Sequence record: NC_052660.1
Strand: one strand, 5' to 3'
DNA length: 64,000 bases
DNA from: Escherichia phage tuntematon
In this document: piece by piece, positions 1-64,000 of the stretch
Numbering within the stretch: the stretch's first letter is position 1
Layout of the letters: each line of letters begins with the position of its first letter
Made by a program: the position numbers and the translations under genes
The notes under the pieces: model-generated
What the model was told of the DNA's origin: nothing
Databases searched by the model: none
The model's input: the letters and a program-made list of their open reading frames with translations, nothing else

Positions 1-90
1 CCCTGCCGCGAAAAGAACAACATCCCAAAGCCATGCCGCGAAAAGAACAACCACCCAAAGCCATGCCGCGAAAAGAACAACAATAACAAT
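1..90. repeat. 30-bp tandem direct repeat, 3 copies, array cut by window start
   Basis: ccatgccgcgaaaagaacaacNNcccaaag at 1-30, 31-60, 61-90; + frame 1 stays open to TGA 139-141 (PCREKNNxPK repeats), so could be a CDS 3' end. Confidence 0.8.
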
Positions 91-107
91 TACCAAGAAA
101 CTAAACA

Positions 108-422
108 CTATTGGCATTGCACATCCTCCTGTGTAGCATGATCTTTTACCCATTTTATACGGGCAGCATTCAAATGTAGCAGCCCGTTTCTTTGTGCAAA
201 ATCATATTTAAACCAGTCTCCGTCATCAAACGGGTATTCTTCAGACAATCCTGCCTCACGAAATTGCATTTGCATTTCATAATTTAGATCATCGTAACCA
301 CCAGTCCAAAGGTAGAGGCAACTACATAATCCTTTATCATGCCAGAAAGGATTATTATCTGGAGCACCAGCTAACAGCCAGTTATGATATGCCTGATAAA
401 ATTCTTTAAGTTCTTCTGACAT
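108..422 (-). CDS. hypothetical protein (paralog of 3914..4291)
   Basis: ORF-track ORF in tightly packed leftward operon; shares FxxAGLSxxxPFxD...GxLxWVKD pattern with 3914..4291. Confidence 0.6.
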   Translation of the reverse strand: MSEELKEFYQAYHNWLLAGAPDNNPFWHDKGLCSCLYLWTGGYDDLNYEMQMQFREAGLSEEYPFDDGDWFKYDFAQRNGLLHLNAARIKWVKDHATQEDVQCQ

Positions 423-620
423 TTAACCTCCTGTGTACAGTGTTGAAAGATACGCAGCAAAAGCATTCTCCGCTGTTTTCACCTCCTCTTCAAGATCTTC
501 ACGCTCTGCTGGCGTTAATGCATTCCGCACAGCAGCGTCTGCTTCTCGGATTTTTCTTACTAAACGTGAAACATCTTTCAGTTGTTGAAAAGTAGCCATA
601 GTCTTTCTCCTTTTAGTCAA
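423..620 (-). CDS. hypothetical protein
   Basis: ORF abutting neighbours in same operon; RBS upstream. Confidence 0.55.
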   Translation of the reverse strand: MTKRRKTMATFQQLKDVSRLVRKIREADAAVRNALTPAEREDLEEEVKTAENAFAAYLSTLYTGG

Positions 621-864
621 ACCAGTTGTATTCAGAAGGGTAACGAGCGTAGTTTGGCTTGTACCCCAGCCTTTTCATCTTAACAGACATACGAGTGAAG
701 CCAAAAGTTGTTTTGCCCTTAGACATAAACTTCTTCCCACTCTTCATTGGCTTCTTAGGGTCTTTGATCGTCTGGTGTAACGCTCGCGCAAGCCACAAAG
801 TGTATGCGCTAGGCACTTGATTAACTTTCATCTTGTTACCTTTCATCATTTCACCTCGGACCAA
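613..864 (-). CDS. hypothetical basic protein
   Basis: ORF with 8-nt overlap to upstream gene; Lys/Arg-rich. Confidence 0.5.
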   Translation of the reverse strand: MVRGEMMKGNKMKVNQVPSAYTLWLARALHQTIKDPKKPMKSGKKFMSKGKTTFGFTRMSVKMKRLGYKPNYARYPSEYNWFD

Positions 865-1145
865 TCAATAGTGATCCACTCATATGCCCCGTTCAGATCC
901 ATTTCTTTATAAACAATAAGCCCACGCTCACGAAGAATTGCTACTGCTTCATCCATCCACTTCACCTGATTGTAGATCTGCTCTGGGTGGGTGGGAGAAT
1001 TATTCAGACCAAAATCAGATGGCGTGAAATTTCTTGAAGAGTTTCCCGCTCGTGCTTCAGCAAAACATGTCTCGATCACTTCTTCAACAGGGAAGTTGAA
1101 GGAAGCTTCTTTTGCAATACGGCGTAACTGTTCGGTCAGATTCAT
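846..1145 (-). CDS. hypothetical protein
   Basis: ORF in operon; no motif recognised. Confidence 0.55.
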   Translation of the reverse strand: MNLTEQLRRIAKEASFNFPVEEVIETCFAEARAGNSSRNFTPSDFGLNNSPTHPEQIYNQVKWMDEAVAILRERGLIVYKEMDLNGAYEWITIDWSEVK

Positions 1146-1172
1146 CTTATTCTCCTTTCGTTGTGCGAAACA

Positions 1173-1610
1173 TTATAGTAGATCTAATGCTTTCAATTCT
1201 TCTTTCAATGATTCAGGCAGGTCACATTCAACGTCAATCAGAGATAACAAGTGACCAACAATGCCTTCCAGATGTTGATACTCACTATAACTTATAAATT
1301 CAGAATTGTAAACAGAAACATCCTTAGTTTCTTTCACAACTTCCTCCGCAGACACGCACATAAAAAAGTTACGCTCTCCGCGAGCTAACAATATCCCCCA
1401 ACTTCTGAACGGATACTGTCCAGCTTCAATAATATCCCCGCTGTCCAATAAAGTCAATGAGCAAACAGAGCCTGATTCACTAACATCTTCGACGCGGAAA
1501 CAAGACCCTTCAATCAAAGCTGCCATTTTGAAATTTTCATCAGAGATCATAGAGAAAGCTTCACGGGCAGCTTTAGTTTTGAAACAGTAAACAGCATTAA
1601 CTTTAAACAT
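1173..1610 (-). CDS. hypothetical protein, MFK-family paralog 1
   Basis: Starts MFKVNAVY; similar N-terminus and length to 1623..2081 and 2087..2542. Confidence 0.6.
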   Translation of the reverse strand: MFKVNAVYCFKTKAAREAFSMISDENFKMAALIEGSCFRVEDVSESGSVCSLTLLDSGDIIEAGQYPFRSWGILLARGERNFFMCVSAEEVVKETKDVSVYNSEFISYSEYQHLEGIVGHLLSLIDVECDLPESLKEELKALDLL

Positions 1611-1622
1611 AACATTCCCCTC

Positions 1623-2081
1623 TTAAACAAAAGGTACGCCGATGGTAGCAACAACCAAACGTTTATAAACTTCAACCTCTTCTGTAGGATTAGCCATTTT
1701 ATGCTCTGCTGCTTCTTTCAAAGCTTCTTCATAACTTTCAAATCCAGAAATACAGGTGTCATCAGTCATTACAACATACCACTCTTCTTTTGTTGTATCA
1801 ACAGGTTCTTCTTGGGGTTTTCCACGACCACCACGAACACCACCGTCAACAAAATAATCTATATGAGCAGAATTGATTATGTAACGATCCCCATCACCAG
1901 CAGTGATAATACCGTCTCTCATACCTATTACAACCATTGACAAGATATTACCATTTGCATCAGTGCTCAACACCTCGAAAAAATTCTCTCCAATGATAGT
2001 AGCAATACTGTTATCAAAGGTAGAATATAGTCGCATATAATCTTCATCCTGGAAACGGTAGACATGACCTTCTTTGAACAT
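1623..2081 (-). CDS. hypothetical protein, MFK-family paralog 2
   Basis: Starts MFKEGHVY; C-terminal half aligns with 2087..2542 (WYVVMTDD.../WHVVIVGS...). Confidence 0.6.
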   Translation of the reverse strand: MFKEGHVYRFQDEDYMRLYSTFDNSIATIIGENFFEVLSTDANGNILSMVVIGMRDGIITAGDGDRYIINSAHIDYFVDGGVRGGRGKPQEEPVDTTKEEWYVVMTDDTCISGFESYEEALKEAAEHKMANPTEEVEVYKRLVVATIGVPFV

Positions 2082-2086
2082 TGGTT

Positions 2087-2542
2087 TTACTCCTTATCAA
2101 TAGTGATTGTGGCGTTTGCTACTGCAACACGAGCGTAAATCTCAACCGTCTTCGACGGATAATCCTTCTTAGCTTTTGTAGCGACTTCAGAAGCTTTTTC
2201 AAAACTAGAACAAACATCTACACACTCTGATCCTACGATCACAACATGCCATTGTGGTCCTGCTTTACCCATTGTTTCCTCCTTTACTTCTTCAAAATAT
2301 TTAAATTCTTCGTTATCAATCAAATAAGTATACGAATTAAATCCTGCGGTAACACCTGCTGTATAGAGGGTACCATTGATATAAAACTCAAGAACATGAC
2401 CATACTTATCATCTGTATTCATAACTTTGAAAACTTCGTTTCCAATCACTTGGCAAACAGCAATATTTGCTTTGTCATGTGTTGCCATATCTCCTTGGTC
2501 AGCAACGCTTTTGAATTTATAAGTAAGCCCTACTTTAAACAT
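2087..2542 (-). CDS. hypothetical protein, MFK-family paralog 3
   Basis: Start moved to internal ATG (MFKVGLTYKF) 27 codons into ORF-track ORF 2087..2623; ATGTTTAAA overlap with stop of upstream gene. Confidence 0.55.
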   Translation of the reverse strand: MFKVGLTYKFKSVADQGDMATHDKANIAVCQVIGNEVFKVMNTDDKYGHVLEFYINGTLYTAGVTAGFNSYTYLIDNEEFKYFEEVKEETMGKAGPQWHVVIVGSECVDVCSSFEKASEVATKAKKDYPSKTVEIYARVAVANATITIDKE

Positions 2543-2729
2543 GATGTGTTCCTTCTTGTTCAAGAGTAAAAGGAATGATTTCACCGTAGCTGTATCGCAT
2601 AGCATCAACTTCTGCTTCTGCACGTTGTGCTAATTCCAGTGTTGCACAGATTTTATATGGAGTTGTTGTGCACTGACTCCAACCTGGGGTGTTCTTAGTC
2701 ACTAAATATACAGTAGTTCCTTTATTCAT
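2535..2729 (-). CDS. hypothetical protein
   Basis: ORF in operon, stop overlaps next start. Confidence 0.45.
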   Translation of the reverse strand: MNKGTTVYLVTKNTPGWSQCTTTPYKICATLELAQRAEAEVDAMRYSYGEIIPFTLEQEGTHHV

Positions 2730-3183
2730 AACTTTCTCCTCCTAGTTCATCATACCATTTCAAAGCGTCTTTTGGAAGCATACCAAAATCTTCTTTTAGT
2801 TCTTTTTCAATCTCTTCTTTCAGTTCATTCAACACTTGTAGTTGGCGTATTTTCTTCCGTAACAAAGCTTCCTGCTCACTGTTGTTTGGCGTTACTTCGT
2901 TTGCTGTTACCATTACATATCCTGTCGGAGAGCAAGGAAGATAATCATCAATATTTTCTAAAGCATAACGATAATTGGAGTCCAGGAAGTTTACATGCAC
3001 TCGATCACATCCAAACAACGTGGCACGAAATACTTCATAACGAGTTTCAGATAAGATATGTTGCACACAGACAATACCTACATCGTTTTGCACTGCACAG
3101 GTTACATTCAACAAACTTGAGTGTTCTTTGACATAATCTACAACACATTGCACATGCGCTTCTAGTATAGATAGTTGTCTCAT
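2722..3183 (-). CDS. hypothetical protein
   Basis: ORF in operon; C-terminal coiled-coil-like KEEIEKELKE. Confidence 0.55.
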   Translation of the reverse strand: MRQLSILEAHVQCVVDYVKEHSSLLNVTCAVQNDVGIVCVQHILSETRYEVFRATLFGCDRVHVNFLDSNYRYALENIDDYLPCSPTGYVMVTANEVTPNNSEQEALLRKKIRQLQVLNELKEEIEKELKEDFGMLPKDALKWYDELGGESYE

Positions 3184-3419
3184 TTTCTACCTCCCCATAA
3201 TGCTAACATTTTATTGAAAATGGAAACGCGTCGTGCGCGAGATGCCATATCATAATTCATTCTTTCCGTCTCTGCAAGAAATTGATCTACTGTAATCAAC
3301 GCTTTTGTCTTCTCTTTCAGAGTTTGCATATTCATCCATTCACATTCAGAATACCAATTATCGAAATACAAACTATCAAGAAGATCCATTGCTGCTTCAT
3401 TCTGTTGTGGTGTGATCAT
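3180..3419 (-). CDS. hypothetical protein
   Basis: ORF, ATGA-type overlap with neighbour. Confidence 0.5.
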   Translation of the reverse strand: MITPQQNEAAMDLLDSLYFDNWYSECEWMNMQTLKEKTKALITVDQFLAETERMNYDMASRARRVSIFNKMLALWGGRK

Positions 3420-3431
3420 TGCACACAGCCC

Positions 3432-3662
3432 TTAATAAACAATTTCATATTCATGAGGAAAGAAAACATAATCTTCCCCTTCTCGTGCATCTATCTCGTC
3501 CCAAAACCATTCCTGCACTTCCATCATCTTCGAGAATCGCACATGAGCAAGCCCACTGTATTCCACCGTGGCTTCCAACACAAGTGGAAATTTTGCATGT
3601 GCTAATCCTTTATAACCACCATCATTCTCAATACGAATTTTCATGCGTTTCATGTTATGCAT
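3432..3662 (-). CDS. hypothetical protein
   Basis: ORF in operon. Confidence 0.5.
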   Translation of the reverse strand: MHNMKRMKIRIENDGGYKGLAHAKFPLVLEATVEYSGLAHVRFSKMMEVQEWFWDEIDAREGEDYVFFPHEYEIVY

Positions 3663-3864
3663 CCTTCAGACCCTTAATAAAGTAACGACTAACCGGATTC
3701 CCTCGGAAGTATTCGTTAATGAAATCGATAACACACGTTTCACTGCCTGTCACAACGGACGGCTTAAAGTTTTGGAATTCTACAGCTACACGGCTGGCTT
3801 TAGCCAGTGCTTGCACACGTGTAGGATCAGTCAAGAACATTGTGACAGTTTTCAAATTCTTCAT
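3655..3864 (-). CDS. hypothetical protein
   Basis: ORF in operon. Confidence 0.5.
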   Translation of the reverse strand: MKNLKTVTMFLTDPTRVQALAKASRVAVEFQNFKPSVVTGSETCVIDFINEYFRGNPVSRYFIKGLKDA

Positions 3865-3913
3865 TTCATCTCCTCATTAGCTATCTGTTATGTCATCCAC
3901 TATACAGACATTT

Positions 3914-4291
3914 TTATTCAATGCAAGCATTATTTGCATCTTCGATTCTGTCTTTCACCCACTGCAATCTCCCTGGGTTGGTATGACAAGAATGTTTCTT
4001 ACCTTCATCTTCATAACGCAGAAGATCATCATTAAAGGGCAGGAAGGATGATAGCCCAGCACACGTGAATTGCAATTTCATCTCTTCCAGCGTTTTGCTA
4101 CGAACCATTTTGAAATGTTCTATATCTTCTTGCGTAGGCTTTTTCTTTAACATAGTGGTTGCGAGATAATCCATAAGGCAAATACACAAACCAACATTCT
4201 CACGATGCATTGAGGAATGATCTTCCATCCATGCTTTATAGAAGCGAATCAATTCTGCACTGCTCAACGGAACATTTTTACTCTTTTGCAT
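3914..4291 (-). CDS. hypothetical protein (paralog of 108..422), first gene of leftward operon
   Basis: RBS GAGGAGA before ATG at 4291; paralogous to 108..422. Confidence 0.6.
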   Translation of the reverse strand: MQKSKNVPLSSAELIRFYKAWMEDHSSMHRENVGLCICLMDYLATTMLKKKPTQEDIEHFKMVRSKTLEEMKLQFTCAGLSSFLPFNDDLLRYEDEGKKHSCHTNPGRLQWVKDRIEDANNACIE

Positions 4292-4898
4292 GACAATCTC
4301 CTCTCATCGTTAGCCATCTTTCATGGCAATCATCAATCACCAACATCATACGATCAATCTTAGGGAATTACAATCGAATTATCATAGGGGATTCCTATCA
4401 ATTATCCCATATATACCGATTATTTTTGACACCCCACTCTTGTATAAAAAGTAACCCAAAATATCTACGGGGAGAGATTATTTCGACACACCCTGTTTCA
4501 TGGCAATCATGGCAAGAATATCTAATAGAATCAATATCATATGGCAAAAATCATGGCGCATACGTAAGAAGTGCTTAACGCGAATTTTCGGGCCGTCAGG
4601 TCCACGCAGCGACAATTCCCAAATATCATGCGAATGAGAATAATTATCATTCGTATTCAATGACTTATGCAAGGCTTATGCCAACATAGCGACAAGGTGG
4701 GCCACTTGATTATAAATCACACAAACACTTATTTATCAATAGGTTGGCAACTTCATCATATGACGGAACATTGTCAACTAATCCCGCTCATGACAGACGG
4801 ACTATTATTCATATGAGAATGATTATTATTTAAACGTTTATTAACATAAAAACTAAAATAAATCAAGAATTTTCTGATTTTATTTACGTTTAAGAGAA

Positions 4899-5016
4899 GA
4901 TGCTCAACATATCGCTACGCGATAGTATTCGCCCCCGTGATATTTGCTCTTCTCTTAGTGCTCAACATTCCCGCCTGTGGCGGTAACATTTCGCCCCCAA
5001 AATTATTGCTTTTTAT
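4899..5016. repeat. 58-bp tandem direct repeat (2 copies) with internal palindromes
   Basis: tgctcaacat at 4901 and 4959; palindromes tatcgctacgcgata (4910-4924) and ccgcctgtggcgg (4971-4983); ttcgccccc at 4928 and 4990. Confidence 0.7.
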
Positions 5017-5379
5017 TCTATTATGTGCATAGTGTGCAATGTATCGGAATGATGATAATCATCCTCCCATTGCCCCCATAATTATTGCCATGCTAATGAT
5101 TTCATCTTGTAATTACCACAATGATTATTGTTATTGCGCTAATGTTATGATCTTGGTAATTACATATAATGCTAATAATAAGCCAGCGCAATAAGTGTAA
5201 GCGTCATTACGCTTGCAATTATTGCAAGCTACGCAGTAACAAGAAATAACCATCACCGATGGTTATGATTGTTGGGGTGTAGTTGGCTTATTATTAGCTC
5301 GCTATGTGTCCGGCATAGCGTGCTAATGATGATCCTGTGAATGATTCGTTTTGTAATGATTTCATTCAGGCACTATTTT

Positions 5380-5575
5380 GCTAATAGTTGTTATTTTAAT
5401 GGTTTCGTTTGTTATTGTTCGTTAGTTGGTTGTTTTGTCGTGTTATCGTTATCTTGCTTAGTATTCATCATGGTTTGATTGTTTGTCGTTATCAATCATC
5501 TTGCTATTATTCCTTTGATTATGATTAGTTTGCTTATTGTTTTAGGTTGTTGGTTAGTTAGTTGTTGCGAACTAT
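5380..5575. other. strongly strand-skewed GT-rich tract (CA-rich on minus strand)
   Basis: About 200 bp almost devoid of A and C on + strand, with short repeats gttattgtt, cgttatc, ttgctta; no ORF. Confidence 0.7.
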
Positions 5576-5664
5576 TATCAACATTATAGTTATGCACTTA
5601 TATTGCATAGATAAACATGGATAGATGATAATGGTTATCATTGCACTAGAAAGGAGGTAAAAGG

Positions 5665-5763
5665 GTGTTTTTGATGGTTTGTTGTTGGTTGTTGATCGAT
5701 TTTAACCGCTCTAAATGGCTCTCTAACAGCCTGTTACCCTGGGAGGTATGGTTATTCGTTTAA
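5665..5763 (+). CDS. candidate 32-aa Trp-rich small peptide
   Basis: Near-perfect SD AAGGAGGT 5651-5658, GTG 5665 (ATG 5674 in frame), stop 5761-5763; not in ORF track (under 60 aa). Confidence 0.3.
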   Translation: MFLMVCCWLLIDFNRSKWLSNSLLPWEVWLFV

Positions 5764-5847
5764 TGGTTGATTAGCTCGATACCGCGATCTATTCAGTTTT
5801 GTTCTGTGTCGGTTTTTCATAGGCGGAATCTATCAACATTATTCAGG

Positions 5848-5876
5848 CAAAAAGAAAGGGCGCTTAGTGCGCCCCT
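5848..5876 (-). terminator. intrinsic terminator after gene 5891..6310
   Basis: Hairpin gggcgc-ttagt-gcgccc 5858-5874 followed on minus strand by TTTCTTTTT. Confidence 0.7.
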
Positions 5877-5890
5877 TGTTTTGTTGTCAA

Positions 5891-6310
5891 TTATAACGCT
5901 TCATAGATTGAGTAGATCCGGTTCGCCAGGTCATTACGAAAGCGGAATTTTTCATCACGTTTAATCATCAGATCCTTAAAACCGCATTCTTTCAAGGCTT
6001 CATTAACTTTATGGCGGCAAACGTTCATATTATCTTGCGCGTCACCAATAAACTTATTACTGTGATGCATTGCTTTGATCTCTTCCTCTAATACCAGGGC
6101 AACTACACGGATCGGATCAAGCTGATATGCGGTAACATCCATGCGGCATTGTAAACGGCTTTTAACATCGTTTACCGGATATACTGCAACCTCTTCCCCG
6201 TCAACGTTCACGATAACCAATTTACCATCGATTTCGAAGCCTTTGGCGGCGCTACCGTGACAAAAAGCGTTATCGAAGGAGTAAGCTGGATTATTTGATT
6301 TAATGTTCAT
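5891..6310 (-). CDS. hypothetical early protein
   Basis: ORF with RBS AAAGGA; promoter 6356-6384 upstream. Confidence 0.6.
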   Translation of the reverse strand: MNIKSNNPAYSFDNAFCHGSAAKGFEIDGKLVIVNVDGEEVAVYPVNDVKSRLQCRMDVTAYQLDPIRVVALVLEEEIKAMHHSNKFIGDAQDNMNVCRHKVNEALKECGFKDLMIKRDEKFRFRNDLANRIYSIYEAL

Positions 6311-6355
6311 GGTGTTGTCCTTTGTTTCGTTTCGTTGTTTGCTGCCAGTGAGTTA

Positions 6356-6384
6356 AATATAATATAACGCCGATCCCCTGTCAA
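6356..6384 (-). promoter_or_regulatory. sigma70-like early promoter (no leader hairpin)
   Basis: -35 TTGACA (rc 6379-6384) inside inverted repeat atcccct/aggggat, 17-nt spacer, -10 TATATT (rc 6356-6361). Confidence 0.55.
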
Positions 6385-6422
6385 TAGGGGATAGCGCATT
6401 ATTTACATTTCTTTACGTTAAA

Positions 6423-6439
6423 GGGCGCTTGGTGCGCCC
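6423..6439 (-). terminator. terminator-like hairpin after gene 6451..6819
   Basis: gggcgc-ttggt-gcgccc, same hairpin family as 5858 and 12054; weak T-run. Confidence 0.45.
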
Positions 6440-6450
6440 CTTGTATAATC

Positions 6451-6819
6451 TTACTTTGTGCGGTTGTGAACGTTATCGCGTTCAACCATCAGGGCAAGGC
6501 GGATCAGTTGATCAGTTGTATCGCGTAAATTGTCGGGCCATGTTTTACTGTTCCAGCTATCCATGTTTGATTGTATATAGGTTTCAATGGCTTGATCCAT
6601 ATTATCAAACAAGTTTTCCTCCAGGCTCTCGGCTGTTTCACACTGGAAAGCATTAGCGACACTATTAATCAATAAGCAAGCCAGTAAATCAGCATTACGC
6701 CAATTTTTACGGATAGTTTCATCTGTCAGATAACCAACGAGATTAACCTTTGCGCCAGTGGTTGACGTTGCGATCACTTCTTGCGCTTTTTCAAGTGCTT
6801 TAATTGCTGATTTGCTCAT
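6451..6819 (-). CDS. hypothetical early protein
   Basis: ORF-track ORF; RBS AGAGGAAAATAAA. Confidence 0.6.
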   Translation of the reverse strand: MSKSAIKALEKAQEVIATSTTGAKVNLVGYLTDETIRKNWRNADLLACLLINSVANAFQCETAESLEENLFDNMDQAIETYIQSNMDSWNSKTWPDNLRDTTDQLIRLALMVERDNVHNRTK

Positions 6820-6840
6820 TTTATTTTCCTCTTTGTGGGC

Positions 6841-6896
6841 TTGCTGTATTGCTCGCCCTACGCAATAACTATAAGTTAACAGGAGCTATAAAGCAA
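6841..6896 (-). promoter_or_regulatory. PeSL-like promoter + imperfect leader hairpin
   Basis: -35 TTGCTT (rc 6891-6896), -10 TATAGT (rc 6868-6873), conserved cgtaggg then GC-rich segment 6841-6862. Confidence 0.5.
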
Positions 6897-6897
6897 G

Positions 6898-7131
6898 TTA
6901 TTTTTTATAAAATTTTTCTGCTGTGATATTCTTCCCAGTAGGCTTAACCACTTGCAAGATCTTATCATGTGCCGAACGTCCAAAAGAGTAAGATCCGTAC
7001 ACGGTAAACCAATAATCCCCGTTCGGTTGAACGGTTACGGCGGCGTACGGTGTACCTCTTTCATTATCCCCGATAAAGTGAGAAACATTACCGTTAACAT
7101 TTGGTTTAGTGCTTTTAATTTGTTCGATCAT
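6898..7131 (-). CDS. hypothetical early protein
   Basis: ORF; RBS TAGGAG. Confidence 0.55.
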   Translation of the reverse strand: MIEQIKSTKPNVNGNVSHFIGDNERGTPYAAVTVQPNGDYWFTVYGSYSFGRSAHDKILQVVKPTGKNITAEKFYKK

Positions 7132-7149
7132 GATATGACTCCTAAATCA

Positions 7150-7208
7150 GGCGGGAAACATTCCCGCCCTACGTGATAAATAGTAATGTAAGCGTGATCC
7201 GGTGTCAA
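7150..7208 (-). promoter_or_regulatory. PeSL-like promoter + leader stem-loop
   Basis: -35 TTGACA (rc 7203-7208), -10 TACTAT (rc 7180-7185), hairpin ggcgggaa-aca-ttcccgcc 7150-7168. Confidence 0.6.
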
Positions 7209-7345
7209 TAGGTAGAATTGTAAAGATTTGATAGTTTATTCCTTTGATGTTTTGTTGTTTGATAGGCGTTAGTTATCAATATATAGCGGGGTCTTCCAGT
7301 GATTATCTTCCCCGTTGCCAGTGCCGCCCGTTCAATAAGCATAAC

Positions 7346-7375
7346 AAAAAACAGGACAAAAACAAGCCCTGTTTT
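7346..7375 (-). terminator. terminator-like hairpin after gene 7383..7574
   Basis: acagg...cctgt stem followed by TTTTTTG on minus strand. Confidence 0.4.
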
Positions 7376-7382
7376 GTAAAGA

Positions 7383-7574
7383 TTAGATCTCGTCACCTAT
7401 ATAATCAGATCTGTTCTTCTCTGTCATACGCTTAAACAATTCTTGCATATGGCTTATAGCTTGCAAGGTGTCTTCTTCCAGGCTTGAATCAACATAATCA
7501 GGATCATTCTTCACCTTGCTATGGTTGTGATAGCGCAACGCTGCTAATACCTTTCTAACTTGTTCTGTATTCAT
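7383..7574 (-). CDS. hypothetical early protein
   Basis: ORF-track ORF; RBS AGGAATAA. Confidence 0.5.
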   Translation of the reverse strand: MNTEQVRKVLAALRYHNHSKVKNDPDYVDSSLEEDTLQAISHMQELFKRMTEKNRSDYIGDEI

Positions 7575-7585
7575 TTTATTATTCC

Positions 7586-7720
7586 TTAAAACCAGGTGCC
7601 AACCGTTTCCAATAGGTCACTGACTACCAGGACAACATTGATCAGCACATATTCAACCATGAAAGGGATAAGCGCCAGTGTCGCTACTATGATCCCCATT
7701 GTGATGATTACCTTTCTCAT
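7586..7720 (-). CDS. candidate 44-aa small membrane protein
   Basis: Hand-translated MRKVIITMGIIVATLALIPFMVEYVLINVVLVVSDLLETVGTWF; start 2 nt after stop of 7723..8007; not in ORF track. Confidence 0.35.
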   Translation of the reverse strand: MRKVIITMGIIVATLALIPFMVEYVLINVVLVVSDLLETVGTWF

Positions 7721-7722
7721 GG

Positions 7723-8007
7723 TTAGCGGTTTACGTGGGCTTTACCGTTTACGGTCATCGGTATGGCCTCAAGGTCTGGATCTTCCTTAAGGTCGCGCGA
7801 AAGCTCACCGCAGCGGATACCCTCGAATCCGTAGTACTCTGTTGTGCCGTCCTGGAAAGTTTTAGCGGCAAGGCATAGGCGATAATTAACACCGATCCGG
7901 TTTACCGCGTTGATATCGGTTAACGTGATGGATTTAGGCAACTCCTTAGCCATTACAGGCGTGTTAATACCAACAACCAGGGCAACTACTGCGATCATCT
8001 TTTTCAT
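7723..8007 (-). CDS. secreted or periplasmic protein (signal peptide)
   Basis: N-terminus MKKMIAVVALVVGINTPVMA looks like a Sec signal peptide. Confidence 0.6.
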   Translation of the reverse strand: MKKMIAVVALVVGINTPVMAKELPKSITLTDINAVNRIGVNYRLCLAAKTFQDGTTEYYGFEGIRCGELSRDLKEDPDLEAIPMTVNGKAHVNR

Positions 8008-8035
8008 GTGTCTATCCTCTTCCTATTGCGTTTAA

Positions 8036-8051
8036 TAGGGCGTTACCGCCC
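8036..8051 (-). other. intercistronic GC stem-loop (no promoter)
   Basis: agggcg-ttac-cgccct between genes 8062..8298 and 7723..8007; no T-run. Confidence 0.4.
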
Positions 8052-8061
8052 TGCTTAAAGT

Positions 8062-8298
8062 TTATTGATTGATGTTATAATGAAAGTTATTTTCTTCAAT
8101 AGCTTTTAAAATAAAAGCTGTGATCGCTTTCGTGTCTACTTGTTCGAACGTATCAGAATAGCACCAATAATAATCATCCCCTACTTTCGGCGGGTAAACC
8201 TGGACAAGGAGATCGCCACCTGGTTGATCTATAAGCTCAACATGCAAGCCGGATGATTCAGCGGTTTTAACGGCGGTTAATACTGTTGCAATACTCAT
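8062..8298 (-). CDS. hypothetical early protein
   Basis: ORF-track ORF. Confidence 0.55.
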   Translation of the reverse strand: MSIATVLTAVKTAESSGLHVELIDQPGGDLLVQVYPPKVGDDYYWCYSDTFEQVDTKAITAFILKAIEENNFHYNINQ

Positions 8299-8318
8299 AA
8301 TCTTTTCCTTTCTGATGT

Positions 8319-8334
8319 GGGGCGTTGCCGCCCC
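8319..8334 (-). other. intercistronic GC stem-loop (no promoter)
   Basis: ggggcg-ttgc-cgcccc between 8343..8642 and 8062..8298. Confidence 0.4.
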
Positions 8335-8342
8335 TTTGTTGA

Positions 8343-8642
8343 TTAGATCGCTGTTTCCAGTAGTTCGGCTAACGTCTTACCGCCTGATAGTTGGTCTAAC
8401 GTTTGCTCTTCTGGCAAGAAATTAGCTGATATTAATCCGACTTGATTCCCTTTGTGCCAATTAGCTTGACGGATGATTCCATCCTTTAAGGATTTTACCG
8501 CCATTGTGCAACCGTCGCCAAATGATTCATTTTTATGATCCATCACTTCATAAGCGCCCAGTTTGCTGCTGTTAGGCACCATTAACGCGAATACATCACC
8601 AACAACCAGTTTTTCTACGGTAACAATAGCGATAGTTTCCAT
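8343..8642 (-). CDS. hypothetical early protein
   Basis: ORF-track ORF; RBS GAGGAAAAC. Confidence 0.6.
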   Translation of the reverse strand: METIAIVTVEKLVVGDVFALMVPNSSKLGAYEVMDHKNESFGDGCTMAVKSLKDGIIRQANWHKGNQVGLISANFLPEEQTLDQLSGGKTLAELLETAI

Positions 8643-8660
8643 TTTGTTTTCCTCATTATC

Positions 8661-8717
8661 GGCGGCACCATTGCCGCCCTACGTGGTAAATAATACCATA
8701 TTGGGGATCGGTGTCAA
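8661..8717 (-). promoter_or_regulatory. PeSL-like promoter + leader stem-loop
   Basis: -35 TTGACA (rc 8712-8717), -10 TATTAT (rc 8690-8695), hairpin ggcggca-ccat-tgccgcc 8661-8678; near-identical copies at 15840 and 17370. Confidence 0.65.
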
Positions 8718-8723
8718 TACTTT

Positions 8724-9110
8724 TTATTCAATATAAATCAAATTATCTTCACCGATGTAAGCCGACACGTTCGGCATAAACTTAGCTGCATTGGTTAGGC
8801 GGTTGGCGGTGTTAGTGGTGTATATTTCAGTGCGATCCCAAAAGCCTACGCCGTGACCGTTACGGGTAAAATGTAAATCATTCCCGATCTGGTTGGCTGT
8901 AGCGCCGTCGCTCATCGCCTCAGAGATAGCGGCATCATTGGCATCACAAAACGCCGCAACGTCACGAATGATCCGTTGATGGGCTTGATCTGAAAATTCA
9001 TAATCAGTCATGTCATCTATAAAATTACCTTCATGATCCCTGGCTGATTCAGCAAAAATAAAGGCTTCTTTATAACCGTTGATGATTTCAATAATGATTT
9101 CTGTTTTCAT
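8724..9110 (-). CDS. hypothetical early protein
   Basis: ORF-track ORF; ATGA overlap with upstream gene. Confidence 0.6.
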   Translation of the reverse strand: MKTEIIIEIINGYKEAFIFAESARDHEGNFIDDMTDYEFSDQAHQRIIRDVAAFCDANDAAISEAMSDGATANQIGNDLHFTRNGHGVGFWDRTEIYTTNTANRLTNAAKFMPNVSAYIGEDNLIYIE

Positions 9111-9322
9111 GCTGTACGCTCGACAATAATAATAGTTTGCGGGATCTCGTTTTCTACTACTAACAAGGCTTTTTTCTGTGTAATAGATATTTTAACACGT
9201 TGTAAAGTAGCGGTGAAATCTTTCATTTCATTATGCGCGGACTTCGTGCAATGCCAGATCTCAGGCTTACCAACTTGTAAGCCGCGTAAAAATTCCGTTT
9301 TGCCTGTTTTGTTCGTGATCAT
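9107..9322 (-). CDS. hypothetical early protein
   Basis: Start moved to ATG (MITNKTGK) with RBS AAGGTGA; ORF track used upstream TTG at 9340. Confidence 0.5.
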   Translation of the reverse strand: MITNKTGKTEFLRGLQVGKPEIWHCTKSAHNEMKDFTATLQRVKISITQKKALLVVENEIPQTIIIVERTA

Positions 9323-9332
9323 TTGTTTCACC

Positions 9333-9437
9333 TTATCCAATACCGTGGGAAGATAGGATCATGTTAGCCATAGTTGCAATCACTCCAACCGATAACGCCA
9401 GGCCAACCACTGCAACCGTGAAAATTTTCTCTAACAT
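9333..9437 (-). CDS. 34-aa hydrophobic peptide
   Basis: ORF-track ORF 9333..9536 reads through the PeSL hairpin; real start taken as ATG 33 codons in (MLEKIFTVAVVGLALSV...). Confidence 0.4.
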   Translation of the reverse strand: MLEKIFTVAVVGLALSVGVIATMANMILSSHGIG

Positions 9438-9456
9438 GATTCTACCCTCATTAGTA

Positions 9457-9517
9457 GGCGTTGCACCATTGCCCCGCCCTACGTAATACACTTTACTAGA
9501 TAACAAATTATTGTCAA
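9457..9517 (-). promoter_or_regulatory. PeSL-like promoter + degenerate leader hairpin
   Basis: -35 TTGACA (rc 9512-9517), -10 TAAAGT (rc 9490-9495), degenerate hairpin 9457-9478. Confidence 0.5.
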
Positions 9518-9520
9518 GCT

Positions 9521-9658
9521 TTATTTTACTTCCCAAACGGAAAATTCGCTGCCTGTTGGGATCATCTTTTTAATCTTGTTTGCTGCCGCTACCAGGTCAA
9601 CGGCTTGCACTGTAATAATATAACCAATTGTCGAGGCTGTTGCGTTGAAAGTTTTCAT
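9521..9658 (-). CDS. candidate 45-aa protein
   Basis: Hand-translated MKTFNATASTIGYIITVQAVDLVAAANKIKKMIPTGSEFSVWEVK; RBS AAAGGGTAA; not in ORF track. Confidence 0.4.
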   Translation of the reverse strand: MKTFNATASTIGYIITVQAVDLVAAANKIKKMIPTGSEFSVWEVK

Positions 9659-9678
9659 TATATTACCCTTTAATACAG

Positions 9679-9696
9679 GCGGGATTAATCCCGCCT
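9679..9696 (-). other. intercistronic GC stem-loop
   Basis: ggcggga-ttaa-tcccgcc between 9703.. and 9521..9658. Confidence 0.4.
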
Positions 9697-9702
9697 TGTT
9701 GA

Positions 9703-9873
9703 TTACTCTTCATCGTCGCCGTTATAGTATTCAATGCCGTTTTCATCGGTTACGGTGATGTTAACGCCACCGATAGCAACACGATCACGGGCAAACGTCA
9801 TAGCTTCATTTAAATCTTCAGACCAAAAAATATTGTGACCTTTGCGCGATACATAAAACATAGTCGGGATCAT
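9703..9873 (-). CDS. hypothetical early protein (57 aa)
   Basis: ORF-track ORF 9703..9957 translates the PeSL hairpin; start moved to ATG 28 codons in (MIPTMFYV...). Confidence 0.5.
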   Translation of the reverse strand: MIPTMFYVSRKGHNIFWSEDLNEAMTFARDRVAIGGVNITVTDENGIEYYNGDDEE

Positions 9874-9894
9874 GATTTGTTTCTCTTCTGTTGT

Positions 9895-9957
9895 GAGCGG
9901 TGGACCATTCCGCCGCTCTATGTAATAAACTTTACTACGTTGTTTGCCTACTGTCAA
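9895..9957 (-). promoter_or_regulatory. PeSL-like promoter + leader stem-loop
   Basis: -35 TTGACA (rc 9952-9957), 17-nt spacer, -10 TAAAGT (rc 9929-9934), hairpin 9895-9918. Confidence 0.6.
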
Positions 9958-9958
9958 A

Positions 9959-10243
9959 TTATTTTTTAATGTTTTGCCCTACAAAATTGATCACTTCCTT
10001 AAGCTGTTTCTCAGTCATGATCGTGCCTGGTAGTTCCTCTTTGATTTCTTCCGGTAAATAGATATTACCGCGCCAGGTTAACAAACAACCGTTTTGATCT
10101 TCGCAGATAGAATAAGAAAACATCCACTCGCAATCATTTTCAAGCTCCCAAAAACACAAAAAGTCTTCTTTCCCTAAGTTTTCAACGGTTAAACATAATC
10201 CGCGACGTGCTGCATAATTAGTTAGGCTTTTTGTTATTTTCAT
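9959..10243 (-). CDS. hypothetical early protein (94 aa)
   Basis: Start moved 17 codons in (MKITKSLTNY); the ORF-track N-terminus is hairpin-encoded. Confidence 0.55.
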   Translation of the reverse strand: MKITKSLTNYAARRGLCLTVENLGKEDFLCFWELENDCEWMFSYSICEDQNGCLLTWRGNIYLPEEIKEELPGTIMTEKQLKEVINFVGQNIKK

Positions 10244-10262
10244 GATTTTTCTCTCTTCTTGT

Positions 10263-10320
10263 GAGCGGCACCATTGCCGCCCTACAAGATACATATTATC
10301 AGACTAGGCGGACTTGTCAA
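10263..10320 (-). promoter_or_regulatory. PeSL-like promoter + leader stem-loop
   Basis: -35 TTGACA (rc 10315-10320), -10 TAATAT (rc 10293-10298), hairpin gcggca-ccat-tgccgc 10265-10280. Confidence 0.65.
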
Positions 10321-10321
10321 A

Positions 10322-10432
10322 CTATTTTTTCTTTTTCTTTGCTTCCAACCGTCTAAGGTTACGGCTTGACTTATTGCGCAAGGCGCTTAGATCGTCGTAC
10401 CCTTTCCATGCTTGCATATCTTTCGGATTCAT
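10322..10432 (-). CDS. 36-aa Lys-rich small protein
   Basis: Internal ATG (MNPKDMQAWKGY...KKKKK) with RBS AAGGGGGA; the upstream part of ORF-track ORF 10322..10594 overlaps gene 10443..10721. Confidence 0.4.
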   Translation of the reverse strand: MNPKDMQAWKGYDDLSALRNKSSRNLRRLEAKKKKK

Positions 10433-10442
10433 GTTATCCCCC

Positions 10443-10721
10443 TTAACGGTTATAAACATTATGGATGGCTTCAAAGGCAAGATGACCATAAGCCGCCAAA
10501 TCGGGATTGATCCAAGCGTTATCCAACATCGTTTCAAGGACTGTGGAATCATCGTATAAAGCATCATAGAAATCTGCACGGATGATCGTTTCAATGTCGT
10601 CCGGTGTTAGTTTGTCGTTCAACTTGCACACTGTTTCAACGTCAACACCAATTTTCCAATTTTGTAAATTAGTGGTTAACATTGTTTTCATTTCTTCGGT
10701 TGTTAATTTAACGATGGTCAT
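10443..10721 (-). CDS. hypothetical early protein
   Basis: ORF-track ORF starting right after PeSL unit. Confidence 0.6.
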   Translation of the reverse strand: MTIVKLTTEEMKTMLTTNLQNWKIGVDVETVCKLNDKLTPDDIETIIRADFYDALYDDSTVLETMLDNAWINPDLAAYGHLAFEAIHNVYNR

Positions 10722-10742
10722 GATTTTTTCTCTCTTCTGTTA

Positions 10743-10800
10743 GGCGGGGCGCTTGTCGCCCCTATGTGATACATCTTATCAGGTTGATTCAGCTTGTCAA
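10743..10800 (-). promoter_or_regulatory. PeSL-like promoter + leader stem-loop
   Basis: -35 TTGACA (rc 10795-10800), -10 TAAGAT (rc 10773-10778), hairpin ggggcg-cttgt-cgcccc 10743-10762; flanks near-identical to unit at 10263. Confidence 0.6.
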
Positions 10801-10801
10801 A

Positions 10802-10963
10802 CTATTTGTTAGCCGGATTATATGCCAGGACCGCGCCACTTGCTTTCACGCTTTCCGCTTCATAGTTGCGCAGATCGTTTTCTGTAAGATTGAGCGCGAT
10901 CACTTCCTCGATCTCAACGTCAGCGGCAAGGGCGATCTCTTTGATAATATCTGTTGTTTTCAT
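10802..10963 (-). CDS. hypothetical early protein (53 aa)
   Basis: Start moved to ATG 13 codons in (MKTTDIIKEI) with RBS AAGGTG. Confidence 0.5.
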   Translation of the reverse strand: MKTTDIIKEIALAADVEIEEVIALNLTENDLRNYEAESVKASGAVLAYNPANK

Positions 10964-10973
10964 GGTGTGCACC

Positions 10974-11093
10974 TTATAAGATGATTGATAAGATAGTGAC
11001 AACGAAAGCGATTATACTGATGGCAAATGTCATCTTTTTACCTTCGGATACTGCCGGATTCTCTACCGTGTATTCTACTGTGTACTTGCTCAT
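10974..11093 (-). CDS. candidate 39-aa membrane-anchored peptide
   Basis: Hand-translated MSKYTVEYTVENPAVSEGKKMTFAISIIAFVVTILSIIL; RBS GAGAGGA; not in ORF track. Confidence 0.4.
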   Translation of the reverse strand: MSKYTVEYTVENPAVSEGKKMTFAISIIAFVVTILSIIL

Positions 11094-11115
11094 CGTGTAA
11101 TCCTCTCGTTTGCTT

Positions 11116-11172
11116 TGGGAACTATTCCCGCCGCCCTATGAATTAAATATACACTATCTCAAAATGATTGCA
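11116..11172 (-). promoter_or_regulatory. PeSL-like promoter + leader stem-loop
   Basis: -35 TTGCAA (11167-11172), -10 TATATT (rc 11145-11150), hairpin gggaa-cta-ttccc 11116-11128. Confidence 0.55.
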
Positions 11173-11190
11173 AGCCTTTTTCTAAATTAT

Positions 11191-11475
11191 TTATGCAGTA
11201 AACAAACCATCATTTACAACGGCGGCGATGATCTCCCGTGCCATTGATTCAGGGAAAGGGGCGCTATAGTCCTGGCTTGTCTCGTCGGTATCAGTGATCC
11301 AATGATAAGCTAACGAGTAAAAGCCTTTACTAACTGTTTTCAGTGAGATGATGATCACTCGGTCAAGCTTATTGGTGAATGTTGCCGTTAATGTGTTACC
11401 CTCCTGCGTCATGTTGGACAAGTAAGCGGGATCATTAATCAGGGAAAACATTAGTACGGTGTTAGCTTTACTCAT
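11191..11475 (-). CDS. hypothetical early protein (94 aa)
   Basis: Start moved 10 codons in (MSKANTVLMF). Confidence 0.55.
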   Translation of the reverse strand: MSKANTVLMFSLINDPAYLSNMTQEGNTLTATFTNKLDRVIIISLKTVSKGFYSLAYHWITDTDETSQDYSAPFPESMAREIIAAVVNDGLFTA

Positions 11476-11495
11476 GATTGCATCCTCAAAGGGGC

Positions 11496-11550
11496 GCGGC
11501 ACCATTGCCGCCCTACACGATAACTATAACACAATGTAAAACAGGATCAA
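11496..11550 (-). promoter_or_regulatory. PeSL-like promoter + leader stem-loop
   Basis: -35 TTGATC (rc 11545-11550), -10 TATAGT (rc 11523-11528), hairpin gcggca-ccat-tgccgc 11496-11511. Confidence 0.6.
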
Positions 11551-11753
11551 CCTTTATTTTTCCACGGTGTCAGCTTGTTAATCATTGGTGATAAATAACG
11601 TTTACCAACGTAAAACAGCACGCCAACTGATGCAACGGCGGCGATCTCATGTAAGGAGGAAGGACGCGCGGTGTCATAGTAGGTACCGATAATAGCAATA
11701 GCGGCTACGGCTGCAACGTCGATAATGATTTTTTCTTGTTTTGCGGTGATCAT
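11547..11753 (-). CDS. small membrane protein
   Basis: Hydrophobic stretches AAVAAIAIIGTYY and AAVASVGVLFYVG. Confidence 0.55.
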   Translation of the reverse strand: MITAKQEKIIIDVAAVAAIAIIGTYYDTARPSSLHEIAAVASVGVLFYVGKRYLSPMINKLTPWKNKG

Positions 11754-11772
11754 AATATTTACCTTTTTGTAT

Positions 11773-11831
11773 GGTGGGAACTATTCCCCGCCTGATGTAA
11801 TACAGTTTAACAGGTCCGGTTATGGTGTCAA
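11773..11831 (-). promoter_or_regulatory. PeSL-like promoter + leader stem-loop
   Basis: -35 TTGACA (rc 11826-11831), -10 TAAACT (rc 11804-11809), hairpin 11773-11792. Confidence 0.55.
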
Positions 11832-11837
11832 CCACTT

Positions 11838-12023
11838 TTAAAGATATTTTATACTGATAACGTTTTCCGGTTTAACCTTGTTGTGATGTGCATCAACATA
11901 GATCAAACCATCGTCAGAAAAGCCCAGGATCACGCCCTGCGCAATAAAACCGTATTCGTCACGGTAACGCACGGCTATTTTTAATGTTGCGTTATAGGCT
12001 GTTTTAAGCTCGTTTAAAGTCAT
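11838..12023 (-). CDS. hypothetical early protein
   Basis: ORF-track ORF; RBS GAGGATAAACAAAA. Confidence 0.55.
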   Translation of the reverse strand: MTLNELKTAYNATLKIAVRYRDEYGFIAQGVILGFSDDGLIYVDAHHNKVKPENVISIKYL

Positions 12024-12053
12024 TTTTGTTTATCCTCTACATGTAAAAAGAAA

Positions 12054-12070
12054 GGGCGCTTGGTGCGCCC
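12054..12070 (-). terminator. intrinsic terminator or leader hairpin
   Basis: gggcgc-ttggt-gcgccc followed on minus strand by TTTCTTTTT. Confidence 0.55.
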
Positions 12071-12078
12071 TTGTTATG

Positions 12079-12225
12079 TTAATCCTCTAAATCCATCCAA
12101 TTATATTTGTCACTCTTCCCGCGCTTTGTTTTATTGCGCTTGTCGCCTTTGCGGATCACTTCCTCATTCCAGGCCTTGCGGATCTTGGAAGATTGAATTT
12201 TTTCTGCGCGATTAGATGTGTTCAT
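12079..12225 (-). CDS. candidate 48-aa basic protein
   Basis: Hand-translated MNTSNRAEKIQSSKIRKAWNEEVIRKGDKRNKTKRGKSDKYNWMDLED; RBS AAAGAGGAAAC; not in ORF track. Confidence 0.4.
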   Translation of the reverse strand: MNTSNRAEKIQSSKIRKAWNEEVIRKGDKRNKTKRGKSDKYNWMDLED

Positions 12226-12245
12226 TTTGTTTCCTCTTTATATGA

Positions 12246-12298
12246 GCGGCACCATTGCCGCTATATTGTTAATTTAAACTGTTTTGTAAAATTGTCAA
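12246..12298 (-). promoter_or_regulatory. PeSL-like promoter (weak -10) + leader stem-loop
   Basis: -35 TTGACA (rc 12293-12298), hairpin gcggca-ccat-tgccgc 12246-12261. Confidence 0.5.
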
Positions 12299-12304
12299 GG
12301 TTTA

Positions 12305-12658
12305 TCATTCATAAGAGCAAGCAAGGATCACGCCTGCAATATAAAGCCAATAATTTTCCCTTTCTCGTTGGATTTTATCATCGCTGCTATTCTCTTTAAT
12401 GTATCCCCAGGATGTTAACAAGCGATCAATTTCCCAATATTCGAAAGCGATATTAATGTCTGATGGCAAACCTTGTAACCATGATGCAAGTGCTTTAACA
12501 ATACTATAATTAAAACGTGATTGGTTATCAGGGTACCAGTACTCGGAATTAAAACGGCGCATCAATTCCGCGATCTTCTCTTTTTCGGTTGTAATACCAT
12601 AATCATTAAAATCGATAGCGGCAAGGATGTACTCTTTAATTGCATTTTGTGCTTTCAT
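12305..12658 (-). CDS. hypothetical early protein
   Basis: ORF-track ORF. Confidence 0.6.
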   Translation of the reverse strand: MKAQNAIKEYILAAIDFNDYGITTEKEKIAELMRRFNSEYWYPDNQSRFNYSIVKALASWLQGLPSDINIAFEYWEIDRLLTSWGYIKENSSDDKIQRERENYWLYIAGVILACSYE

Positions 12659-12676
12659 GGTCTTTCTCTCTTTTTA

Positions 12677-12733
12677 GCGGGAACTATTCCCGCCCTATGT
12701 GTAACAGTTTACTGAAAATTAAATCTGTGTCAA
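12677..12733 (-). promoter_or_regulatory. PeSL-like promoter + leader stem-loop
   Basis: -35 TTGACA (rc 12728-12733), -10 TAAACT (rc 12706-12711), hairpin gcgggaa-ctat-tcccgcc 12677-12694. Confidence 0.6.
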
Positions 12734-12736
12734 GTT

Positions 12737-12958
12737 TTATTTTGTTACTACCATTTGGTACCCTGTTTCAATGTTGCTAAACACTGTTATCCCGTCCTGG
12801 CGTTCACTCATTAGCATACAAGGCGCTAACATCCTTTCTACTGCCTTGCACTCGTTGTAAACGGCGGTTATATCTCCTGCTGCCTTGTCTTCTGTAGTAA
12901 ATGTCTCATTTACGTAAACTTGACCAGCGACAACGGTGACAATAGCGAAAGTGATCAT
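12737..12958 (-). CDS. hypothetical early protein
   Basis: ORF-track ORF. Confidence 0.55.
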   Translation of the reverse strand: MITFAIVTVVAGQVYVNETFTTEDKAAGDITAVYNECKAVERMLAPCMLMSERQDGITVFSNIETGYQMVVTK

Positions 12959-13031
12959 GATGTTTTTCTCTTTATGTGTTTCGATTAGTTGATATTACAG
13001 CAATTCGCAGATTAGTTTTTAGCAATTCGTG

Positions 13032-13250
13032 CTATTTACTCATAACAGTATCGAAAACAAATTTTTCTTTGTTGTCAAAGCTCACGTATCCGATTCGACC
13101 ACGCAAGCCGCGAGTAGTGCCGTATTCGTAACCGTCAAGACCTTTAACCTTCCAATCCACGCCCATTAAAACCGCATTATATTTCTGACCAACTACAAAC
13201 GCGCCACCAGTTGATTCAATGCAAACAACTTTAATTTTACGGATTGCCAT
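13032..13250 (-). CDS. hypothetical early protein
   Basis: ORF-track ORF; RBS AGAGAGAAAGAAAA. Confidence 0.55.
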   Translation of the reverse strand: MAIRKIKVVCIESTGGAFVVGQKYNAVLMGVDWKVKGLDGYEYGTTRGLRGRIGYVSFDNKEKFVFDTVMSK

Positions 13251-13288
13251 TTTCTTTCTCTCTTTCTGGTGATTGGTTTCTCTTCTCT

Positions 13289-13312
13289 ATAGCGCCCATT
13301 ATAAGGCGCTAT
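13289..13312 (-). other. intercistronic stem-loop
   Basis: atagcgcc-cattataa-ggcgctat, 8-bp stem. Confidence 0.4.
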
Positions 13313-13328
13313 AACGAAAAGTCAACGA

Positions 13329-13496
13329 TTATTTTTTAAGGCTTAAAGTACCTAACTTGTCAGCGTGACGCAGACCAGGGAAGATCCATTTGCCTGATTC
13401 ATCTTTTACAGGGGCTTTAAGTGTAGCGCCCAGGTTGGCGGCGTTAACTTTACGTGCAACGTTGCGAGCGGCTTCACGGGTAGTAAAAGTAATCAT
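13329..13496 (-). CDS. candidate 55-aa protein
   Basis: Hand-translated MITFTTREAARNVARKVNAANLGATLKAPVKDESGKWIFPGLRHADKLGTLSLKK; not in ORF track. Confidence 0.4.
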   Translation of the reverse strand: MITFTTREAARNVARKVNAANLGATLKAPVKDESGKWIFPGLRHADKLGTLSLKK

Positions 13497-13520
13497 GATG
13501 TTTTCCTCTTCTCTTTGTTA

Positions 13521-13581
13521 GGCGGTGGACCATTCCCCGCCTTGATGTAATACAGTTTACTTTATTTTTGCAGTATTGCAA
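13521..13581 (-). promoter_or_regulatory. PeSL-like promoter + leader stem-loop
   Basis: -35 TTGCAA (13576-13581), -10 TAAACT (rc 13554-13559), hairpin 13521-13541. Confidence 0.55.
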
Positions 13582-13586
13582 GCGTT

Positions 13587-13799
13587 TTATGAAATAATCG
13601 TCAAAGTAAAATTGTAATCACCTGATTGATACAATACCTTGTCACCGAACGTTCCAACACGTTTAACATTGCAATATATACCCATAACACTTTTTACATC
13701 TTTGATATTCTTCACGCCTGTAATATCTTTATTAAAATGATCGTGATCAGAAAATAAAACTTGTTTTGCATTTTTTAACAGTGTGCGGATATTAGCCAT
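13587..13799 (-). CDS. hypothetical early protein
   Basis: ORF-track ORF. Confidence 0.55.
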   Translation of the reverse strand: MANIRTLLKNAKQVLFSDHDHFNKDITGVKNIKDVKSVMGIYCNVKRVGTFGDKVLYQSGDYNFTLTIIS

Positions 13800-13822
13800 C
13801 GTGATAATCTCTCTTCTGTTGT

Positions 13823-13880
13823 GAGCGGCACCATTGCCGCCCTACGTAATATAGTTTACTCTTTTTCTTTCCCGTGTCAA
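13823..13880 (-). promoter_or_regulatory. PeSL-like promoter + leader stem-loop
   Basis: -35 TTGACA (rc 13875-13880), -10 TAAACT (rc 13853-13858), hairpin gcggca-ccat-tgccgc 13825-13840. Confidence 0.65.
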
Positions 13881-13889
13881 CAATCTTTT

Positions 13890-14117
13890 TCAGATTAATT
13901 CATCCAGGCATAACAGGCGATCAACGTTGAGATCGGTTAGGCTGATGGTTGGCACCTGGTAGGATTCGATGTACTCGACGCTTGCATATTCCCCAAAATT
14001 AGCAATAGCCCACTTATTCAAGATCTCACATACATCATTAATCTTTTTGTTTGTTACAACTGCAATAACCTGGGAAGTGCCAACGGTGCCGGATACGCGA
14101 ACAATATTGATAGCCAT
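13890..14117 (-). CDS. hypothetical early protein
   Basis: ORF-track ORF. Confidence 0.55.
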   Translation of the reverse strand: MAINIVRVSGTVGTSQVIAVVTNKKINDVCEILNKWAIANFGEYASVEYIESYQVPTISLTDLNVDRLLCLDELI

Positions 14118-14139
14118 AATCTTTAATCTCTCTGTTGTT

Positions 14140-14199
14140 GGCGGGAAACCACTTCCCGCCCTATGTGATACATCTTACACTAATTTTAAACGTTGTCAA
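14140..14199 (-). promoter_or_regulatory. PeSL-like promoter + leader stem-loop
   Basis: -35 TTGACA (rc 14194-14199), -10 TAAGAT (rc 14172-14177), hairpin ggcgggaa-accac-ttcccgcc 14140-14160. Confidence 0.65.
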
Positions 14200-14208
14200 C
14201 TGTTTTTA

Positions 14209-14448
14209 TTACATTCCAACCATCGCGGCGCGGATCGCAGTAGTGCTATATTTGAAACCGTCTGGCGTTTTATCTTGTCCAGTTTGTTCCAGAAAAAGCA
14301 TCATATCCCGCGCAGCATCATTACGATTAGTATTAGCGGCGATAAATTCTTTCGCCAACCGATATAATGATTCATCGTTATTAATCCAAAGGCTTACATT
14401 CCAATGAGTTTTGTTTTTGTGACCTAAGAACATTTTTGATTTAGCCAT
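14209..14448 (-). CDS. hypothetical early protein
   Basis: ORF-track ORF. Confidence 0.55.
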   Translation of the reverse strand: MAKSKMFLGHKNKTHWNVSLWINNDESLYRLAKEFIAANTNRNDAARDMMLFLEQTGQDKTPDGFKYSTTAIRAAMVGM

Positions 14449-14472
14449 GATATTAATCTCTTTTTCAGTGAG

Positions 14473-14531
14473 GCGGGAACTATTCCCGCTCTCTATGTAA
14501 TACAGTTTACTCTTTTTATTCGTGCTGTCAA
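14473..14531 (-). promoter_or_regulatory. PeSL-like promoter + leader stem-loop
   Basis: -35 TTGACA (rc 14526-14531), -10 TAAACT (rc 14504-14509), hairpin gcgggaa-cta-ttcccgc 14473-14489. Confidence 0.6.
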
Positions 14532-14537
14532 TGCTTT

Positions 14538-14903
14538 TTATAAATCTTTTTTACGTTTAACATCGCTTGCATGACTGTATACAGCGATCCCATTATCACG
14601 GCAAAAACGGGAAAGGTAGGCATAATTTGAAAACTCTTTACCTTCCAGGTTGATAACCTTGCTAAACTCTTCTAGGGCAACGGTATCAAAATGATCCCCA
14701 TAGCCATATTGAAACGGAACGTTAACTACTTCGATCAGTTTACCGCCGATCTCAACGTCAACCATCAAAGAGAAATAAGTATTACCATAAGACTTTTGAA
14801 ACCAGCGACGGGCGCTAATATGTACCGCTTCAATGCTGGATAGTTCAATTTTAGCAGTGTTAGCCAGGGTAGCATAAGCAGAAACATTGATATTTTTAGC
14901 CAT
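14538..14903 (-). CDS. hypothetical early protein
   Basis: ORF-track ORF. Confidence 0.6.
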   Translation of the reverse strand: MAKNINVSAYATLANTAKIELSSIEAVHISARRWFQKSYGNTYFSLMVDVEIGGKLIEVVNVPFQYGYGDHFDTVALEEFSKVINLEGKEFSNYAYLSRFCRDNGIAVYSHASDVKRKKDL

Positions 14904-14950
14904 AGTCTTTAATCTCTTTTGATTAGTTAGGAGTATTCCCGATAAAAGTT

Positions 14951-14988
14951 ATTATGCTTATACTATCACTCATTGTCAATAGTATAAG
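14951..14988 (-). promoter_or_regulatory. early promoter overlapped by 10-bp inverted repeat (operator candidate)
   Basis: -35 TTGACA (rc 14974-14979), -10 CATAAT (rc 14951-14956); inverted repeat cttatactat 14957-14966 / atagtataag 14979-14988. Confidence 0.5.
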
Positions 14989-14998
14989 ACTAAAACTT

Positions 14999-15178
14999 TT
15001 AACGATAATCGTTATAGGCTTTATTGACCTGGCGAATGTAACATTCGAAAGCAAGATCAATGTATTCGTATTCACGCACATAATCACCATAGGTCACTAC
15101 ATACATTTTTAAAGTTTCCTCATAAGCCAGGAGGATCGAATCTAAACCTATAATCTCAGTTTTTGCAATGATAGCCAT
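14999..15178 (-). CDS. candidate 59-aa protein
   Basis: Hand-translated MAIIAKTEIIGLDSILLAYEETLKMYVVTYGDYVREYEYIDLAFECYIRQVNKAYNDYR; not in ORF track. Confidence 0.4.
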   Translation of the reverse strand: MAIIAKTEIIGLDSILLAYEETLKMYVVTYGDYVREYEYIDLAFECYIRQVNKAYNDYR

Positions 15179-15198
15179 GATGTTAACCTTTTATTGTT

Positions 15199-15255
15199 GG
15201 CGGCACCATTGCCGCCCTACGTGATAAACTATACCAGAATTTTAAACAGTGTCAA
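15199..15255 (-). promoter_or_regulatory. PeSL-like promoter + leader stem-loop
   Basis: -35 TTGACA (rc 15250-15255), -10 TATAGT (rc 15228-15233), hairpin ggcggca-ccat-tgccgcc 15199-15216. Confidence 0.65.
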
Positions 15256-15261
15256 CCGTTT

Positions 15262-15624
15262 TTATTCGTAAATTTTACCGCTCTCGGCCCATACCATAAC
15301 GCGGCGCATACTATCCCAAGTGTTCTGATCCAAGTTTAAGCCGTGCAACTCTTCGGTACTTCCCAGACCAGGTACCGCCTTGTTGTAAGTAGCATATAAG
15401 CGCCCTTGATACTCATACGCCAGAGTAAGATCCGTTTGAATCATCTTTTTAAGCATAGCATTAAGCATCATATTAGCGGCATGTTGATCACGTTTTAGCG
15501 GTAACATATCAATAAGGGCGCGATAAGCTGAAACATGAATATCAACCGTTTCACGTGGTAAATTTTTCATATCATCGCGGAAAGATACCAGATTAAACAT
15601 GATAGTATTGATTTGCTTGCTCAT
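15262..15624 (-). CDS. hypothetical early protein (120 aa)
   Basis: Start moved 19 codons in (MSKQINTIMFN); ORF-track N-terminus is hairpin-encoded. Confidence 0.55.
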   Translation of the reverse strand: MSKQINTIMFNLVSFRDDMKNLPRETVDIHVSAYRALIDMLPLKRDQHAANMMLNAMLKKMIQTDLTLAYEYQGRLYATYNKAVPGLGSTEELHGLNLDQNTWDSMRRVMVWAESGKIYE

Positions 15625-15646
15625 TGTGTTACCCTTTTTTTGTTTT

Positions 15647-15707
15647 GGCGGGGAAGTATTCCGCCGCCCTATGTGATACATCTTATCAGATTAAAAAACG
15701 TTGTCAA
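15647..15707 (-). promoter_or_regulatory. PeSL-like promoter + leader stem-loop
   Basis: -35 TTGACA (rc 15702-15707), -10 TAAGAT (rc 15680-15685), hairpin 15647-15668. Confidence 0.55.
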
Positions 15708-15716
15708 GAATATTTT

Positions 15717-15812
15717 TTAGAAAATAATAGCCGCTACTACAACCCAAAATGGAACGGCGAAAATGATAGCATTAATCGTTCCAACCGTCAAGCTATTTTC
15801 TTTATTAATCAT
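15717..15812 (-). CDS. candidate 31-aa hydrophobic peptide
   Basis: Hand-translated MINKENSLTVGTINAIIFAVPFWVVVAAIIF; RBS AAGAGG; not in ORF track. Confidence 0.35.
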   Translation of the reverse strand: MINKENSLTVGTINAIIFAVPFWVVVAAIIF

Positions 15813-15839
15813 TGTAAACCTCTTGCATAATTTCACTAT

Positions 15840-15898
15840 GAGCGGCACCATTGCCGCCCTACGTGGTAAATATTATGCCAGTGGCGGCGATATGTCAA
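15840..15898 (-). promoter_or_regulatory. PeSL-like promoter + leader stem-loop
   Basis: -35 TTGACA (rc 15893-15898), 17-nt spacer, -10 TAATAT (rc 15870-15875), hairpin gcggca-ccat-tgccgc 15842-15857. Confidence 0.65.
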
Positions 15899-16461
15899 AG
15901 ACTATTTTCAAAGTTTTCTAGTGCGATCCTTTTTTCTTCCTCTGTCGGCTGATAATCAGGAAAAGCATCAACACACAACAACGGCGGGATCTCTTCGTAC
16001 TCTTCCTCTTCCGTTGTCTCCTCGTCTTCCTCCTGGGCTATGGCTGCAATTTTGGCTAATTTTCTTTCAGCTTGAATCAATTTACCATCAAGTACGTTTT
16101 TTGCCATGTTGTAAGCGGTCCAGGTGATGCGCTTACTTTCCAATGCTTCATCAAGCGCCGCTATCTTGCTGGGGTATTCATCCAGGACACGAAAAGCCGG
16201 ATCAACTTTGTATAAAGGATTATCTTTCGCGCCATCGCTCGCATCTTCCGCACTGGATAAATCAGCGTTACCATTTGCCAGCCAACCAGGGCGCACATAA
16301 CGCGCTTTTACGTTGCCGTTACTACGTGCTAATCTGTTACCTATTTGCTCACCGCTATATCCCGTGGATTCATCGATAAGATGATCGGGAATGATGCGCG
16401 GATCATCTGCTTCATGTTTTACCCAAGACTGGATCACATATTCGCGGCCCATATTAACCAC
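15895..16461 (-). CDS. hypothetical acidic early protein
   Basis: ORF-track ORF; acidic tract EEDEETTEEEEYEEIPP. Confidence 0.6.
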   Translation of the reverse strand: MVNMGREYVIQSWVKHEADDPRIIPDHLIDESTGYSGEQIGNRLARSNGNVKARYVRPGWLANGNADLSSAEDASDGAKDNPLYKVDPAFRVLDEYPSKIAALDEALESKRITWTAYNMAKNVLDGKLIQAERKLAKIAAIAQEEDEETTEEEEYEEIPPLLCVDAFPDYQPTEEEKRIALENFENSL

Positions 16462-16711
16462 CTTTTTTCAACAATTGACATACTTTAAAAAGACTTGCTG
16501 AATCCTTGCAAGGGTAGAAAGATGTACGATAATCACGTACGCCAACCTTGCGGATCTCGATGTTTTCGCATGTTGTTTGATCAAAGATATTTATTTCATC
16601 ACGCCCCCTTATATAAACATAGTGGGGATGTATTAACGCATATTTTGCTAATCTGTAAAAAGCGTTATCTTTGAACGCGATCACGTGACCTTTTAATTTG
16701 ATGTAAAACAT
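16454..16711 (-). CDS. hypothetical early protein
   Basis: ORF-track ORF; 8-nt overlap with downstream gene. Confidence 0.55.
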   Translation of the reverse strand: MFYIKLKGHVIAFKDNAFYRLAKYALIHPHYVYIRGRDEINIFDQTTCENIEIRKVGVRDYRTSFYPCKDSASLFKVCQLLKKGG

Positions 16712-16728
16712 TCTACCACCTTACAAAT

Positions 16729-16784
16729 AGCGGGAACTATTCCCGCTTTATGTAACATATTAACAAATTATTCGTTAATGTCAA
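16729..16784 (-). promoter_or_regulatory. PeSL-like promoter + leader stem-loop
   Basis: -35 TTGACA (rc 16779-16784), -10 TAATAT (rc 16757-16762), hairpin 16729-16747. Confidence 0.6.
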
Positions 16785-16787
16785 GCC

Positions 16788-17060
16788 TTAAAGCAAAAAC
16801 GCTACATCTTGCGCTTTTAGTGTAGTATCAACCATTTTCGGGCTTTTATAATCAACAAAGCGCGCGGTTTTTTCAATAGCGAAACCGAGATAATCTTGTT
16901 TGTTGAAATTACATTCTTTCTTAAATGTTTCCCGTGCAATGGCAATCGCTGCGTCCAGGGATAAACGCCCGTCAATATTGATATTAGCGAAAGATCCGCC
17001 ACCGCTCATAGGTTTACCAGTTGTGCCAGCTACGATCATTGTTGCGCTATATGATGCCAT
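16788..17060 (-). CDS. hypothetical early protein
   Basis: ORF-track ORF; the overlapping 16817..17002 frame is rejected. Confidence 0.55.
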   Translation of the reverse strand: MASYSATMIVAGTTGKPMSGGGSFANINIDGRLSLDAAIAIARETFKKECNFNKQDYLGFAIEKTARFVDYKSPKMVDTTLKAQDVAFLL

Positions 17061-17083
17061 GATGATAATCTCTCTTCTGTTAC

Positions 17084-17144
17084 GAGCGGGAAACCACTTC
17101 CCGCCCTATGTGATACATCTTATCAGGTTGTTGTTTGTTGTCAA
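17084..17144 (-). promoter_or_regulatory. PeSL-like promoter + leader stem-loop
   Basis: -35 TTGACA (rc 17139-17144), -10 TAAGAT (rc 17117-17122), hairpin 17086-17104. Confidence 0.6.
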
Positions 17145-17150
17145 TACTTT

Positions 17151-17348
17151 TTATTCTATCCCTGCAATTTGATTAACGCGCTTGCATTTTGTAGCGTGCT
17201 GGTCTTCTGTAATGACTCCCATTTCTAACAGGGAATCAATGAAAGATAAAACCGTTTCATGATCATCCTGGGGATGACTGAACTCAGTAAAACCGTTTAC
17301 TATTACGTTGATTTGTCCAGCTTTCGCCACAATGTGCAATGTTGCCAT
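17151..17348 (-). CDS. hypothetical early protein (65 aa)
   Basis: Start moved 30 codons in (MATLHIVAKAGQ); ORF-track N-terminus is hairpin-encoded. Confidence 0.5.
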   Translation of the reverse strand: MATLHIVAKAGQINVIVNGFTEFSHPQDDHETVLSFIDSLLEMGVITEDQHATKCKRVNQIAGIE

Positions 17349-17369
17349 GATCTTAACTCCAAATAGTGA

Positions 17370-17426
17370 GCGGCACCATTGCCGCGCTACGTGGTAAATA
17401 TTATGCCGCCACCTGGCGAACGTCAA
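17370..17426 (-). promoter_or_regulatory. PeSL-like promoter + leader stem-loop (first of array)
   Basis: -35 TTGACG (rc 17421-17426), -10 TAATAT (rc 17398-17403), hairpin 17370-17385. Confidence 0.6.
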
Positions 17427-17535
17427 CCACTTTTTCAATCTTTTTTATTTTCTTTTTGCTTGCTATATATAAAGGAAAGGGCTATCATCTTTCTACCGCG
17501 CCAACCAGGGCGCACAACAAAGAAAGGGCGACACC

Positions 17536-17802
17536 ATGACAACTACTACATTACACCTTATGCACTCATTGGGCTGGCAAGGCGGCACGGTGCACCAGGT
17601 AGCAAGCGCAACGGGCTTAAAGGTTGAAACCGTTCTCAACCTGGGCGATCATAAAGTGGAAGAGATAGAACATTTTGATCCGTTCGCTGATGGTTATTTA
17701 TGGGCTTGTAATGGCGGCGGGGAAAGCAAGATACCGCCAGGGGCGCGGGGCGATATGTATTTTTGGTTAGGTGTCCTATCCTGGCAAGAAAACAAAAAAT
17801 AA
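17536..17802 (+). CDS. hypothetical protein, divergent from early array
   Basis: ORF-track ORF; candidate promoter TTGCTA-17-TATCAT near 17457-17485. Confidence 0.45.
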   Translation: MTTTTLHLMHSLGWQGGTVHQVASATGLKVETVLNLGDHKVEEIEHFDPFADGYLWACNGGGESKIPPGARGDMYFWLGVLSWQENKK

Positions 17803-17804
17803 TC

Positions 17805-17833
17805 TTGACAAGCCCAGGGATCGGGCTTATACT
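17805..17833 (+). promoter_or_regulatory. orphan sigma70-like promoter facing ORF-free region
   Basis: TTGACA 17805-17810, 17-nt spacer, TATACT 17828-17833; no ORF of 60 aa or more in the 0.8 kb downstream. Confidence 0.55.
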
Positions 17834-18091
17834 GTTTTACATACAGAAGAGGAAGCGCCACCCCACGGCGTAAAGGCGGGGCTAACATACCAGGGGCACT
17901 GGTTGGAAGGTTGATCGCCGGTAGCTCGTCTAAAATAAATTTGTAAAGAAATGTAAAGATAAAAATAATCGCTTGCTTTTGTTGTTGGTTATGTTATTCT
18001 TATTGTATGGCGAGGGGACACGGGAGCGCGAGACAAACACCGCCCCTGCGCGTCATTCTCTAAATGAGATTGATTCTTATTTAATAAAGTA

Positions 18092-18139
18092 AATGATAAT
18101 CATTCTCATTTATAAACTTAAATGCGAATCATTATCATT
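18092..18139. promoter_or_regulatory. two Fur-box-like palindromes
   Basis: aatgataatcatt (18092-18104) equals the 13-bp core of the Fur box consensus GATAATGATAATCATTATC; gaatcattatcatt (18126-18139) is close. Confidence 0.35.
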
Positions 18140-18190
18140 TGCATTTCCATATGAGAACCCTTCTCATTCTCACCTGCATAAAAATTTTTG

Positions 18191-18368
18191 TAAACTTTAA
18201 ATTTTGCTTTTGTACTTTCATTTTTGTAAAAGCAAAAAAACTTTAAATACTGTGGGCGCGCAAAATTTTTAAAATTTTCCTTGACTTTTGAGTTTTGTTT
18301 TGTATCTAACATTTTAAGATAATTTTCCTAAACTTTAAATTTTGGTTTTCAACTTTCACTTTTGTAAA
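18191..18368. repeat. 40-bp direct repeat, 2 copies about 138 bp apart
   Basis: taaactttaaattttgcttttgtactttcatttttgtaaa (18191-18230) vs taaactttaaattttggttttcaactttcacttttgtaaa (18329-18368), about 35/40 identical. Confidence 0.6.
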
Positions 18369-18610
18369 TTCTTAAAAAGTTTAAATAATTTGAGGAATTT
18401 TTGAGATAACAAGTAGTGGTAATTTGAGATAACCTTTAATCTTATTGGCAGACCTTCAGGAACCCACCTAGATCGAATCCTAATGATGCAAACTGAAAAA
18501 GATAAGTGTTTGTATAGGACAAAATAATAGGCTCTCTACGGTGCTGTAGGAGCCTTATTTCTGTGCTACAAAGTGACACCTTTGTTCTAAAAATGAAAAA
18601 AGTTAAAATA

Positions 18611-19153
18611 TCACAAATATCGTCTTTGCGGTATTTTGTCTGGGAAAAGTATTTCGATCAGTTTGTTATGATATTTGCCTAAAAGATTCTGCCCTTTCCA
18701 GGTGGCAGGGTTTAGCACCCCTGGTTCATACATCCCCATTCCAATTCCGTAAACCTTATCGTAGGGGCTTGCTTCAACAAACGTTTTGTATTGGTAAAGG
18801 TGTAAGTCTGCATACAAATCTGGATTCTGTACATATTTCAAGCATAAACCTCGCATAACAATACGCTCACGGTTCTCTTCCCATACGTTGTTATCAAAAT
18901 CCGACACTGCCCTACCCATACGTTTGTAATAAGCTTGGATCTTCTCATCTTTCCGTATCAAACTATGAGTCAGAATAGCCTGTGCAGTGTTGTGGTCATT
19001 AAAAAGCAAAGCTTTACGCCACATCATGTATTGTTCGACACAATTAAATGTCTGATTGTAACCTGGTTCGGTTTCTGTAAAGGGTGCAATATACCAATTA
19101 CTAAAAACATCTTTATGTGAAAAGAAGAATACATATTCGTCAGTTATTCTCAT
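18611..19153 (-). CDS. NADAR-family (YbiA-like) protein
   Basis: FFFSHKDVFSNW, CVEQYMMWRKA and WKGQNLLGKYHNKLIE match NADAR/DUF1768 hallmarks (E. coli YbiA: FYSTSDDYGDFSNF, SEHYFQAQKF, GKGKNRLGYLLMELR). Confidence 0.75.
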   Translation of the reverse strand: MRITDEYVFFFSHKDVFSNWYIAPFTETEPGYNQTFNCVEQYMMWRKALLFNDHNTAQAILTHSLIRKDEKIQAYYKRMGRAVSDFDNNVWEENRERIVMRGLCLKYVQNPDLYADLHLYQYKTFVEASPYDKVYGIGMGMYEPGVLNPATWKGQNLLGKYHNKLIEILFPDKIPQRRYL

Positions 19154-19365
19154 TTTTTCATACCTTCTAAGACTTTAGCTTGCCCGTCTTGAAAAGCTTT
19201 CATCAGAACTATCTTAAGATTGACTTCCAAACGTTCTTCATCCTCTTTATAACAATCCAACACTGCTTTAAGTTCATCATAGTGGTTCAGAATAGGTTTA
19301 AAGATTTCATGATCTGCTAAACGTGCCATAGTTTCTCCTTTGTTAATCCATCCACCAGTAGCCAT
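19150..19365 (-). CDS. hypothetical protein
   Basis: ORF, ATGA overlap with NADAR gene. Confidence 0.55.
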   Translation of the reverse strand: MATGGWINKGETMARLADHEIFKPILNHYDELKAVLDCYKEDEERLEVNLKIVLMKAFQDGQAKVLEGMKK

Positions 19366-19708
19366 AAACCGCGTCTGCGTCGATGAGTTTGTGTTTGTTG
19401 TTCCGCATGTAGTCTAAGATAAGTAGACGTTTATTGTATCTGGAGAGATTATGACCCTCTTTTCCGCCATAGTCAAAATATTTTGCAAGATCTTTACACT
19501 CAAACAAAATCAATTCGGGAGTTTCTTCATACTGGTCTGTCTGGTACACTTGACGAATGATCATGTATACATCATCGTCTTCCGCTAAATGCTCTACTGG
19601 TCCACATCCAGCAGGAACAAATTCATAGTCCCATCGAATCAGATGTTTCTCTACTGCTTCAAAGAAGTCCATTCTTTCGTTGCGCATAATTTGAACGTCA
19701 ACTAACAT
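19343..19708 (-). CDS. hypothetical protein
   Basis: ORF-track ORF in operon. Confidence 0.55.
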   Translation of the reverse strand: MLVDVQIMRNERMDFFEAVEKHLIRWDYEFVPAGCGPVEHLAEDDDVYMIIRQVYQTDQYEETPELILFECKDLAKYFDYGGKEGHNLSRYNKRLLILDYMRNNKHKLIDADAVYGYWWMD

Positions 19709-20700
19709 GTTTCCTCCTGTAATGTTCCACCATAAAGTTTATAAATGTTTTGTATTGAAGCCAGACAAGATAGCTCCACTGTTTCTGTGTAGCCATCTGG
19801 CATAGAATATTTGCTCACTGCTTCCGTGTGAAGGACACGCTTACAACGCTTTTCTGCATCTTTGCATTGCTTCACAGTAGGGAAGTGCCACACTTGGCTC
19901 TGTTTCATAGTAAACACATTATGACTATTTTGTTCTTTGATACGGCGATCACTACTATTGGCAATACCAAACTTCAAAGCACAGAGAAGATTTTGTTCAT
20001 CATAGATATAGTTGATGTATGCCTGTTGTTGTGTATGCCCTTTACACTGCGGACAACCACGCCCCTTATGTAATAAGTGGTCAGCATTCCCTATTTGCTC
20101 CCCGTGATCCTTACATCCATATTTAAACTCTCCTGTTGAGGAAGGTTTACTAATCCACTCTATCCAGATATATCCTTTACTTTCTAAACCTTTTCTCGCC
20201 TTGTAAGTGATCTGATCTTTTGTATAACGGTAAACTCTAGTACAACGACAAGGGATAATCCCTTTTTTAAGATCGTTCCCTGCAATGTAAAATTTACCAT
20301 CACACACTCCTGCTTGTACGTATTCATCATGAGAACAAACAGGACATTCAACCATCCAGAGAATATGACTCCCTTTACGTTTGCCTGTATTGGTGAAAAT
20401 GGTACCAGGTTTAAACTTTCCTGTGTTAATGAAATCTTTTATGTGCTGATCGTCTGTCTTACCTCCTTTCCCAACTCCTTTCCCAATTGCACAGACAGGA
20501 CAACCAGCACGACCAGTTTTAAAGTTTTTAAATGTTGTAGTGTTCCATTCATGAGCATACTGACAACGATTGATCATTTTCGTGTGTTGTCCTGTAAACG
20601 GCTCAACAATTCCAATAATCTCAATACCTTTAGCAGCAGCAATAGGTTGACACTCTTCAATATATTGTTCAATACTCTTCTTTACTGGCATATCTAACAA
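19702..20700 (-). CDS. Cys-rich zinc-ribbon protein, function unknown
   Basis: Repeated CPVC/CPQC/CxC pairs (CPVCAIGK, ECPVCSHDEY, CPQCKGH); no catalytic motif recognised. Confidence 0.6.
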   Translation of the reverse strand: MLDMPVKKSIEQYIEECQPIAAAKGIEIIGIVEPFTGQHTKMINRCQYAHEWNTTTFKNFKTGRAGCPVCAIGKGVGKGGKTDDQHIKDFINTGKFKPGTIFTNTGKRKGSHILWMVECPVCSHDEYVQAGVCDGKFYIAGNDLKKGIIPCRCTRVYRYTKDQITYKARKGLESKGYIWIEWISKPSSTGEFKYGCKDHGEQIGNADHLLHKGRGCPQCKGHTQQQAYINYIYDEQNLLCALKFGIANSSDRRIKEQNSHNVFTMKQSQVWHFPTVKQCKDAEKRCKRVLHTEAVSKYSMPDGYTETVELSCLASIQNIYKLYGGTLQEETC

Positions 20701-20726
20701 TTATCTCCCTATTAAACTGAAATCAA

Positions 20727-20753
20727 TATAACAAAACCCGCCGAAGCGGGTTT
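20727..20753 (-). terminator. intrinsic terminator after ATPase gene
   Basis: aacccgc-cgaa-gcgggtt followed on minus strand by TTTTGTT. Confidence 0.65.
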
Positions 20754-20769
20754 AGCTATTTGTGCTGTA

Positions 20770-21909
20770 TCAGAATACGCTACCCAGGGTAGTGGAACGT
20801 TGTGTTACAGGTTCCAGCACCACTCGCAGAGTGTTTCCTGGTGTAGTGCTCATAACCAGAATCTTACCACCTTCAATCAGATCACAAGTTAGACCATCAG
20901 CCGTTGCACATAGATCAATATGTGGATCACCATCTTCATCCAGGATAACATAACTGTTGGTTTCCATTGCTTCCACTTCATCATCTTTCAAACTTTGTAG
21001 ATAGATGTTCAGGGAACAAGCACCCGACAAAAACTTAGTAGGGGTGAAGTCGTGCCAGTTATTGATCCAATTCACCTTCAAGGTTTTGCCATTAGCTACG
21101 ATAGAAGCCACATTCCATTTAGCATCGTTGCCTAAAGAAATACCCATCATTTCAAGACATTCTTTAAAAGTCATTTTTGGATAGAAATTCAATTCTTCTA
21201 CAATGCCTTGAATAACATCGAAAGACAACTCTGTGCTAACATCCCATAAACGTTGGAAGTTATCTACGTGCTTTTTATTTACCAAGTTCTTATCCAAGTA
21301 ATCTAACATAGTTTCACTAGACAGTTTATCGTAATTGAAACTGTAGTAGATACGACTAGGACGGTTTACAAAATATTCCGAGATATAACCACTATTTTTA
21401 GTGAGGATGTAAAGTTTATTCCCACTTCCTGTTCCATCCAACAAGGTCAACAGTGCTTCCTGATCTTCTTTCTTAGCGTACACTTTATCAAATTCGTCAA
21501 ATAAAACAACAGCACGATCTGTAATTTTACTCATAAATTCTAAGAAGCCAGCATCTGTGTAAGGCTGTGTAACCAAAATGGTTGGAATACCTAAACCTTC
21601 TGTGGACATTAGGGACATGCTAATTAGTTTAGCTAACATCGTCTTACCACTGCCTTTTGTGCCTGTCAGTAACACCCCAGTATTTTTACCTTCTTTACTA
21701 CGACGAGCAAATGTTTTAATAACATGTGCGGCGCGGTCTTTAGTTTCCCCATAAAGAGTGTTCGGAAGAGAGAAACTTTCGCCACGCACTAAAGAGTAGT
21801 TACCGTGCGGATCGCAGTTGACAACCCAAACTCCAGCAGGAAGTTTATTAGCTTCAACGCCATATTCCTTATTTACAACAGCTACATCTCCAAAAATAGT
21901 GTATTTCAT
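20770..21909 (-). CDS. P-loop NTPase (AAA-type ATPase)
   Basis: Walker A GTKGSGKT and Walker B VVLFDEFD. Confidence 0.65.
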   Translation of the reverse strand: MKYTIFGDVAVVNKEYGVEANKLPAGVWVVNCDPHGNYSLVRGESFSLPNTLYGETKDRAAHVIKTFARRSKEGKNTGVLLTGTKGSGKTMLAKLISMSLMSTEGLGIPTILVTQPYTDAGFLEFMSKITDRAVVLFDEFDKVYAKKEDQEALLTLLDGTGSGNKLYILTKNSGYISEYFVNRPSRIYYSFNYDKLSSETMLDYLDKNLVNKKHVDNFQRLWDVSTELSFDVIQGIVEELNFYPKMTFKECLEMMGISLGNDAKWNVASIVANGKTLKVNWINNWHDFTPTKFLSGACSLNIYLQSLKDDEVEAMETNSYVILDEDGDPHIDLCATADGLTCDLIEGGKILVMSTTPGNTLRVVLEPVTQRSTTLGSVF

Positions 21910-22265
21910 TAGAACGTTTCTCCTTTTAAAATAATTACTGTAAACTTTGCAGTTTTTTCACTCTTAATATTCTTGACTAATAAGTACTCTCCTCCAGGGG
22001 CATCTTTGTATTGTTTAATAGCTACTATTTCATTTTTGCAAGTAGCTATAATCGAATAAAAAGGACGTTCCGTGTTATCTTCTTTTCCTGTATATGCCTC
22101 AACATCTTGGCACTCTTCCAGAACACCATTTCCAGGTGTATAGTAAAATTTGTTGCCTGTGATTACAACATCTTTACCAATATCCGTTTTAACTGCTACA
22201 AATTTTTGAGCGTAAGTGGTGAAGCTTACGGTAGCCAGCAATGTGGCTAAGATTAATTTTTTCAT
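21909..22265 (-). CDS. secreted protein (signal peptide)
   Basis: Start moved 10 codons in to MKKLILATLLATVSFTTYAQ (RBS GGAGGGAAG); signal-peptide-like. Confidence 0.55.
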   Translation of the reverse strand: MKKLILATLLATVSFTTYAQKFVAVKTDIGKDVVITGNKFYYTPGNGVLEECQDVEAYTGKEDNTERPFYSIIATCKNEIVAIKQYKDAPGGEYLLVKNIKSEKTAKFTVIILKGETF

Positions 22266-22276
22266 AAACTTCCCTC

Positions 22277-22441
22277 CTATTCCCACAACATACAAATCGC
22301 AGCGACAAACATATTAACAATAGCCGCACCAAGAACTATAAACATCGCCAGTTCTGAACAATATTCACCAACCAGAGGGGATATTATTGCACAAAGTAGT
22401 CCCAATGTCAAACACAAATTGATGATGAAGTTTAAAATCAT
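22277..22441 (-). CDS. candidate 54-aa membrane protein
   Basis: Hand-translated MILNFIINLCLTLGLLCAIISPLVGEYCSELAMFIVLGAAIVNMFVAAICMLWE; RBS AAGGAGAGAA; not in ORF track. Confidence 0.4.
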   Translation of the reverse strand: MILNFIINLCLTLGLLCAIISPLVGEYCSELAMFIVLGAAIVNMFVAAICMLWE

Positions 22442-22450
22442 ATTCTCTCC

Positions 22451-22615
22451 TTACAACCAACCCTTTGCCTGGTAGCCTTTAGAAAATCCATCTTCCCATT
22501 CTTCGAATTCCTTTTTGTGTGTCATTGGACAGTATGGATTTACTTTATTAAACATACCAAACTTGAACCCTGCGGTATACCCTTTCTTAAAAGCTATTGA
22601 TTCTAAAGAGATCAT
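22451..22615 (-). CDS. hypothetical protein (54 aa)
   Basis: Start moved 9 codons in (MISLESIAFKKGY) with RBS AAGAGGAGAAAG. Confidence 0.45.
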   Translation of the reverse strand: MISLESIAFKKGYTAGFKFGMFNKVNPYCPMTHKKEFEEWEDGFSKGYQAKGWL

Positions 22616-22628
22616 ATTCTTTCTCCTC

Positions 22629-22880
22629 TTAGAACTCGACAATGATTTTGTCTAAGTGTTCTGCTTCAACTTGGGATAATGTTAACACCTGCACCAAACC
22701 TCTGTCAATGCCTAATTTGATCACTTGCAAATAATCACCGAAAAGATCAGAGATTTCGATCTGGTGTTCAGTAACCACCACGACCTCGTTACCCTTGGTA
22801 TACTCTCTCCAGATTCGTCCACACTTGTAAATGAAATCTTTCTGGTCTTCACTGATCATCTTAGGCTTAACGCTTAACAT
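22629..22880 (-). CDS. hypothetical protein
   Basis: ORF-track ORF. Confidence 0.55.
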   Translation of the reverse strand: MLSVKPKMISEDQKDFIYKCGRIWREYTKGNEVVVVTEHQIEISDLFGDYLQVIKLGIDRGLVQVLTLSQVEAEHLDKIIVEF

Positions 22881-23236
22881 TACATACTCCCGTATTCTGG
22901 TTCAATATTATGTTTACGACAAATGGTATCCCAACGTTCATTACCAAAACTTCTTCCATGTAGAGCGTTAAATGCGAAATGCTCTGCCAACCACAATACT
23001 ACATCATCAGGATCTGTGTCAAGAGGAATTCTAAACTCTCGATCATAACGCATACGCAGAATAAAATCCTTATCATCTTCAAGGAGATACATGTGACTTT
23101 TAGCCCGTGATGCCAAATCAAAGAAAGGAGGCTCATCTTTCCAAACGTGACGCTCAACTTCAACACCATGATCAACTACCAGAGTAGCGATCACCTCTCT
23201 CATTTCTTTACTAAACATATTACCTCCATTAACCAA
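22880..23236 (-). CDS. hypothetical protein
   Basis: ORF-track ORF. Confidence 0.55.
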   Translation of the reverse strand: MVNGGNMFSKEMREVIATLVVDHGVEVERHVWKDEPPFFDLASRAKSHMYLLEDDKDFILRMRYDREFRIPLDTDPDDVVLWLAEHFAFNALHGRSFGNERWDTICRKHNIEPEYGSM

Positions 23237-23417
23237 TTAGTTCAACCGATTTGCAAATGTAAATCCAAACTGGAGTGAGCATAAGAGCTATACCGAATAC
23301 ACAATTCCACTTAATTCCCATTTCCTCTATTAGAGACATGATTAAGCCAACAGCACTAATAATCAGATAGATCCCTAAGAAAGCCATTGTGAAGAATTCA
23401 GACATATTTAGCTCCAA
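23229..23417 (-). CDS. small membrane protein
   Basis: Two hydrophobic segments (FLGIYLIISAVGLIM, VFGIALMLTPVWIYI). Confidence 0.5.
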   Translation of the reverse strand: MELNMSEFFTMAFLGIYLIISAVGLIMSLIEEMGIKWNCVFGIALMLTPVWIYICKSVELIG

Positions 23418-23764
23418 AGATTATCAAAATAACTAGCAAATAAAAGACGGCCCTCTAATCGTGCCTTCCTTTGATCTTCAGCATACACGATTTCTGGATT
23501 ACCACTATCAATAAAAGCATTCTCCATCTTTTCTAAAATATTTAACCACTCTCTTCTACCTGTCTCCTCTTCTTCATCTGTATACGGCGCACTTCTATTT
23601 GGATACAAAACACGCATCAGTTTAGTGGGGATCATGACAAACGTGCTATTGTTTGCCTTCTCACGGAAGGCTTTAATTCCTGCATAGATTACCTTCCCCA
23701 AAGCTGCATCCAAATCCATCAGGTCACTTTCTTCTATTTGAATTTCATCGTGTACAATTTTCAT
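23408..23764 (-). CDS. hypothetical protein
   Basis: ORF-track ORF. Confidence 0.55.
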   Translation of the reverse strand: MKIVHDEIQIEESDLMDLDAALGKVIYAGIKAFREKANNSTFVMIPTKLMRVLYPNRSAPYTDEEEETGRREWLNILEKMENAFIDSGNPEIVYAEDQRKARLEGRLLFASYFDNLWS

Positions 23765-24048
23765 CGTGCATTCTCCCGATCTGCATCTAATTTCGACAAG
23801 AAAGCTGTATACTCTTCAGAACCTTGGTGTAAAAACATGCGATAAGAGCTTACCAGTTTCTTGGTCGTTGTATAACGTTCCATTTCCCCAACAACACCTC
23901 CACCTAGTGTGTAGAGCACAATACCTTCAACTCCAACATGGGTTACTACTTCAACCAAGTCTGTGTTATCCCAATGGTAGTTAGGTGACACAATAAGATC
24001 GCCCACTGCCAGTTTAATGTTTGCTACTTCATTTTGTGAATAATACAT
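23761..24048 (-). CDS. hypothetical protein (95 aa)
   Basis: Start moved 33 codons in (MYYSQNEV) with strong RBS AGAGGAGAA. Confidence 0.5.
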   Translation of the reverse strand: MYYSQNEVANIKLAVGDLIVSPNYHWDNTDLVEVVTHVGVEGIVLYTLGGGVVGEMERYTTTKKLVSSYRMFLHQGSEEYTAFLSKLDADRENAR

Positions 24049-24085
24049 TTGGTTCTCCTCTCTTAATTGATGGAAATAGTATACC

Positions 24086-24577
24086 TCACCACATAATCTC
24101 GCGCAACTCTTTTTCTTCTTTAAAATTACGCAAGTCTTCCAGTGCACGGTTTAGGTCTTCTTCCGTCTCTGCTTTCTGGACTTTTTCCATCATTTTCGCA
24201 ACAATATTTTTCTTAACTTGCAAATCTGGAACAGGCATACGTTTTTCCATTTCATAAACTTCTCGTTTATGGCGTTCCTCCATCTCTGCTTTTTCTTTTA
24301 CCCAATCCGCCTCGTCCATTGCACCTTTGCAGACACAAGTGTAACCTTTAATAGTATAATCACCATGTTCAATACCAGGTTGAAGAGCTAAGGCTTCATT
24401 ACCACAATACGCGCACAACGGACGACCTGGCATTTTCAAAGTTTTGGTAGCCTTAGCGCCACATTGACTATCCCAGCTTGTTTTATAACTGGAACCGTTG
24501 TCTCCGTGAGAACGACCAACCAAGAAGTTACGGAAGAAACCCATAGCACGTTCGTCAATGTAATCAGGGTAAGCCAT
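24086..24577 (-). CDS. hypothetical Cys-rich protein
   Basis: ORF-track ORF; CAYCG...CVCKG pairs. Confidence 0.55.
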   Translation of the reverse strand: MAYPDYIDERAMGFFRNFLVGRSHGDNGSSYKTSWDSQCGAKATKTLKMPGRPLCAYCGNEALALQPGIEHGDYTIKGYTCVCKGAMDEADWVKEKAEMEERHKREVYEMEKRMPVPDLQVKKNIVAKMMEKVQKAETEEDLNRALEDLRNFKEEKELREIMW

Positions 24578-24589
24578 TATATTCTCCTT

Positions 24590-24883
24590 TCACATTAAGA
24601 CACGTTTTGTGTCGATGGGTGCATTATCAAACATGTTAAGAACATTGTCAAGCAGTTTTACTAATTCGTTTGTAATTTGTTCCTTTGAACGGGAGGAAGT
24701 GAGCACTTTGCTTTCACCAACAATATGCATAACTTTTATAGGAGCGTCTAAAATGATGTTGTGCTGACGATCCTCTTCAAAAGAAGCCAACCATTTCTCA
24801 TTGTTACCGTGCAAGGCTACAATCACACCAAAACCGTTAATTGTTTCAGAAATATTCTTAGTTGCTAAAGTAATGTTCATCAT
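24590..24883 (-). CDS. hypothetical protein, first gene of leftward operon
   Basis: ORF-track ORF adjacent to divergent promoter region. Confidence 0.55.
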   Translation of the reverse strand: MMNITLATKNISETINGFGVIVALHGNNEKWLASFEEDRQHNIILDAPIKVMHIVGESKVLTSSRSKEQITNELVKLLDNVLNMFDNAPIDTKRVLM

Positions 24884-24915
24884 CTACCTCTCTTGTTAAT
24901 GTTCATACATGATAC

Positions 24916-24931
24916 CTGAAAATAATTTCAG
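24916..24931. promoter_or_regulatory. inverted repeat between divergent operons (operator candidate)
   Basis: ctgaaa-ataa-tttcag palindrome. Confidence 0.35.
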
Positions 24932-24939
24932 ATCAAGTG

Positions 24940-24967
24940 TTGACATGCTTTTTAGTCCTGTTAAGAT
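24940..24967 (+). promoter_or_regulatory. sigma70-like promoter of rightward block
   Basis: TTGACA 24940-24945, 16-nt spacer, TAAGAT 24962-24967; RBS GAGAGGAG, ATG 24998. Confidence 0.6.
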
Positions 24968-24997
24968 CAACTCATACAAAACGAGAGGAGAAAACAA

Positions 24998-25426
24998 ATG
25001 CAAAACATGACTTGGACCGAAGCTAAAGAAGCGATGCAGAATGGCAAACGTGTGAAGCACGAATACTTCTGTAGTGATGAGTGGTTTGAGATGCAATACG
25101 GTGTTATTCTGGATGAGCATGGCTACAATATGTCAAACTGGTTCCGAGGGGAAGCTTGGCAAGAACAGGGTTGGTTTGTAATTGAAAAAGAAGACAGTAA
25201 GGAAGAAGGCGTGTTGTCTAATGTAGAACGCGAGATGAGGGAAACAAAGATACCTGCTTTGGATTTTGTATACCTGGAAGAACTTGTGGCAGCATCTTTT
25301 GTAGCAGGAAACCTTTGGAATACACCTGTTAGCCGACTGGAGAACCAAAATAACCCGTCTGCTCGTAATCACAAGCTTTATAAGGGTAAAGGTCACAACA
25401 AATTAAAGAAAGGAAAGAAGAAATGA
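24998..25426 (+). CDS. DUF2829-like protein (Tad2-like candidate) with basic C-terminal tail
   Basis: N-terminus MTWTEAKEAMQNGKRVKHEYF resembles the xFxEALEALKxGKKVRRxGW signature I associate with DUF2829; tail KLYKGKGHNKLKKGKKK. Confidence 0.5.
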   Translation: MQNMTWTEAKEAMQNGKRVKHEYFCSDEWFEMQYGVILDEHGYNMSNWFRGEAWQEQGWFVIEKEDSKEEGVLSNVEREMRETKIPALDFVYLEELVAASFVAGNLWNTPVSRLENQNNPSARNHKLYKGKGHNKLKKGKKK

Positions 25427-25572
25427 TCTACAAAAACAAGTTCACTGGTTGTCTCCGTAAATTTATCGATAAGAAAGGGTTTGTTTCTCTTGACAAGGGT
25501 GTTACGTGGGTGCAAAATGGCACTTCAGAACAACTGATCAAGGCTTTACCTTACTATGAGGAGGTTTTATGA
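25423..25572 (+). CDS. candidate 49-aa protein
   Basis: Hand-translated MIYKNKFTGCLRKFIDKKGFVSLDKGVTWVQNGTSEQLIKALPYYEEVL; ATGA overlaps on both sides; not in ORF track. Confidence 0.4.
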   Translation: MIYKNKFTGCLRKFIDKKGFVSLDKGVTWVQNGTSEQLIKALPYYEEVL

Positions 25573-25829
25573 CACTTTATCACGTAACTACAGAAGGCGA
25601 CTGTGAAGGCCGCACTACAAAAGATTTGGGGTATGTTGAAGCAGATTCACCTGAACATGCTATCAAATACCTGCATTCCATCGGGAAGTATGCGGGTTAT
25701 GAGTATACTATCTACGAGGTTGAAATTATTAACCTTATACAAGTGGCAACTCCTATGGCAGAGTTGAAACATCTTAAGGCAAAAGTAAGACCTGGTGTAG
25801 TGTCCGATTACAAAGGGGAAGTAAAGTGA
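25569..25829 (+). CDS. hypothetical protein
   Basis: ORF-track ORF; RBS GAGGAGG. Confidence 0.55.
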   Translation: MTLYHVTTEGDCEGRTTKDLGYVEADSPEHAIKYLHSIGKYAGYEYTIYEVEIINLIQVATPMAELKHLKAKVRPGVVSDYKGEVK

Positions 25830-26038
25830 GTGGATGGATTAAAGTATCTGGTACCGAGAATGTTCCTATCGGAGAGTGGCTTGTAATCATGGCAAACGGC
25901 AAGAAGGGATTCTGTGAAGTTAACAAAACACGCAATGGCACGATAGCTGTTATCAATGGTCATTTTTATTTTGACTTGGCACCTGTGATCGCATACCATG
26001 CACTACCAACATATGAAGAGGAGATTAACAATGGCTAA
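25826..26038 (+). CDS. hypothetical protein
   Basis: ORF-track ORF, GTG start overlapping previous stop. Confidence 0.5.
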   Translation: MSGWIKVSGTENVPIGEWLVIMANGKKGFCEVNKTRNGTIAVINGHFYFDLAPVIAYHALPTYEEEINNG

Positions 26039-26354
26039 CAAAGAACCACACGTATATACTGCACTGGTAAAGCACTTGAACAAAGAACGTAACAGGATCA
26101 TTGCAGATTATCGTAAATTTAAACGTAGTAGTCTAAATCGTAAATACATGCCACATGCAGCTTTTGACGCTACACGTGCAGTATTTCGTGCAAAGATTGC
26201 GGAAATGGATAATCTGCTTAAGCTTGCACGATTATCTATTCAGGCATCCAAAGTAACAGGGGTCACTCACTTCTTTGACTTCGATACTAAAGCACTATAT
26301 GCACCAGAAGCAGGTGAACAATTGATTTATCTACTTACCAAAAATAAGTGTTGA
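26031..26354 (+). CDS. hypothetical protein (107 aa)
   Basis: Start moved to ATG 26031 (MANKEPHV) behind RBS GAGGAG. Confidence 0.5.
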   Translation: MANKEPHVYTALVKHLNKERNRIIADYRKFKRSSLNRKYMPHAAFDATRAVFRAKIAEMDNLLKLARLSIQASKVTGVTHFFDFDTKALYAPEAGEQLIYLLTKNKC

Positions 26355-26523
26355 CTTTTTTCAAAAAATATGCTACCCTAACCCCGAAGGGTCGAGCGAT
26401 AGCGAGTATAGATTATGTAATAGATTAATCTCTATCGTTAGATGTTCGAAGAATAGAGATTTAAGTACTTGTTCTTATCGGTAGATGATCGTAAGATCAA
26501 GAACAATAATAGGAGAGTATGTT
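26355..26523 (+). promoter_or_regulatory. structured intergenic region with repeats and hairpins
   Basis: Hairpin acccgaagggt; 8-bp inverted repeats atctctat/atagagat and ttgttctt/aagaacaa; direct repeats tagatta x2. Confidence 0.35.
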
Positions 26524-26721
26524 ATGTTAGTCAGTGAAATACTACCTGACTCTAATGGTAATCAGATCACTGTTGATTGGTTTCCTGGTACTGGTACACT
26601 AGATCTAACTGCTGAATGGTCTGGTGATATTTATGGAGAAGGTGTATTATCATTGTCTACAGAACAAATGATCATCCTTCGTGACTTCTTAATTAGTTTA
26701 GATCTAGGAGAAAACAAATGA
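26524..26721 (+). CDS. hypothetical protein (65 aa)
   Basis: Start moved to ATG 26524 (MLVSEIL) behind RBS AGGAGAG. Confidence 0.5.
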   Translation: MLVSEILPDSNGNQITVDWFPGTGTLDLTAEWSGDIYGEGVLSLSTEQMIILRDFLISLDLGENK

Positions 26722-26987
26722 GTAATACTTCTGTTGAGTTTATCGAGAAATCCCCTGTTCCAAAGTTATACCGTTTATCTGAAATTGAACCTATGTCTGT
26801 TTTCTACTACTACGATTCAGAAGTAAGTGAACAAGAACGGGACTACTACTTAGCTACAGATACAGGTGCAGTGTGCTTAACAGGTTCTCGTGCAGGAGAA
26901 TACATTGTGACTAGTCGTTTTAATGAAGCAGATTACTGTTGGGCTAAGGTTGAAACTAAGATTGTCATCAACATCACTAATCATTAA
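26718..26987 (+). CDS. hypothetical protein
   Basis: ORF-track ORF, ATGA overlap. Confidence 0.55.
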   Translation: MSNTSVEFIEKSPVPKLYRLSEIEPMSVFYYYDSEVSEQERDYYLATDTGAVCLTGSRAGEYIVTSRFNEADYCWAKVETKIVINITNH

Positions 26988-27009
26988 GACTAATCTGACA
27001 AAGAGTTAC

Positions 27010-27039
27010 TTGACATGTGCAAAGCTCTTTGTGTAGAAT
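27010..27039 (+). promoter_or_regulatory. sigma70-like promoter flanked by inverted repeat
   Basis: TTGACA 27010-27015, 18-nt spacer, TAGAAT 27034-27039; inverted repeat caaagag (about 26998) / ctctttg (27025-27031) brackets the -35. Confidence 0.5.
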
Positions 27040-27069
27040 AAAGATTCACTTACTAAGGAGATTTTATAA

Positions 27070-27267
27070 ATGGCTACAAAGAAACAGAAAATGAAATGTC
27101 TTACTCTCACTGAACTGGGTCAAGCTTCCAACTGCGTTACTGTTGGTAAGATTTATTCTACAGTTCTTGATAAAGACAACAACAGTTTTACTTTCAAAGA
27201 TGATAACGGAAACCCTCAAGTTGGAATCTACCCTTCCTGTGCTTTTGGTACTTGGGAAAAAGTGTAA
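27070..27267 (+). CDS. hypothetical protein
   Basis: ORF-track ORF; RBS AAGGAG. Confidence 0.55.
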   Translation: MATKKQKMKCLTLTELGQASNCVTVGKIYSTVLDKDNNSFTFKDDNGNPQVGIYPSCAFGTWEKV

Positions 27268-27310
27268 CTAATTAGAGGGTATACTTGTAAACAAGATTAA
27301 GGAGGCATTT

Positions 27311-27484
27311 ATGGGAGATAAACAAAGTAACATCCGTTACGCGCTTTATGGAAGAATGGGTGCAGATTGTGAATGGATGCTTCTGTCGCAACGTATACCC
27401 TCTTACAAAGAGGCTCTTGAAAAAAGAGACTATTACAAACAAACATGGCGTTTTGTCATTTGTAAACACTATTTGGAGGCGTGA
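27311..27484 (+). CDS. candidate 57-aa protein
   Basis: Hand-translated MGDKQSNIRYALYGRMGADCEWMLLSQRIPSYKEALEKRDYYKQTWRFVICKHYLEA; RBS AAGGAGGC; not in ORF track. Confidence 0.4.
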   Translation: MGDKQSNIRYALYGRMGADCEWMLLSQRIPSYKEALEKRDYYKQTWRFVICKHYLEA

Positions 27485-27792
27485 TGAGTACATTATCATT
27501 AGCAGTTATGGTACATCAACAGTATGAAGAAGCTGTGAAAGATTCAGAAAACCCTTCTACATTGGTGTTTGAAGATCGGACTGGTCTTAAATGGGTAGAA
27601 TCTGGGGATGAACTCTACTTTTGGTATCCACAAGGTTGCACAAGTAATTCTAATTTGTATAGTTATGAATTGGAGTATCGTGCGCCTGTAGACGAAGATG
27701 ATAATTACATCATGTATTATGTTAATAATGGTTGCGGTGAAACGTTTAATGTAGTATTCTCTAAAGCCTTGAAGTCCGACGAGGAGATGTAA
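27484..27792 (+). CDS. hypothetical protein, tandem paralog 1
   Basis: TLSLAV...AVKD...YRAPV.EDD.YIMYYVNNGCGE aligns with 27792..28097. Confidence 0.55.
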   Translation: MSTLSLAVMVHQQYEEAVKDSENPSTLVFEDRTGLKWVESGDELYFWYPQGCTSNSNLYSYELEYRAPVDEDDNYIMYYVNNGCGETFNVVFSKALKSDEEM

Positions 27793-28097
27793 TGCGGCAC
27801 AATACGACTTTAAGTTTGGCAGTTGCAGCCCACATGCTGTACAATGATTCTGTGAAGGATGAGTTGTCGCCTGTGAGTTTAGCTTTCTATCTGATAGATA
27901 GGGATTGGATGTTCTCTGGTGAGGATGAAATCTACTACGTAAATTCACGCGGTTTTATTGAAAGTTTTGAACTTGAACATCGCGCACCAACAGCAGAAGA
28001 TGATCGTTTTATTATGTTCTGTGTAAATGATGGTTACGGAGAGGTATATGACGTAGTATTCTTCAAAAACCGACAGAAGACTGAAGAGGAATTCTAA
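27792..28097 (+). CDS. hypothetical protein, tandem paralog 2
   Basis: TLSLAV...SVKD...HRAPTAEDDRFIMFCVNDGYGE aligns with 27484..27792. Confidence 0.55.
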   Translation: MRHNTTLSLAVAAHMLYNDSVKDELSPVSLAFYLIDRDWMFSGEDEIYYVNSRGFIESFELEHRAPTAEDDRFIMFCVNDGYGEVYDVVFFKNRQKTEEEF

Positions 28098-28460
28098 ATG
28101 AAAAGGCTACTTTGTGTCCTGATGTTGATGATTGCGACCAATGCTACAGCCGCCCGTGATGGTTTCAAGATTGGGGTGGAAGGTAGCCAATTCTTCACTT
28201 GGTATGGTGGTGAAGCTGTCTACCAGGTGGATGATAAAAAGTATAACTGTAAGTTTGATCGTATAGATCGTGGAGTGGATAATTGGGGTGACGCTTACAA
28301 AGCCACAGGTTTCTATTGCACAAAAGATTTATATATTACAGTCAAAGAACCACAAGACAACAGAAAGGTGTTGTTCATTGTGCTAAACCCTGCTAAATTT
28401 GAAGAACGTAAAGCTTACTATGCAGATATGTTCATTGAATACAAAAAGGAGGAAAAATGA
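28098..28460 (+). CDS. secreted protein (signal peptide)
   Basis: MKRLLCVLMLMIATNATAARD looks like a signal peptide. Confidence 0.6.
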   Translation: MKRLLCVLMLMIATNATAARDGFKIGVEGSQFFTWYGGEAVYQVDDKKYNCKFDRIDRGVDNWGDAYKATGFYCTKDLYITVKEPQDNRKVLFIVLNPAKFEERKAYYADMFIEYKKEEK

Positions 28461-28819
28461 GAGAAACAATCGTAGATGTTGTTATTAATGGTCAACGTTA
28501 TGTGCCTGTTGTAGAGAAAGCTGAACCAGATGCTTTAGATGTTGTTTTTGAAGACGATGATCTTGGCACTGTTACTGTGCGTGAATATTTCAGACGACTG
28601 CTCTCTACGCTTTGGGAAGAAGAAGATAGCTTCAGTGGAAAACGCCCTTTCGGTAACTCTTGCTGGCAGTTCGATTTGATTATTGGTTTGATCGATGCTG
28701 GGTACCTGGAAGGTAAAGTTTATCGTGACGAAGATGGTGGTATAGAAGATACCGACTATGATCGCGAAGAAGCAGATAAACTCATCCAGGGTCTGATCGC
28801 ACGTATGTGTTTAGGTTAA
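28457..28819 (+). CDS. hypothetical acidic protein
   Basis: ORF-track ORF. Confidence 0.55.
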   Translation: MRETIVDVVINGQRYVPVVEKAEPDALDVVFEDDDLGTVTVREYFRRLLSTLWEEEDSFSGKRPFGNSCWQFDLIIGLIDAGYLEGKVYRDEDGGIEDTDYDREEADKLIQGLIARMCLG

Positions 28820-28820
28820 T

Positions 28821-29189
28821 ATGAAGGTATTAAACTTTTACCATTTAGGCAAAACAATCCCAGAGGGTGCTGTTTATATTGGTAGAGCAATGCCACATAT
28901 GGGACTAAAAGCCTCTAAGTTTGCAAATCCTTTTAAGTTAAAAGATGATGAACCACGAGGATCAACCATACAAAGGTATAAAGAGTGGTTGTGGGAGCAA
29001 ATTCGTTGTGGTAAGATCACTCTTGAAGATTTATTAGAGTTAGAAGGGAAAGATTTAGTTTGCTTCTGCTCACCTCAACCTTGTCATGGAGATGTATTGG
29101 TAGCAGCCGTAGCTTGGGCTAGAAAAGAGTGGGACAAAAGGCATCCTACTTATGTAGACAATTATTGGATTTGGGAGGAGAATTTTTGA
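28821..29189 (+). CDS. hypothetical protein with conserved Cys/His motif
   Basis: Motif FANPF...CFCSPQPCHGDVL; family not assigned. Confidence 0.55.
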   Translation: MKVLNFYHLGKTIPEGAVYIGRAMPHMGLKASKFANPFKLKDDEPRGSTIQRYKEWLWEQIRCGKITLEDLLELEGKDLVCFCSPQPCHGDVLVAAVAWARKEWDKRHPTYVDNYWIWEENF

Positions 29190-29539
29190 AAAATATTATT
29201 GATGTAGATGTGTTTGGTATCACAACACTACAAGACAAACAAGCAACATTGTATTATCATAAAAAAGAGGACCAAGCTTACATCTACATCGGGGCAGAAA
29301 AGTTTGGTGTCGGAGATATGGTTTTAAATGTTGAAGGAGATCTTCCTTTAGAACAAAAGTTGAAAGTTTTTCGTTTCACAGGAGATGTTAAACTAGACGG
29401 CGTTATCGCAATCCTACAAGAAGACCATTATTATATGGTAACTTTCGTTACTCCTGCTTTCTCTGGCCTTAATGGAGAAGAAGCTCTTAATGATGTTATT
29501 ATCTTAAAGATTGGTAATGCTCTAAACGATGTAAACTAA
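29186..29539 (+). CDS. hypothetical protein (117 aa)
   Basis: Start moved to TTG 29186 behind RBS GGAGGAG; ORF-track start at 29129 overlaps previous gene. Confidence 0.45.
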   Translation: MKNIIDVDVFGITTLQDKQATLYYHKKEDQAYIYIGAEKFGVGDMVLNVEGDLPLEQKLKVFRFTGDVKLDGVIAILQEDHYYMVTFVTPAFSGLNGEEALNDVIILKIGNALNDVN

Positions 29540-29546
29540 AGGGGGA

Positions 29547-30062
29547 GTGAGTATGTTCTTTGATGCAAATTCTCTTTTTGTATCTACAGCAGGGCAATCT
29601 GCTGTTAATGCAGAATTTGAGGAAAGAGAAGAATGGATTGATAATCACAACTACGATCCAAGTAATTTAAACTGGTGCAGTTTGGATGTTGGTAATCTTA
29701 GTAGAGATAATGCACTTAGAGCATACTACTCTGTATATACTGTTGACAATCTTTATCAATACTACGTGTTTCGTAGTCTTATTGTTAATCTTAATTTAGC
29801 TGGACGTTTAAAGAACAATAAGGCATTCACATTGGGACATTATATTCCCTTCCGTAAAGGTGGTGTGCATTTTCCATGCAATTGGATTATTCAAACACGA
29901 AAAGAAAACAGTTTAGCAGGAGACACCATGCCAAGATTTAAAGATAAGTGGACATGGGAAAAACAAATGGGGTACATTAATGCACATTTGCCACCTAATC
30001 TAAAAGAACCTTATGCCAGCAGAGCTAAGGAAATGATGAGGATTGTCAAGAGTTTTTATTAA
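29547..30062 (+). CDS. hypothetical protein
   Basis: ORF-track ORF; RBS AAGGGGGAG. Confidence 0.55.
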   Translation: MSMFFDANSLFVSTAGQSAVNAEFEEREEWIDNHNYDPSNLNWCSLDVGNLSRDNALRAYYSVYTVDNLYQYYVFRSLIVNLNLAGRLKNNKAFTLGHYIPFRKGGVHFPCNWIIQTRKENSLAGDTMPRFKDKWTWEKQMGYINAHLPPNLKEPYASRAKEMMRIVKSFY

Positions 30063-30076
30063 GAGAGGAGAAATAC

Positions 30077-31669
30077 GTGTCTACACAATTGAGTTTTACA
30101 CCTACCGAGGAACAATACGCTATTGAAAGCGGGTATAAAGAAAATCGTTTCGTTACAATTCAAGCTAAATCTGGATCAGGTAAAACGTCAACACTATATA
30201 TGTTGGCTAATGGCACAAATGATAGTATTCTATACTTGGCGTTTAACAAAAGTATGGCAGAGGAAGCTCGGCGTAAAATGCCGCCTAACGTTATGTGCCG
30301 AACGCTACATTCAATCTGTTACCAGCGTCTTCCACAAAACCTTCGACACAAATTATCTCGTCCAGAAGGTCAATATGTTAACGTAGCTGGAACTGGTAGT
30401 GAGATTGCCAAAAAATTCAAGATTCAGAACTTGATTGATAAGAATGGTAAAGTGCTACTGACTCGTGCAATGATCGGGTTAATGGTAAAACAAACTTTAG
30501 CTAAATATGAGTTTTCTGACGATGAACATATTGGACATAAACATTTTCCTAAAGTGCATATGTCAGATCTTAAACGTAAGAACATCAACGAACAAAAACT
30601 TATTAACGAAGTTGTTAAATATGCGAAGCAACTTTGGCGTGAGCGTATCGATCCTAAATCAGAAACCATTATGACTCATGACACCTATGTGAAACTCTTT
30701 GAATTGAGCAAAGAAGACTTAGGATACGATATTATTTTTGGAGATGAATTCCAGGATGTTAACCCTGCATTCCTGTCTATCCTTCGCAATGCTAAATCGG
30801 CTAAACGTATTGTTGTTGTGGGTGATGAATTTCAGAGTATTTATCAGTTCCGTGGAAGCCAGAACATGATGAAGCAAACGGCTACATATGGGGTTGAGTT
30901 GCCTCTGACAGCTTGTTTTCGCTTTGGTCCTAAAGTTGCGGACATTGCTAATGCGATCCTTTCTGATCGTTCACCTCTGAAGCATCCGCTGGTAGGCAAA
31001 GGTTATGATACTGTCACTGGAAGTTTTCATTCTGATGTGGTAGATTATAGTAAACCTTACACCATTATTTTCCGTAAGAATTTGACTCTGTTGCTCGAAG
31101 CTATGGACCGAATTGCTAACGGAGAAGAGATTATTATTAACGTAGATACCAAAGATTTCATTTCTATGGTTGATAGTGTTAATGCTTTACGTAGAGGCGA
31201 TTTGGACAAAGTTAAGCATGAGACAGTTCTCCCTTACACCTCTTGGGAAGAATTTGTAGAGTGTGCAGAATCAGATCCTGATGCAAAACGACTTTTAAAC
31301 ATTGTTGTTTCTGGTAAAGCTAATAATATTGCATACACTTTACGTATGCACCGTAACTCTCCAACGGCTAAAGTTACTTTAACTACAGCCCACAAATCAA
31401 AAGGTTTGGAGTGGGATCAGGTTATTGTTGCAAATGACTTCCCTTCCAATTATGATAAGAAGGGTGAGTGGGTAGGTCTTGAAGAATCAGAACGAAATCT
31501 TCTGTATGTTGCACATACACGTTGTATTAAATGTCTGCAATGGAACCGGACTGTTCAAGAGATTTTAGACATGCATCGTTTAGGTAAGAGCACGGCTCCT
31601 GTATCCGAAGAAGATAAGCTTATAGCTGCCCTTGCTCGTAAGATTAATCAAATCAGAGAGGATCGTTAA
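30077..31669 (+). CDS. SF1 DNA helicase, UvrD/Rep/PcrA family
   Basis: Walker A AKSGSGKT, motif II FGDEFQDVNP, motif III VVVGDEFQSIYQFRGS, motif V/VI TTAHKSKGLEWDQVIV. Confidence 0.85.
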   Translation: MSTQLSFTPTEEQYAIESGYKENRFVTIQAKSGSGKTSTLYMLANGTNDSILYLAFNKSMAEEARRKMPPNVMCRTLHSICYQRLPQNLRHKLSRPEGQYVNVAGTGSEIAKKFKIQNLIDKNGKVLLTRAMIGLMVKQTLAKYEFSDDEHIGHKHFPKVHMSDLKRKNINEQKLINEVVKYAKQLWRERIDPKSETIMTHDTYVKLFELSKEDLGYDIIFGDEFQDVNPAFLSILRNAKSAKRIVVVGDEFQSIYQFRGSQNMMKQTATYGVELPLTACFRFGPKVADIANAILSDRSPLKHPLVGKGYDTVTGSFHSDVVDYSKPYTIIFRKNLTLLLEAMDRIANGEEIIINVDTKDFISMVDSVNALRRGDLDKVKHETVLPYTSWEEFVECAESDPDAKRLLNIVVSGKANNIAYTLRMHRNSPTAKVTLTTAHKSKGLEWDQVIVANDFPSNYDKKGEWVGLEESERNLLYVAHTRCIKCLQWNRTVQEILDMHRLGKSTAPVSEEDKLIAALARKINQIREDR

Positions 31670-31921
31670 ATGGCGGGGTATCACATAACAGACATTAAGA
31701 AACAACCTTATGGCAGCATAGAAAAGATTAAAGAGGAAGTAGAAGAACTTTTTGATGCTGTTGAGCAGGATTGCAAAATAATGCAACTTGTTGAATTGTC
31801 AGATATTATAGGTGCTGTCGAGGGAGTTTTAGAACAACAGTTCCCAGATATGACTTTACAAGATTTGATCATTATGTCAAACATTACTAAACGTGCGTTT
31901 CGCACAGGAGGAAGGTCATGA
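31670..31921 (+). CDS. small acidic protein, possibly MazG-like NTP pyrophosphohydrolase
   Basis: 83 aa with EEVEELFDAVEQD...ELSDIIGAV; weak pattern match only. Confidence 0.35.
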   Translation: MAGYHITDIKKQPYGSIEKIKEEVEELFDAVEQDCKIMQLVELSDIIGAVEGVLEQQFPDMTLQDLIIMSNITKRAFRTGGRS

Positions 31922-32475
31922 ACACAGGTGTGATTGCCGAAGCCATCCAGAGTTATGGACGCTTTGCTGAAATGTTAGATGTTCCTTATTTAGTGGATGC
32001 AGATATTTTGGCATTCACACTGCCACCTGGCAAAGAAGATGCTCCTTTGGGGCATCCTAATGGGAAGTTTTATGTTGCCAGTGCCGAGCAATCATTCTTG
32101 CAAATGGAAAAGGATGGCTACGAGTTTATCGCTGGTCATCCCTACATGGCCCTGACACCATGTTACCGCACAGAGGAAGTGTTGGATGATTCTCACTTCA
32201 ACATCTTCTTGAAGCTGGAGTTGATTGAGTTCTATCCCAGCTTTGGTGAAGTGAAAGAGTATGCCGAAGAAATGCGATACTTCTTCTGGACCTACTACAA
32301 AGTCCAAACAAGAATTGTAGAAACAGAAATAGGGCTTGACGTGGAAGACATGAATGGTTTAGAATTAGGGTCATTCGGAACAAGATTGTCCCCACAAGGT
32401 CATCCATATATTTATGCAACAGCCATAGCCGAACCTCGTGCATCTATGGCAATTAACAGGAGGAATCATGATTAA
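31918..32475 (+). CDS. hypothetical protein
   Basis: ORF-track ORF. Confidence 0.55.
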   Translation: MNTGVIAEAIQSYGRFAEMLDVPYLVDADILAFTLPPGKEDAPLGHPNGKFYVASAEQSFLQMEKDGYEFIAGHPYMALTPCYRTEEVLDDSHFNIFLKLELIEFYPSFGEVKEYAEEMRYFFWTYYKVQTRIVETEIGLDVEDMNGLELGSFGTRLSPQGHPYIYATAIAEPRASMAINRRNHD

Positions 32476-33856
32476 TAAATTTGCCCGTAAACAGGAAGTT
32501 GCTGAAGCAGCACGTCGCGCTGGTGTGTATGACAAATTGTGTGAAGGTATTGTGAAGGTGTATGGCTGGGAGGGAGAAGATGATCCAACCTGTTCAGGTG
32601 ATTTTGCAATGAACGATATGACCTTCCCATATATTTCCTACAATGCCTCCACTGGTGAAATAAACGGTGTAACCAGCACCAGTGTTGATCGTTATCCAGA
32701 CGCAGAACAAACCACAGGAGGTTACATGTTAGATCTGATTCTTAAGAAATCAGGGTTATTGGGAATCGAAGACGTTTTCGTAGATGCAGATAGTTTATCA
32801 TTAGGAGATGTTGTTAAACTACTGGTAGACTTTAGATTTGCAACAGGTAAAAGCTTCTGGAAGCCAGAAGATGCTGAACGTTTGAAGACAATCGACCCAA
32901 GTATGTATGAACTGCCACAATATAAAGATAAACAATTCCGCAAGGTTATCTTCTTTGATCGTCAAGCAGGTTTAGATGCAATGCATATTGAAGTTGGGGA
33001 TTTACCACGCCCACACTCTGCTGCTACTGGTGATCGCAGCCTTGTAGAAGTCACGGCCCAAGAATTTAAAAATATGTTTGCTGCGAAATACGATGAAGCT
33101 GCGCCTGTGCCAAGTATTGAGGAGCAAGAGGAAGAACAGTTTGTAGCGGAAGATACTGCATTTGAATATCTGCCGAACACAGGTGTTATGCCTTCAGAAG
33201 ATTTCGTGCAGGTTCGCTTCAACAATGGTCAAACAGATGTTGCTAAGGGAACAGTATTCACTTGGAATATCGACAATCTGGAAGAGTGGGCGATTAAAGA
33301 ATACTTCATTCTCCCGCGCACGGCAAAATACAACTATAATAATGGTGGACACCGCCCTTGTGGTGGTCACGTAGAAGTTCTCTTTCGTGACGGAACTACG
33401 GATAGTGGATCGGCTACGCATTTCACTTGGGGTCATGTTGGATATGATCGGGATATTGTTGGTTGGCTTCCAACTAACAACCCTAAACCACGTTACCGTA
33501 AGCCTCGTAAGAAGCCGCCAGTAGGTAAGAAGAGTGTTGTTCGTGTCCTTTACACTACACAGCAGACATACACATTTAAAAATGTGGTAGACGTGCAAGT
33601 GACCGAGGAGCGAGTTTATATCCAATATGATCGTGAAGTTACAGAGGGTATTAAAGAATCGGTTACTACCGAAATTGAAAATAAGCTTGTTATGGCAATC
33701 ATTGTTGAAGAAAGTAAAGTAGAGAACGGTAAAGCCTACACTGTTCGTGATAGCTTCTTGCGTAACATTGATGGAACTTGGGATTATAATGGACACGATG
33801 GGACCGCTGTAAAGAACGGTAAGATCATGGGAAGACAATTCCTCTCCAAACGATAA
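32468..33856 (+). CDS. hypothetical protein (462 aa)
   Basis: Start moved to ATG 32468 behind RBS AGGAGG; basic segment PRYRKPRKKPPVGKK. Confidence 0.55.
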   Translation: MINKFARKQEVAEAARRAGVYDKLCEGIVKVYGWEGEDDPTCSGDFAMNDMTFPYISYNASTGEINGVTSTSVDRYPDAEQTTGGYMLDLILKKSGLLGIEDVFVDADSLSLGDVVKLLVDFRFATGKSFWKPEDAERLKTIDPSMYELPQYKDKQFRKVIFFDRQAGLDAMHIEVGDLPRPHSAATGDRSLVEVTAQEFKNMFAAKYDEAAPVPSIEEQEEEQFVAEDTAFEYLPNTGVMPSEDFVQVRFNNGQTDVAKGTVFTWNIDNLEEWAIKEYFILPRTAKYNYNNGGHRPCGGHVEVLFRDGTTDSGSATHFTWGHVGYDRDIVGWLPTNNPKPRYRKPRKKPPVGKKSVVRVLYTTQQTYTFKNVVDVQVTEERVYIQYDREVTEGIKESVTTEIENKLVMAIIVEESKVENGKAYTVRDSFLRNIDGTWDYNGHDGTAVKNGKIMGRQFLSKR

Positions 33857-33863
33857 AACTTAA

Positions 33864-33886
33864 AGGCGCACTTTGCGCCTTTTTTG
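33864..33886 (+). terminator. rho-independent terminator
   Basis: aggcgca-ctt-tgcgcct then TTTTTT. Confidence 0.8.
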
Positions 33887-33956
33887 ATTTTCCTCAAAGC
33901 TTTTTTCGGTTAGAAGAGGTAGAATAATAGTTCTACTCACAAAATAAGGATTAATA

Positions 33957-35771
33957 ATGAAAGATTTGTACCAAGATGTTTTTTCTTTTTTAGATCGCAC
34001 TTCAGAAACATACACTAGAGAGAATGCAAACAAACCTTCCCACCTCGTTAACACGCATAGGGATCTCTTGGCGGGGATTTTAAGCAAACATATGGCAATG
34101 ATACAGATACTGCCAAAAAACTTGTCAGAATGGCATACAGAAGGTTTTGGACATATTCACGACTTGGATTATCTGCTCTCTCCTCTTACAAACTGTTGTC
34201 TTGTTAATTATCAAGATATGTTAGAAAATGGTTTTAAGATCGGTGCTGCACAGATAGAAAAACCAAAATCTATTGGAGTAGCTACCACAGTGCTAACTCA
34301 AATCATCCAAGCTGTTGCCTCCAGTCAGTATGGAGGTCAAACGTGTGCACACATTGATAAAGGGCTTAGTCCTTATGTTGAAGCTAGTTTCCTTAAAAAC
34401 ATGGAGATAACCAAACGTCGCTACGGTTGTTATGCAAGGAAAGAAGCCCTAGAAATGACAGAACAAGATGTATATGATGCTATGCAAACTCTCTTGTATC
34501 AGGTTAATACTTTAATGAGTGTTAATGGACAATCTCCTTTTATTACAATCAGTATGGGTCTGGATACCTCTGTTTTTGGCAGAATGATCACAGCCAACTA
34601 TCTTAAAGTGCATAGTAACGGTCTAGGCAAAGATCATGTAACGCCTGTATTCCCTAAAGTTATTTTCTTTTTACAAGAAGGTGTTAACATGAAACCTAGT
34701 GATCCTAACTATGACCTTAAGCAACAAGCTTTGGCATGTTGTGCTGATCGTATTTATCCAGATTTTATTTCTGTTCCTTTGAACAAAGAAGTTACGGGAT
34801 CAGCAGATGGTACTGTTACGAGTATGGGTTGTCGTTCCTTTTTGTCGTACTATGCCACCGAACAAGGAGAAAAATATGATGGACGATTCAACCTTGGAGT
34901 AGTTTCTATCAACTTGCCTCTGATTGCTGCGGAAGCGAGAAGTAAAGGAGAATCTTTCACCTACCTCCTTAATAAACATATGGAGATAGCCTACGATGCT
35001 CACATGCTACGTGTAAACCGTATTAGACATACCAAAGCATCTGAAAACCCTATTCTTTTCATGGAAGGGGCTTTAGCGCGTTTAAATGCCAATGATGAAA
35101 TTGGTGTTTTGTTTGAAGATGGTTATGCTTCTATTAGTATTGGTTATGTAGGTCTTGCCGAAGCTTTGGAAATCCTTTATCCAGAAGAAAAAGATAAAAA
35201 GGAACTTGGTAAAAGCATTCTGCAACATATGAAAGATGTGTGTGCTGTGTTTAAAGAACGATCTAAGCTGGCGTTTAGTCTCTATGGAACTCCAGCAGAA
35301 TCCTTGTGCTATAAGTTTGCAACAGCTTTAAATAAAAAATACCCAGGTTTGGTAGAAAGAGACTATCTTACTAACTCTTTTCATCAACCTGTATGGTTGG
35401 TAACAAATCCTTTTGAAAAATGGGATTATGAAGCAGGTTTTGCACAGATTAGTAATGGTGGTAACATAAGTTATGTCGAAACACCAAACTTAAAGAATAA
35501 CTTAGAAGCTTTGGAGACTTTAGTAGACTACGCTTATGAACATATTCACTATTTTGGTATTAATCAGCCCGTGGATCAATGCTTTAAGTGTGGTTTTCAT
35601 GGAGAATTTAAGGCAACGGCTAAAGGGTTTGAGTGTCCTGATTGTGGCAACCATGAAGAAGAAACTATTTCTGTAGTTAGACGTGTATCAGGGTATCTTT
35701 CTGCCCCTAATTCACGGCCTTACAACAAAGGTAAAATGCAGGAAGTTTTGCAAAGGGAGAAACATCTTTGA
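33957..35771 (+). CDS. nrdD: anaerobic ribonucleoside-triphosphate reductase (class III)
   Basis: C-terminal glycyl-radical motif RVSGYL preceded by Zn-ribbon CFKCGFHG...CPDCG; 604 aa. Confidence 0.9.
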   Translation: MKDLYQDVFSFLDRTSETYTRENANKPSHLVNTHRDLLAGILSKHMAMIQILPKNLSEWHTEGFGHIHDLDYLLSPLTNCCLVNYQDMLENGFKIGAAQIEKPKSIGVATTVLTQIIQAVASSQYGGQTCAHIDKGLSPYVEASFLKNMEITKRRYGCYARKEALEMTEQDVYDAMQTLLYQVNTLMSVNGQSPFITISMGLDTSVFGRMITANYLKVHSNGLGKDHVTPVFPKVIFFLQEGVNMKPSDPNYDLKQQALACCADRIYPDFISVPLNKEVTGSADGTVTSMGCRSFLSYYATEQGEKYDGRFNLGVVSINLPLIAAEARSKGESFTYLLNKHMEIAYDAHMLRVNRIRHTKASENPILFMEGALARLNANDEIGVLFEDGYASISIGYVGLAEALEILYPEEKDKKELGKSILQHMKDVCAVFKERSKLAFSLYGTPAESLCYKFATALNKKYPGLVERDYLTNSFHQPVWLVTNPFEKWDYEAGFAQISNGGNISYVETPNLKNNLEALETLVDYAYEHIHYFGINQPVDQCFKCGFHGEFKATAKGFECPDCGNHEEETISVVRRVSGYLSAPNSRPYNKGKMQEVLQREKHL

Positions 35772-36238
35772 ATTTTGCAGGATATGAACCTGTAGATCTT
35801 ATTAATGGTGAGGGAGTTAGGTGCTCCCTCTGGGTTAGTGGTTGTAGCCACGGTTGTCGTGGCTGTTTTAACCAAAAAGCCTGGTCTTATTCTTATGGGA
35901 AACCGTTCACTCACGAAAATGTAGAGCAAGTTTTAAAAGATTTGTCAAGACCGTTTGTAAAAGGTTTAACAATTTTAGGAGGAGAGCCATTAGATCCACA
36001 GAATATTTACAATGTTAAAAACCTTATAGAAAAGGTTAGAGACGTTTATGGGTCAAGCAAAGATATAATGGTGTATACAGGGTATACTTTTGAGGAAGTG
36101 CCTTTGTATATTAAAAATCTTGTTGACATTATTGTAGACGGAAAGTATGAAATAAACAATCCAACTACAAAACCTTTCAGAGGGTCAGATAATCAAAGAT
36201 TATGGACCAAAACGGCAAGTGGTTGGCAATCAGATTAA
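35768..36238 (+). CDS. nrdG: anaerobic RNR activating enzyme (radical SAM)
   Basis: CSHGCRGC (CxxxCxxC) near N-terminus; immediately after nrdD; TTG start. Confidence 0.8.
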   Translation: MNFAGYEPVDLINGEGVRCSLWVSGCSHGCRGCFNQKAWSYSYGKPFTHENVEQVLKDLSRPFVKGLTILGGEPLDPQNIYNVKNLIEKVRDVYGSSKDIMVYTGYTFEEVPLYIKNLVDIIVDGKYEINNPTTKPFRGSDNQRLWTKTASGWQSD

Positions 36239-36251
36239 CTTAGGAGGTTTC

Positions 36252-36443
36252 ATGGTTACATATTTTGCTGTAGGAGATAGAGTAGGGACGGCAGGAGAAC
36301 TTTTGAAGAACAGTGATCGGGACGTTAAGGACATTCTTGCAACCCTTGTGGATATTTTACAAAGAAAAGAGTTGCTTTCTGATCGAGATGTTGCTAAATT
36401 ACTTGATATCGGAGGAGATGAACTTCAAAGACTTCCATTTTAA
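36252..36443 (+). CDS. hypothetical protein (63 aa)
   Basis: Start moved to ATG 36252 behind RBS TAGGAGG. Confidence 0.45.
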   Translation: MVTYFAVGDRVGTAGELLKNSDRDVKDILATLVDILQRKELLSDRDVAKLLDIGGDELQRLPF

Positions 36444-36458
36444 GTGAGGAGATAAGTA

Positions 36459-37064
36459 ATGCAACATAGTGTAGTAGTCAACATGCCGAATAGTGGGGAT
36501 AAATCTTTTGGTGTTCCTGCTAAAAAAGTGTGGAAAGCCCATTTTCATCTTACTTTATCTAACGTTAGTTCTGAAGAGTTGATGAAAGCAGCTAAGATTA
36601 TTGGTGCCAAATGCACAACAATTGATTTACATCGGGATACAAAGTCTCAACGTGATCGTATGTTAACAAAGTATCAAAGCGATCTCGACACTACTTTAAT
36701 GTTGCAGTGTGTAGAAAAACTTGAGAATGCAGGTTTCAATGTTGTTCGTTACAAACTGGAACGAATGTTTAAACATGTTGCCTGTGTTCTTTTCATGGAT
36801 CTAAGTAAAGAAAATTACGGAGAAGTTCACATTAAGACTTCAGCAAGTGATCCCGAAGTAGAAACAAACTTCTTCCGTATTTCTTCTAATGCTGAAGAAA
36901 TTGATTACCGATTTTATAATGCTCGCTTATATTCCGCAGAAGATAAGTTGCGTTTCAATGAAGCGTATGATATGCTCTTGAACAGTGGGATACAGATAAA
37001 AGGCTACCACATAGAACAAGTGGTAGTGGACAGTAATCTTAACTTAGACGCATGGTGGGCTTAA
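36459..37064 (+). CDS. hypothetical protein
   Basis: ORF-track ORF; one HxTx motif (HFHLTL) but no confident family. Confidence 0.55.
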   Translation: MQHSVVVNMPNSGDKSFGVPAKKVWKAHFHLTLSNVSSEELMKAAKIIGAKCTTIDLHRDTKSQRDRMLTKYQSDLDTTLMLQCVEKLENAGFNVVRYKLERMFKHVACVLFMDLSKENYGEVHIKTSASDPEVETNFFRISSNAEEIDYRFYNARLYSAEDKLRFNEAYDMLLNSGIQIKGYHIEQVVVDSNLNLDAWWA

Positions 37065-37065
37065 T

Positions 37066-37722
37066 ATGACTATTAAACATATCTCTTTTGATGTATGGAA
37101 CACACTGATCACAGCAAACTCCAATTACGCAGACATGCGAGCCTGGACTATCGCAAAATATGGAGATATTACGGAAGTTGAAGCAAGAGCAGCTTATAAA
37201 AAAATCAAAAAGGAACTGGATAATGCAGCACTTCAAGGCAAAGCCGAGTGTGCAGCATACGCCTGGGAAAGACTCGGTTCTGAACTTGGGATAACGCCTT
37301 GGAAGTCTGCAAAGCTTCGTTTCGAGTGTGAACAGTGGTTCCTTAAGTTTCCACCACACGTAGCCGTAGATCTGCCGATGTACTTGCTGTATCTTTCTGG
37401 GCGTTATGATTTGAGTATTAAGAGCAATACCAACTTCATATCAGGGGATATTCTGCGTCGTGCTTGTAAGTTTGATAGTTGGAATTGTTTTGAGTTCACC
37501 CATTTCTCGGATGAAGCTTTACTTTGTAAACCAGATCCGCGATTCTTTGCTCGCACGCTCACGTATTCTCCGATCCCTCTGTTAGGGCACGAAGTATTGC
37601 ACGTAGGCGATAGTGAAGAATATGATGGAAAATGTGTTGACTTAGGATTTAACTTCTGTCATATTAAGAACCCTAACGACTTACTAGAGAAACTTAAAAG
37701 AGGAGAAATTGTAAATGCGTAA
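37066..37722 (+). CDS. HAD-superfamily hydrolase
   Basis: Motif I FDVWNTL (dehalogenase-like DxYxTL type) and motif IV VGDSEEYD. Confidence 0.55.
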   Translation: MTIKHISFDVWNTLITANSNYADMRAWTIAKYGDITEVEARAAYKKIKKELDNAALQGKAECAAYAWERLGSELGITPWKSAKLRFECEQWFLKFPPHVAVDLPMYLLYLSGRYDLSIKSNTNFISGDILRRACKFDSWNCFEFTHFSDEALLCKPDPRFFARTLTYSPIPLLGHEVLHVGDSEEYDGKCVDLGFNFCHIKNPNDLLEKLKRGEIVNA

Positions 37723-38542
37723 TCAAACTCAAATTTTTGCAAATAAATTTGATGACCTGGAAACTGCTACTTTTGATATCCAAGATTATTCAAAATTGAA
37801 ATTTGGTAGTAACCAAGCCGCGCGTCGTATGGGTAAAGAATTGGCACTTCAGTTTTTTGCTCAAGTGGCAATGAAACATATTGGGGAACAATTTGTTATC
37901 ATTCCTTCTCCTTACAACCATGTGCATAATGCTGCAACAATGATGACAGATCATTTTATTAATTACTTTAATATGTTGCAAGCACAATATGATCAAGGTC
38001 GTTCAGCAGAACTGGACATTATTCATCGTAAAGTTAGCTATATCAACGATTATGGTTTCTTGGATAAAGCTAGTCGTAAGAAACTTATTGATGGGGATAC
38101 ATTCTACTGTAACAAAGAATTCTGGGGGGATAAGAAGCTTGTATTCATTGATGATGTAAATATCACTGGAACGCATGAAGACAAACTGATTGAGATCCTT
38201 AATGAAAATCAAGTTAAAAATGATGTTTACTTCCTGTATTTTGCAAAATATGAAGGTAATCAAGCAGATACCGAAGCTAAACTGAATTTTAACTACATTA
38301 ATACACCGGAAGCGTTTGTTAAAATGATTAATGAAGAACGTGATGCACAGTGTCTTGTTCGTCCTATTAAGTATCTTATGGGCCAAAATCATGAAGACTT
38401 CAAAATCATTCTTAGCCAATTGCCACATTACTATGTAGAGCAACTTTTCTTTGGATGCTTGGGAGAAGGTTACAACCGAATTTCAAAGTATGCTGAAAAC
38501 TTTGAATTCTTGGATCGTTACACAAAACAACACATTCTGTAA
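37715..38542 (+). CDS. type I phosphoribosyltransferase-fold protein
   Basis: PRPP-binding loop KLVFIDDVNITGTHEDK. Confidence 0.65.
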   Translation: MRNQTQIFANKFDDLETATFDIQDYSKLKFGSNQAARRMGKELALQFFAQVAMKHIGEQFVIIPSPYNHVHNAATMMTDHFINYFNMLQAQYDQGRSAELDIIHRKVSYINDYGFLDKASRKKLIDGDTFYCNKEFWGDKKLVFIDDVNITGTHEDKLIEILNENQVKNDVYFLYFAKYEGNQADTEAKLNFNYINTPEAFVKMINEERDAQCLVRPIKYLMGQNHEDFKIILSQLPHYYVEQLFFGCLGEGYNRISKYAENFEFLDRYTKQHIL

Positions 38543-38555
38543 TAAGGAGCTAAAA

Positions 38556-39029
38556 ATGCTTAAAATGAAAACAGGTAATCTTATTGATGCCGCTAAAGCA
38601 GGTGAAGTAACTGTTATTGCTCATTGTTGCAACTGTATGTGTAATATGGGGGCAGGTATTGCCCCACAAATCAAACGAGCATTTCCTTACGCATATGCAG
38701 CAGACTTAGACACAATGGCTGGTGATCAAAGTAAACTAGGTTGTTTTAGTTTAGGGGTGCCAGACGAACAATCAGACCCTTTGGTATATAATCTATACGG
38801 GCAATACCGTTACGGATACAATGCTAAAGGTCGTCAGTTGGACTATGATGCACTTTACGATGCACTAATAGCTATGGCTAACGATTTGCTTCTCCGTGAC
38901 CAAAAATGTAAGATCGGCTTACCTATGATTGGCGCTGGACATGCTGGAGGTAATTGGGCTATCATCCAAGTGATGATTGAAGAAACTTTAGTAAAAACAG
39001 GTCACGATGTGACTATTTATAAACTTTAA
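38556..39029 (+). CDS. macrodomain protein (ADP-ribose binding/hydrolase)
   Basis: VTVIAHCCNCMCNMGAGIAPQIKRAFP and IGLPMIGAGHAGG match macrodomain signature blocks; start moved to ATG 38556 behind AAGGAG. Confidence 0.7.
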   Translation: MLKMKTGNLIDAAKAGEVTVIAHCCNCMCNMGAGIAPQIKRAFPYAYAADLDTMAGDQSKLGCFSLGVPDEQSDPLVYNLYGQYRYGYNAKGRQLDYDALYDALIAMANDLLLRDQKCKIGLPMIGAGHAGGNWAIIQVMIEETLVKTGHDVTIYKL

Positions 39030-39041
39030 GAGGAGATTAGT

Positions 39042-39263
39042 ATGGGTGTTTTTGCAGGTATTGTTGCAGTGGTAAGCTTTTTTGTTATTGCTTTTATGCT
39101 TAGTTTGATTCCAGCTTGGTTACTGTTGCTGGCTTACAACTATGTTGCTGAAGTTATGGGTCATGCAGATATCACTGTCCCAGTAACCTTCTGGACCGTG
39201 GTTTGTGTTTCGTTTATTCTGGCTGTATTACGAGGAATCTTTTCCTCTCATTCAACAAAATAA
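39042..39263 (+). CDS. small membrane protein
   Basis: Two hydrophobic helices. Confidence 0.5.
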   Translation: MGVFAGIVAVVSFFVIAFMLSLIPAWLLLLAYNYVAEVMGHADITVPVTFWTVVCVSFILAVLRGIFSSHSTK

Positions 39264-39342
39264 GTGTTGACATAGTTCTTAAAAAGAGTAAGATATATCA
39301 CATGAAGCGGGGAATAGTTCCCCGCAAAGAGAGGAGAAAAGA

Positions 39343-40317
39343 ATGCAACTTGGTTTCCCAATTATTGATGTAGTTGTTTTAGTTGGTATTTTAGCATTGT
39401 CTATTGGTATTGATTTCTTTGGTCACAAAGAAAATAAAGAAATTTCATTCAAATCCGCAGTTGGTTGGTCGATCTTTTGGATTGGTGTATCATTAGCTTA
39501 TTATGGTTTTGTATACTTCCAACATGGTGCCGATTTTGCTAACTTGTTTTTAAGTGGATATGTGTTGGAAAAATCTTTGTCGGTAGATAACTTGGTAGTA
39601 TTTGTAGCAGTATTCGCAAGTTTTGGTATTAAAAGCACACACTTGCAGCACAAGATTCTACTTTGGGGTATTGCAGGTGCGATTGTCTTCCGAGGTGTGT
39701 TTGTAGCAGTAGGCACTTACTTGTTAAGTTTGGGCTGGTATGTTAATATCTTCTTCGGTGCGGTCATCCTTTTCTGTGCAGCTAAAATGGTATTTGCTGG
39801 AGATAATGACGCAGAAGTTGATTACTCTAAACACTGGGCTACCCGTATTGTTCGTAAACTGTTCCCTGTATCTAATAAAATGGATGGGGAGAAGTTCTTC
39901 ACAATCGAAAATGGTGTTCGTGTAGCAACTCCAGCTTTGGTTTGCGTATTCGTGATGGAAATGGTGGATGTAATCTTTGCAGTAGATTCGGTTCCAGCGG
40001 TGATCGCAGTGACACAAGAACCCCTGCTTGTATTCTCTTCGATGTTATGTGCAATCTTAGGTCTACGTGCTCTGTTCTTTGTTCTTAGTGTCGCACTGAA
40101 GTATCTGGTTCACTTGGAGAAAGCAGTTATTGTGGTTCTGGTGTTTGTAGGCGTTAAACTGATGTATCACCCGTTTGCAGAAACATTGCATGAGAAAATC
40201 AGTTTCCTGCCAGCACATATTGATCCAACTGTTAGTATGTATATCGTGCTTGGTACTTTGGCCCTTGGTGTTATTGCAAGCTTTATCTTCCCTGAAAAAG
40301 AAGAAGCTACTGTTTAA
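39343..40317 (+). CDS. TerC-family integral membrane protein
   Basis: Polytopic membrane protein with LEKSLSVDNLVVFVAVF motif typical of TerC. Confidence 0.6.
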   Translation: MQLGFPIIDVVVLVGILALSIGIDFFGHKENKEISFKSAVGWSIFWIGVSLAYYGFVYFQHGADFANLFLSGYVLEKSLSVDNLVVFVAVFASFGIKSTHLQHKILLWGIAGAIVFRGVFVAVGTYLLSLGWYVNIFFGAVILFCAAKMVFAGDNDAEVDYSKHWATRIVRKLFPVSNKMDGEKFFTIENGVRVATPALVCVFVMEMVDVIFAVDSVPAVIAVTQEPLLVFSSMLCAILGLRALFFVLSVALKYLVHLEKAVIVVLVFVGVKLMYHPFAETLHEKISFLPAHIDPTVSMYIVLGTLALGVIASFIFPEKEEATV

Positions 40318-40323
40318 TAAATG

Positions 40324-40348
40324 AGCCTCCTTCGGGAGGCTATTTTAT
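40324..40348 (+). terminator. rho-independent terminator
   Basis: agcctcc-ttcg-ggaggct then ATTTTAT. Confidence 0.75.
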
Positions 40349-40359
40349 AGGAGAGACTT

Positions 40360-40710
40360 ATGAGTAATTTTGATGAAATTCAAGAACTTGTTTGGGATTT
40401 ATCTGGTGATGTGGATTACATTTCAGATTATCTTTCAAAAGTTTACCCTGGGGTAAGCGTTATGATTGTGACCAAAGATCCAATTAATTTGCCTCCTAAT
40501 GTTGTAGCTTGTTGTGGAAGTGGTTCAGGAGAAGTAGAGCCTGTATCTCGTTGGGAATTAACTAAAGCTGTTTCAAAACGAAACGGTGAAGTTTTGAATA
40601 TTGATATTGAGCAAATATGGACTTCTCCAGCAGCCAAATGGAATGATCCAAATGGTTGGGATTTGTTCTTCTGGGATAATGAGACTGATGATGAGGTGTT
40701 TTTAAAATGA
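40360..40710 (+). CDS. hypothetical protein
   Basis: ORF-track ORF; RBS AGGAGAG. Confidence 0.55.
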   Translation: MSNFDEIQELVWDLSGDVDYISDYLSKVYPGVSVMIVTKDPINLPPNVVACCGSGSGEVEPVSRWELTKAVSKRNGEVLNIDIEQIWTSPAAKWNDPNGWDLFFWDNETDDEVFLK

Positions 40711-40893
40711 AATACTTGTTGGTTGTGTTTGAAAATATCTGTTTTGCAATAGGGTTGTTTGTTGTAATTTTTGTATTGACAAGCGTAATCAACGGCAGTA
40801 AAGTGAGTTTATACCGAGATGGAGAGCAACTTTATTGCTTCTCTGGAGATTTCAAACACAGATGTATTAATAGCCAAAACGAGGAAAGCAAAT

Positions 40894-41331
40894 ATGAAAA
40901 AACTAGCCCTGATTTTAATTGGTTGTATCTTTTTAACAGCTTGCGAGGATGAAACAAATCCTGCACAATACCAACAACCTCCTCAACAATACGCTCAACA
41001 AGGATCTGACGGAGATACAACTATTATCAACAATGGTGGCGGTTCTAGTAGTAGCGGTGTTGGTGAGTTTGCTACAGGTATGTTGTTAGGGCATATGATG
41101 AGTGGCGGTAGTAATCGTAACAGTGGGGATTATAACGATAACAGAACGATTATTAATAAGCATTATAATACACCTAAACCGAAAACTAATTTTTATGGTA
41201 AGCCTAAACAAGAGATAAAAACTTATGAAAAGCCGAGACAAACTTTTAAAACAAATAGTAGCTATACAACTCGTAAATCTTACAATAGCCCTTTAAGTAA
41301 AAAGAGTTCATCTCGTAGCAAGCGACGTTAA
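40894..41331 (+). CDS. lipoprotein, low-complexity Q/P/S/G/N-rich
   Basis: Start moved to ATG 40894 (MKKLALILIGCIFLTAC lipobox) behind RBS GAGGAAAG. Confidence 0.5.
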   Translation: MKKLALILIGCIFLTACEDETNPAQYQQPPQQYAQQGSDGDTTIINNGGGSSSSGVGEFATGMLLGHMMSGGSNRNSGDYNDNRTIINKHYNTPKPKTNFYGKPKQEIKTYEKPRQTFKTNSSYTTRKSYNSPLSKKSSSRSKRR

Positions 41332-41345
41332 TAAGGAGAAAAACA

Positions 41346-41939
41346 ATGACAATTTCTATTCGTACTTCCATCGTAGGTGTTAAAAGGTTGCCTAATGCTT
41401 TGCAAATCACACGCGCTTTGAGGGATACATTCTCTGCTGTGGACGAGCATAAGATGCTTGATAATCTTTCAAATTGGCCCTATTTCCATTATTTTAAAAA
41501 TGAAGATGACGAGTTTATAGACGCTGTTTCTTATGGTTATGATTTCGGTAAGGAGGTTTCTGCTGAAGAATTTGTAGCTATGGTGTTCCCAAACGGTTTG
41601 CCTACTCGCAGTAAACGTAAAAAAGGACCAAAAAACAAGAAACGTGCTACTAATAAAGCTACCATTTTCTTTACTGATGGCACACAATATACGATTAAAG
41701 ATTTTGAAGAGGTATCTTATACAGCAGGTGGGAATCTTTCTTTCTACACCATCAAAAAACAAAACTCTACGTTCAGCCATGTTTCTAACATGATTGAAAT
41801 GTTAGTAGAAGATATTGAAAGCGTAGCTGTGTTAGGTATGCATAAAAGCTTTTTAATTACAAATATTTCAGATTTCAGTGCAAGTTTATCTGGCCCTGAT
41901 TTTGAAGCCACGACCACACATTTCGCTTTTAAGGTGTAA
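41346..41939 (+). CDS. hypothetical protein
   Basis: ORF-track ORF. Confidence 0.55.
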   Translation: MTISIRTSIVGVKRLPNALQITRALRDTFSAVDEHKMLDNLSNWPYFHYFKNEDDEFIDAVSYGYDFGKEVSAEEFVAMVFPNGLPTRSKRKKGPKNKKRATNKATIFFTDGTQYTIKDFEEVSYTAGGNLSFYTIKKQNSTFSHVSNMIEMLVEDIESVAVLGMHKSFLITNISDFSASLSGPDFEATTTHFAFKV

Positions 41940-41942
41940 GTT

Positions 41943-42533
41943 ATGCATACCGAGAGAGACTTGCAACTCTTGTGGTGGGAAGTGATGCAGGAAATAAAAG
42001 AAGATTTTCCTGTTTACTACAACATGTTACGTGAAGCAGGATATAAAGCTTGTGTTAGAAACAAAGTGAATAACTCTTTCGGTTGGTGCAACTACCGAGA
42101 TAAAATTGTTGTTGTAAATTGGCACTTGCATAAGAACTCCACAAGAGATATGATCGTGGATACAATGAAGCACGAAATTGCTCATGCTATTGATGGTTGT
42201 ATGGGTAAGTTTAGTAGGCACGGTGCTCATTGGCAAAAACTGGCAGCAGAATTAGGGGCTAATCCTAAAGCCACTTCCAAAGAGCCGTTGAACCACGAAT
42301 ATAAATATGTTCTTGTTCTGGTAGATAGGTTTGCGACAAGATGTGTTAGAGGTTATAATCGTAAACCTAATCGCATGTACCCAGGTAAGCAACCTAATAT
42401 GTGGTTGAAATCAGATAAAGAAGGGACCGAAGGAAAATTATGGTTGTATAAATGGGACGATTGGGTTAAAGTAGCTAAAGAGTACGGTGTTTCACCATAT
42501 ATAAGAGATGCAGAAGAGGAGAATGAAGAATGA
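41943..42533 (+). CDS. SprT-like zinc metallopeptidase
   Basis: HExxH motif MKHEIAHAIDG with downstream His; SprT-like length. Confidence 0.55.
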   Translation: MHTERDLQLLWWEVMQEIKEDFPVYYNMLREAGYKACVRNKVNNSFGWCNYRDKIVVVNWHLHKNSTRDMIVDTMKHEIAHAIDGCMGKFSRHGAHWQKLAAELGANPKATSKEPLNHEYKYVLVLVDRFATRCVRGYNRKPNRMYPGKQPNMWLKSDKEGTEGKLWLYKWDDWVKVAKEYGVSPYIRDAEEENEE

Positions 42534-43642
42534 CAAGTCCATTTTTAAAAGCAGCTACTGGTGGTCAGAAGAAGCCTGAAATGAGCGTATTTGCTGCAAC
42601 AACAGATGCAAGTAAATCTGTATTCGCTCCAAGCGTGTTAGATGCCAGTCCTGTTTATGCACCAGCGGCACCGCAAGAAGTTCCAGTTTTGCCTTCTATG
42701 ACCCGACAAGAGATCGAAGAGATTGGGGCAGAGGCAGGAACAACCTTGCGTTCCTTGAATGCCGAGGTATTAAAACATCAACGTAGTAATCAAGGCGATC
42801 AGATGAGTGAACGACTCACAGCTTTGATTAAACAGGCAAAACAACTTGATCCAAACTCTATTAAACAAAGCAAGGGTATTACTAAACTCATTAAAAAAGT
42901 TATGGGTATGAAAGAAGACCTGTTTGGGGAGTTTGATAATGTTAATAACCGTATTGAAGAGTTGGTAAAGAACCTTCAAATGGATATTCGCAAAGAAGAA
43001 GATTCCTTGGTATATCTTGAAAAGCTACATCAAGCTATTGGACAGTATGCTGCAAGTTTGAACCGAGATATGCAGCTTCTAACAGCAACCTATGAAAAAG
43101 AAGAACAAGCTTTGGCTGCTCTTCCAGAAGATGCAGTAGAACAGCGACAAGTGATCCGAGATACTTTGGATCTTCTGGAGATTCGTATTGCAGATTTAAA
43201 AGCATTGCGCCTACTGTGTGTCCAAATGGGACCGCGTGTACAAGGTATGCAAAAAGTTTCTGCAAGCTTAATGCGATCTGCGCGTAACATAGTAAATAAT
43301 GTTATTCCTGCTTACTCTGCTAACTTCTCAATGTATATCGAGAGCTTACGTCAAATGAAAGCAGCAGAGACGCAGAATAACGTTCTTGATGAATTTAACC
43401 TGGCAATTAAACTGGGTAGCGATCTTGCCACACAGAATCAGATCGAAGCAGCAGCACTGGCTAACCGTCAAGTGTTGGATATTGAAACTCTGCGTCACGA
43501 TCAGGAAAACTTGGTTAAGATGTTGGAAGAAACTAACCGCATCAATACGGAAGCCCGTGCTGCTCGTGTTGATTATATTAATGAAGTTCAATCTCTGGAA
43601 GACGGGATGGTAGCTGCTGTGAAACGAGGGCTTGGTAAATGA
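42530..43642 (+). CDS. TelA-like (toxic anion resistance family) coiled-coil protein
   Basis: 370-aa mostly helical protein of TelA-like size, sitting between TerC and TerD genes; family call is tentative. Confidence 0.45.
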   Translation: MTSPFLKAATGGQKKPEMSVFAATTDASKSVFAPSVLDASPVYAPAAPQEVPVLPSMTRQEIEEIGAEAGTTLRSLNAEVLKHQRSNQGDQMSERLTALIKQAKQLDPNSIKQSKGITKLIKKVMGMKEDLFGEFDNVNNRIEELVKNLQMDIRKEEDSLVYLEKLHQAIGQYAASLNRDMQLLTATYEKEEQALAALPEDAVEQRQVIRDTLDLLEIRIADLKALRLLCVQMGPRVQGMQKVSASLMRSARNIVNNVIPAYSANFSMYIESLRQMKAAETQNNVLDEFNLAIKLGSDLATQNQIEAAALANRQVLDIETLRHDQENLVKMLEETNRINTEARAARVDYINEVQSLEDGMVAAVKRGLGK

Positions 43643-43833
43643 GAATCCGTATCTATATAATTGATGAAGACATTGGTGTCCGTTATGATGACGAAAAACG
43701 ATTCGCACCGATGGGAGGTATATATCCCCCAAGTGTTCTAGCAGTTTGTCGTGATTGTTATATTTATGAAGGTTGTCGTAACTTCCGTAAATTCGAACTC
43801 CTTGCAGATATTGACTTCAATGAGGAGGAGTAA
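43639..43833 (+). CDS. hypothetical Cys-containing protein
   Basis: ORF-track ORF, ATGA overlap. Confidence 0.5.
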   Translation: MRIRIYIIDEDIGVRYDDEKRFAPMGGIYPPSVLAVCRDCYIYEGCRNFRKFELLADIDFNEEE

Positions 43834-44006
43834 TGAAAATATTACGAGTGAATATTGAAACTGCTTGGTGTGGATGCAATGAGGTTGTGGATATCGAAAT
43901 TGAAGATGATATGTCTCAAGAGGATATAGAAGATCTTGCACACGAAACCTTTCAGGATTATTGTAATTACGGGTTCCATATTTTAGAGGAGGAAGAAGAT
44001 GTATAA
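43833..44006 (+). CDS. candidate 57-aa acidic protein
   Basis: Hand-translated MKILRVNIETAWCGCNEVVDIEIEDDMSQEDIEDLAHETFQDYCNYGFHILEEEEDV; TAATG overlap; not in ORF track. Confidence 0.4.
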   Translation: MKILRVNIETAWCGCNEVVDIEIEDDMSQEDIEDLAHETFQDYCNYGFHILEEEEDV

Positions 44007-44397
44007 TCCAACAGGTATTCTTTTAAAACTTACAGTAACAGACCCTACTCTTTTCACCAAGTTAGCAAGTGGTGAAGTTTATGAAGTAATGAAAGATGAT
44101 GACGGTTGGTGTTATCTTTGTGGCTACTTCCTCTGTGATGCAGAAGAGTTAGAATCCATTGTAACTAAAGGTTTTTATGAAGAACCAGGGTTCCGTGTGG
44201 AAACTACGCAGAAACCTGATACCATTACGTTGACTCGACAGGAACTGATCACAATCATTGAAGATGCTTTTATTGATGGCTGGAATACACAAGATAATGA
44301 CTGGGGTGGACCCGAAGCTTTTCTGGAACATCATAAAGCTTATGGAGAATTTTGTGAAACCACTGTAGCTCTTGATAATCTGAAGGAGGGTTTGTAA
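43999..44397 (+). CDS. hypothetical protein
   Basis: ORF-track ORF. Confidence 0.55.
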   Translation: MYNPTGILLKLTVTDPTLFTKLASGEVYEVMKDDDGWCYLCGYFLCDAEELESIVTKGFYEEPGFRVETTQKPDTITLTRQELITIIEDAFIDGWNTQDNDWGGPEAFLEHHKAYGEFCETTVALDNLKEGL

Positions 44398-44960
44398 TGG
44401 GTTGTTTTAGTTTTTTGTGCAAAGAATCGGGCAAAGCTGCCCTTTCTACTTCTTTCGACGGATCGCCTTGCTACCTCTTTCTTTTGAAGGACGGTGTTGT
44501 TATTGAAGAGATGTATGGCAACTATGATAGTTATGGTTGTGTTTTCTCTGGAAAGGAGGATGAAAATGGTGTTCGTGAACGATTTGAATGGGCTATGGAT
44601 TGGAGTAAGGTTTGTGATTTGATGCATTCCTCAAATCCAAGGGACGGTATCGCTATGGTGCTGGAAGAGTACTTTACAGGTGAAATCCCTACAGAACAAT
44701 CTGACGGAGATCCTAACCAAGGTTGGGGTGATGGTGAAGAAGATCCAGATTGTTTTTTCAGCACAGAAAAGAATAAGTTTAAACGTGTTGACAACCCTTA
44801 TCACAAAGTGCATAATACTCTCATTGAAACAGAAGATGACAAGATGGAAATTGAAGAAGATGATCCTCTTGTAACACTTCCTATAAGTGAGTTACAAAAG
44901 ATCACTAAGGAAGCTTACGATTTGGGCTTCAAAATTGGTAGAGGAGGTATGCGTGTTTAG
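44397..44960 (+). CDS. hypothetical protein
   Basis: ORF-track ORF. Confidence 0.55.
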   Translation: MGCFSFLCKESGKAALSTSFDGSPCYLFLLKDGVVIEEMYGNYDSYGCVFSGKEDENGVRERFEWAMDWSKVCDLMHSSNPRDGIAMVLEEYFTGEIPTEQSDGDPNQGWGDGEEDPDCFFSTEKNKFKRVDNPYHKVHNTLIETEDDKMEIEEDDPLVTLPISELQKITKEAYDLGFKIGRGGMRV

Positions 44961-45231
44961 ATTCAATATTCAAGAAGAAAAAAGTCAGGATTTACCTATT
45001 GCTTTCGAAGATCTTGACGTAGGGGCCACATTCATGTATTATGATGCCTATGAAGACGCAGGGTTGGATACCTACCGTAACTTGGTGTTCATTAAAAATT
45101 CCACAAACAGTGCGATCTGTATTAATGGATCACTAGCACAACGAGGCTATACTCATTGCATCCCACCAGATACAAATATGGTGGAAGTAGATTTAGAAGT
45201 TACCAATATTACACTTAAGAAGGAGAAATAA
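44953..45231 (+). CDS. hypothetical protein (paralog of 46253..46522)
   Basis: Start moved to GTG 44953 behind GGAGGT; FRFNIQEEK...DLDVGATF aligns with LNFEIDEQK...DLDVGDTF. Confidence 0.45.
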   Translation: MFRFNIQEEKSQDLPIAFEDLDVGATFMYYDAYEDAGLDTYRNLVFIKNSTNSAICINGSLAQRGYTHCIPPDTNMVEVDLEVTNITLKKEK

Positions 45232-45232
45232 T

Positions 45233-46027
45233 ATGTCCGAGAAAATCAGCCTGAAAAAACGTCAAGAAAACCTTGCTTTCTCTCTGAAAAAGAATAAGAA
45301 CCTGAATGAAGGTAAGATTGTTCTTCGTGTAGCATGTGCTCTAGATATTTCTGGTAGTATGCATGGTCTATATTCTAGTGGGGTAGTGAGTGATTTTGTA
45401 GGTAAACTGCTTCCTTTTGGTATGCTGTTCGACGATAATCAACAAATTGATATGTGGGCCTTCAATACGAGTTCCCAAGAGCTTACTCCAGCAACAGCAG
45501 ATGTTTACGATGACTATGTTGGTAAATGTATGCGTAATGTTCGTATCGGAGGTGGAACAAATTACGCCCCTGTAATGGCAGATATCTACGATGAGTATTT
45601 TGGCACTGTTACCAAATATATTACCACTAAACAAGTGGTACAAGAGGAGGCTCCAAAGAAAGGCTTCTTTAATCGTCTGCTTGGTAAAACTGAAACAGTA
45701 TCTGTAGAGCGTGAAAAGGTTGTAGCTGTATCTGAACCAGGTGCTGACGTTACCCCTGGTGTTGTATTCTTCCAGACAGACGGTGAGAATGGTGATCCTA
45801 GTGCTGTTCGTCGTCTTATTGAAGAGAATAAGAATAAACCTATTTATTGGTTCATGGTTGGCGTTGGTAATGAGAAGTTTGGCTTCCTGAAAGAACTGGC
45901 AAATGCTTATGATAATGTTGGTTTTATTGGCATTAAAGATTTAGACTTGACAGATTCAGAGCTTTATGACAAACTCTTATCTGAAGAGTTCGGAGAGTGG
46001 GTTGTTAAAGTAGGTGCTAAAAAATGA
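45233..46027 (+). CDS. von Willebrand factor A domain protein (TerY-like)
   Basis: MIDAS motif DISGSM near N-terminus of a Rossmann-like region. Confidence 0.6.
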   Translation: MSEKISLKKRQENLAFSLKKNKNLNEGKIVLRVACALDISGSMHGLYSSGVVSDFVGKLLPFGMLFDDNQQIDMWAFNTSSQELTPATADVYDDYVGKCMRNVRIGGGTNYAPVMADIYDEYFGTVTKYITTKQVVQEEAPKKGFFNRLLGKTETVSVEREKVVAVSEPGADVTPGVVFFQTDGENGDPSAVRRLIEENKNKPIYWFMVGVGNEKFGFLKELANAYDNVGFIGIKDLDLTDSELYDKLLSEEFGEWVVKVGAKK

Positions 46028-46272
46028 TCGACGAGCTTGCCTCTCAAGTCATAGAAAATTATTGGCGCGAGAGAGAAGCTTTCATTATGCGCAGTCTCAA
46101 AGAGTATTTCATTGGGACTGTGCGAATGGAAGATATTGTAAGTAGAGTAGAGATTCATGTATGGCCCGATTATGAAGAATGGGTTGACAAAGAAAATGAA
46201 AATGCTATAATTCTTCGTATATACAAACCGGAGATAACATTAGGAGGAAGAAGTGTTAAACTTCGAAATTGA
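46024..46272 (+). CDS. hypothetical protein
   Basis: ORF-track ORF, ATGA overlap. Confidence 0.5.
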   Translation: MIDELASQVIENYWREREAFIMRSLKEYFIGTVRMEDIVSRVEIHVWPDYEEWVDKENENAIILRIYKPEITLGGRSVKLRN

Positions 46273-46522
46273 TGAGCAAAAAGTAAATAAACGATGCCTT
46301 ACCATTAAAGATTTGGATGTAGGAGATACTTTCGTCTATGAAAATGCATTTGACGAAAATGGTTTAGACCTTAGTGAAATCATTGTTTATTTAAAAGTAG
46401 ATGATGGGGAAAATGATTATTCTGCTGTAGAACTAAACCATCATGCACAATTAGTATCAATCCAAAACACATCTAAGCTTTTGGAAGTAGAATTGACTGT
46501 AACTGGTATTACACTTAAATAA
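46253..46522 (+). CDS. hypothetical protein (paralog of 44953..45231)
   Basis: GTG start; shared DLDVG.TF and LEV.LTVT.ITLK blocks. Confidence 0.5.
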   Translation: MLNFEIDEQKVNKRCLTIKDLDVGDTFVYENAFDENGLDLSEIIVYLKVDDGENDYSAVELNHHAQLVSIQNTSKLLEVELTVTGITLK

Positions 46523-46537
46523 TAGAGGAGACAAAAG

Positions 46538-47140
46538 ATGACTGATAAAATTTCCCTGAAAAAAGGCTCTAGCGAAAAAATTTCCCTGAAGAAGGTTGCT
46601 CCGGCTCTGAAAGAACTGCGCCTGGAATTCTCTTGGAAGTCTGATTCTAAACTGGATCTGGATGTAAGTGCACTGGTTTGTCGTCACAATGCCGCTGGCA
46701 ATCCTGAAATGCTGTCTGCACGTCATCTTGTTTGCTATGCTAACAAGTTTGATCCTGAACGTTCTACCTTCGCTGGTGACGATGTTCGTGATGGCACTGG
46801 CAGCATGGAGCAGATTGATATTACTCTGGCTAAAATCTCTCCTGATGCACAAGAGATTGCCTTTGTTCTGACCATTGATGATGATACAGGTCTGAAACGT
46901 TTTGGTCATGCTTCTGAAGGTATGCTTAAAATCTTCGACTCCGAGCGCAATGTGGAAATTCTGGATTTTGACTTCCTGGCTCCTGAAGTAGCTGGTAACA
47001 CAATCTGCCACGTGGCTTCCTTGGTTCGTGAAGATGGAGAATGGAAGCTGAAAGCATATGGTGTAGGTAAAGCTGGTCTGGATATTTGTGATGTGGTGAT
47101 GGCCTTCGGTGGTAAAAAAGAATGGTATGAATGTCCGTAA
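46538..47140 (+). CDS. TerD-domain protein
   Basis: 200 aa; LDLDVSALV and GDDVRDGTGSMEQIDITL match the TerD signature (GDNxTGEGDGDDEQI). Confidence 0.7.
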   Translation: MTDKISLKKGSSEKISLKKVAPALKELRLEFSWKSDSKLDLDVSALVCRHNAAGNPEMLSARHLVCYANKFDPERSTFAGDDVRDGTGSMEQIDITLAKISPDAQEIAFVLTIDDDTGLKRFGHASEGMLKIFDSERNVEILDFDFLAPEVAGNTICHVASLVREDGEWKLKAYGVGKAGLDICDVVMAFGGKKEWYECP

Positions 47141-47158
47141 TAATTAACAAATGATTTT

Positions 47159-47180
47159 GAGGGGGAGAAATCCCCCTCTT
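47159..47180 (+). terminator. terminator-like hairpin
   Basis: gaggggga-gaaa-tccccctc then TT. Confidence 0.5.
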
Positions 47181-47207
47181 GCAATAAAGCCTCTATCGTG
47201 TTATACT
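47179..47207 (+). promoter_or_regulatory. sigma70-like promoter
   Basis: TTGCAA 47179-47184, 17-nt spacer, TATACT 47202-47207. Confidence 0.55.
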
Positions 47208-47239
47208 AGAAATTCGTTAACTTAAAAAGGAGGCAAAAT

Positions 47240-47761
47240 TTGCTGATAAAAAACTTTGTAACAGTTGCGTTACTATCCTTAACTGCTTTTACATTTACAC
47301 CTGTTGTGGCGAAAGCCGAAGCTGCAAACGTAAAAACCGCTAAAGTAGTTCACAAATGTACAAAGCAATATAATGATAAAATTCTATTAGCTTGTGCAAT
47401 TTACGCAGAAGGTCGCGGTCTGGGTAAAAAAGGAATGAATGCCGTTGGGAATGTGGTAATCAACAGAAGAAATGATACCTACTTCCCTAACACAGTCAGA
47501 GGAGTCTTGTTCCAGAAAGGGCAATTCTCATATGCGAAAACTTTTAACGTAACAGAGAAAGATAAGTGGCAGGAAGCAAAAGCAATAGCGGAGCGTTTAC
47601 TTTATTTAGAGAAACATTTTCCTGAATTGCGGTCTGTTTTAGATGTTACTAAAGGTGCTCTATACTTCAAGAAACGGAATATAAGAACACACTGGGAACG
47701 TGATATGCGTCTTGTTTATCGAGATAAAGTGCATGGTTTCTATCTACCAAAGGGGAGTTAA
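47240..47761 (+). CDS. SleB/CwlJ-type cell wall hydrolase with signal peptide
   Basis: Signal-peptide-like N-terminus; LLACAIYAEGRG, MNAVGNVVINRR and GQFSYAKTF match hydrolase_2 family blocks; TTG start. Confidence 0.7.
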   Translation: MLIKNFVTVALLSLTAFTFTPVVAKAEAANVKTAKVVHKCTKQYNDKILLACAIYAEGRGLGKKGMNAVGNVVINRRNDTYFPNTVRGVLFQKGQFSYAKTFNVTEKDKWQEAKAIAERLLYLEKHFPELRSVLDVTKGALYFKKRNIRTHWERDMRLVYRDKVHGFYLPKGS

Positions 47762-47762
47762 A

Positions 47763-48047
47763 ATGCAAGAAGATAATACTGTTGTTGTAGCAAGTTACCT
47801 GGTTGTCGGTCTTACTGAAGAGGATGTATACTACACCCGTAAGCATTTAGAAGCATACGCTACTTTGTTTATGGAAGATGAAAAGGATGTAGATAAATAT
47901 AGCATTGACATGATCAACGACAGTATTTATCCTTGTATGGTTCTTAAAGTAGATGCTGTGTTGTGGGAGCGTTTTGCAAGGACTCATGATGCTGTAGAAT
48001 GCTCCGCAGTAATGTCTCAAAACAACATTTTAGGGGAGATTCACTGA
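47763..48047 (+). CDS. hypothetical protein (94 aa)
   Basis: Start moved to ATG 47763 (MQEDNTVVV) behind RBS GGGGAG. Confidence 0.5.
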   Translation: MQEDNTVVVASYLVVGLTEEDVYYTRKHLEAYATLFMEDEKDVDKYSIDMINDSIYPCMVLKVDAVLWERFARTHDAVECSAVMSQNNILGEIH

Positions 48048-48277
48048 TGGGAGAAGTCATTGAAGTCAATTTTCGCACTAAACAGAAAGTGCAAAAATAT
48101 GTCGTTATTAAAAACATTTGCGTTGTCTGCTTCAATACAGTAATATACGACTCACGACGCGGAGAAAACGAAAATGAACCTTACATTGAAATTTCTAAGA
48201 ACAAAGGTCAATGTATTTGTAAGAACTGTGCAGTAGCTATTAAGGAGGTTGTAAATGAAAACGCTTGGGACCAATGA
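48047..48277 (+). CDS. Cys-rich zinc-ribbon protein (76 aa)
   Basis: Start moved to ATG 48047; CVVC...CKNC pairs. Confidence 0.45.
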   Translation: MGEVIEVNFRTKQKVQKYVVIKNICVVCFNTVIYDSRRGENENEPYIEISKNKGQCICKNCAVAIKEVVNENAWDQ

Positions 48278-48446
48278 AACTGGCGAGATCTCTCTTCAAG
48301 AAGTGACAAACGACAAACTGATTAAACTACGGGACGTAGCCCGTGACCATCTCCAAGAATCTTTTAAAGAATATATGGAAGCACGAGATCGTGTGATCCA
48401 AATCCAACAAGAAATGATTAAACGTGGGATTGTAGCCGACAGTTAA
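48255..48446 (+). CDS. hypothetical protein
   Basis: ORF-track ORF; RBS AAGGAGG. Confidence 0.5.
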   Translation: MKTLGTNETGEISLQEVTNDKLIKLRDVARDHLQESFKEYMEARDRVIQIQQEMIKRGIVADS

Positions 48447-48462
48447 TATAACGGAGGGGAGA

Positions 48463-49026
48463 ATGATTTATTATATTACTCCCTATCTGACAGGAAATAT
48501 CGGCAAGGCTATCAATGAAGCCATTGCCGTTCTTCCAGATGATAGTTGGGTGTGTTTAAGAGATACCGATACAATGTTCCTCCTACCTGATCAACCATCT
48601 ATGCTTGAAGAGCTTGTTATGTCAAACCCGCCTTTTGATGTAATAGGTGCAACTTGTAACAGGTTAGGCAGTGGTTATCAGCTTTTCTCTAACCAAATTA
48701 ACGATGATCCAGATATTCTAAACCATATAGAATATGCTAAGATTGCAAGAGAATATCATAAAGTAAATGTTGAAGAAGTTCCTTTCGGAACACCTCTGGC
48801 AGGTTTCTTTTTGCTTTTTAGAAAATCATTGTGGAATGAAATTCCTTTTGAAGAAAAATCTATCCAATTCGACTTAATTTTCTCTCGCACTTTACATGAA
48901 AAAGGAAAGAGGTTAGGATTGATGCGGGGAATGTATCTGTTTCACATTTACAGATTAGGTCAAACAAATCCTCAACGGTCTATACATCATTTATTACACT
49001 GTCATGATCACAGTAAAACTATTTAG
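48463..49026 (+). CDS. putative glycosyltransferase-like protein
   Basis: DxD-type acidic motif CLRDTDTMF; weak call. Confidence 0.4.
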   Translation: MIYYITPYLTGNIGKAINEAIAVLPDDSWVCLRDTDTMFLLPDQPSMLEELVMSNPPFDVIGATCNRLGSGYQLFSNQINDDPDILNHIEYAKIAREYHKVNVEEVPFGTPLAGFFLLFRKSLWNEIPFEEKSIQFDLIFSRTLHEKGKRLGLMRGMYLFHIYRLGQTNPQRSIHHLLHCHDHSKTI

Positions 49027-49034
49027 GAGAGAAA

Positions 49035-49718
49035 ATGGAAAATATTAAAATCGGAGTGGGTGTTATCACTGTAGGTGTCCGTCCACTTAAAGACTACCTT
49101 GTAACAGATCCACGTGCAGATTTTCGAGTATTCAACGATCCAGATCGTAAAGGTGTAGCTTATGCCAGGAATGAACTTATGCACCAGTTTTATGAAGAAG
49201 GTTATGATTATTGGTTTATTTTTGACGACGATTGCTACCCAGTCATGGAGGGATGGGAAACATATTTTGTAGATCAAGCTGTCTCTGGAGGATGGGATTT
49301 CTTTGGTATGCCGGAGTACTTCAAAGATAAAGTTGTTGGAAGCAAAGGAGAAGTTATTCTCTGGGAACTTGCAATGTGTCAATTTGCAATGTATTCTCGT
49401 GCTGTTGTTGAGAAGATGGGTTATTTCCGTCCTTACACTCACGGTTATGGTTTTGAAGATGCTGAATGGGGACACCGTTTGCAAGCTGCTGGTTTGAATC
49501 ATGGTATTCAGGCAACACCTTGTCCACTTCGTATCATGGCTTATATCCACCCAGACGATGTTTTTGGAAACAATCCTATGCCTTTTGCTAACCTGACAAA
49601 AGAAGAGAAAGAGGCTGCTATTGGGATTAACTGGGAAGAATATAAAGCATCTTTAGAGGATATTAAAAATGGGAAAATCCGAATTTCCTATGAGGAGGCA
49701 CTAGCACATGTCAAATAA
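49035..49718 (+). CDS. glycosyltransferase, GT-A fold (family 2-like)
   Basis: FIFDDDCYP and YGFEDAEWGHR resemble GT2 signature blocks. Confidence 0.6.
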   Translation: MENIKIGVGVITVGVRPLKDYLVTDPRADFRVFNDPDRKGVAYARNELMHQFYEEGYDYWFIFDDDCYPVMEGWETYFVDQAVSGGWDFFGMPEYFKDKVVGSKGEVILWELAMCQFAMYSRAVVEKMGYFRPYTHGYGFEDAEWGHRLQAAGLNHGIQATPCPLRIMAYIHPDDVFGNNPMPFANLTKEEKEAAIGINWEEYKASLEDIKNGKIRISYEEALAHVK

Positions 49719-50655
49719 AAAATGGTCTAAACTAAAAATTGATGCAAAACCTCACAGCGGTTGTGACTATCATCGTATTGTTATACCATTTAACAACAAT
49801 AATATTCAACCTAAGAAAGATGTTGTTGTGTTTAACCGTATCCACTCTAAAGGTGCAGAATACGTTTTATCTTTGAAACGTCAAGGTGTTAAGGTTGTTG
49901 TAGACTTAGATGATTTTTACCAACTTAATCCAGAACATTATTTAGCAAGCCTATACGAGTCAAACACTCATGCTATTGTAGCTATGGTTAAGCTTGCTGA
50001 TGTGGTTATTGTGACTACGGAATATTTGGCATATAAGATCCGTCACTTAAATAGGAATGTTGTTGTGATCCGAAATGCACTTCCTTTTGATAGCGGACAA
50101 TTCACTTTGTCAAATGATCGTTCATCCGGTACCCCTGTTGTATGGGCTGGCGGTGCTAGTCACGAACCAGACTTACGACTAGTCTCTAATACTTTCGATG
50201 ATGAACTTCTTACTATTGCGGGATATGAAGCATCACAAAGCATCACGGGACAAGAGTGGATTAAGATTCGCAGAAATTTACCAAATGCCAAATATAAAGC
50301 CGCTGTAAAAGATTTAGATAATTACATGAGTGTTTACGAAAGTCATGCTATTGCTATAGCTCCTTTGGTAGATAATGATTTTAATAATTGTAAAAGTAAT
50401 CTCAAAATCCTGGAAGCTGGAGCAAAAGGTATTCCAATTGTTTGTTCTAAGGTATTACCTTATTTTAACCCTGTAGATGCTCGCGCTGTTGCTTACGCAG
50501 AGAATAAAGCAGAATGGCATTACGAAATTGTTAAGCTTCTTCGCAATCCAAACTATCGGGAAGATCGTGGCTTGTTCTTGGCTGAACATGTTCGAACACA
50601 TTATAATCTGGCAGATGCAAACGAGTTGCGACGCCAGGTTATTGAAAGTTTGTAG
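49708..50655 (+). CDS. glycosyltransferase, GT-B fold, paralog 1
   Basis: C-terminal SNLKILEAGAKGIPIVCS resembles GT-B nucleotide-sugar site; paralog of 50663..51607. Confidence 0.5.
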   Translation: MSNKKWSKLKIDAKPHSGCDYHRIVIPFNNNNIQPKKDVVVFNRIHSKGAEYVLSLKRQGVKVVVDLDDFYQLNPEHYLASLYESNTHAIVAMVKLADVVIVTTEYLAYKIRHLNRNVVVIRNALPFDSGQFTLSNDRSSGTPVVWAGGASHEPDLRLVSNTFDDELLTIAGYEASQSITGQEWIKIRRNLPNAKYKAAVKDLDNYMSVYESHAIAIAPLVDNDFNNCKSNLKILEAGAKGIPIVCSKVLPYFNPVDARAVAYAENKAEWHYEIVKLLRNPNYREDRGLFLAEHVRTHYNLADANELRRQVIESL

Positions 50656-50662
50656 GTGAAGT

Positions 50663-51607
50663 ATGGGACAAATAATTCTTGACAATCGTAACGGAATCAA
50701 TTATAGTGTCTGCGATTTCCATAGGGTAGTGCTGCCTTACTCAAGGCAGTTCTCTTCACAACCTAAACACAACGTTTTCGTTTTTAACGGAGTGCCAACA
50801 AAAGGTAAAGAGGGCTTTTTAGCCCTTAAAAACCTAGGCTTTAAAATGGTTATGGATTTGGATGACTCTTTAGTTATTCCAAAAGGACACATGTTAGAAG
50901 GTATTTTTGAATCAGGTATTCGTGAACATTTAAAATGGTTTTTAGAGCACAGCGATCTTGTTACAACTACGACACCTGCTTTGCAAGTTGAACTTTCACA
51001 ATACAATGATAATGTGCACATAATCCCTAATGGTCTTCCTTACGATGAAGGTCAATTTGTGTTGACCCGTGATCGCTACTCCAAAACTCCATTAGTCTGG
51101 GCTGGAAGTGAAACACATAAACAAGATTTGGCTATCTTGCCCGATTTTGGTAAAAATCTTACAATATGTGGTTTTCGTAGGGATTCTGAAGTTTTAAGTA
51201 GTCGTGAATGGTCTGTGATCAGAGAAAATGTAGCACCAACTTGTGTTTATGAAGGTGTAAGACCATATGCCAACTACATGGAATCTTACGATGGTCATCA
51301 AATCAGTCTTGCGCCATTGCTTGATAACGTGTTTAATAATGCAAAAAGCAATCTTAAAATTCTTGAGGCAGGTGCTAAGGGTTTACCTTTGATCTGTTCT
51401 CCTCGTGAGAATTATCATACACAAGAGTTTAAAGATTTGTTATTCTTTGCTGAAACACCTTCCGAGTGGAAAGATATTACGGAATACTTATTAAGTGCTC
51501 CCGATGTTTGCATGGAGAAAGGATTAGCATTAGCTAAGTATGTCAGGACTCATTATCACATTGATGTGTTGAATGAGCGTCGTAGACTTTTATTTGAGGA
51601 GCTATAA
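50663..51607 (+). CDS. glycosyltransferase, GT-B fold, paralog 2
   Basis: SNLKILEAGAKGLPLICS; collinear similarity to 49708..50655. Confidence 0.5.
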   Translation: MGQIILDNRNGINYSVCDFHRVVLPYSRQFSSQPKHNVFVFNGVPTKGKEGFLALKNLGFKMVMDLDDSLVIPKGHMLEGIFESGIREHLKWFLEHSDLVTTTTPALQVELSQYNDNVHIIPNGLPYDEGQFVLTRDRYSKTPLVWAGSETHKQDLAILPDFGKNLTICGFRRDSEVLSSREWSVIRENVAPTCVYEGVRPYANYMESYDGHQISLAPLLDNVFNNAKSNLKILEAGAKGLPLICSPRENYHTQEFKDLLFFAETPSEWKDITEYLLSAPDVCMEKGLALAKYVRTHYHIDVLNERRRLLFEEL

Positions 51608-51885
51608 TGATTAACACTTTTGATTTTGAATACACCACTCGTAACGGGAAAGCCTTAGTCGTGGAGGTGGATTACTATTATGAAGAGCCTAACCCGCTTT
51701 CTCGTGAAAGTGATTGGGATTACCACGGAGGGCTTTTAATCGACGGTATTCGTTTTTATGAAGGCTCTACAGAAGTTTTTGAAAAAGATTTAAATGTAAC
51801 TGTAGCAGAAATTGCTTTCCAATTTAGAAAGCACATGGAAGAACTAGAAGCAGAATATATGATGGAGACTAACGAACCATTTTAA
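51607..51885 (+). CDS. hypothetical protein
   Basis: ORF-track ORF, ATGA overlap. Confidence 0.5.
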   Translation: MINTFDFEYTTRNGKALVVEVDYYYEEPNPLSRESDWDYHGGLLIDGIRFYEGSTEVFEKDLNVTVAEIAFQFRKHMEELEAEYMMETNEPF

Positions 51886-51897
51886 CAGGAGAACAAA

Positions 51898-53676
51898 GTG
51901 TCGCACATTATAACTAAATATGGATTTGATGTTGATCTTAGCAAGGAAGGGCATACAGGTTGTCCGCGCTGCATGAAAAATGGCAAGGATCGCTCTCGTA
52001 ATAACCTGATGGTTTATGGATTAGATTCTAATGGAGAGCATAAAGGTGCTAAGTGCTTTGCGTGTGAATACACTATTCCTAGCGTAGAATGGTTACGAGA
52101 AAATGGTGAAGTTTTAGAAGAAGAGGAGGAGATTGTGGGTTCGGAATTTAATAAACAGATTCATCGTAAAATTGTTCAAGAAACATCAACCAACCCACGT
52201 GGTTATCGAGGCATTAAAGAAAAAGTTTCATCTTTCTATGGTGTTCGTTATGAATACCGTCAGGAAGGGGATCAGATGGTAGTAGAAAGTTGTTTATATC
52301 CAACTACTATCGGTAAAGAGTTGGTTGGTTTTAAGCGTCGTATTCATCCTAAAGATTTCAGTAAACCTATTGGTCAAGTAGGTAAAGATGTAGATCTTTT
52401 TGGACAAATTCGTTTTGCAGACCGTTCTCATACTGTGGTAATTACAGGTGGTGAACACGATGCTCTGGCAGCTTATCAAATGCTGTCTGAAAACTTGGAC
52501 AACAAATATGAACTTCCAGCAGTAGTTAGTGGCACAACTGGTGAAACCAGTATGTATAAACAAGTTCAGGCACAATATCCTTTCTTTGAAAAATTTAAGA
52601 AGATTATTGTTTGCATGGATAATGACAAAGCTGGTAATGAGGCATTTGAAAATATTGTTAAGGTGCTGCCTCGTAACAAAGTCTACCGTATGCAGATGGA
52701 TCTTAAGGATGCCAATCAGTATCTGGAAGAAGGTCGTGCAAAAGATTTCGTAAAAGCTTTTTGGAGTGCTCGTCTATACACCCCAGCAGGTGTTTATGCT
52801 TCTAATGTCTTGTATGAAGCTGCATTAGAATGCTTGGAATCCAAGATGATTACCTTGCCTCCTTTTATGCGTGTTGCTGCAAATATGCTGGGTGGTGGTT
52901 TAGTAGAGGAAGAGATTACAGTTATCCTGGCAAAGACCAGTATCGGTAAAACTTTGATGGTGAACGAGATCACCAAACATATTATTGTTGCGCACCCAGA
53001 ACATACCCTAGGTATTCTGTCCTTGGAAGCAACTTATAAGAAATATTCTCGTAACCTGTTGTCCTCGTTCCTGCATATTCCTCTACACAGGAAAACACCG
53101 GAAGAGAAATTTCAAATCTTGGAAGAGAATAAAGAAAAAATCCTAGATTTTTACGAAAGAGAAGATGGATCACCACGTTTTTATGTGTGTGATGATCGTG
53201 GAGCAGATGTGGAGTCTATCAAAGAAAAAGTTTTGGAGATGATCATCTATTTTGGAGTAACAATTCTTGTTATCGACCCTTATTCTGATTTGCTTTCTGG
53301 TATGGATGTTCAAGCCCAGGAAGAGTTAGCAACATGGTTGAAGCGCATCATGAAAGAGTATGCTATAACCATTATCGTCATCTCACACGTTAAGAAGTCG
53401 GCTAATGGTGGCAATGAACACTTAACAGAGGACGATGCAATGGGTAGTAGTTTCTTGGCTAAAGGTGCTGGTATTACCTTGGCTTTGGAACGAGATAAAG
53501 CCGCTGAAGACCCTGTAGAACGCAATACGACTCATTGCTTTATCCTAAAAAACCGTGAGTTCTCGGAAACTGGTCCGGCAGGGCAGTTTTACTATGACAT
53601 TAGAACTGCAACTCTGCATGACAAAGAGCAGTATTTCAACAATCCTGCTAATTTGCCTACGGATAGCAACTATTAA
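51898..53676 (+). CDS. T7 gp4-type DNA primase-helicase
   Basis: Zn ribbon CPRC...CFAC, TOPRIM block VVITGGEHDALA...CMDNDKAGNEAF...DLKDANQY (compare T7 gp4), Walker A KTSIGKT; GTG start. Confidence 0.85.
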   Translation: MSHIITKYGFDVDLSKEGHTGCPRCMKNGKDRSRNNLMVYGLDSNGEHKGAKCFACEYTIPSVEWLRENGEVLEEEEEIVGSEFNKQIHRKIVQETSTNPRGYRGIKEKVSSFYGVRYEYRQEGDQMVVESCLYPTTIGKELVGFKRRIHPKDFSKPIGQVGKDVDLFGQIRFADRSHTVVITGGEHDALAAYQMLSENLDNKYELPAVVSGTTGETSMYKQVQAQYPFFEKFKKIIVCMDNDKAGNEAFENIVKVLPRNKVYRMQMDLKDANQYLEEGRAKDFVKAFWSARLYTPAGVYASNVLYEAALECLESKMITLPPFMRVAANMLGGGLVEEEITVILAKTSIGKTLMVNEITKHIIVAHPEHTLGILSLEATYKKYSRNLLSSFLHIPLHRKTPEEKFQILEENKEKILDFYEREDGSPRFYVCDDRGADVESIKEKVLEMIIYFGVTILVIDPYSDLLSGMDVQAQEELATWLKRIMKEYAITIIVISHVKKSANGGNEHLTEDDAMGSSFLAKGAGITLALERDKAAEDPVERNTTHCFILKNREFSETGPAGQFYYDIRTATLHDKEQYFNNPANLPTDSNY

Positions 53677-53695
53677 GGGCTTCGGCCCTTTTATT
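53676..53695 (+). terminator. rho-independent terminator
   Basis: gggc-ttcg-gccc then TTTTATT. Confidence 0.75.
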
Positions 53696-53705
53696 AAAAA
53701 TACCT

Positions 53706-53734
53706 GTTGACAACTTTACGGAAGGGACTTATAC
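53706..53734 (+). promoter_or_regulatory. sigma70-like promoter
   Basis: TTGACA 53706-53711, 17-nt spacer, TATACT 53729-53734. Confidence 0.6.
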
Positions 53735-53768
53735 TTGTCTCATCAACCAAACAAGAGGAGAAGTAAAA

Positions 53769-54200
53769 ATGCGTATGACAATCGATCTGAATGCAAAAGT
53801 TAAAGCTGCTGGTGCTCTGGGTGCTGGTGTTATTAAACACAAACAAGCGTTGGCATTTGCCATCCCACATATGATTGTTGAGGATCATCCTGAAGAGTTT
53901 GCTGTAAAAGTTGTTGAGAACAATGTCTCTGTTATTGAACATCTTCCAACTGGACGTTCTTACCGTGTTGTTTCTTCTAAAGGTTTCCGTTTCGATGTAA
54001 GCCCTTCTTTCACAAAAGGTGCTGGTCGTAGTAAAGTGGGTATTCTTTCTTACAAATATTATATCGATAAAGTTGCAGATGGTGTCGCATTCTGTCGTGT
54101 AAGTGAAGGTAAAGTAGATATCATCTTTAAAAATACCAAAAACATGGTTATTTCTGACGATGGTAAAGTTGACCTCACTATTGAGTTCGCTAACAACTAA
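53769..54200 (+). CDS. hypothetical protein
   Basis: ORF-track ORF; RBS AAGAGGAG. Confidence 0.55.
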   Translation: MRMTIDLNAKVKAAGALGAGVIKHKQALAFAIPHMIVEDHPEEFAVKVVENNVSVIEHLPTGRSYRVVSSKGFRFDVSPSFTKGAGRSKVGILSYKYYIDKVADGVAFCRVSEGKVDIIFKNTKNMVISDDGKVDLTIEFANN

Positions 54201-54209
54201 GGAGGACTA

Positions 54210-55004
54210 TTGAGCAAGTTGAATACACTTGATCAATATTACACTAACCCCGCTTATGCGGGGTTCTTATGTGATAAGATCAAAGAAATTTTTGGAGAGG
54301 AAGCTAACTACGTAGAACCATCTGCGGGAGAAGGAGCTTTCTCTTTTTGTTTTAAAAACATAACTTCTTTTGATATTGACCCTAAGTTTGAAGATTGTAT
54401 TGAGGCAGATTTTTTAGCTCAATCTGTTGAGTCTGTTGGCAGTGTAACTGCTTTTGTCGGTAATCCTCCGTTTGGAAAAAATGCCAGTCTTGCCATTAAG
54501 TTCTTTAACCATTGTGCTGAAATGTTGGATAACGAAGGTGGTATTTGTTTTATCTTGCCTCGCACATTTCAAAAAATCTTTTTTGCACACAAACTAAATC
54601 CCCACATGCATCTTCTTTACGAAGAAGAATGTCCAAAAGGATCTTTTATTCTTCATGGAGAACCTTGGGATGTTCCTTGTGTATTCCAGATATGGATTAA
54701 ACGCAACGAGAAGCGTTCTCCCGTTGTTTTAGGAGAGAATCGACTGTTCGTATTAGGTAACAGTAAAGACTACGATATAGCCGTTAGGAGAGCGGGAGCA
54801 AGTGCAGGTAAAGTGTTATCAGAAGAAGATTCTTTATCTGAAGCATCTACCTACTTTTTAAAAGCCTTGACTTCTGATCTTAAAACACGTATCATTGAGG
54901 CTTACCCGTTACTTAAAGCTGAAGCTAGTAAAACTGCGGGAGTAAGAAGTTTAAGTTTAAAAGAACTTCAGTGGGTTCTGGAGAACATTAGAAAGGAGGA
55001 ATAG
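54210..55004 (+). CDS. N6-adenine DNA methyltransferase (orphan)
   Basis: QYYTNP motif, SAM-binding EPSAGEGAF, catalytic GNPPFGK; TTG start behind GGAGGA. Confidence 0.7.
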   Translation: MSKLNTLDQYYTNPAYAGFLCDKIKEIFGEEANYVEPSAGEGAFSFCFKNITSFDIDPKFEDCIEADFLAQSVESVGSVTAFVGNPPFGKNASLAIKFFNHCAEMLDNEGGICFILPRTFQKIFFAHKLNPHMHLLYEEECPKGSFILHGEPWDVPCVFQIWIKRNEKRSPVVLGENRLFVLGNSKDYDIAVRRAGASAGKVLSEEDSLSEASTYFLKALTSDLKTRIIEAYPLLKAEASKTAGVRSLSLKELQWVLENIRKEE

Positions 55005-57601
55005 TGAGTAAGTTTACATGGGATATTGAAGCAAACGGATTGTTGAATAATGACACTATTGATTATTTAGCTAGTCCTTATCGTCTCAAAGACACATTTC
55101 AAATGCACTGTATTGTCTTAGAGAACCATGAAACAGGAGAAATAGTAGCTTTCCACGATGGCCCTAAATACATCTTTGATGGGCGTCCTTATGAAGAGTC
55201 AGATGGTAAATACACATATGTTCTTAAAGAGTATGTGGCGCAAGATTACACACATTTTCAACTAAAAGATTTCCCAGATTTTATTAATCATGAAGGTTAT
55301 TTTAAAGACAAGCCTGAATATCTGGTTGAAATGGCTGTGGCTCACAACGGTATCAACTACGACTGGTTGGCTACAAAACTGTTTTATGGATTAGATTACA
55401 GTGTTAAATATAATACGTGGGGCAAAAATAAGGTAAAACTTATTGACTCCTTGATTTTGAGTAAAGTGTTAAACCCAGATCGAAAGATTGAGGGCAAATC
55501 AGGACATAGCTTGGCAGCACTTTCTCGAAAAGCAGGTGGTGATGTAAAAATAGATTTCCGTAAAGAGATTCCAGAAGAAGATCGATTTAAGACTTTTGCT
55601 GCGGATATGCTTTATTACTGTATCTATGACAACAAAGCCAATACGAGCGTATATAATTACCTTATGGAAGAATGGGGTGATTATGATAAATGGGAAGGTC
55701 CATTTGAACTTGAACAACGTGTAGCAGACATTATTACACGTCAGGAACACCGTGGATTTGCTTTTAACATGAAACAAGCAGAAGAGAACCTTGCTTTTTT
55801 GGATGCAGAAATGGAGCGTCTTCGTTTACTCGTTGAGCCTATTTTGCCACCTAAACCAGCAACAAAAGGTTATCTTAAGGCTTTTATTCCACCTAAGTTG
55901 CAAATTAAAAAGAACTTAGAGCCAACTAACCATATGATCAATTTTGCTAAGAAACATGATGGTCATTTGGAAGAGAGGGATGGCGATTGGTGGTTAGTTA
56001 TGTTGGGGAAAGAGTGGAAACTGCCAGTTGCAGCAGATGAACCTCTATGTGATCCTAACATTCCTGCAACATTGAACGATACAACCCATATTAAAAACTG
56101 GCTTGTAGGATTAGGTTGGGTACCATCTGAATATAAAGATAAAGACTTGACTCTTAAATCTGGCACCAAGATTAAAAAGAGCGAGGAAGAACTTCAGAAA
56201 GGTATTCGAGCTTACGTTGAGCAAACTCTATCTTCTAATTTTTGTCAGGATCGTTGTGATCATCTGGAGTGCACACCGGAAACCCTGGAAAGGAAGATTC
56301 AAGAGCGTATAGCAAAAGGTAAAGGTCGCGGTCTTAAAGTATTGACTAACCCATGTTTTACCAAAGGTCAGGAAAAAGAAATTTGTCCTAACCTGCAAGC
56401 TTTGGGTGAGAAGTTTCCTTATGCTACACAGATTGTAGAATACTTAACGTATAAGCATCGTAGGAACTCTATTTTAGGTGGCGGTGCTGATTGGGAAGAA
56501 GATGAAGAAGATCAAGAATACGATAAAGGTTTCTTAGCCGCAGTAAGGGCGGATGGGCGTATTCCTACCCCAGCCGCTACATGTGATGCTGCAACCTCTC
56601 GTATGAAGCATAGATCTGTAGCTAATATTCCTCGTGTCACATCTTTGTTTGGATGGGAGATGCGTAACTTGTTTGGTGTAGAGGTTCCTAAATACTTCCA
56701 GATCGGCTACGATTTCGACTCTTTGGAAGCAAAAATTGAATCACACTACTGTTGGCGGTACGAGCCGGAGCCACACGAATATTGTAACGCTCTGTTGTTA
56801 GAGAAACCTAACGATGTTCACACAATGATGGCAAAACGTATCACTGAAACTATTGGACGTAAATTTGAACGTAGTCCTGCTAAATCTGTTAAGTATGGTA
56901 TTACCTATGGTGCACAAGCCGACAAGGTTGCTAAAACAATTGGTAGCGATAAGTTTACAGGTCAATTGGTGTTTGATGCTTTCTGGGAAGCTGCATTCCC
57001 ATTGGCGCGTCTTAAAGAACGTTTAAACGATTTCTGGGTTAAGACTGGTAAACAATATGTTTTGGGTATTGACGGTCGTAAGGTTCCTACTCGTTCTGCT
57101 CACGCGATTCTTAACTCTCTATTCCAAAGCGGCGGGGTTATCTGTGCTAAACGTGCAATGGTTATTTATGACGACATGATCGAAGAAGAAGGGCTAAGTG
57201 TTGACTTCTTTAAAGATGACTGGAAGAATAAAGACTTCGTGCAACAAATGATCGCATATCACGATGAAGCCCAGCTTGAAGTTTCTCGTAACCTTGTAGA
57301 ATTTAAATGGTTTTCACCTGAATCATTAGGTTGGAAGAAAGTAGACGATCCTGAAGAACAAAAGAAAATTGATAAAGAATGCCTTGCTAAAGTTGAAGAA
57401 TGGAAGCATAATAAGGAAAAAGAGACGGGACAAATTTGGGCTAACATTCATGAATCTCCCAAAGGTGGATGGTTTACAGCCTATAGTCGGGCAGGTGAAC
57501 TTGCTGCTTTAGCTGTTACTAAGGCTGGAGAATTTTACAATCTTAATGTTCAGCTTACTGCCGGATATGATGTGGGTAACTCCTGGGCGTCCTGTCACTA
57601 G
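55004..57601 (+). CDS. family A DNA polymerase with 3'-5' exonuclease domain (T7 gp5-like)
   Basis: N-terminus FTWDIEANGLL...FHDGPKYIFDG parallels T7 gp5 IVSDIEANALL...FHNGHKYDVPA; 865 aa; GTG start overlapping MTase stop. Confidence 0.9.
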   Translation: MSKFTWDIEANGLLNNDTIDYLASPYRLKDTFQMHCIVLENHETGEIVAFHDGPKYIFDGRPYEESDGKYTYVLKEYVAQDYTHFQLKDFPDFINHEGYFKDKPEYLVEMAVAHNGINYDWLATKLFYGLDYSVKYNTWGKNKVKLIDSLILSKVLNPDRKIEGKSGHSLAALSRKAGGDVKIDFRKEIPEEDRFKTFAADMLYYCIYDNKANTSVYNYLMEEWGDYDKWEGPFELEQRVADIITRQEHRGFAFNMKQAEENLAFLDAEMERLRLLVEPILPPKPATKGYLKAFIPPKLQIKKNLEPTNHMINFAKKHDGHLEERDGDWWLVMLGKEWKLPVAADEPLCDPNIPATLNDTTHIKNWLVGLGWVPSEYKDKDLTLKSGTKIKKSEEELQKGIRAYVEQTLSSNFCQDRCDHLECTPETLERKIQERIAKGKGRGLKVLTNPCFTKGQEKEICPNLQALGEKFPYATQIVEYLTYKHRRNSILGGGADWEEDEEDQEYDKGFLAAVRADGRIPTPAATCDAATSRMKHRSVANIPRVTSLFGWEMRNLFGVEVPKYFQIGYDFDSLEAKIESHYCWRYEPEPHEYCNALLLEKPNDVHTMMAKRITETIGRKFERSPAKSVKYGITYGAQADKVAKTIGSDKFTGQLVFDAFWEAAFPLARLKERLNDFWVKTGKQYVLGIDGRKVPTRSAHAILNSLFQSGGVICAKRAMVIYDDMIEEEGLSVDFFKDDWKNKDFVQQMIAYHDEAQLEVSRNLVEFKWFSPESLGWKKVDDPEEQKKIDKECLAKVEEWKHNKEKETGQIWANIHESPKGGWFTAYSRAGELAALAVTKAGEFYNLNVQLTAGYDVGNSWASCH

Positions 57602-57618
57602 TTAACTCATTGTTTTAT

Positions 57619-57640
57619 AAGGGGCTTCTGCCCCTTTATA
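57619..57640 (+). terminator. rho-independent terminator
   Basis: aaggggc-ttct-gcccctt then TATA. Confidence 0.7.
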
Positions 57641-57649
57641 GGAGGAGAT

Positions 57650-57841
57650 ATGCATTACGATTTAGATTGTCTTGGTATGCCTTACCTACCAGATGAATTT
57701 GAAGGTGAAGAAGAACGTGAATGGGACGATGGGGATATCCGTTGTTGGTCTTGTGGTAAAGATATGTCTTATGAACAACATATGCACAATGATGGTTTCT
57801 GCATACATTGTTATAATGAAATTGATCTGGAGGAAGATTAA
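57650..57841 (+). CDS. small zinc-ribbon protein
   Basis: CWSCG...CIHCYN; RBS GGAGGAG. Confidence 0.5.
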   Translation: MHYDLDCLGMPYLPDEFEGEEEREWDDGDIRCWSCGKDMSYEQHMHNDGFCIHCYNEIDLEED

Positions 57842-58008
57842 TGGGAAATGGTATCATGATTTGCTATAAAATTGTGCGTATTGTCGGAGACGAAGTTACC
57901 ACTCGGTATTTTATGATAGAGTCTCAAGCCGATGAGGTTTACAATGACTGGCTTGAAAAAGGTGGATACGATTTTGTATCTAAAGAAACTTTCCGTTTAG
58001 AGGTATAA
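57841..58008 (+). CDS. candidate 55-aa protein
   Basis: Hand-translated MGNGIMICYKIVRIVGDEVTTRYFMIESQADEVYNDWLEKGGYDFVSKETFRLEV; TAATG overlap; not in ORF track. Confidence 0.4.
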   Translation: MGNGIMICYKIVRIVGDEVTTRYFMIESQADEVYNDWLEKGGYDFVSKETFRLEV

Positions 58009-58018
58009 GGAGAAAACA

Positions 58019-58237
58019 ATGCGTAAACTAGTGAGCTTTAATGTTTCAATTCTTATTGATGAACAAAATGAAGATGTTATTAAAGGTCTTGCAAATAAGA
58101 TTGCAGGTGGAATGACGGAAGCTGAAGTGTGGGAAGAATGTGCTCGACTTTATGAGGAAGGTGTTATTGAGGTCTTGGGGGATGAGATTAATATGGACGA
58201 TGTTGTAAAAGTAACTGTGGAGCGTATCAATGACTAA
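58019..58237 (+). CDS. hypothetical protein
   Basis: ORF-track ORF; RBS TAAGGAG. Confidence 0.5.
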   Translation: MRKLVSFNVSILIDEQNEDVIKGLANKIAGGMTEAEVWEECARLYEEGVIEVLGDEINMDDVVKVTVERIND

Positions 58238-58823
58238 ATCAAAACAAATCAATATTGCCAAAGAAATTCTTACCGTATTAAAGATCGCTGATCCTAATTC
58301 TGTCTTGGCTGGCGGTGCTGTTCGTGATTGGCGTATTCTTGATATTGCTGGACGTGATCTGGATTTCTATACATCCCTTCCTGCACATCGGACTGAAGAA
58401 CAAATACAAGGATTAATTGCATCTGCTTTAATGGGAACCAATATTCGTAAACTAGGAAACAAAGAGGCTTCTGACAATTATGAAGGTGTTACTGGTCTTA
58501 AACACGTTTTTGAGTTTGAACGTGATGGTCAGCTTTGCAACCTTATGATTATGGAACCAAGCGTAATGACAACCTTTCTAAATGAGTTCGATCTGTCCAT
58601 CTGCCAGGCTGCATTTGATGGGAAGGACTGTTATTATTCTAAAGATTTTGAAACAACCTTGGAAACAGGGATCTGCTTCTTGCACAAAGATGTTAGAGAA
58701 GATGCCAAACACGTTATTAAAATTGCTACACGTTTCCCATATCTTCGTTTTGTGAAAGAGGTTAAGGTTCCACGTCCACCTCAAGTAGATACCAGATTGG
58801 AAGAAGATGATATTCCTTGGTAA
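58230..58823 (+). CDS. Pol-beta-superfamily nucleotidyltransferase (CCA-adding-enzyme head-like) with SSB-like acidic tail
   Basis: AGGAVRDWRILDIAGRDLDFY matches GGxVRD...DxD nucleotidyltransferase motif; C-terminus EEDDIPW. Confidence 0.55.
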   Translation: MTKSKQINIAKEILTVLKIADPNSVLAGGAVRDWRILDIAGRDLDFYTSLPAHRTEEQIQGLIASALMGTNIRKLGNKEASDNYEGVTGLKHVFEFERDGQLCNLMIMEPSVMTTFLNEFDLSICQAAFDGKDCYYSKDFETTLETGICFLHKDVREDAKHVIKIATRFPYLRFVKEVKVPRPPQVDTRLEEDDIPW

Positions 58824-58830
58824 TTAAAGC

Positions 58831-58860
58831 TTGACAATATTAAACATTTTATGATAGGAT
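58831..58860 (+). promoter_or_regulatory. sigma70-like promoter
   Basis: TTGACA 58831-58836, 18-nt spacer, TAGGAT 58855-58860. Confidence 0.5.
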
Positions 58861-58868
58861 AGCATTCA

Positions 58869-59261
58869 ATGACTGAACGTTCTAAGATAGCTGTTGAAAC
58901 TGTTTATGGAAACTATACCAGTTTGACACTAGTTGAGAAAAATGTTGTAGGTCTTGACAACTCTTTTTATTTTCAAATTTTGGTTATTCAAGGTGGAAAC
59001 AAGAAGCTAACTGCTCGTGTTGAAACATCTGAAATAATTGAAACCACTGTTACAAACAAAGAATTCATTTCACTGCAAGATACAATCCGAAACGTTATAG
59101 ACGAAGAAGGCAAAGCTGCCACAATTAAACTCGGAGGTTTCCCAGTGCAAATAGTTCATTTTCCTAATGGTGAAATTGGAGTTGGAATAGGTAAAGGTAA
59201 ATACCTGTTAGAGCAAGATGATATGGAAAGACTCCGCTCTTTCTGTGCAAAATTAATGTAA
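58869..59261 (+). CDS. hypothetical protein
   Basis: ORF-track ORF. Confidence 0.55.
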   Translation: MTERSKIAVETVYGNYTSLTLVEKNVVGLDNSFYFQILVIQGGNKKLTARVETSEIIETTVTNKEFISLQDTIRNVIDEEGKAATIKLGGFPVQIVHFPNGEIGVGIGKGKYLLEQDDMERLRSFCAKLM

Positions 59262-59277
59262 TGTAGAGGAGATAATA

Positions 59278-60165
59278 ATGTCCGTAATTAATACTGAAAC
59301 TGATCGTAAAGGCAAAACTGTAACTTATGCAACTGGTATCGTAGACTACGTTAAACTGGATAAATTCGCTGAACCTAAAACTTTTCATTGGGAAGGAAAA
59401 ACGATTGTTTCAACTCACCGAGCTTCTCTTGTTCTGAAAGAGAAAGGTGCTAAACCAGATGAGAAAGGTGTTTGGATTTCTCTTGGTGACATTGAACTGA
59501 AAGAAGGTTATGAAAACCTACAAGTCAAAGAAGGTGATAACTGGATCACTATTGAAAAAGGTGTAGAAGTAAGTATTGATATTGATCGCGTTGATAATAA
59601 AGGCGGTAAAACTTACTACAATACTAAAAAATCTCGTATTACAGTATTGTCTACCGATGGTGTTCAGAAGTCTAACAAATCTTCTGGCAATAAGGGGTCC
59701 AACGATGCGGCTCCTAAACAATCCTATAAAAAACGTGATACTGTAGGTCTGGAAACTGGTCACGCAGTAAATGGTGCACTGGAACTGATTCGTAATGGTG
59801 TTAAAGGTGATGCTTTCGATATCGCTGGGGTTGTTCAATCTGCAACTGTCACACTGAAATCGGAAATTGCTGAATCTCGTGGCGTTGATATTAATGATTA
59901 TGATCTTGGGGCATCTGTTGGTCACGCTATCCTCAATGCTTGTAAAGACCATACCATTAAGACTGTATCTGTAGAAGATCTGATTGATTCTGCTCGTAAA
60001 GTTCTGGCTCTGTCTGATAAAGTTGCTGCTGCCATTCGTGGTTCCGCAGAACAACCTAAGAAAGAAGAGAAGAAAGAAGTTAAGAAACCTGAACCACAAC
60101 CAGAACCAACTCCAAGTAATCAAGAAGAACCTCCAATGGACTTCGACGATGATATTCCATTCTGA
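59278..60165 (+). CDS. ssb: single-stranded DNA-binding protein
   Basis: C-terminus MDFDDDIPF is identical to the E. coli SSB C-terminal tip as I recall it; acidic/Pro-rich linker; next to replication genes. Confidence 0.6.
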   Translation: MSVINTETDRKGKTVTYATGIVDYVKLDKFAEPKTFHWEGKTIVSTHRASLVLKEKGAKPDEKGVWISLGDIELKEGYENLQVKEGDNWITIEKGVEVSIDIDRVDNKGGKTYYNTKKSRITVLSTDGVQKSNKSSGNKGSNDAAPKQSYKKRDTVGLETGHAVNGALELIRNGVKGDAFDIAGVVQSATVTLKSEIAESRGVDINDYDLGASVGHAILNACKDHTIKTVSVEDLIDSARKVLALSDKVAAAIRGSAEQPKKEEKKEVKKPEPQPEPTPSNQEEPPMDFDDDIPF

Positions 60166-60193
60166 TCTTATTGATTTATAAAGAGTTTTTATA

Positions 60194-60224
60194 AAAGAAA
60201 GGAGCCATTTGGCTCCTTTTCTTA
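60194..60224. terminator. bidirectional rho-independent terminator between convergent genes
   Basis: ggagcc-attt-ggctcc flanked by A-run (left) and T-run (right). Confidence 0.75.
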
Positions 60225-62894
60225 TTTATAATTGGAAGGAATGTTGTTATAATCTGAAAGTTTTGTGCAATACCTGAATAGGTAACTATTAGCTACTCCG
60301 CCTAATGTATTTGTTAATGTTGTTCCTGTTCCTGTAAGATTTGTGCATCCACTAAAGAAAGAAGATAATGCTCCACGTTTACCACAAACAGTTAACCCTG
60401 GGTTGTCATTAAAGATTTTATTAAAATCTGTAAGTGCTAAACAACCTTGGAATGTAGCTGTTAAAGAGGTCACTTTCGTTGGAATATTATCAAACATTCC
60501 TGCTGGAACTTCTGCAAGAGAGGTGCAATCTTTAAAGGTGTAAGAATATCTTGTAACTTTTGATAGATTCTTAAATAAATCTGAAGGAATAGATGTTAAA
60601 GATGTACAACCTTCAAACGTGCTTGACATTGTTGTCAGCGAAGGAAATAAAGCATCACTGAATAATCCTTCAGGGATAGCTGTCAAACTTGTACAGCCAG
60701 AGAAGATACCACTTATAGATGTTCCGGTGTAAGATGTGTTACTAAAACAATCAGAAGTTATTCGTCTTAAGTTAGCACAACCTTTTAAGAATTGTGAGGC
60801 TGGGCTTGTAGAATAACCAATTCTGTTGCCGCCCCATAATTCTAAAAGATTTGGATTTGCTTCCATAGACACATCAACACTATTCACTACTGAAGCACTT
60901 GCAAATTCAATAGCCAGTCTATATTCTCCTGTTGGATAACTATCCACTGTAGAGAAAGCTTTATTTCTAAATATTACTTTATTTGAAGGTATTACAACGT
61001 CATCCACCTTAACTACAAAGTTAGCTGGTGTGACAGTACCCGATAAAATTGGGAACGTAATTGCCCCATCTGCCGAGTGGTTGAAATATCCGTTTAGAAC
61101 CGTTAAGCTACTACTAGGAGATGGAGCTAACTCCTTTCCCGCAACAGCATTCACCGTTAAATAAGAACTATCAGAAGCGGTAACAACACCTTGATACGTA
61201 GCTGTGCAACCAATCCTACAACCACCATCACCAACACCAGTTATTACACCAGTTGTAGGATCTACTGTAGCAACATTAGGATCTGTAGTTGTATACTCAA
61301 CAACCATACCAGGTAAGCTTGCTGCCCCTGTTGGCGTTATTTCTGCTACCATTGTTTGTGTTGTTCCTACATCCATTGCAGATAAGCTAGGGGTGTAAAC
61401 GCTCAATGTTGAAGCATATCCTCCAGAGGTATCTGATAAAGTTGTTCCTTCAGCGTTTAAGGCTGTCATACCTGCATCAAAACCACCTTCTGCATGGAAA
61501 GTCATTAAACCAGTAGATGATATTGTCATGTTTGCAGGGGCAGAAGAAGTGTATTTAATATCGAAAAGTTTACCTCCTTCTGGGCTAACAGAATGTGTCA
61601 ACTGTTTAGTTCCACCTACAATACAAATTCCTAAAGAATCTGTAGTTAAGCCAGTTGCCAGAATATCACCCGTAATCACGGAGCTTGCTATTGGTGTGAA
61701 TTTATTATAGTTTAGACCACTATTGAACAGATACGAGGCTTTCCCATCTTTCCAAATACCGGAATAATACATATCTCCATTATAAACGAAAAAGGTTCCT
61801 TGATAACCTAATTGGTTAGTAACATCCATATTCAGCGTATGAACGCTTGTGAGCTTGTTTATATCCCAAGAACCCACTCCTTCAGGTTTAACTGGTTTCC
61901 CCACTTGGAGTGGATCTCCGCTCGCAGAATCATACCCCAAACCTAAGTTTGCAGTGTAGTTCTTACCAATAGCCCACAAGGAATTATTGATCCCAACGAA
62001 AAAAGAGTGGCGGCTTGGTGGAAACTTCCATGTTGAGAAACCTGCTGCAAAGGTATCCAGTTTAGTGTAGGTTGTTTCTGTATTAGATCTAACATATAAG
62101 TAGTTTACTGTACCCGTGCCACCGGAGGTATCTCCTACAACTATTGTCTGGGAAACTGTATTGATGTAATCTTTGACATACACTGTTTCAGTAGCGGATA
62201 TCTTGGCATTGACAAAAGCTGTTGTTGTGTTATTATTACCTGCTAAACCTTTACTAGCTCCACAAACACGCAAGGTTCCCACATTGTTGACATAAGAGCA
62301 TTGGTTGTAACCTGCATCAAAAGCAACTGCTGCACTTGTTATCTGACGAGGAGTAGAAACTTCGTTAGTAGTACTTGCACCTAAACTACCTACTGTGTTT
62401 TGACCTGATCCATAAAGAACACCACTATTCATTAACCAGAGAGTGTTATTATATCCTCCCTTAACCTCTTTAAGATTAGCTAAAGAGATAGTCCCTGTTA
62501 TTACAGATGGAAAGCTGGTCCAAGTAGTTACACATGCGTCCGTACCACCTGCTGCTATAGATCCTACCAATCCTGCTGTCAATCCTGAATATTGCCATCC
62601 ACCACTGTTAGTTTTAATAACAAAACAACGATCTGCGGTAAACACATCCGCTACTACAGTAGAAGCTAAGTGGAAATTATTGAATCGTGCACTACGAGTT
62701 CCATCTGCAATCTCACCAAAGAGGTTTGCGCCTTGAGTAAACAATCTACCATCATTAAGCAAAATTGCTAAACTGCTGTTAGAATTACCAGCATTATCTG
62801 GGTAATCTAAAGCGATTACTTTTTTAACAATACCTGCTGGCAGAGGAACGACACCAGTGCTGGTCATAATAGTAAATATTGGAATTGGAAACAT
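60222..62894 (-). CDS. tail fibre / receptor-binding protein with C-terminal LRR-like repeats
   Basis: 890 aa; C-terminal repeats GCTSLTAIPEGLF, EGCTSLTSIPSDLF, KDCTSLAEVPAGMF, QGCLALTDF resemble BspA-type leucine-rich repeats; Gly/Thr/Ser-rich body. Confidence 0.65.
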   Translation of the reverse strand: MFPIPIFTIMTSTGVVPLPAGIVKKVIALDYPDNAGNSNSSLAILLNDGRLFTQGANLFGEIADGTRSARFNNFHLASTVVADVFTADRCFVIKTNSGGWQYSGLTAGLVGSIAAGGTDACVTTWTSFPSVITGTISLANLKEVKGGYNNTLWLMNSGVLYGSGQNTVGSLGASTTNEVSTPRQITSAAVAFDAGYNQCSYVNNVGTLRVCGASKGLAGNNNTTTAFVNAKISATETVYVKDYINTVSQTIVVGDTSGGTGTVNYLYVRSNTETTYTKLDTFAAGFSTWKFPPSRHSFFVGINNSLWAIGKNYTANLGLGYDSASGDPLQVGKPVKPEGVGSWDINKLTSVHTLNMDVTNQLGYQGTFFVYNGDMYYSGIWKDGKASYLFNSGLNYNKFTPIASSVITGDILATGLTTDSLGICIVGGTKQLTHSVSPEGGKLFDIKYTSSAPANMTISSTGLMTFHAEGGFDAGMTALNAEGTTLSDTSGGYASTLSVYTPSLSAMDVGTTQTMVAEITPTGAASLPGMVVEYTTTDPNVATVDPTTGVITGVGDGGCRIGCTATYQGVVTASDSSYLTVNAVAGKELAPSPSSSLTVLNGYFNHSADGAITFPILSGTVTPANFVVKVDDVVIPSNKVIFRNKAFSTVDSYPTGEYRLAIEFASASVVNSVDVSMEANPNLLELWGGNRIGYSTSPASQFLKGCANLRRITSDCFSNTSYTGTSISGIFSGCTSLTAIPEGLFSDALFPSLTTMSSTFEGCTSLTSIPSDLFKNLSKVTRYSYTFKDCTSLAEVPAGMFDNIPTKVTSLTATFQGCLALTDFNKIFNDNPGLTVCGKRGALSSFFSGCTNLTGTGTTLTNTLGGVANSYLFRYCTKLSDYNNIPSNYK

Positions 62895-62905
62895 TTAAAC
62901 CCTCC

Positions 62906-62931
62906 ATAAAAAGAAAGCCCCTTTCGGGGCT
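62906..62931 (-). terminator. terminator or attenuator between tail-fibre genes
   Basis: gcccc-tttc-ggggc followed on minus strand by TTTCTTTTTAT, then RBS GGAGGG. Confidence 0.6.
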
Positions 62932-62935
62932 TCTG

Positions 62936-64000
62936 TTATCGTGTTACAACAACCATGTCCACGATATCACCCACACCAGGATACGTTAATTGCAAAATTG
63001 TTACTGCGTTAGCAGTAGTTGCTATTTCTGTATCATTTAGTGCTCCATAAGACGCATCTAGTGTAACCGTGTGTCCCGTTGTATCTTGAATCAAATAAAT
63101 CATTGCTGAAAACGCTTTAGGTTTTGTAGAGCCAGTGACACCAGGCCATGCTCCAACTGTCAGAGCGTCAGTTACTGTAACAACATACATATTGGAAGTT
63201 CCAGAAGGAGTCCAAGATGCTCCAGAGTTGGCAGTAGTTGTTTCAAGTTCCATGAAACCTGCTGTAACTTTAGTTGGTGTTATAGCTTCCGTAGGATCTG
63301 ATCCTGATATTTCGATCCAGTTTCCATCAGAACGACCATACGTCAAGCCGTCTTGAGGGGCTTCTGGTATACTAGGAAGAGTTCCTATAAGTGTCCACGT
63401 AGAAGAATCTGTTTTCTTAAACACTGCTCCAGTGGTAGTATTGAAGGCGTAATCATTGATAACACCGTCTCCTGCGACTGGATTAGTTGTTGCTACAAAC
63501 CATTGTGCGCCGTCCTTACCGTTGGTCCCATTAGTACCATTGGTTCCGTTTGCTCCTGGATCACCTTTCTCACCTTTATCTCCCTTCTCGCCTTTGTCAC
63601 CTTTAATACTCCCCATGTCAACAAAAGATGCGGAATTGGTGTCTTGATCATAAGTATAGATGTAAAGATTACTGGTGTCTTCAGTTAAATAAGCATCGCC
63701 ATAGTTATTATAAACGGGGAGAGCTTCTCCATTTGCAACATGACCTTTAGCTGTAATAGATCTACCACCCAAACTACCCACATTGAGCCACGTTTGATTG
63801 TCGTCGATCCACACGTAAAGGTCATTTTTTACAATGTAGGCATCACCAACCTCCGCTACAGACGGTAGTTCTGAAACATCTGACAATTCGCCATTTACAG
63901 AAAGACCTGCACCAACCGGACCTTGGATACCTTGAACACCCTGTTCACCTTGTGGACCAGGATCTCCCTTATCTCCTTTGTCCCCCTTCTCTCCTTTTAA
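62936..64000 (-). CDS. collagen-like tail-fibre protein, 5' end beyond window
   Basis: Gly-X-Y repeats GDKGEKGDKGEKGDPGANGTNGTNGTNGKDG; frame stays open through 63887-64000 (KGEKGDKGDKGDPGPQGEQGVQGIQGPVGAG), so ORF-track start at 63886 (a TTG) is not the true start. Confidence 0.75.
   Translation of the reverse strand, partial: LKGEKGDKGDKGDPGPQGEQGVQGIQGPVGAGLSVNGELSDVSELPSVAEVGDAYIVKNDLYVWIDDNQTWLNVGSLGGRSITAKGHVANGEALPVYNNYGDAYLTEDTSNLYIYTYDQDTNSASFVDMGSIKGDKGEKGDKGEKGDPGANGTNGTNGTNGKDGAQWFVATTNPVAGDGVINDYAFNTTTGAVFKKTDSSTWTLIGTLPSIPEAPQDGLTYGRSDGNWIEISGSDPTEAITPTKVTAGFMELETTTANSGASWTPSGTSNMYVVTVTDALTVGAWPGVTGSTKPKAFSAMIYLIQDTTGHTVTLDASYGALNDTEIATTANAVTILQLTYPGVGDIVDMVVVTR

Follow-up and report, generated by a model that had tools for sequence, protein, structure and literature searches.

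Five families of diverged paralogs in the genome of a Phapecoctavirus, probably variable cassettes and fixed parts of conserved modules

Paralogous genes in the window

The window analyzed here is a stretch of 64,000 nucleotides of Escherichia phage tuntematon (NC_052660.1), a Phapecoctavirus (phAPEC8-like) of E. coli. An earlier note on this DNA had described multiple families of paralogs among its small accessory genes, and all open reading frames (ORFs) named in it were found at the positions it had given. The families, designated A to E, lie on the minus strand (A and B) or the plus strand (C, D, and E):

A1, 108..422, minus strand: 104 aa, phrog_2510, acidic, predicted five-helix, putatively early protein, ortholog of phAPEC8 gp30
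B1, 1173..1610, minus strand: GoF-like N-domain and a C-terminal region without significant similarity to B2 or B3
B2, 1623..2081, minus strand: GoF-like N-domain, linker, and small alpha/beta C-domain; parent of the phAPEC8 gp24 chimera
B3, 2087..2542, minus strand: GoF-like N-domain (residues 1-86), disordered linker (89-95), and C-domain (98-138)
A2, 3914..4291, minus strand: 125 aa, family A member, phrog_2510
C1, 27484..27792, plus strand: 102 aa, acidic, phrog_7812
C2, 27792..28097, plus strand: 101 aa, tandem paralog of C1, phrog_7812
D1, 44953..45231, plus strand: 92 aa, GTG start, phrog_11278, directly upstream of a vWA-TerF-like gene
D2, 46253..46522, plus strand: 89 aa, GTG start, phrog_11278, between an 82-aa gene and the TerD gene
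E1, 49708..50655, plus strand: 315-aa glycosyltransferase, phrog_7162, third of four consecutive glycosyltransferase genes
E2, 50663..51607, plus strand: 314-aa glycosyltransferase, phrog_7162, fourth glycosyltransferase gene, upstream of primase/helicase

Pairwise alignment, which had been proposed as a check, confirmed that the paralogy is real in all five families. An all-vs-all BLASTP comparison of 203 same-strand ORFs was combined with Smith-Waterman scores that were compared with 1000 shuffles per relationship. The similarity spans whole proteins or domains and exceeds chance matches: none of the 1000 shuffles reached the observed score, and one PHROG profile is common to the members of each family. 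Amino acid identity between copies ranges from 28 to 45 % across the families. It is 31 % for A1/A2 (E 6e-9; z = 18.9), 33 % for D1/D2 (E 8e-11; z = 21.7), and 41 % for E1/E2 (E 1e-74; z = 110). The C tandem pair, likewise as described before, shares 45 % (E 1e-21; z = 31). In family B, which is matched throughout by phrog_3710 and phrog_5347, B2 and B3 are 28 % identical (E 1e-13; z = 24.8) and B1 and B3 are 29 % identical over 97 aa (E 0.012; z = 6.7), while B1 and B2 are related at z = 5.4. The copies of families B, C, and E are adjacent; A1 and A2 are separated by 3.5 kb, and D1 and D2 by two genes.

Family A

Family A had been taken for a pair, a reading that is too narrow as phAPEC8 holds six members. 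Of the two motifs reported as shared, AGLSxxxPFxD is present in both proteins, but the literal GRLQWVKD is not; the actual motif is R-[LI]-x-W-V-K-D. Both proteins match the phrog_2510 profile over their full length (E 8e-29 for A1 and 1.2e-22 for A2), and the copies in relatives are tagged VOG7392. PHROG 2510 and pVOG VOG7392 are both automatic clusters without a function. Searches of Pfam, NCBIfam, and PDB (sequence and profile) matched no entry. A homologous-protein search with A1 alone returned the ortholog cluster only, and when the A and B alignments were used to look for related loci in viral contigs, nothing matched. The AF2 model of A1 (pLDDT 91.2) confidently predicts a fold of five helices.

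A1 and A2 are not nearest relatives: A1 shares more with a Drexlerviridae protein (48 %) than with A2 (32 %), and the alleles with which A2 groups are those of Justusliebigvirus (89 %). The A2 allele is 90-94 % identical to the Justusliebigvirus copies and 50-54 % identical to its positional homologs in Phapecoctavirus. A1 is nearly invariant (dN/dS 0.01 at dS 0.2). Each family A copy may bind some host target, which would be a conserved one for A1 and a varying one for the A2 slot. The near-frozen state of A1 and the replacement of the A2 slot can thus serve as a guide to the copies that are worth testing for conserved and variable host targets.

A profile built from 36 members matches 1,482 clusters at E ≤ 1e-3, spread across many phage groups. 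Many of these proteins contain two to three domains per chain, which points to local duplication, and in Autographiviridae and Schitoviridae phages the family lies close to the genome ends. With 1,482 or more clusters (50 % identity) and up to six copies per genome, it is conceivable, although doubtful at present, that family A is an overlooked superfamily of five-helix proteins that is very widely distributed among phages, expands in tandem, and provides modular binders of host factors, some copies being locked onto conserved targets (A1) and others swapped between genera (A2). If so, the left end of these genomes, with family A and the linker-recombining GoF-like array described below, would be a natural workshop in which the domains of host-takeover proteins are shuffled. 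Family A, which lacks a Pfam model and a solved structural neighbor, is so abundant that it merits being defined as a family and screened for function.

Family B, a GoF-like tandem array, and family C

The three MFK-initiated genes of family B are in tandem and paralogous, as had been observed, but the similarity of B1 to B2 and B3 is limited to the N-terminal ~95 aa, whereas B2 and B3 have the C-domain in common as well. The N-domain relates these proteins to the LSm-like GoF/MotB.1/Frd.2 family, which was published in Tevenvirinae in 2025 (PMC12152347) and of which homology to the N-terminal domain of GoF (residues 1-91) is the membership criterion. Comparison of the B N-domain profile with T4 GoF by hhalign yielded a probability of 95.4-95.6 % (E 1e-8) over 86 columns, corresponding to GoF residues 5-90. 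Direct GoF-type matches are weak (phrog_13003 goF, E 4e-4; phrog_2980, E 3e-3), and the Pfam FRD2 match (E 0.0067, 17.6 bits) is under the 29-bit cut-off. The N-domain of the B proteins is a five-stranded antiparallel beta-barrel of SH3/FeoA-like topology and, as in the GoF family, is followed by a flexible linker and a varied C-domain. In the prediction for B3 (pTM 0.56), linker residues 89-95 have a pLDDT below 50; a PDB sequence and profile search with B3 was empty.

The T4 GoF/MotB.1/Frd.2 family thus extends beyond Tevenvirinae. Whereas its three genes lie apart in the Tevenvirinae genome, those in Stephanstirmvirinae form a tandem array, of two to four copies in the relatives, with chimeras and a fusion. 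In phAPEC8, gp24 is a chimera that is joined in the linker and has its C-domain swapped; it is the one clear product of unequal recombination. A relative carries a 261-aa two-domain protein at the B locus, a double-domain fusion. Together, the chimera and the fusion show that intralocus recombination operates at this locus. As the natural chimeras show, N- and C-domains can be exchanged as units, which offers a ready design for domain-swap work on this family. Early expression and an effect on mRNA stability are given as traits of the GoF family, the effect being demonstrated for the D25Y mutant of GoF alone, and no function is established for wild-type GoF (PMC12152347). As GoF homologs, the B proteins might have RNA or an RNA-associated host factor as their target, and the swappable C-domain would set the specificity. 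B3 and a 64-aa gene (2535-2729) constitute an indel cassette (2084-2734). The idea that this 64-aa gene encodes the B2/B3 C-domain on its own was rejected (z < 0 vs shuffles).

Copy number also varies in family C. Of 125 matching genomes, no more than 34 could contain a second C copy, and C2 is missing from the sister genus Justusliebigvirus.

Families D and E in conserved modules

The genes of family D are part of a Ter-like module:

Ter-like module, 39343..47140, plus strand: Pfam hits above the curated cut-offs
TerC, 39343-40317, plus strand: PF03741, 133 bits
SprT-like, 41943-42533, plus strand: Pfam
TelA, 42530-43642, plus strand: PF05816, 116 bits
vWA-TerF-like, 45233-46027, plus strand: PF10138, 130 bits
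TerD, 46538-47140, plus strand: PF02342, 99 bits

TerC, TelA, TerD, and a vWA protein of the TerF/TerY type thus occur together in the window, the combination by which a Ter cluster is recognized. The module has the TerC, TelA, vWA-TerF-like, and TerD genes around the D pair in common with Ter stress-response clusters. The difference lies in D1 and D2 themselves, for which none of the Ter families gave a match: searches of Pfam, NCBIfam, and PDB with both proteins and with the D profile were empty. In phi92-type relatives, the genes of the module are annotated as stress or toxic-anion resistance proteins. The description of the D genes as flanking the vWA gene applies to D1, which adjoins it, but less so to D2, which is parted from it by the 82-aa gene. 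D2 is absent from the Justusliebigvirus phage Paula. At greater divergence, D1 and D2 are the fastest-evolving proteins of the module (52 and 44 % amino acid identity vs 74-91 % for vWA and TerD). The idea that D carries the SH3-like domain of B was rejected (hhalign probability 0.1 %). D1 and D2 would be fixed, subfunctionalized small proteins of a TerC/TelA/vWA/TerD stress-type module.

The E genes are indeed tandem paralogs, although they lie beyond position 46522, where the region given in the earlier note ends. They are preceded by two other genes of the run:

Two further glycosyltransferase genes, unrelated, 48463..49718, plus strand: phrog_14179, and phrog_2456 with a weak TAGT-like hit

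The phrog_7162 profile ("glycosyltransferase") matches E1 and E2 at E 1e-144 to 1e-148. Of the models for the C-terminal domain of GT-B enzymes, E2 barely exceeds the cut-off for Glyco_trans_1_2 (25.1 bits, cut-off 25), and E1 stays under those of the Pfam Glyco_trans_1 group (22.8 and 20.4 bits; cut-offs 27 and 25). The stretch SNLKILEAGAKG[IL]P, common to the C-terminal halves of E1 and E2, suggests that both copies are intact. Known glycosyltransferase clusters of phages include those of the T-even DNA glucosyltransferases and of the actinophages. The run in the window resembles these in having four consecutive genes adjoining replication genes and in the weak hits of one member (GT-b) to TAGT and beta-glucosyl-HMC-alpha-glucosyltransferase and distant matches of E1 to actinophage enzymes. 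The rmlABCD genes for dTDP-rhamnose are present in relatives. A PDB search with E1 was empty, and a literature search on phAPEC8 glycosyltransferases found nothing relevant. E1 and E2 may be subfunctionalized duplicates, two of four enzymes that probably attach sugars one after another to a single acceptor.

The D/E module is under strong purifying selection and is collinear in Phapecoctavirus: the 14 records that match best cover 100 % of it at 97-99 % nucleotide identity, and in 63 records the coverage is 80 % or more.

Two classes of duplicates

The five families are independent, old, and heterogeneous duplicates. The label of small accessory genes does not fit D and E, which reside in a conserved module. 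The best explanation as a whole, and a probable one, is that there are two classes: A, B, and C are reshuffled early-gene cassettes, and D and E are fixed parts of conserved modules. It is unwise to pool all of these genes as small paralogs, D and E being part of Ter and glycosyltransferase modules. The A, B, and C proteins are soluble and are encoded in regions of small, mostly uncharacterized genes that flank a strand switch near 24.9 kb. Their loci differ in copy number and alleles between genomes the flanks of which are 93-99 % identical. The analysis demonstrates the paralogy, the variation in copy number, the chimera, the replacement of an allele, the selection regimes, the GoF homology, and the folds. 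We infer, rather than observe directly, the early expression of these genes, the direction of the recombination events, and every biochemical function proposed here. The A, B, and C loci would be recombination-prone cassettes: during replication or co-infection, homologous genes that lie in tandem or close together would pair in the wrong register. What is seen at these loci is the gain and loss of copies, chimeric genes with their junction in an inter-domain linker, and whole alleles replaced by those of related phages.

Sets of paralogs have been reported in the genomes of T4-, T5-, and rV5-like large virulent phages. Paralog families are a normal feature of large phage genomes and not a new system; as they are to be expected there, the headline finding is ordinary. 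In common with those multigene families, which represent a general pattern and not a defined system, the genes are small, putatively early, and functionally unassigned, with diverged copies that vary between close relatives. Particular to the present case are the crossover in the linker and the allele in common with the sister genus. A literature search on paralogs in Stephanstirmvirinae found nothing relevant.

Local duplication, as had been proposed, would account for true paralogs, tandem in B, C, and E and variable in A, B, and C, but it is old and not recent: the E duplication predates the split between Phapecoctavirus and Justusliebigvirus, and A1 has its nearer relative in Drexlerviridae. 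The copies could instead have been captured separately by horizontal transfer, their adjacency reflecting insertion hot spots. The affinities of A1 and A2 outside the genus, the many phage groups among the 1,482 family A clusters, the lack of C2 and D2 in the sister genus, and the visibly mosaic loci agree with this, yet it is unlikely given the strict head-to-tail tandems of B, C, and E, in which stop and start codons overlap or abut. Moreover, phAPEC8 gp18/gp19 and gp41/gp44 are mutually nearest relatives, and both the intralocus recombination at B and the multidomain family A chains speak for duplication in place.

The view that host-range or anti-defense selection shapes these genes is not borne out by dN/dS analysis, the check proposed for it. 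Selection is purifying in A1, B1 (0.19), B2, C1, C2, D1, E1, and E2; D2 has no substitutions. Only B3 has a ratio of ~1, from few substitutions (13 variable codons), and looks neutral. An arms race in which small paralogs serve as inhibitors or decoys of host defense and diverge under diversifying selection is rather improbable, since every measurable copy but B3 is clearly under purifying selection, most strikingly A1, and the B3 ratio equals the neutral expectation. The proteins are admittedly small, soluble, and mostly acidic (pI 4.1-5.1; A2 6.5), they vary in copy number and alleles among near-identical genomes, and D1 and D2 evolve fastest in their module. Anti-defense genes are often located near phage genome ends, as is family A in Autographiviridae and Schitoviridae. 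A further point in favor is that Ksap2, a small Stephanstirmvirinae protein of unassigned function, is sensed by the defense protein Avs2 (PMC11564622). However, searches of Pfam, NCBIfam, and PDB assigned no function to the small proteins, and E is an enzyme pair and not an inhibitor. As a candidate member of the five families Ksap2 was rejected: its gene lies between the RNR subunit genes, outside the window, and it is unrelated to all of them.

Scans of an ORF-poor gap in the window (4300-5890) for tRNA genes and Rfam families gave no match. Chance similarity or ORF calling can practically be dismissed as the origin of the paralogs, even though two further BLAST pairs of that type exist in the window, because the similarity in A-E covers whole proteins or domains, beats all shuffles, and is recovered by independent profiles, and the genes are kept as ORFs in dozens of genomes. 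The two additional pairs, 9333-9536/9703-9957 and 9959-10294/17151-17438, were discarded as artifacts that stem from the translation of promoter-hairpin repeats. Their similarity is confined to N-terminal ORF extensions, some of which (10264-10284 and 17369-17389) fall on copies of a promoter-hairpin element that recurs in the DNA.

Paralogy of the Five Families

Nucleotide searches with the first 6 kb of the window gave matches in approximately 130 phage records, the best of which are from Phapecoctavirus (phAPEC8-like, Stephanstirmvirinae; 95-97 % identity). The coding strand is minus as far as ~24.9 kb, switches to plus until ~60.2 kb, and is minus again thereafter. All ORFs in which an earlier note had recognized five families of paralogs are present in the sequence, with the strand of families A and B corrected to minus.

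Paralog families, with BLASTP identity, E value, and shuffle z-score
A1, 108-422, and A2, 3914-4291, minus strand, family A: 31 %, 6e-9, 18.9
B1, 1173-1610, B2, 1623-2081, and B3, 2087-2542, minus strand, MFK genes: B2/B3 28 %, 1e-13, 24.8
C1, 27484-27792, and C2, 27792-28097, acidic proteins of ~100 aa each, head-to-tail: 45 %, 1e-21, 31
D1, 44953-45231, and D2, 46253-46522, both starting with GTG: 33 %, 8e-11, 21.7
E1, 49708-50655, and E2, 50663-51607, glycosyltransferases (GTs): 41 %, 1e-74, 110

The five families are the top five non-self matches in an all-versus-all BLASTP of 203 same-strand ORFs. For every pair tested, the observed Smith-Waterman score was unmatched by any of 1000 shuffles, and PHROG profiles, independently of BLASTP, placed each family in one group; all three MFK genes matched both phrog_3710 and phrog_5347. 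The paralogy thus stands for all five families, with significant similarity in both BLASTP and shuffles. B1 is tied more weakly to its family (E 0.012, confined to the N-terminal 97 aa; z-scores 5.4-6.7), only its N-domain being shared with B2 and B3. The motif GRLQWVKD, thought to be shared by A1 and A2, is literal in A2 only.

Although the paralogy is real, it comprises more than one phenomenon. A, B, and C are recombination-prone cassettes of small, presumably early genes, in which copies were shown to be gained and lost, to form chimeras, and to exchange alleles. The description "small accessory genes" does not fit D and E, which are old, fixed, subfunctionalized duplicates inside conserved modules. 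Such paralogs are a pattern typical of large virulent phages; what is added here is the GoF homology of family B, a crossover located in a linker, and a family A that is both large and structurally isolated. In dN/dS comparisons across relatives, purifying selection was dominant among the copies that gave an estimate, with the exception of B3 (~1.0); the host-range or anti-defence selection put forward in the earlier note is a hypothesis.

Recombination-Prone Cassettes

The model of B3 (pLDDT 86.8) contains two domains (residues 1-86 and 98-138) separated by a disordered linker (89-95). The N-domain profile of family B aligned with residues 5-90 of T4 GoF (hhalign probability 95.5 %, E 1e-8), which places family B in the GoF-type family (GoF/MotB.1/Frd.2). 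The latter, published in Tevenvirinae, is shown by this profile match to reach outside that group. Relatives carry two, three, or four MFK genes at this locus, and orthologs of B3 were found in only 22 of the 54 B3-matching records; B3 and a 64-aa gene (2535-2729) together constitute an indel cassette (2084-2734). A 261-aa protein of the relative ECO340P1 (L005 2542-3327) has two MFK N-domains. Gp24 of phAPEC8 is a clean chimera: nucleotides 1-269 match B2 at 97 % identity, nucleotides 259-450 match the 3' end of the 261-aa gene at 98.4 %, and the two segments meet within the KPQEEP linker common to both parents. The dN/dS values of B1 and B2 are 0.19 and 0.31. For B3 (Sd 6, Nd 23), 10 variable codons are amino-acid-changing and 3 synonymous-only; this gene may be drifting or diversifying, which the data do not separate.

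Two further GoF-like mosaics come from the proteins P0045 and P0046. In one combination, the C-terminal half of the 261-aa protein follows the N-terminus of a 3432-3662-type gene; another is a B3-type N-domain carrying a different C-domain.

Family A is not the pair it had been taken for: the left-end region of phAPEC8 has six members (gp18, 19, 30, 41, 44, and 51), three of which map outside the window's left edge. Using tblastn, matches were obtained in 157-167 phage records, including Schitoviridae, Autographiviridae, Drexlerviridae, and phages of Rhizobium, Erwinia, Achromobacter, and Ralstonia, with copies frequently close to the genome end. A 36-member profile retrieved 1,482 clusters (50 % identity), 650 of them at E<=1e-10; many matches are proteins of 200-344 aa with two or three A-domains, and DUF551 is the sole fusion partner observed. 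No relatives were found in Pfam, NCBIfam, or PDB. A1 is near-invariant in the genus (dN/dS 0.01, dS 0.2). A2 shares just 50-54 % identity with the genes at the same position in seven Phapecoctavirus genomes but 90-94 % with Justusliebigvirus copies; its position is occupied by a tandem pair in six of seven relatives and by a single gene in the window and in vB_Ec-G1. A neighbour-joining tree placed A1 next to a Drexlerviridae protein and A2 among the sister-genus alleles; A1 and A2 are thus deep paralogs, and the allele at the A2 slot has been replaced.

Besides phrog_7812, no known family was found for C1 and C2. Family C occurs at 159 places in 125 records, so that no more than 34 of these genomes can have a second copy. 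Phi92 has a single copy, fused after an extra N-terminal region. Selection on both genes is purifying (omega 0.08-0.19). Mosaicism is evident at the locus: the C1 gene of TSP7_1 is 80 % identical and the neighbouring genes 96-100 %, while Schickermooser lacks C2 and its following gene is just 57 % identical.

Fixed Duplicates in Conserved Modules

D1 and D2 are located within a Ter-type module (39343-47140) with the order TerC, SprT-like, TelA, 187-aa gene, D1, vWA-TerF-like, 82-aa gene, D2, TerD. TerC, the SprT-like protease, TelA, vWA-TerF-like, and TerD all exceed the Pfam cut-offs; family D had no match in Pfam or PDB. The D region is collinear in the 14 best-matching Phapecoctavirus records (97-99 % nucleotide identity, full coverage), at least 80 % of it is covered in 63 records, and omega does not exceed ~0.2. 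In a comparison over a greater distance, with phiWec181, D1 and D2 have evolved faster than any other gene in the module (52 and 44 % amino acid identity, versus 91 % for TerD). The Justusliebigvirus phage Paula lacks D2 and the 82-aa gene and has two TerD-size genes instead. A kinship of D with B was rejected, the two being unrelated. A complete Ter-type stress module is thus carried by a lytic coliphage, and also, with another TerD copy number, in the sister genus.

E1 and E2 are the third and fourth genes in a run of four consecutive GTs (48463-51607) directly upstream of the primase/helicase. Each has its own Justusliebigvirus ortholog (73-76 % identity), so the duplication is older than the genus split, and strong purifying selection acts on the two copies (omega 0.02-0.10). 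As relatives encode rmlABCD (dTDP-rhamnose pathway; phAPEC8, L003 37131-40409), dTDP-rhamnose is a plausible candidate donor; DNA, the virion, and a host glycan are possible targets. One GT in the run is weakly similar to TET-associated and beta-glucosyl-HMC-alpha-glucosyltransferases.

Repeated Elements and Other Sites

Two further BLAST pairs, 9333/9703 and 9959/17151, were rejected as paralogs, their similarity being confined to N-terminal ORF extensions. Two such extensions (10264-10284 and 17369-17389) overlap copies of an intergenic cassette repeated among minus-strand genes between 7150 and 17400; reading it in upstream-extended ORFs yields false protein "paralogs". On the coding (minus) strand, the cassette consists of a promoter-like site, TTGACA-N17-TAxxAT, followed by a GC hairpin (GGCGGCAATGGTGCCGCC). 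Its largest repeat families have 12 copies (7.1-17.4 kb), and the hairpin core gave 8 matches at <=3 mismatches versus 0 expected. The copies examined (e.g., 10239-10293 and 17344-17398) immediately precede a small gene's start codon.

Adjoining A2 is a 1.6-kb ORF-poor gap (4300-5890), 97 % conserved in phage UP17 and unannotated in phAPEC8, in which no tRNA or Rfam match was found. About 7 sites in it resemble Fur boxes (10 strand-hits to GATAATGATAATCATTATC with <=5 mismatches versus 0.32 expected; count reached by 0 of 300 simulations). One third of all such matches in the 64-kb window fall in this gap, and a minor cluster is present at 18-20 kb. These sites could possibly be iron-responsive promoters, serve in Fur titration, or belong to another protein. 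A terminator-like hairpin, AAAGGGCGCTT(A/G)GTGCGCCC, has three intergenic copies (5844-5874, 6409-6439, and 12040-12070); at 5855-5877, the minus-strand sequence of one copy is scored as an intrinsic terminator. An AT-rich stretch (18183-18392) holds two 72-nt direct repeats, 82 % identical and 138 nt apart, with a related third copy of their 26-nt core at 21930.

In the regions compared, records named Campylobacter, Acinetobacter, Klebsiella, or Dompiswa phage share 94-99 % identity with these E. coli phages, an indication that in such submissions the host was mislabelled or the phage was a contaminant.

Follow-up and report, generated by a model that had tools for sequence, protein, structure and literature searches.

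A long non-coding region of a Phapecoctavirus phage as the probable junction of its genome ends, with putative Fur-type operators

What is the role of a 1.6-kb stretch without apparent genes in the genome of Escherichia phage tuntematon (NC_052660.1)? The window, that is, the whole stretch of 64,000 nt that was analysed, comes from a Phapecoctavirus (a phAPEC8-like myovirus), and the region at 4292-5890 is flanked by the minus-strand genes 3914-4291 and 5891-6310, whose proteins are without known function. It is 97% identical to the corresponding region of Escherichia phage UP17 and about 98% identical to that of phAPEC8, and it carries no annotation in nearly all of 123 related phage records. 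A previous reading of the letters alone (the sequence-only reading) had stated that no ORF of 60 aa or more is present. The gene-free gap was confirmed, but the strict claim was not, as a 64-aa minus-strand ORF with a TTG start was found at 4478-4672; it spans a boundary of the terminal repeat described below, and the alignment has many indels there. ARAGORN gave no tRNA or tmRNA. No Rfam 15 family reached the gathering score across the whole window, and a scan of 3500-6800 at E values up to 1 returned just two chance-level matches (E about 0.2). A metagenome scan with a 16-mer yielded chance matches for the most part, with few true relatives usable. Transcript maps, Fur boxes, expression data and analyses of the non-coding region in these phages were absent from the literature searched.

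The region was compared with the record ends of related phages. We conclude, with a probability of about 85%, that it is the junction of both ends of the linear Phapecoctavirus genome and that the assembly has collapsed the terminal repeat to one copy. The genome ends were taken here from the way in which records of relatives with 95-97% identity were deposited, together with a single published sentence. The records of Schickermooser, Mt1B1_P17 and BI-EHEC contain exact terminal duplications (329, 328 and 328 bp, respectively) that map to 4576- or 4577-4904 of the window. These three independent records agree at both repeat boundaries except for a 1-nt difference in the exact cut, indicating fixed, non-permuted ends. 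Moreover, many relatives' records begin or end within 4292-5890, and others were opened at arbitrary points. A packaging region, which had been offered as a fallback interpretation, was thus borne out, with the genome ends and a 328-bp direct terminal repeat falling inside. The 328-bp repeat of Schickermooser has been published (PMC6563267), and Stephanstirmvirinae genomes are described as ending in direct terminal repeats (PMC12695924). The repeat is already published for the genus; its inner anatomy appears to be new. If the region is the genome-end junction, the small ORFs that gene callers have invented here are explained.

Both boundaries of the repeat were found on one oriented motif, GCT/YAAC, in which the slash marks the cut (Table 1). 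The left copy is kept in six lineages, and the record of the Justusliebigvirus PD06 was opened exactly at the homologous motif, ...GGCT/CAACAAAT. At the right boundary, two 58-bp tandem units with inner palindromes had been described. The palindromes are there, but the units are identical at only 40 of 63 aligned columns. Tandem Repeats Finder reported no tandem array at 4899-5016, and a repeat search in the same interval recovered the TTCGCCCCC part alone, at a spacing of 62. The units are a duplicated right-hand cut site, each copy with the motif, a short hairpin and TTCGCCCCC. In unit 1, the stems differ between lineages and the hairpin is retained. The copy number among relatives is one or two: unit 2 is missing from phAPEC8, ETEC-TG, PsgM04F, phiWec186 and phiWec188, and Citrobacter phage Tr1 has two copies. 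We propose that the phage terminase would cut replicated concatemers at the two GCT/YAAC copies. Cutting at both would therefore leave the repeat at both ends of every packaged genome, as in T7-type phages. A terminase gene was absent from the large ORFs of the 64-kb window.

Table 1. Features of the region at 4292-5890, in window coordinates. A dot marks features without strand; promoters and Fur-type sites are predictions.
Feature	Position	Strand	Description
Left flank, repeat to first gene of leftward operon	4292-4576	-	sigma-70-like sites, 24-bp tandem unit, CATGGCAA repeats
Sigma-70-like site TTGTAA-17-TATGAT	4373 to 4345	-	predicted promoter; hexamers kept in divergent relatives
24-bp tandem unit	4357-4406		within left flank
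Sigma-70-like site	4448 to 4419	-	predicted promoter
Sigma-70-like site TTGCCA-18-AATAAT	4506 to 4477	-	predicted promoter
Left boundary motif AGTGCT/TAACGCG	4570-4582	+	genome end 4576/4577, as placed by the record ends of Schickermooser, Mt1B1_P17 and BI-EHEC
Direct terminal repeat	4577-4904	.	one collapsed copy in window, both arms flanking
Fur-box-like palindrome 1, TGAGAATAATTATCA	4635-4649	.	1 mismatch to 7-1-7 Fur site
Fur-box-like palindrome 2, TGAGAATGATTATTA	4814-4828	.	
Palindrome AAATCAAGAATTTTCTGATTT	4860-4880	.	conserved; just inside right end of repeat; present in muut too
Right boundary unit 1	4899-4956	+	GATGCT/CAACAT (genome end 4904/4905), hairpin ATCGC-TAC-GCGAT (4911-4923), TTCGCCCCC
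Right boundary unit 2 (duplicate)	4957-5016	+	AGTGCTCAACAT, hairpin CCGCC-TGT-GGCGG (4971-4983), TTCGCCCCC
Structured element, 53 base pairs	5171-5320	+	14-bp closing helix, three inner helices, 3' hairpin
Strand-asymmetric tract, C-poor, T-rich	5337-5600	+	encloses 5380-5575
Promoter-like site TTGCAT (5603-5608)-18-GATAAT (5627-5632)	5603-5640	+	predicted promoter, overlapped by palindrome 3
Fur-box-like palindrome 3, TGATAATGGTTATCA	5626-5640		overlaps GATAAT of promoter-like site
Fixed-length non-coding unit	5640-5885	+	invariant core TTAGCTCGATACCGCG (5771-5786)
32-codon ORF	5665-5763	+	probably not a gene
Bidirectional intrinsic terminator	5855-5877	.	ends minus-strand gene 5891-6310; invariant in alignments

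On the left of the repeat, the description of the region as a control region upstream of the leftmost operon partly fits. It applies to 285 bp carrying minus-strand sigma-70-like sites, one of which is conserved. These predicted host-type promoters would start the leftward operon from the left end of the genome.

On the right, perfect hairpins had been noted at 5190-5260. They are present in the sequence and proved to be parts of a larger fold of 53 base pairs. In the alignment of 5171-5320, 98.8% of cells were paired and 13 of the 53 pairs changed on both sides. This number of covarying pairs was reached by 0 of 500 shuffles, and slid controls gave at most 5 such pairs. The energy of the single-sequence fold was -76.8 kcal/mol (z -9.9) on the + strand versus -60.9 kcal/mol on the minus strand, and that of the alignment fold was -65.7 versus -50.4 kcal/mol. 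The variable pairs go via G.U on the + strand, with one A.C cell only. The + strand would carry the fold, either in an RNA or in single-stranded DNA. A covariance model search showed one copy per genome, with a weak match in L107 and no match in Av-05, and no Rfam family was matched by the element. Directly upstream of it, no hexamer pair is conserved across lineages, and no convincing promoter was found there, so that the RNA form of the element is hypothetical. The comparative evidence for the 53-pair element is strong, and the element would represent a structured nucleic-acid motif of a new kind.

The GT-skewed tract reported at 5380-5575 is real, and no other part of the 64-kb window is as poor in A+C (26%, against a mean of 48.9% with an sd of 4.7). 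The description as almost lacking A and C went too far, with A at 16.3%, C at 9.7%, G at 20.9% and T at 53.1%. C is depleted on the same strand in PD06, Tr1 and Klebsiella phage phi1_175008, and the muut tract reads likewise; the tract sequence itself is not alignable between genera (35% identity to muut). A check for DNA curvature revealed no helical phasing of its A/T tracts. This composition could be read as part of a Rho-dependent insulator. Leftward read-through past the intrinsic terminator (5877 to 5855) would enter an untranslated, G-poor and unstructured stretch from 5575 to 5380, where Rho would load; RNA polymerase would then pause at the hairpins from 5320 to 5170 and be released before the terminal repeat and the next operon. 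An RNA read leftward from the tract would have 21% C and 10% G and little structure, its minimum free energy being just -19.9 kcal/mol over 264 nt. In other genera this strand is likewise depleted of G, even though the sequence has not been retained, and a terminator-like hairpin lies on the minus strand at 5266-5246. Moreover, the flanking genes are all on the minus strand, so that read-through in concatemers would reach the next operon. However, a C content of 21% is about the genome average; the leftward strand is mainly A-rich and without C enrichment, and for this reason it does not have the C-rich character of a Rho-dependent terminator. A strong, invariant intrinsic terminator lies directly upstream, and the hairpin cluster evolves as a + strand structure whose G.U intermediates would be A.C mismatches in a leftward RNA. 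Composition alone also does not account for the Fur-type sites or the fixed-length unit. We consider the insulator unlikely as the explanation of the region. It could coexist with the genome-end reading, and Rho loading by the tract is possible as a role secondary to the genome-end identity.

Three palindromes resembling Fur boxes occupy syntenic positions across the subfamily and stay put where the surrounding sequence has diverged. Palindrome 1 is kept in Phapecoctavirus relatives, phiWec186 and muut. At palindrome 2, 18 nt (4813-4830) are invariant in eight phages, though the repeat is only 65% identical overall to that of phiWec186, and in muut the 7-1-7 match at that place is perfect. The boxes inside the repeat lie 58-66 nt from the left cut and 83-90 nt from the right cut, in the window as well as in phiWec186 and muut. 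The Fur consensus was taken from a published source (PMC4506495). Six matches to TGATAATNATTATCA with up to two mismatches were found in the window versus 0.99 expected, three of them in the region and two at 18.1 kb. Those at 4635, 4814 and 5626 deviate from TGATAATNATTATCA at 1-2 positions and agree with GATAATGATAATCATTATC at 14-16 of 19. Box 3 overlaps a predicted promoter; boxes 1 and 2 are without a promoter conserved across lineages. The boxes were also considered as the repeated motif annotated in phAPEC8 by PHIRE, which was ruled out because the PHIRE motif is GTAGGGCGGCAATGGTGCCG. Judged by their match to the consensus, the putative operators would probably bind host Fur. Such binding would therefore couple transcription or end processing to the iron status of the cell. 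A phage-encoded protein could be the user of these palindromes instead of Fur. The phage also encodes iron-dependent ribonucleotide reductases.

The promoter-like site at box 3 is followed by a non-coding unit of fixed length. The TTGCAT-18-NANAAT hexamers and their spacing are kept, with variable spacer sequence, in Phapecoctavirus, Justusliebigvirus and Av-05. The distance from box to core is 145-146 nt and that from core to terminator 85-86 nt in five lineages including Av-05, and the promoter-like site and the unit also occur in a Vequintavirinae phage. The unit may give rise to an RNA of about 245 nt. Outside Phapecoctavirus, the T-run on its + strand is poor.

Taken together with the fold at 5171-5320, the unit suggests another explanation, in which the region holds non-coding RNA genes and its position at the genome end is incidental. 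These would encode one or two + strand RNAs, namely a structured one of about 155 nt (5171-5320), perhaps extended by the C-poor tail, and a Fur-repressed one of about 245 nt (about 5640-5885), acting in trans on host or phage targets. The covariation and + strand preference of the fold are in line with such genes, as are the conserved promoter-like site, the overlapping operator and the fixed terminator distance in three clades; in muut and Av-05, the unit is kept beside unrelated neighbour genes. On the other hand, no promoter for the structured element was found, and the 245-nt unit showed no conserved fold, with weak RNAalifold pairs, almost no covariation and a single-sequence z of -0.49 versus shuffled sequences. 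Neither element belongs to an Rfam family, BLAST (5,426 E. coli genomes) gave no meaningful homolog of the unit or host complementarity, and the searched literature holds no expression data. We regard the RNA genes as a serious possibility but do not favour them.

The same unit contains the 32-codon Trp-rich ORF that had been pointed out for its near-perfect Shine-Dalgarno sequence. The frame is present as described, with a GTG start, four Trp and AAAGGAGG 7 nt ahead of the start, and it is unbroken here as in phAPEC8, UP17 and anhysbys. However, it is not conserved: codon 18 is changed from TGG to TAG in four of eight relatives (ETEC-TG, PsgM04F, phiWec186 and phiWec188), and the start and stop codons are gone in phiWec186 and phiWec188. 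Comparison with other genera showed 1-nt indels, and the substitutions have no codon-position pattern. The ORF was rejected as a gene on conservation, and its translation as a small protein is extremely improbable.

A replication origin was also considered. Transcription over the asymmetric tract would separate the two DNA strands or leave behind an R-loop, with the + strand hairpins serving as a priming signal on the displaced strand and the short repeats binding an initiator. In T7, promoters beside the terminal repeats are associated with secondary origins. Several features are consistent with an origin here: the strong strand asymmetry kept across genera, the + strand fold of single-strand type, short repeats in clusters (TCAACAT four times, GCTAATRWT five times and CATGGCAA four times), and a T7-like primase-helicase and a Pol I-type polymerase encoded by the phage. 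However, there is no adjacent initiator gene, the flanking proteins being without known function; the tract lacks helical phasing, reading of the sequence revealed no DnaA-box array, and none of the analyses is origin-specific. An origin is quite improbable.

Returning to the genome-end junction, the right ~1 kb (4905-5890) would be a non-coding right-end module consisting of the structured element, the C-poor tract, the promoter-like site with its Fur-type operator and the ~245-nt unit up to the terminator. The order of elements recurs in lineages of the subfamily: cut motif, box or boxes, cut motif in one or two copies, structured element, C-poor tract, box, core and terminator. Compared with the window, the right arm of phiWec186, including the gene 5891-6310, is 90-96% identical and the left side 48-65% identical, indicating a mosaic break near 5165. 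Mosaic inheritance is thus part of the reason why Phapecoctavirus genomes are nearly identical over 5166-5890. Because of this break in phiWec186, high within-genus identity of 5166-5890 is not by itself a sign of selection.

We tentatively suggest that the virulent coliphages of the Stephanstirmvirinae would wire host Fur into this genome-end module, a proposal that we hold to be doubtful at present. Beside a 155-nt fold with its C-less tail, the module would carry operators in the repeat and at the promoter of a ~245-nt non-coding RNA, the last element being shared by a Vequintavirinae phage. If the proposal is true, a response to iron would be expected in early transcription, in the processing of ends, or in iron uptake by the host, the last of these because replicating phage DNA would titrate Fur. 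Virulent phages of this kind are used in therapy studies, and Fur-type operators conserved at their genome ends would let a phage sense the host's iron state in a new way. Placing the ends at 4576/4577 and 4904/4905 on GCT/YAAC allows Phapecoctavirus and Justusliebigvirus genomes to be opened and compared consistently. For large virulent phages whose terminal repeats are short, the end module also provides a testable handle on how terminase finds and duplicates the repeat and on what the adjoining long conserved non-coding DNA does.

The region was compared with known end systems. It resembles the concatemer junction of T7/T3-type phages in its short direct terminal repeat and defined, non-permuted ends, in the host-type promoters, here predicted, just inside the left end, and in the non-coding, repeat-rich DNA on either side of the repeat. 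For T7, it has been proposed that a hairpin beside the repeat is formed as an intermediate during processing. Packaging recognition sequences of T7/T3-type phages lie near the termini, and processing begins at the right side of the junction (PMC3276506). Unlike these phages, the present one is a 150-kb myovirus, one oriented motif is common to both of its boundaries and is sometimes duplicated on the right, and Fur-type palindromes in the repeat, a 53-pair covarying fold and a C-poor tract are present. Moreover, its one conserved promoter-like site points away from the repeat, not through it. To our knowledge, no phage RNA polymerase is encoded by this myovirus. In lambda cos (cosN, cosB and an IHF site), a cut site is combined with a one-sided array of short protein-binding repeats and a host-protein site at a set distance. 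The putative Fur-type boxes are similar in the distances that they keep from the two cuts. Lambda differs in having 12-nt cohesive ends and IHF as the host factor, in contrast to the 328-bp repeat and putative Fur sites here.

The left-terminal non-coding region of T5 is associated with an injection stop signal, 10-kb repeats and two-step DNA transfer. It is likewise a non-coding stretch rich in repeats and palindromes near a genome end, as envisaged by the injection-control alternative of the sequence-only reading; there is no sign of stepwise injection here, and no sequence similarity to T5 was seen. Rho-dependent terminators, in which a rut site is followed by pause sites, share the long, untranslated, G-poor and unstructured leftward stretch followed by stable hairpins. 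Unlike in those terminators, the stretch has no excess of C, an efficient intrinsic terminator precedes it, and the hairpins favour the opposite strand. The predicted boxes differ from the Fur operators of E. coli K-12 (fepB-entC, fepD-entS and fepA-fes) in their location in the terminal repeat and non-coding end of a virulent phage, with no iron-uptake gene downstream. Their agreement with the consensus equals or exceeds that of the best sites in these three promoter regions, and one of them overlaps a -10-like hexamer, the usual position of a repressor.

Dozens of phAPEC8-like coliphages, of the genus Phapecoctavirus in the subfamily Stephanstirmvirinae, matched the stretch at 4292-5890 with 95-99% identity over most of its length, UP17 being the best match (97%). 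Annotation is absent from this stretch in almost all related records, and in records with uncurated gene calling both of its strands are filled with "hypothetical proteins" of 30-60 codons. Strictly, the claim that it lacks ORFs of at least 60 aa fails, as the minus strand carries a mechanical 64-codon ORF with a TTG start (4478-4672). Records labelled as Campylobacter, Pseudomonas, Acinetobacter and Klebsiella phages showed 81-97% identity to the coliphage region, and some of these host labels need caution.

A sensitive search showed that many relatives' records start or stop inside the stretch. A 328-bp terminal repeat was reported for Schickermooser by Korf et al. (PMC6563267), and a later paper describes direct terminal repeats at the ends of Stephanstirmvirinae genomes (PMC12695924). 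Both ends of three records were compared, giving exact end duplications of 329 bp (Schickermooser), 328 bp (Mt1B1_P17) and 328 bp (BI-EHEC). All three mapped to 4576/4577-4904, indicating that the assembly of the window runs across the junction and has the repeat collapsed to one copy. Moreover, gene 1 of Schickermooser (its own numbering) is a homolog of 3914-4291; therefore, the leftward operon is the first operon at the left end of the genome, and the right end finishes in a non-coding tail, 4905-5890. We give a probability of about 0.85 to the reading that the genome ends of a phage with direct terminal repeats meet in this region. For this genus, the terminal repeat itself had been published before. 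To our knowledge, the cut motif shared by its boundaries and the variable duplication beside it, a covarying 53-pair element, a conserved strand-biased tract, and putative Fur-type operators with a fixed-length unit appear to be new, and we infer their functions.

Features of the genome-end region and its flanks (window positions)
Feature	Position	Strand	Remarks
Left flanking gene	3914-4291	-	Block of small genes, function unknown
Fur-type box 1, TGAGAATAATTATCA	4635		1-2 mismatches to TGATAATNATTATCA
Fur-type box 2, TGAGAATGATTATTA	4814		1-2 mismatches to TGATAATNATTATCA
Closing helix, 14 bp	5171-5184 with 5285-5298	+	Alignment fold
Long hairpin	5188-5225	+	Alignment fold
Helix around ATAACCATC/GATGGTTAT hairpin	Inside structured element	+	Alignment fold
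Separate 3′ hairpin	5300-5320	+	Alignment fold
Fur-type box 3, TGATAATGGTTATCA	5626		1-2 mismatches to TGATAATNATTATCA
Bidirectional terminator	5855-5877		Ends right-hand gene block
Right flanking gene	5891-6310	-	Block of small genes, function unknown

The three perfect hairpins of the sequence-only reading had been placed correctly, and they are parts of one structured element (5171-5320). Four lineages contributed 13 distinct phages to an alignment over 5166-5336, which supported a fold of 53 pairs. Paired cells amounted to 98.8%, and 13 pairs were changed on both sides, with at most 5 such pairs in slid controls; 0 of 500 shuffles reached the observed pairing/covariation values. At its distal part, the closing helix occurs in four compensated versions (AAGCC/GGCTT, AACGC/GCGTT, ACCGC/GCGGT and AACAC/GTGTT). 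The folding energy was -76.8 kcal/mol for the + strand versus -60.9 for the minus strand with the single sequence, and -65.7 versus -50.4 kcal/mol with the alignment. G.U intermediates were present on the + strand at no fewer than 7 variable-pair positions, with one A.C cell. This strand preference and the G.U passage favour a single-stranded form of the + strand, RNA or DNA, and speak against a leftward RNA or a palindrome that simply binds protein. A search with a covariance model detected one copy of the element per genome and no copy in the Vequintavirinae phage Av-05. No matching family was found in Rfam, and no conserved promoter was found upstream of the element.

No other 196-nt stretch of the window is as poor in A+C as the adjoining tract (5380-5575; 26% versus a 64-kb mean of 49%), but the description of the tract as almost devoid of A and C was too strong (A 16%, C 10%, G 21%, T 53%). 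Its near-invariance within Phapecoctavirus is weak evidence because phiWec186 has a mosaic break near 5165: identity to the window is 90-96% to the right, including gene 5891-6310, versus 48-65% to the left, including the terminal repeat and gene 3914-4291. The tract could not be aligned with Justusliebigvirus (35% identity), yet the corresponding strand is C-poor there (3-7% C over 250-400 nt) and likewise in Tr1 and a Klebsiella phage, so composition is kept and not sequence. Helical phasing was looked for in the tract and not found. The tract had been proposed as a Rho-loading site on a leftward transcript, which would be compatible with a genome end, and its leftward reading fits this in being G-poor and almost unstructured (-19.9 kcal/mol over 264 nt). 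However, C is not enriched in that transcript, an invariant intrinsic terminator lies just upstream of the tract, and the structured element prefers the opposite strand; Rho loading is possible but not likely.

The 32-codon ORF with its Shine-Dalgarno sequence is present as claimed. As a gene it was rejected: codon 18 is TAG in four of eight Phapecoctavirus sequences, start and stop codons are lost in two of the eight, and 1-nt indels break the frame relative to other genera. What is conserved instead is TTGCAT, 18 variable nt and a -10-like NANAAT forming the left half of box 3. A core, TTAGCTCGATACCGCG, follows box 3 after 145-146 nt, and the terminator follows the core after 85-86 nt. This layout was found in Phapecoctavirus, Justusliebigvirus, a Klebsiella phage and Av-05, with unrelated neighbouring genes, and is that of a repressor-controlled promoter predicted to drive a + strand RNA of ~245 nt. 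The RNA reading is weakened because neither a conserved fold nor a host homolog was found for the ~245-nt unit and its + strand T-run is weak outside Phapecoctavirus; the unit may act either as RNA or as DNA.

In muut (Justusliebigvirus), the unit's 3′ part occurs a second time in diverged form (63% identity), at 4223-4411, ~1.2 kb deeper into the right arm in a separate intergenic gap. Av-05 has a 1.9-kb gene-free gap (222-2138) ending in the same box, core and terminator unit; upstream of the unit come a tract rich in CA rather than GT (~650-950) and a cluster of long hairpins that differs from the window's (~1250-1700). Near-copies of the window's terminator sequence (5844-5885) stand behind other minus-strand genes at 12040-12080 and 6420-6444 (88% and 96% identity). 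The phAPEC8 stem-loop GTAGGGCGGCAATGGTGCCGCC, annotated as "PHIRE promoters", is repeated at 9798-9817, 11213-11232, 12063-12082 and 12444-12463, downstream of host-type promoters in the right-arm gene block, and resembles the hairpin of a common 5′ leader more than it does a promoter.

A repeated motif from a repeat search of the region matches the Fur operator. At the mismatch level of the three boxes, the window contains 6 matches to the consensus TGATAATNATTATCA (PMC4506495) versus 0.99 expected, and two of the remaining ones cluster at 18.1 kb. By equal measure, the best E. coli K-12 sites at fepA-fes, fepD-entS and fepB-entC have 3, 3 and 1 mismatches, compared with 1-2 in the phage boxes. 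The boxes hold position where the surrounding sequence has diverged: box 2 lies inside 18 invariant nt of a terminal repeat 65% identical overall to that of phiWec186, and muut has a perfect site there. Measured inward from the cuts, the boxes sit at 58-66 nt (left) and 83-90 nt (right) in the window as well as in phiWec186 and muut. Host Fur would be the simplest candidate binder; no report of Fur-type sites was found in the literature on these phages. Two ribonucleotide reductases are encoded in the window as well (32438-35771), one of them an NrdD-like anaerobic enzyme. Both depend on iron, which may be why the phage would sense it. Minus-strand genes also flank a second gap free of genes (~1.1 kb, 17440-18610). 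This gap carries a dense cluster of Fur-box-like palindromes (18065-18171, including TGATAATCATTCTCA and TGCGAATCATTATCA), a + strand promoter sequence close to consensus (TTGACA-17-TATACT at 17805-17833) and, at 18190-18400, repeated "aaactttaaatttt" units.

The left end of the terminal repeat falls within AGTGCT/TAACGCG and the right end within GATGCT/CAACAT (slash, genome end). Taking the 329 bp of Schickermooser, the two cuts fall in exact register inside GCT/YAAC, and both boundaries use this one motif. A third copy, AGTGCTCAACAT, opens the second of two "58-bp units" (4899-4956 and 4957-5016), and the record of PD06 (Justusliebigvirus) opens exactly at ...GGCT/CAACAAAT. Both motifs, spaced 321-412 bp apart, were found in muut, Citrobacter phage Tr1, Klebsiella phage phi1_175008 and an IMG/VR contig; Tr1 too has two right-hand copies. 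Common to the two "58-bp units" are a 12-nt head, a TTCGCCCCC block and a tail; identity extends to only 40 of 63 aligned columns, and Tandem Repeats Finder did not call them. The right-hand unit is present in one or two copies among close relatives; therefore, its duplication is dispensable. In most lineages a 4-6-bp hairpin directly follows CAACAY, with differing stems (ATCGC, CCGCC, AGCGC, GCCCAC and ATCC). Nearby, a TGCA-flanked 11-bp segment (5026-5036) occurs in either orientation among relatives, as GCATAGTGTGC in the window and UP17 and as the reverse complement GCACACTATGC in phAPEC8 and anhysbys, which looks like a small inversion. Judging from the end positions, terminase would cut at the GCT/YAAC motifs. 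T7 and T3 offer an analogy for a terminase acting at motifs by the genome ends: their recognition sequences are found close to the termini, and the junction is processed from its right side first (PMC3276506).

Follow-up and report, generated by a model that had tools for sequence, protein, structure and literature searches.

Why should the DNA of a virulent phage contain sequences that look like operators of host Fur, and what might they do at the places where they lie? The window (the whole 64,000-nt stretch of NC_052660.1 that was analysed, from Escherichia phage tuntematon) belongs to a phAPEC8-like phage (Phapecoctavirus), which is virulent and infects E. coli. Its two non-coding regions, R1 (4292-5890) and R2 (17803-18610), together comprise 2.4 kb and are AT-rich (34-37% GC), and its early block of small genes, with about 24 TTGACA-type (host-type) promoters, occupies 5.9-17.4 kb on the minus strand. 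A sequence-only reading had pointed out Fur-box-like strings in both regions, and had suggested iron-responsive control of early transcription or titration of host Fur, with chance AT-rich palindromes as the alternative. Four of these strings (18092-18104, 18126-18139, 4815-4830 and 5051-5063) are found exactly as given. The other, gataa-tgg-ttatc, is also present, but at 5627-5639, one base off the start assigned to it. In the literature searched, we found no paper linking Fur to these phages.

We scored the window with a Fur matrix derived from 14 E. coli K-12 Fur-regulated promoter regions, in two registers, namely the classical 19-bp register and the 7-1-7 register, which corresponds to one Fur-dimer unit (tGATAATnATTATCa). 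The matrices are partly circular, since their training sites are the best-match picks inside regions known to be regulated by Fur. In the 7-1-7 register, nine matches reach at least 16 bits, and the proposed clustering in two non-coding hubs was borne out: all nine lie in R1 or R2, and the remaining 61.6 kb of the window contain no such match (maximum 14.6). The nine consist of seven near-perfect palindrome copies and two overlapping sites displaced by 6 bp (Table 1), and three of them had not been listed before: 4633-4651, which is the strongest in R1, and 18063-18081 and 18150-18168 in R2. With the classical matrix, R1 and R2 hold 8 of the 10 best matches in the window. The scores are far above the AT-rich background: in 2000 dinucleotide shuffles the maximum score had P = 0.003 for R1 and P < 0.0005 for R2, the observed count of sites with at least 14 bits was reached by none of the 2000, and the observed maximum was reached by none of the Markov simulations (300 per region) of R1, R2 or the terminal repeat. 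At 5051-5063, however, the claimed Fur-box likeness is weak. The site around this string, gatgataatcatc, scores 12.2 bits in the classical register and below 12 in the 7-1-7 register, and shuffled versions of R1 average 0.46 sites with 12 bits or more, so its score is within chance. It probably lies outside the palindrome family.

Table 1. Features of R1 and R2 (window coordinates; bit scores refer to the 7-1-7 matrix)
Feature	Sequence	Position	Strand	Basis or remark
Direct terminal repeat (DTR), 329 bp		4576-4904		homology to Schickermooser
Palindrome A with overlapping site 6 bp to the right	AATGAGAATAATTATCATT	4633-4657		4633-4651, 26.7 bits; 4639-4657, 18.4 bits
Palindrome B	TATGAGAATGATTATTATT	4812-4830		22.9 bits
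Site of the sequence-only reading	gatgataatcatc	5045-5066		weak match
Palindrome C	GATGATAATGGTTATCATT, core TGATAATgGTTATCA	5624-5642		20.6 bits
Promoter P1	TTGACA-17-TATACT	17805-17833	+	11/12 to consensus; points toward array
Conserved non-coding block		17839-18060	+	between P1 and array; cross-genus alignment
CpxR-box-like element	GTAAAGAAATGTAAA	17943-17957	+	inside conserved block
Promoter-like element P2	-35 TTGCTT, -10 TATTCT	17973-17978, 17995-18000	+	inside conserved block
R2 copy 1	AATGAGATTGATTCTTATT	18063-18081 (centre 18072)		20.4 bits
R2 copy 2	AATGATAATCATTCTCATT	18092-18110 (centre 18101)		27.2 bits
R2 copy 3 with overlapping site 6 bp to the right	AATGCGAATCATTATCATT	18121-18145 (centre 18130)		18121-18139, 24.8 bits; 18127-18145, 18.4 bits
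R2 copy 4, degenerate, 3-base centre	TATGAGAACCCTTCTCATT	18150-18168 (centre 18159)		17.2 bits
AT-rich block, far side of array		18183-18392		two 72-nt direct repeats

The sites form a single family, a 19-bp palindrome AATGAGAAT-N-ATTCTCATT, which is the 7-1-7 unit of a Fur dimer; in this register, E. coli has the consensus AATGATAAT-N-ATTATCATT. When palindromes were sought without bias in ten non-coding regions of eight phages, 18 of the 29 cases belonged to this same family. Its frequency matrix correlates with the E. coli 7-1-7 matrix at 0.933 (column-permuted maximum, 0.557), and the sole differing column is 6/14, where G has a frequency of 0.76 in the phage and T and G have 0.55 and 0.20 in E. 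coli; at position 4 of the heptamer, the phage copies thus favour G whereas the Fur optimum is T. The phage copies compared with E. coli score 18.8-27.2 bits and the window sites 17.2-27.2 bits, whereas E. coli sites score 11.5-25.1 bits; the former are therefore within or above the range of real operators. Against the consensus GATAATGATAATCATTATC the window sites match at 13-16 of 19 positions and the E. coli training sites at 11-17, the best in the window being 18089-18107 (16/19), followed by 4630-4648, 5048-5066 and 5627-5645 (15/19 each). Two copies, palindrome B (read against the reverse complement) and R2 copy 2, equal the E. coli ryhB operator, AATAATAATCATTCTCATT, at 18 of 19 bases. 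R2 copy 2 is also the best site in the window (21.7 bits in the classical register, 16/19). Palindrome A scores 18.8 and 18.1 bits in that register, with 15/19 to the consensus. Phage and E. coli sites tolerate the same variation (GATAAT, GAGAAT, GCGAAT, GAAAAT), and share a 6-bp phasing of overlapping sites, seen at 4633/4639 and 18121/18127 in the 7-1-7 register and at 4630/4636 and 18083/18089/18095 in the classical one. Such phasing is the clustering rule for real Fur clusters (Chen et al. 2007). Unlike E. coli Fur operators, however, the phage sites do not appear to lie on the -35/-10 elements of an identifiable regulated promoter, have no adjacent iron gene, and occupy the terminal repeat of a virulent phage and a phased four-copy array. 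Iron-homeostasis genes are absent from their vicinity, where the neighbours in annotated relatives are, by annotation, small hypothetical proteins.

Since the regions are AT-rich and a short stem could form from each palindrome, chance palindromes or RNA hairpins without a protein partner might be considered. The copies nevertheless converge on specific bases and show no covariation. Their half-sites alternate between GAGAAT and GATAAT independently, which breaks hairpin complementarity while respecting the tolerance of Fur, and many copies have non-complementary half-sites (e.g. GAG versus TAT). Because the sites are far above the AT-rich background (P ≤0.003) and confined to both hubs, and are moreover conserved across genera, we reject this explanation. 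Statistically it is already refuted, and we give it a negligible probability.

The R1 sites lie next to the genome ends. The phage-forward direction is the minus strand of the window. In Schickermooser, which is 97% identical here, bases 1-329 of the record recur as its final 329 bases; aligned with the window, the start of this record falls at 4904->4259 and the end at 4910->4576. A terminal repeat of 328 bp has been described (Korf et al. 2019), and RTGCT|YAAC reads at both boundaries. We thus infer that 4576-4904 is the DTR of this phage, with its physical left end at 4904 and right end at 4576. Palindromes A and B are both inside it, with centres 66 bp from the right end and 83 bp from the left end, respectively, and palindrome C lies in the non-coding DNA of the right end, at a depth of about 720 bp. 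Four R1 sites occur at homologous positions in inny, a phage of a second genus with about 69% identity, and their distances to the inferred repeat boundaries are conserved. There, the counterpart of palindrome A scores 21.1 bits and is 63 bp from the boundary, that of palindrome B (GATAATGATTATCATTTGC) scores 24.7 bits and is 85 bp from it, and palindrome C is kept as AAGAATGATTATCATTTAA despite diverged flanks.

In R2, the four copies are centred at an exact 29-bp pitch. The degenerate fourth copy corresponds to a clean one, GTGAGAATAATTCTCATT, in phiWec188. Four genera whose hosts are Escherichia, Cronobacter and Salmonella have arrays of one to eight copies at this place, and in all five phages compared the first copy directly follows the conserved block. 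This block can be aligned between Phapecoctavirus, Justusliebigvirus, Certrevirus and Seunavirus; the lengths of its indels are not divisible by three, and it contains no convincing ORF and no Rfam match. The P1 hexamers are kept while the spacer has diverged (TTGACG-17-CATAAT in PBES02, TTGCAA-17-TATAGT in GE_vB_MG). A second module of a CpxR-like box and a promoter is present at 6416-6350 on the minus strand. Beyond the array, the 72-nt direct repeats (18183-18254 and 18321-18392) are 82% identical, and the AT-rich block that they delimit has four promoter-like sites on the minus strand.

Some of these properties could suggest a different binder, with the likeness to Fur being incidental. 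Candidates are a phage-encoded initiator, with the palindromes as origin iterons, a factor for packaging or for end processing, and another host factor. The exact pitch beside AT-rich repeats, toward which P1 and P2 are directed, looks origin-like, although no initiator was identified. In addition, two copies are just inside both terminal-repeat boundaries, and the systematic G at column 6 departs from the Fur optimum. On the other hand, the phage matrix agrees with that of Fur in all other columns, the copies vary where Fur tolerates variation, and the window has six consensus DnaA boxes, none of which is in R1 or R2. Comparison with phage T5 also bears on this question. The DRC repeats of the T5 injection-stop region (Repeat Region 3), whose role is described in the literature as unknown, are the same motif: window 18117-18147 equals T5 direct repeat C at 30 of 31 bases, and is identical (31/31) to a sequence in the T5-like phage LmqsSP1. 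Fur-matrix matches in T5 coincide with annotated DRC copies and with palindromes E-I, and the T5 copies score 18.2-20.3 bits. In both phages, a conserved non-coding hub houses the array and lies within the early-gene end of the genome or borders it. The T5 array adjoins paired DnaA boxes (IRD'-spacer-IRC'), which R1 and R2 lack, and a nick site, a setting that could favour another binder. However, arrays of the motif are also present in unrelated uncultured viral contigs, and when local flanks were compared, no ORFs were shared between this window and the T5-like phages or these contigs. A motif common to unrelated phage families without shared neighbouring ORFs suggests a host rather than a phage protein as its binder. 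We therefore regard a binder other than Fur as rather unlikely.

If Fur does bind, the sites could serve as a sink. As phage genomes amplify, they would titrate host Fur and thereby release iron uptake, RyhB and the alternative ribonucleotide reductase from repression, which would feed phage DNA synthesis. Multicopy Fur boxes derepress the regulon, as exploited in the Fur titration assay, and the phage sites match or exceed host operators in strength, number about nine per genome plus the duplicated terminal repeat, and vary from one to eight in R2 among relatives. A decoy, however, requires number rather than place, yet four R1 sites hold their positions and end distances at about 69% identity, the first R2 copy always adjoins the conserved block, and a Seunavirus relative has a single R2 copy. 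Derepressed receptors could also trap progeny phage. Titration, while possible, would leave the conserved positions unexplained, and we consider it unlikely as the purpose of the sites.

Classical iron-responsive repression, in which Fur would occlude overlapping phage promoters such that some transcripts are made only in iron-starved hosts, appears quite improbable. Promoter-like hexamers on the plus strand do overlap three sites (TAAACA-18-TATCAT at 5612-5641, over palindrome C; TTTATA-18-TATCAT at 18109-18138; and a ryhB-like TATTAT inside 4812-4830), and several relatives have, by eye, a possible minus-strand TTNAAT-18-NAGAAT around the first R2 copy. The former overlaps come free, because the motif already contains TATCAT and TATTAT. 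Furthermore, the site at 5624 is followed by a small ORF that inny does not conserve, no ORF follows the R2 candidates, and we saw no clear occluded promoter at the sites. The proposed iron control of early transcription likewise found no support. Among the roughly 24 early promoters, we scored the eight regions that have a leader-hairpin motif; none carries a Fur-like site, the best score being 8.4 bits. Two sites are inside the DTR near the physical ends, and the R2 array follows two conserved promoters and does not coincide with a recognisable -35/-10.

We thus favour, with a probability of about 0.5, the reading that iron-loaded host Fur dimers bind the palindrome family and have a local architectural role, rather than acting at early-promoter operators. 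Judged from their sequence, the palindromes are probably functional Fur-type operators that recruit host Fur for such a role, and Fur is predicted to bind them. Their placement is fixed relative to landmarks (the DTR ends, the conserved P1/P2 block and the 72-nt repeats), and their job is therefore likely to be local and architectural. A stretch coated with Fur might clamp or block traffic through both hubs in an iron-dependent manner. In R2, this traffic would be transcription from P1/P2 into the AT-rich repeats, a possible origin-like region, and in the DTR it would be events near the DNA ends. Any soaking up of Fur by multiplying genomes would be incidental. The specific local effect, which we purely infer, is the weakest step.

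Host Fur sites on phage DNA are familiar from temperate phages, e.g. those of sitABCD on lambdoid phages. For Shiga toxin 1 (stx1), a Fur box on a temperate phage controls the cargo gene. These are single operators on the promoter of iron-related cargo in a prophage, whereas tuntematon is virulent, has no cargo gene, and carries arrays at its ends and in non-coding hubs. Host-factor sites inside phage cis elements are known for IHF at lambda cos and attP. By analogy, a host DNA-binding protein could serve as an architectural component where phage DNA transactions take place. To our knowledge, an architectural role of Fur in a phage has not been reported, and we know of no citable precedent for Fur as a clamp or roadblock. 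The DnaA boxes of the T5 iss region are a further case of host-factor sites, and the analogy also draws on Davison's model.

A broader version of the favoured reading is a long shot: unrelated virulent phages of enterobacteria might share Fur-operator arrays as a cis signal for DNA transactions, rather than as a switch of transcription, with the T5 DRC repeats acting via host Fur and the R2 array as the counterpart of the T5 first-step-transfer boundary. Between the R2 array and the right genome end lie 13.5 kb (about 9%), and the T5 boundary is at 7.9%; the promoter-dense block of small genes is on the terminal side of the R2 array. There are also clear differences. Two-step injection is proven for T5, the T5 terminal repeat is 10 kb long and includes pre-early A1, A2 and dmp, whereas that of tuntematon is only 329 bp, and a tblastn search with all T5 left-repeat ORFs gave nothing significant in the window, which covers 64 kb of about 150 kb. 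If such a shared signal exists, the iron state of the host would be linked to the entry of phage DNA, to the processing of its ends or to the firing of origins.

The sequence-only reading had proposed that Fur-box-like sequences cluster in the two large non-coding regions of the window, R1 and R2, and had left open that they are chance AT-rich palindromes. All five strings on which it was based are present, the last one displaced by one base. We built a 19-bp Fur matrix by taking one site, the best, from each of 14 E. coli K-12 intergenic regions, all of them established Fur targets (fepA-fes, fepD-entS, fepB-entC, fhuA, fur, fiu, fhuE, tonB, cirA, exbB, ryhB, fecA, fecI and fhuF) and most of them with footprints or gel shifts in Chen et al. 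2007; this selection is partly circular, yet the matrix recovers the textbook consensus. In the classical register, which is that of the 19-bp Fur box consensus, R1 and R2 (2.4 kb together) hold 8 of the 10 best matches in the window. In the 7-1-7 register, the 19-bp Fur-dimer unit, all nine window matches of at least 16 bits lie in R1 or R2, with none in the remaining 61.6 kb, so the proposed clustering is borne out. The suggested scoring against a shuffled background, carried out with dinucleotide shuffles, gave P = 0.003 (R1) and P < 0.0005 (R2) for the best score, and the site counts in the two regions were reached by 0 of 2000 shuffles. On these values the chance explanation is ruled out. 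The original list of sites was nevertheless imperfect: it missed the strongest R1 copy (copy A, 4633-4651) and two R2 copies, and one of its members, 5051-5063, is weak and probably lies outside the palindrome family. The sole strong classical-register match outside R1 and R2, GATAATGATTTTAATAATT at 50371-50389 (18.0 bits), is non-palindromic, falls to 13.1 bits when scored in the 7-1-7 register and is likely due to chance.

An odd-palindrome scan that is blind to base identity, applied to ten non-coding regions of eight phages, placed 18 of 29 cases in a single family, AATGAGAAT-N-ATTCTCATT. By sequence comparison, this family corresponds to the Fur operator read as a 7-1-7 unit. When the E. 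coli training sites are put into this register, their consensus is AATGATAATCATTATCATT, and the phage and E. coli frequency matrices correlate at 0.933 (column-permuted controls, at most 0.557), the sole differing column being 6/14, where G is preferred in the phages and T in E. coli. The ryhB operator is matched at 18 of 19 bases both by 18092-18110 and, in reverse, by copy B (4812-4830). Moreover, GAGAAT and GATAAT are exchanged independently in each half-site, so that hairpin pairing is lost while the tolerance of Fur sites is respected, and a protein site is therefore favoured over an RNA stem. Very probably, the palindromes are functional Fur-type operators that host Fur binds; judging by sequence, we put the probability of Fur binding to them in vitro at about 0.8.

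R1 and R2 are matched at 94-99% identity by phAPEC8-like E. coli myoviruses (Phapecoctavirus, Stephanstirmvirinae); relative to the phAPEC8 record the window is the reverse complement, and the genes are on its minus strand. Neither Rfam searches of the whole window at the gathering threshold nor searches of R2 at E-values up to 10 returned anything credible, and a tRNA scan found none. In Schickermooser, a relative that is 97% identical here, the first 329 bases equal the last 329 bases and map to window positions 4904 to 4576; its authors give the terminal repeat as 328 bp. Because these identical ends map there, 4576-4904 is assigned, through homology with Schickermooser, as the direct terminal repeat. 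Copies A and B lie within it, with 66 bp between the centre of A and the right end and 83 bp between the centre of B and the left end, and copy C (5624-5642) lies about 720 bp deeper in the right-end non-coding DNA. The Justusliebigvirus phage inny, despite only ~69% identity and many indels, has four R1 sites at homologous places (16.6-24.7 bits), and its distances to the inferred boundaries, 63 and 85 bp, almost equal the 66 and 83 bp of the window.

Both inferred boundaries of the terminal repeat fall within a 9-mer, RTGCT/YAAC (GTGCT/TAAC and ATGCT/CAAC, the slash marking the boundary), which is also found at both inferred boundaries of inny and may be a terminase cutting signal. Just outside the left boundary, GCCCCC(N)AATTATTGC occurs in three directly repeated copies, which may be a recognition site for packaging.

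Positions of features in R1, R2 and related DNA
Feature	Position	Strand	Remarks
R1, non-coding region	4292-5890		preceded by terminator 5877-5855, minus strand
R2, non-coding region	17803-18610		preceded by gene 18611-19153 and its terminator
Boundary 9-mer RTGCT/YAAC	4571-4579, 4900-4908		third copy 4958-4966, 54 bp outside left boundary
GCCCCC(N)AATTATTGC repeats	4931-4947, 4993-5009, 5072-5088		spacing 62 and 79 bp
Hydrophobic ORF, 32 codons	GTG 5665 to TAA 5763	+	opposite to gene strand, just after copy C; preceded by strong RBS AAGGAGG; RBS and ORF within 5652-5763
88-aa ORF	17536-17802	+	strand opposite to all neighbours
P1, strong promoter	17805-17833	+	one side of R2 array
Conserved non-coding block, GC-rich, ~220 nt	17839-18060	+	after P1; contains promoter-like P2
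72-nt AT-rich direct repeats	18183-18254, 18321-18392		other side of R2 array; 82% identical, 138 bp apart
GTAAAGAAATGTAAA	17943-17957	+	~23-25 bp upstream of -35 hexamer
GTAAAGAAATGTAAA	6402-6416	-	~23-25 bp upstream of -35 hexamer
Early-gene modules	7152, 8662, 10265, 11496, 12246, 13825, 15200, 15842, 17370	-	
Uncultured array-bearing contigs	loci L019/L036, L067, L116		five to seven near-consensus Fur-type palindromes

The four palindromes of the R2 array are centred at 18072, 18101, 18130 and 18159, an exact 29-bp pitch. Conservation of the non-coding block between P1 and the array extends from Phapecoctavirus to Certrevirus and Seunavirus. The indels in this block exclude a coding role, and among five sequences only 2 of 37 predicted pairs show covariation; it is either an RNA of no known family or a DNA-level control region. 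The order of promoter, conserved block and palindromes is retained in several genera; phiWec188 has eight copies, inny has five, Cronobacter phage PBES02 has four or five and Salmonella phage GE_vB_MG has one. Within the 72-nt repeats beyond the array are AAACTTTAAAT motifs and, on the minus strand, four promoter-like sites, and a comparable repeat region is annotated in inny. Copies A and B in the terminal repeat and an array beside such repeats could also be end-processing sites or origin iterons for a partner other than Fur, a reading that we consider unlikely beside the agreement with the E. coli matrix.

The 88-aa ORF, which is annotated in several relatives, terminates in a hairpin that serves as the P1 spacer. 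The consensus of the CpxR box is GTAAA-N5-GTAAA, and we take both copies of GTAAAGAAATGTAAA to fit it; relatives keep both GTAAA halves while the 5-base spacer varies, and the boxes may bring envelope-stress input to two phage promoters.

The sequence-only reading had further suggested iron-responsive control of early transcription. On its minus strand, the block between R1 and R2 contains ~24 promoters of the TTGACA type. In the eight promoter regions that were scored, those with the conserved leader-hairpin motif, the Fur matrix reaches at most 8.4 bits. The promoter-like hexamers that overlap the palindromes (TATCAT, TATTAT) belong to the motif itself. The ORF just after copy C was rejected as a Fur-regulated gene because neither it nor its ribosome-binding site is kept in inny, and R2 has no convincing ORF. 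Judging by these eight regions, bulk early transcription probably lies outside the control of these sites. Classical promoter occlusion could still operate at cryptic promoters, for which the overlapping hexamers would be obvious candidates were they not part of the motif, and we regard it as very unlikely. Early genes have a recurring module of TTGACA-N16/17-TAnnnT, an almost invariant leader hairpin, GTAGGGCGGCAATGGTGCCGC, and a ribosome-binding site; a 27-base stretch that matches this module lies in the left terminal repeat of T5, at ~5019-5045.

A sensitive search with R2 matched T5-like phages, through the array portion only. The T5 matches (9468-9637; 18.2-20.3 bits) are the annotated copies 1-4 of direct repeat C (DRC) and palindromes E-I, and they adjoin the calculated first-step-transfer shear point and the 7.9% nick. 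Window positions 18117-18147 are identical to DRC at 30 of 31 bases. On the other hand, neither R1 nor R2 contains DnaA boxes, and A1, A2, dmp and the other left-repeat ORFs of T5 have no homologues in the window. The window has the DRC element in common with T5, not the T5 system. R2 lies 13.5 kb (~9%) from the right genome end, and it is improbable that the arrays form, via Fur, a common DNA-transaction signal in which R2 would correspond to the injection-stop boundary of T5. The octamer CCCTGCGC, annotated in T5 as the 7.9% nick site (9661-9668, 24 bp from the last palindrome), also occurs at 18044-18051, and the first R2 palindrome is 12 bp away. Relatives have CTGCCC at that place, so the match is probably a coincidence, and we set it aside as a T5-type nick site.

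The motif extends further: in viral contigs, a scan for the exact pattern picked up more than 120 stretches that carry it, and arrays of five to seven copies occur in T5-likes and at least three unrelated uncultured contexts. When the three uncultured array contigs were compared with the phage collection, two had no DNA homologue and the third matched through its array only. In L019 and L116 a strong promoter and then the first gene come shortly after the array. The flanks examined of other motif-bearing DNA have no ORFs in common with the window. Arrays in unrelated contexts without common ORFs fit a binder that is supplied by the host.

Because the palindromes keep fixed positions with respect to the P1/P2 block and the ends of the genome, we favour a local role in cis. 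A Fur-coated stretch could act as a clamp or roadblock, which would be compatible with the variable copy number, and the process so gated might be the firing of an origin, transcription that runs into the AT-rich repeats or events close to the ends of the DNA. That the copies simply act as a sink for host Fur, without regard to place, seems to us rather unlikely.

To our knowledge, the only role in which Fur boxes are known from phage DNA is as operators of prophage cargo genes with a link to iron, and boxes at such cargo promoters have already been described. The phage studied here is virulent, and its predicted near-consensus Fur operators are conserved both in the terminal repeat and in a non-coding hub, where no iron gene is nearby. 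Our literature search on Fur in connection with phAPEC8, T5 or phage genomes, whose coverage is incomplete and whose silence is not proof, found nothing relevant; within that coverage, the arrays in the terminal repeat and hubs and their identity with T5 DRC appear to be new. The DRC repeats are at the T5 injection-stop signal, the nature of which has been open for more than 50 years, and their function is described as unknown; Davison's comparative study, which does not mention Fur, considered the function of the T5 repeats impossible to guess. Should Fur fail to bind, another partner would have to be sought for a phage motif that is widespread and precisely conserved. If Fur binds, the function of the T5 repeats would become directly testable, as would iron sensing by phage DNA entry, packaging or replication and the reprogramming of the Fur regulon by amplifying phage genomes.
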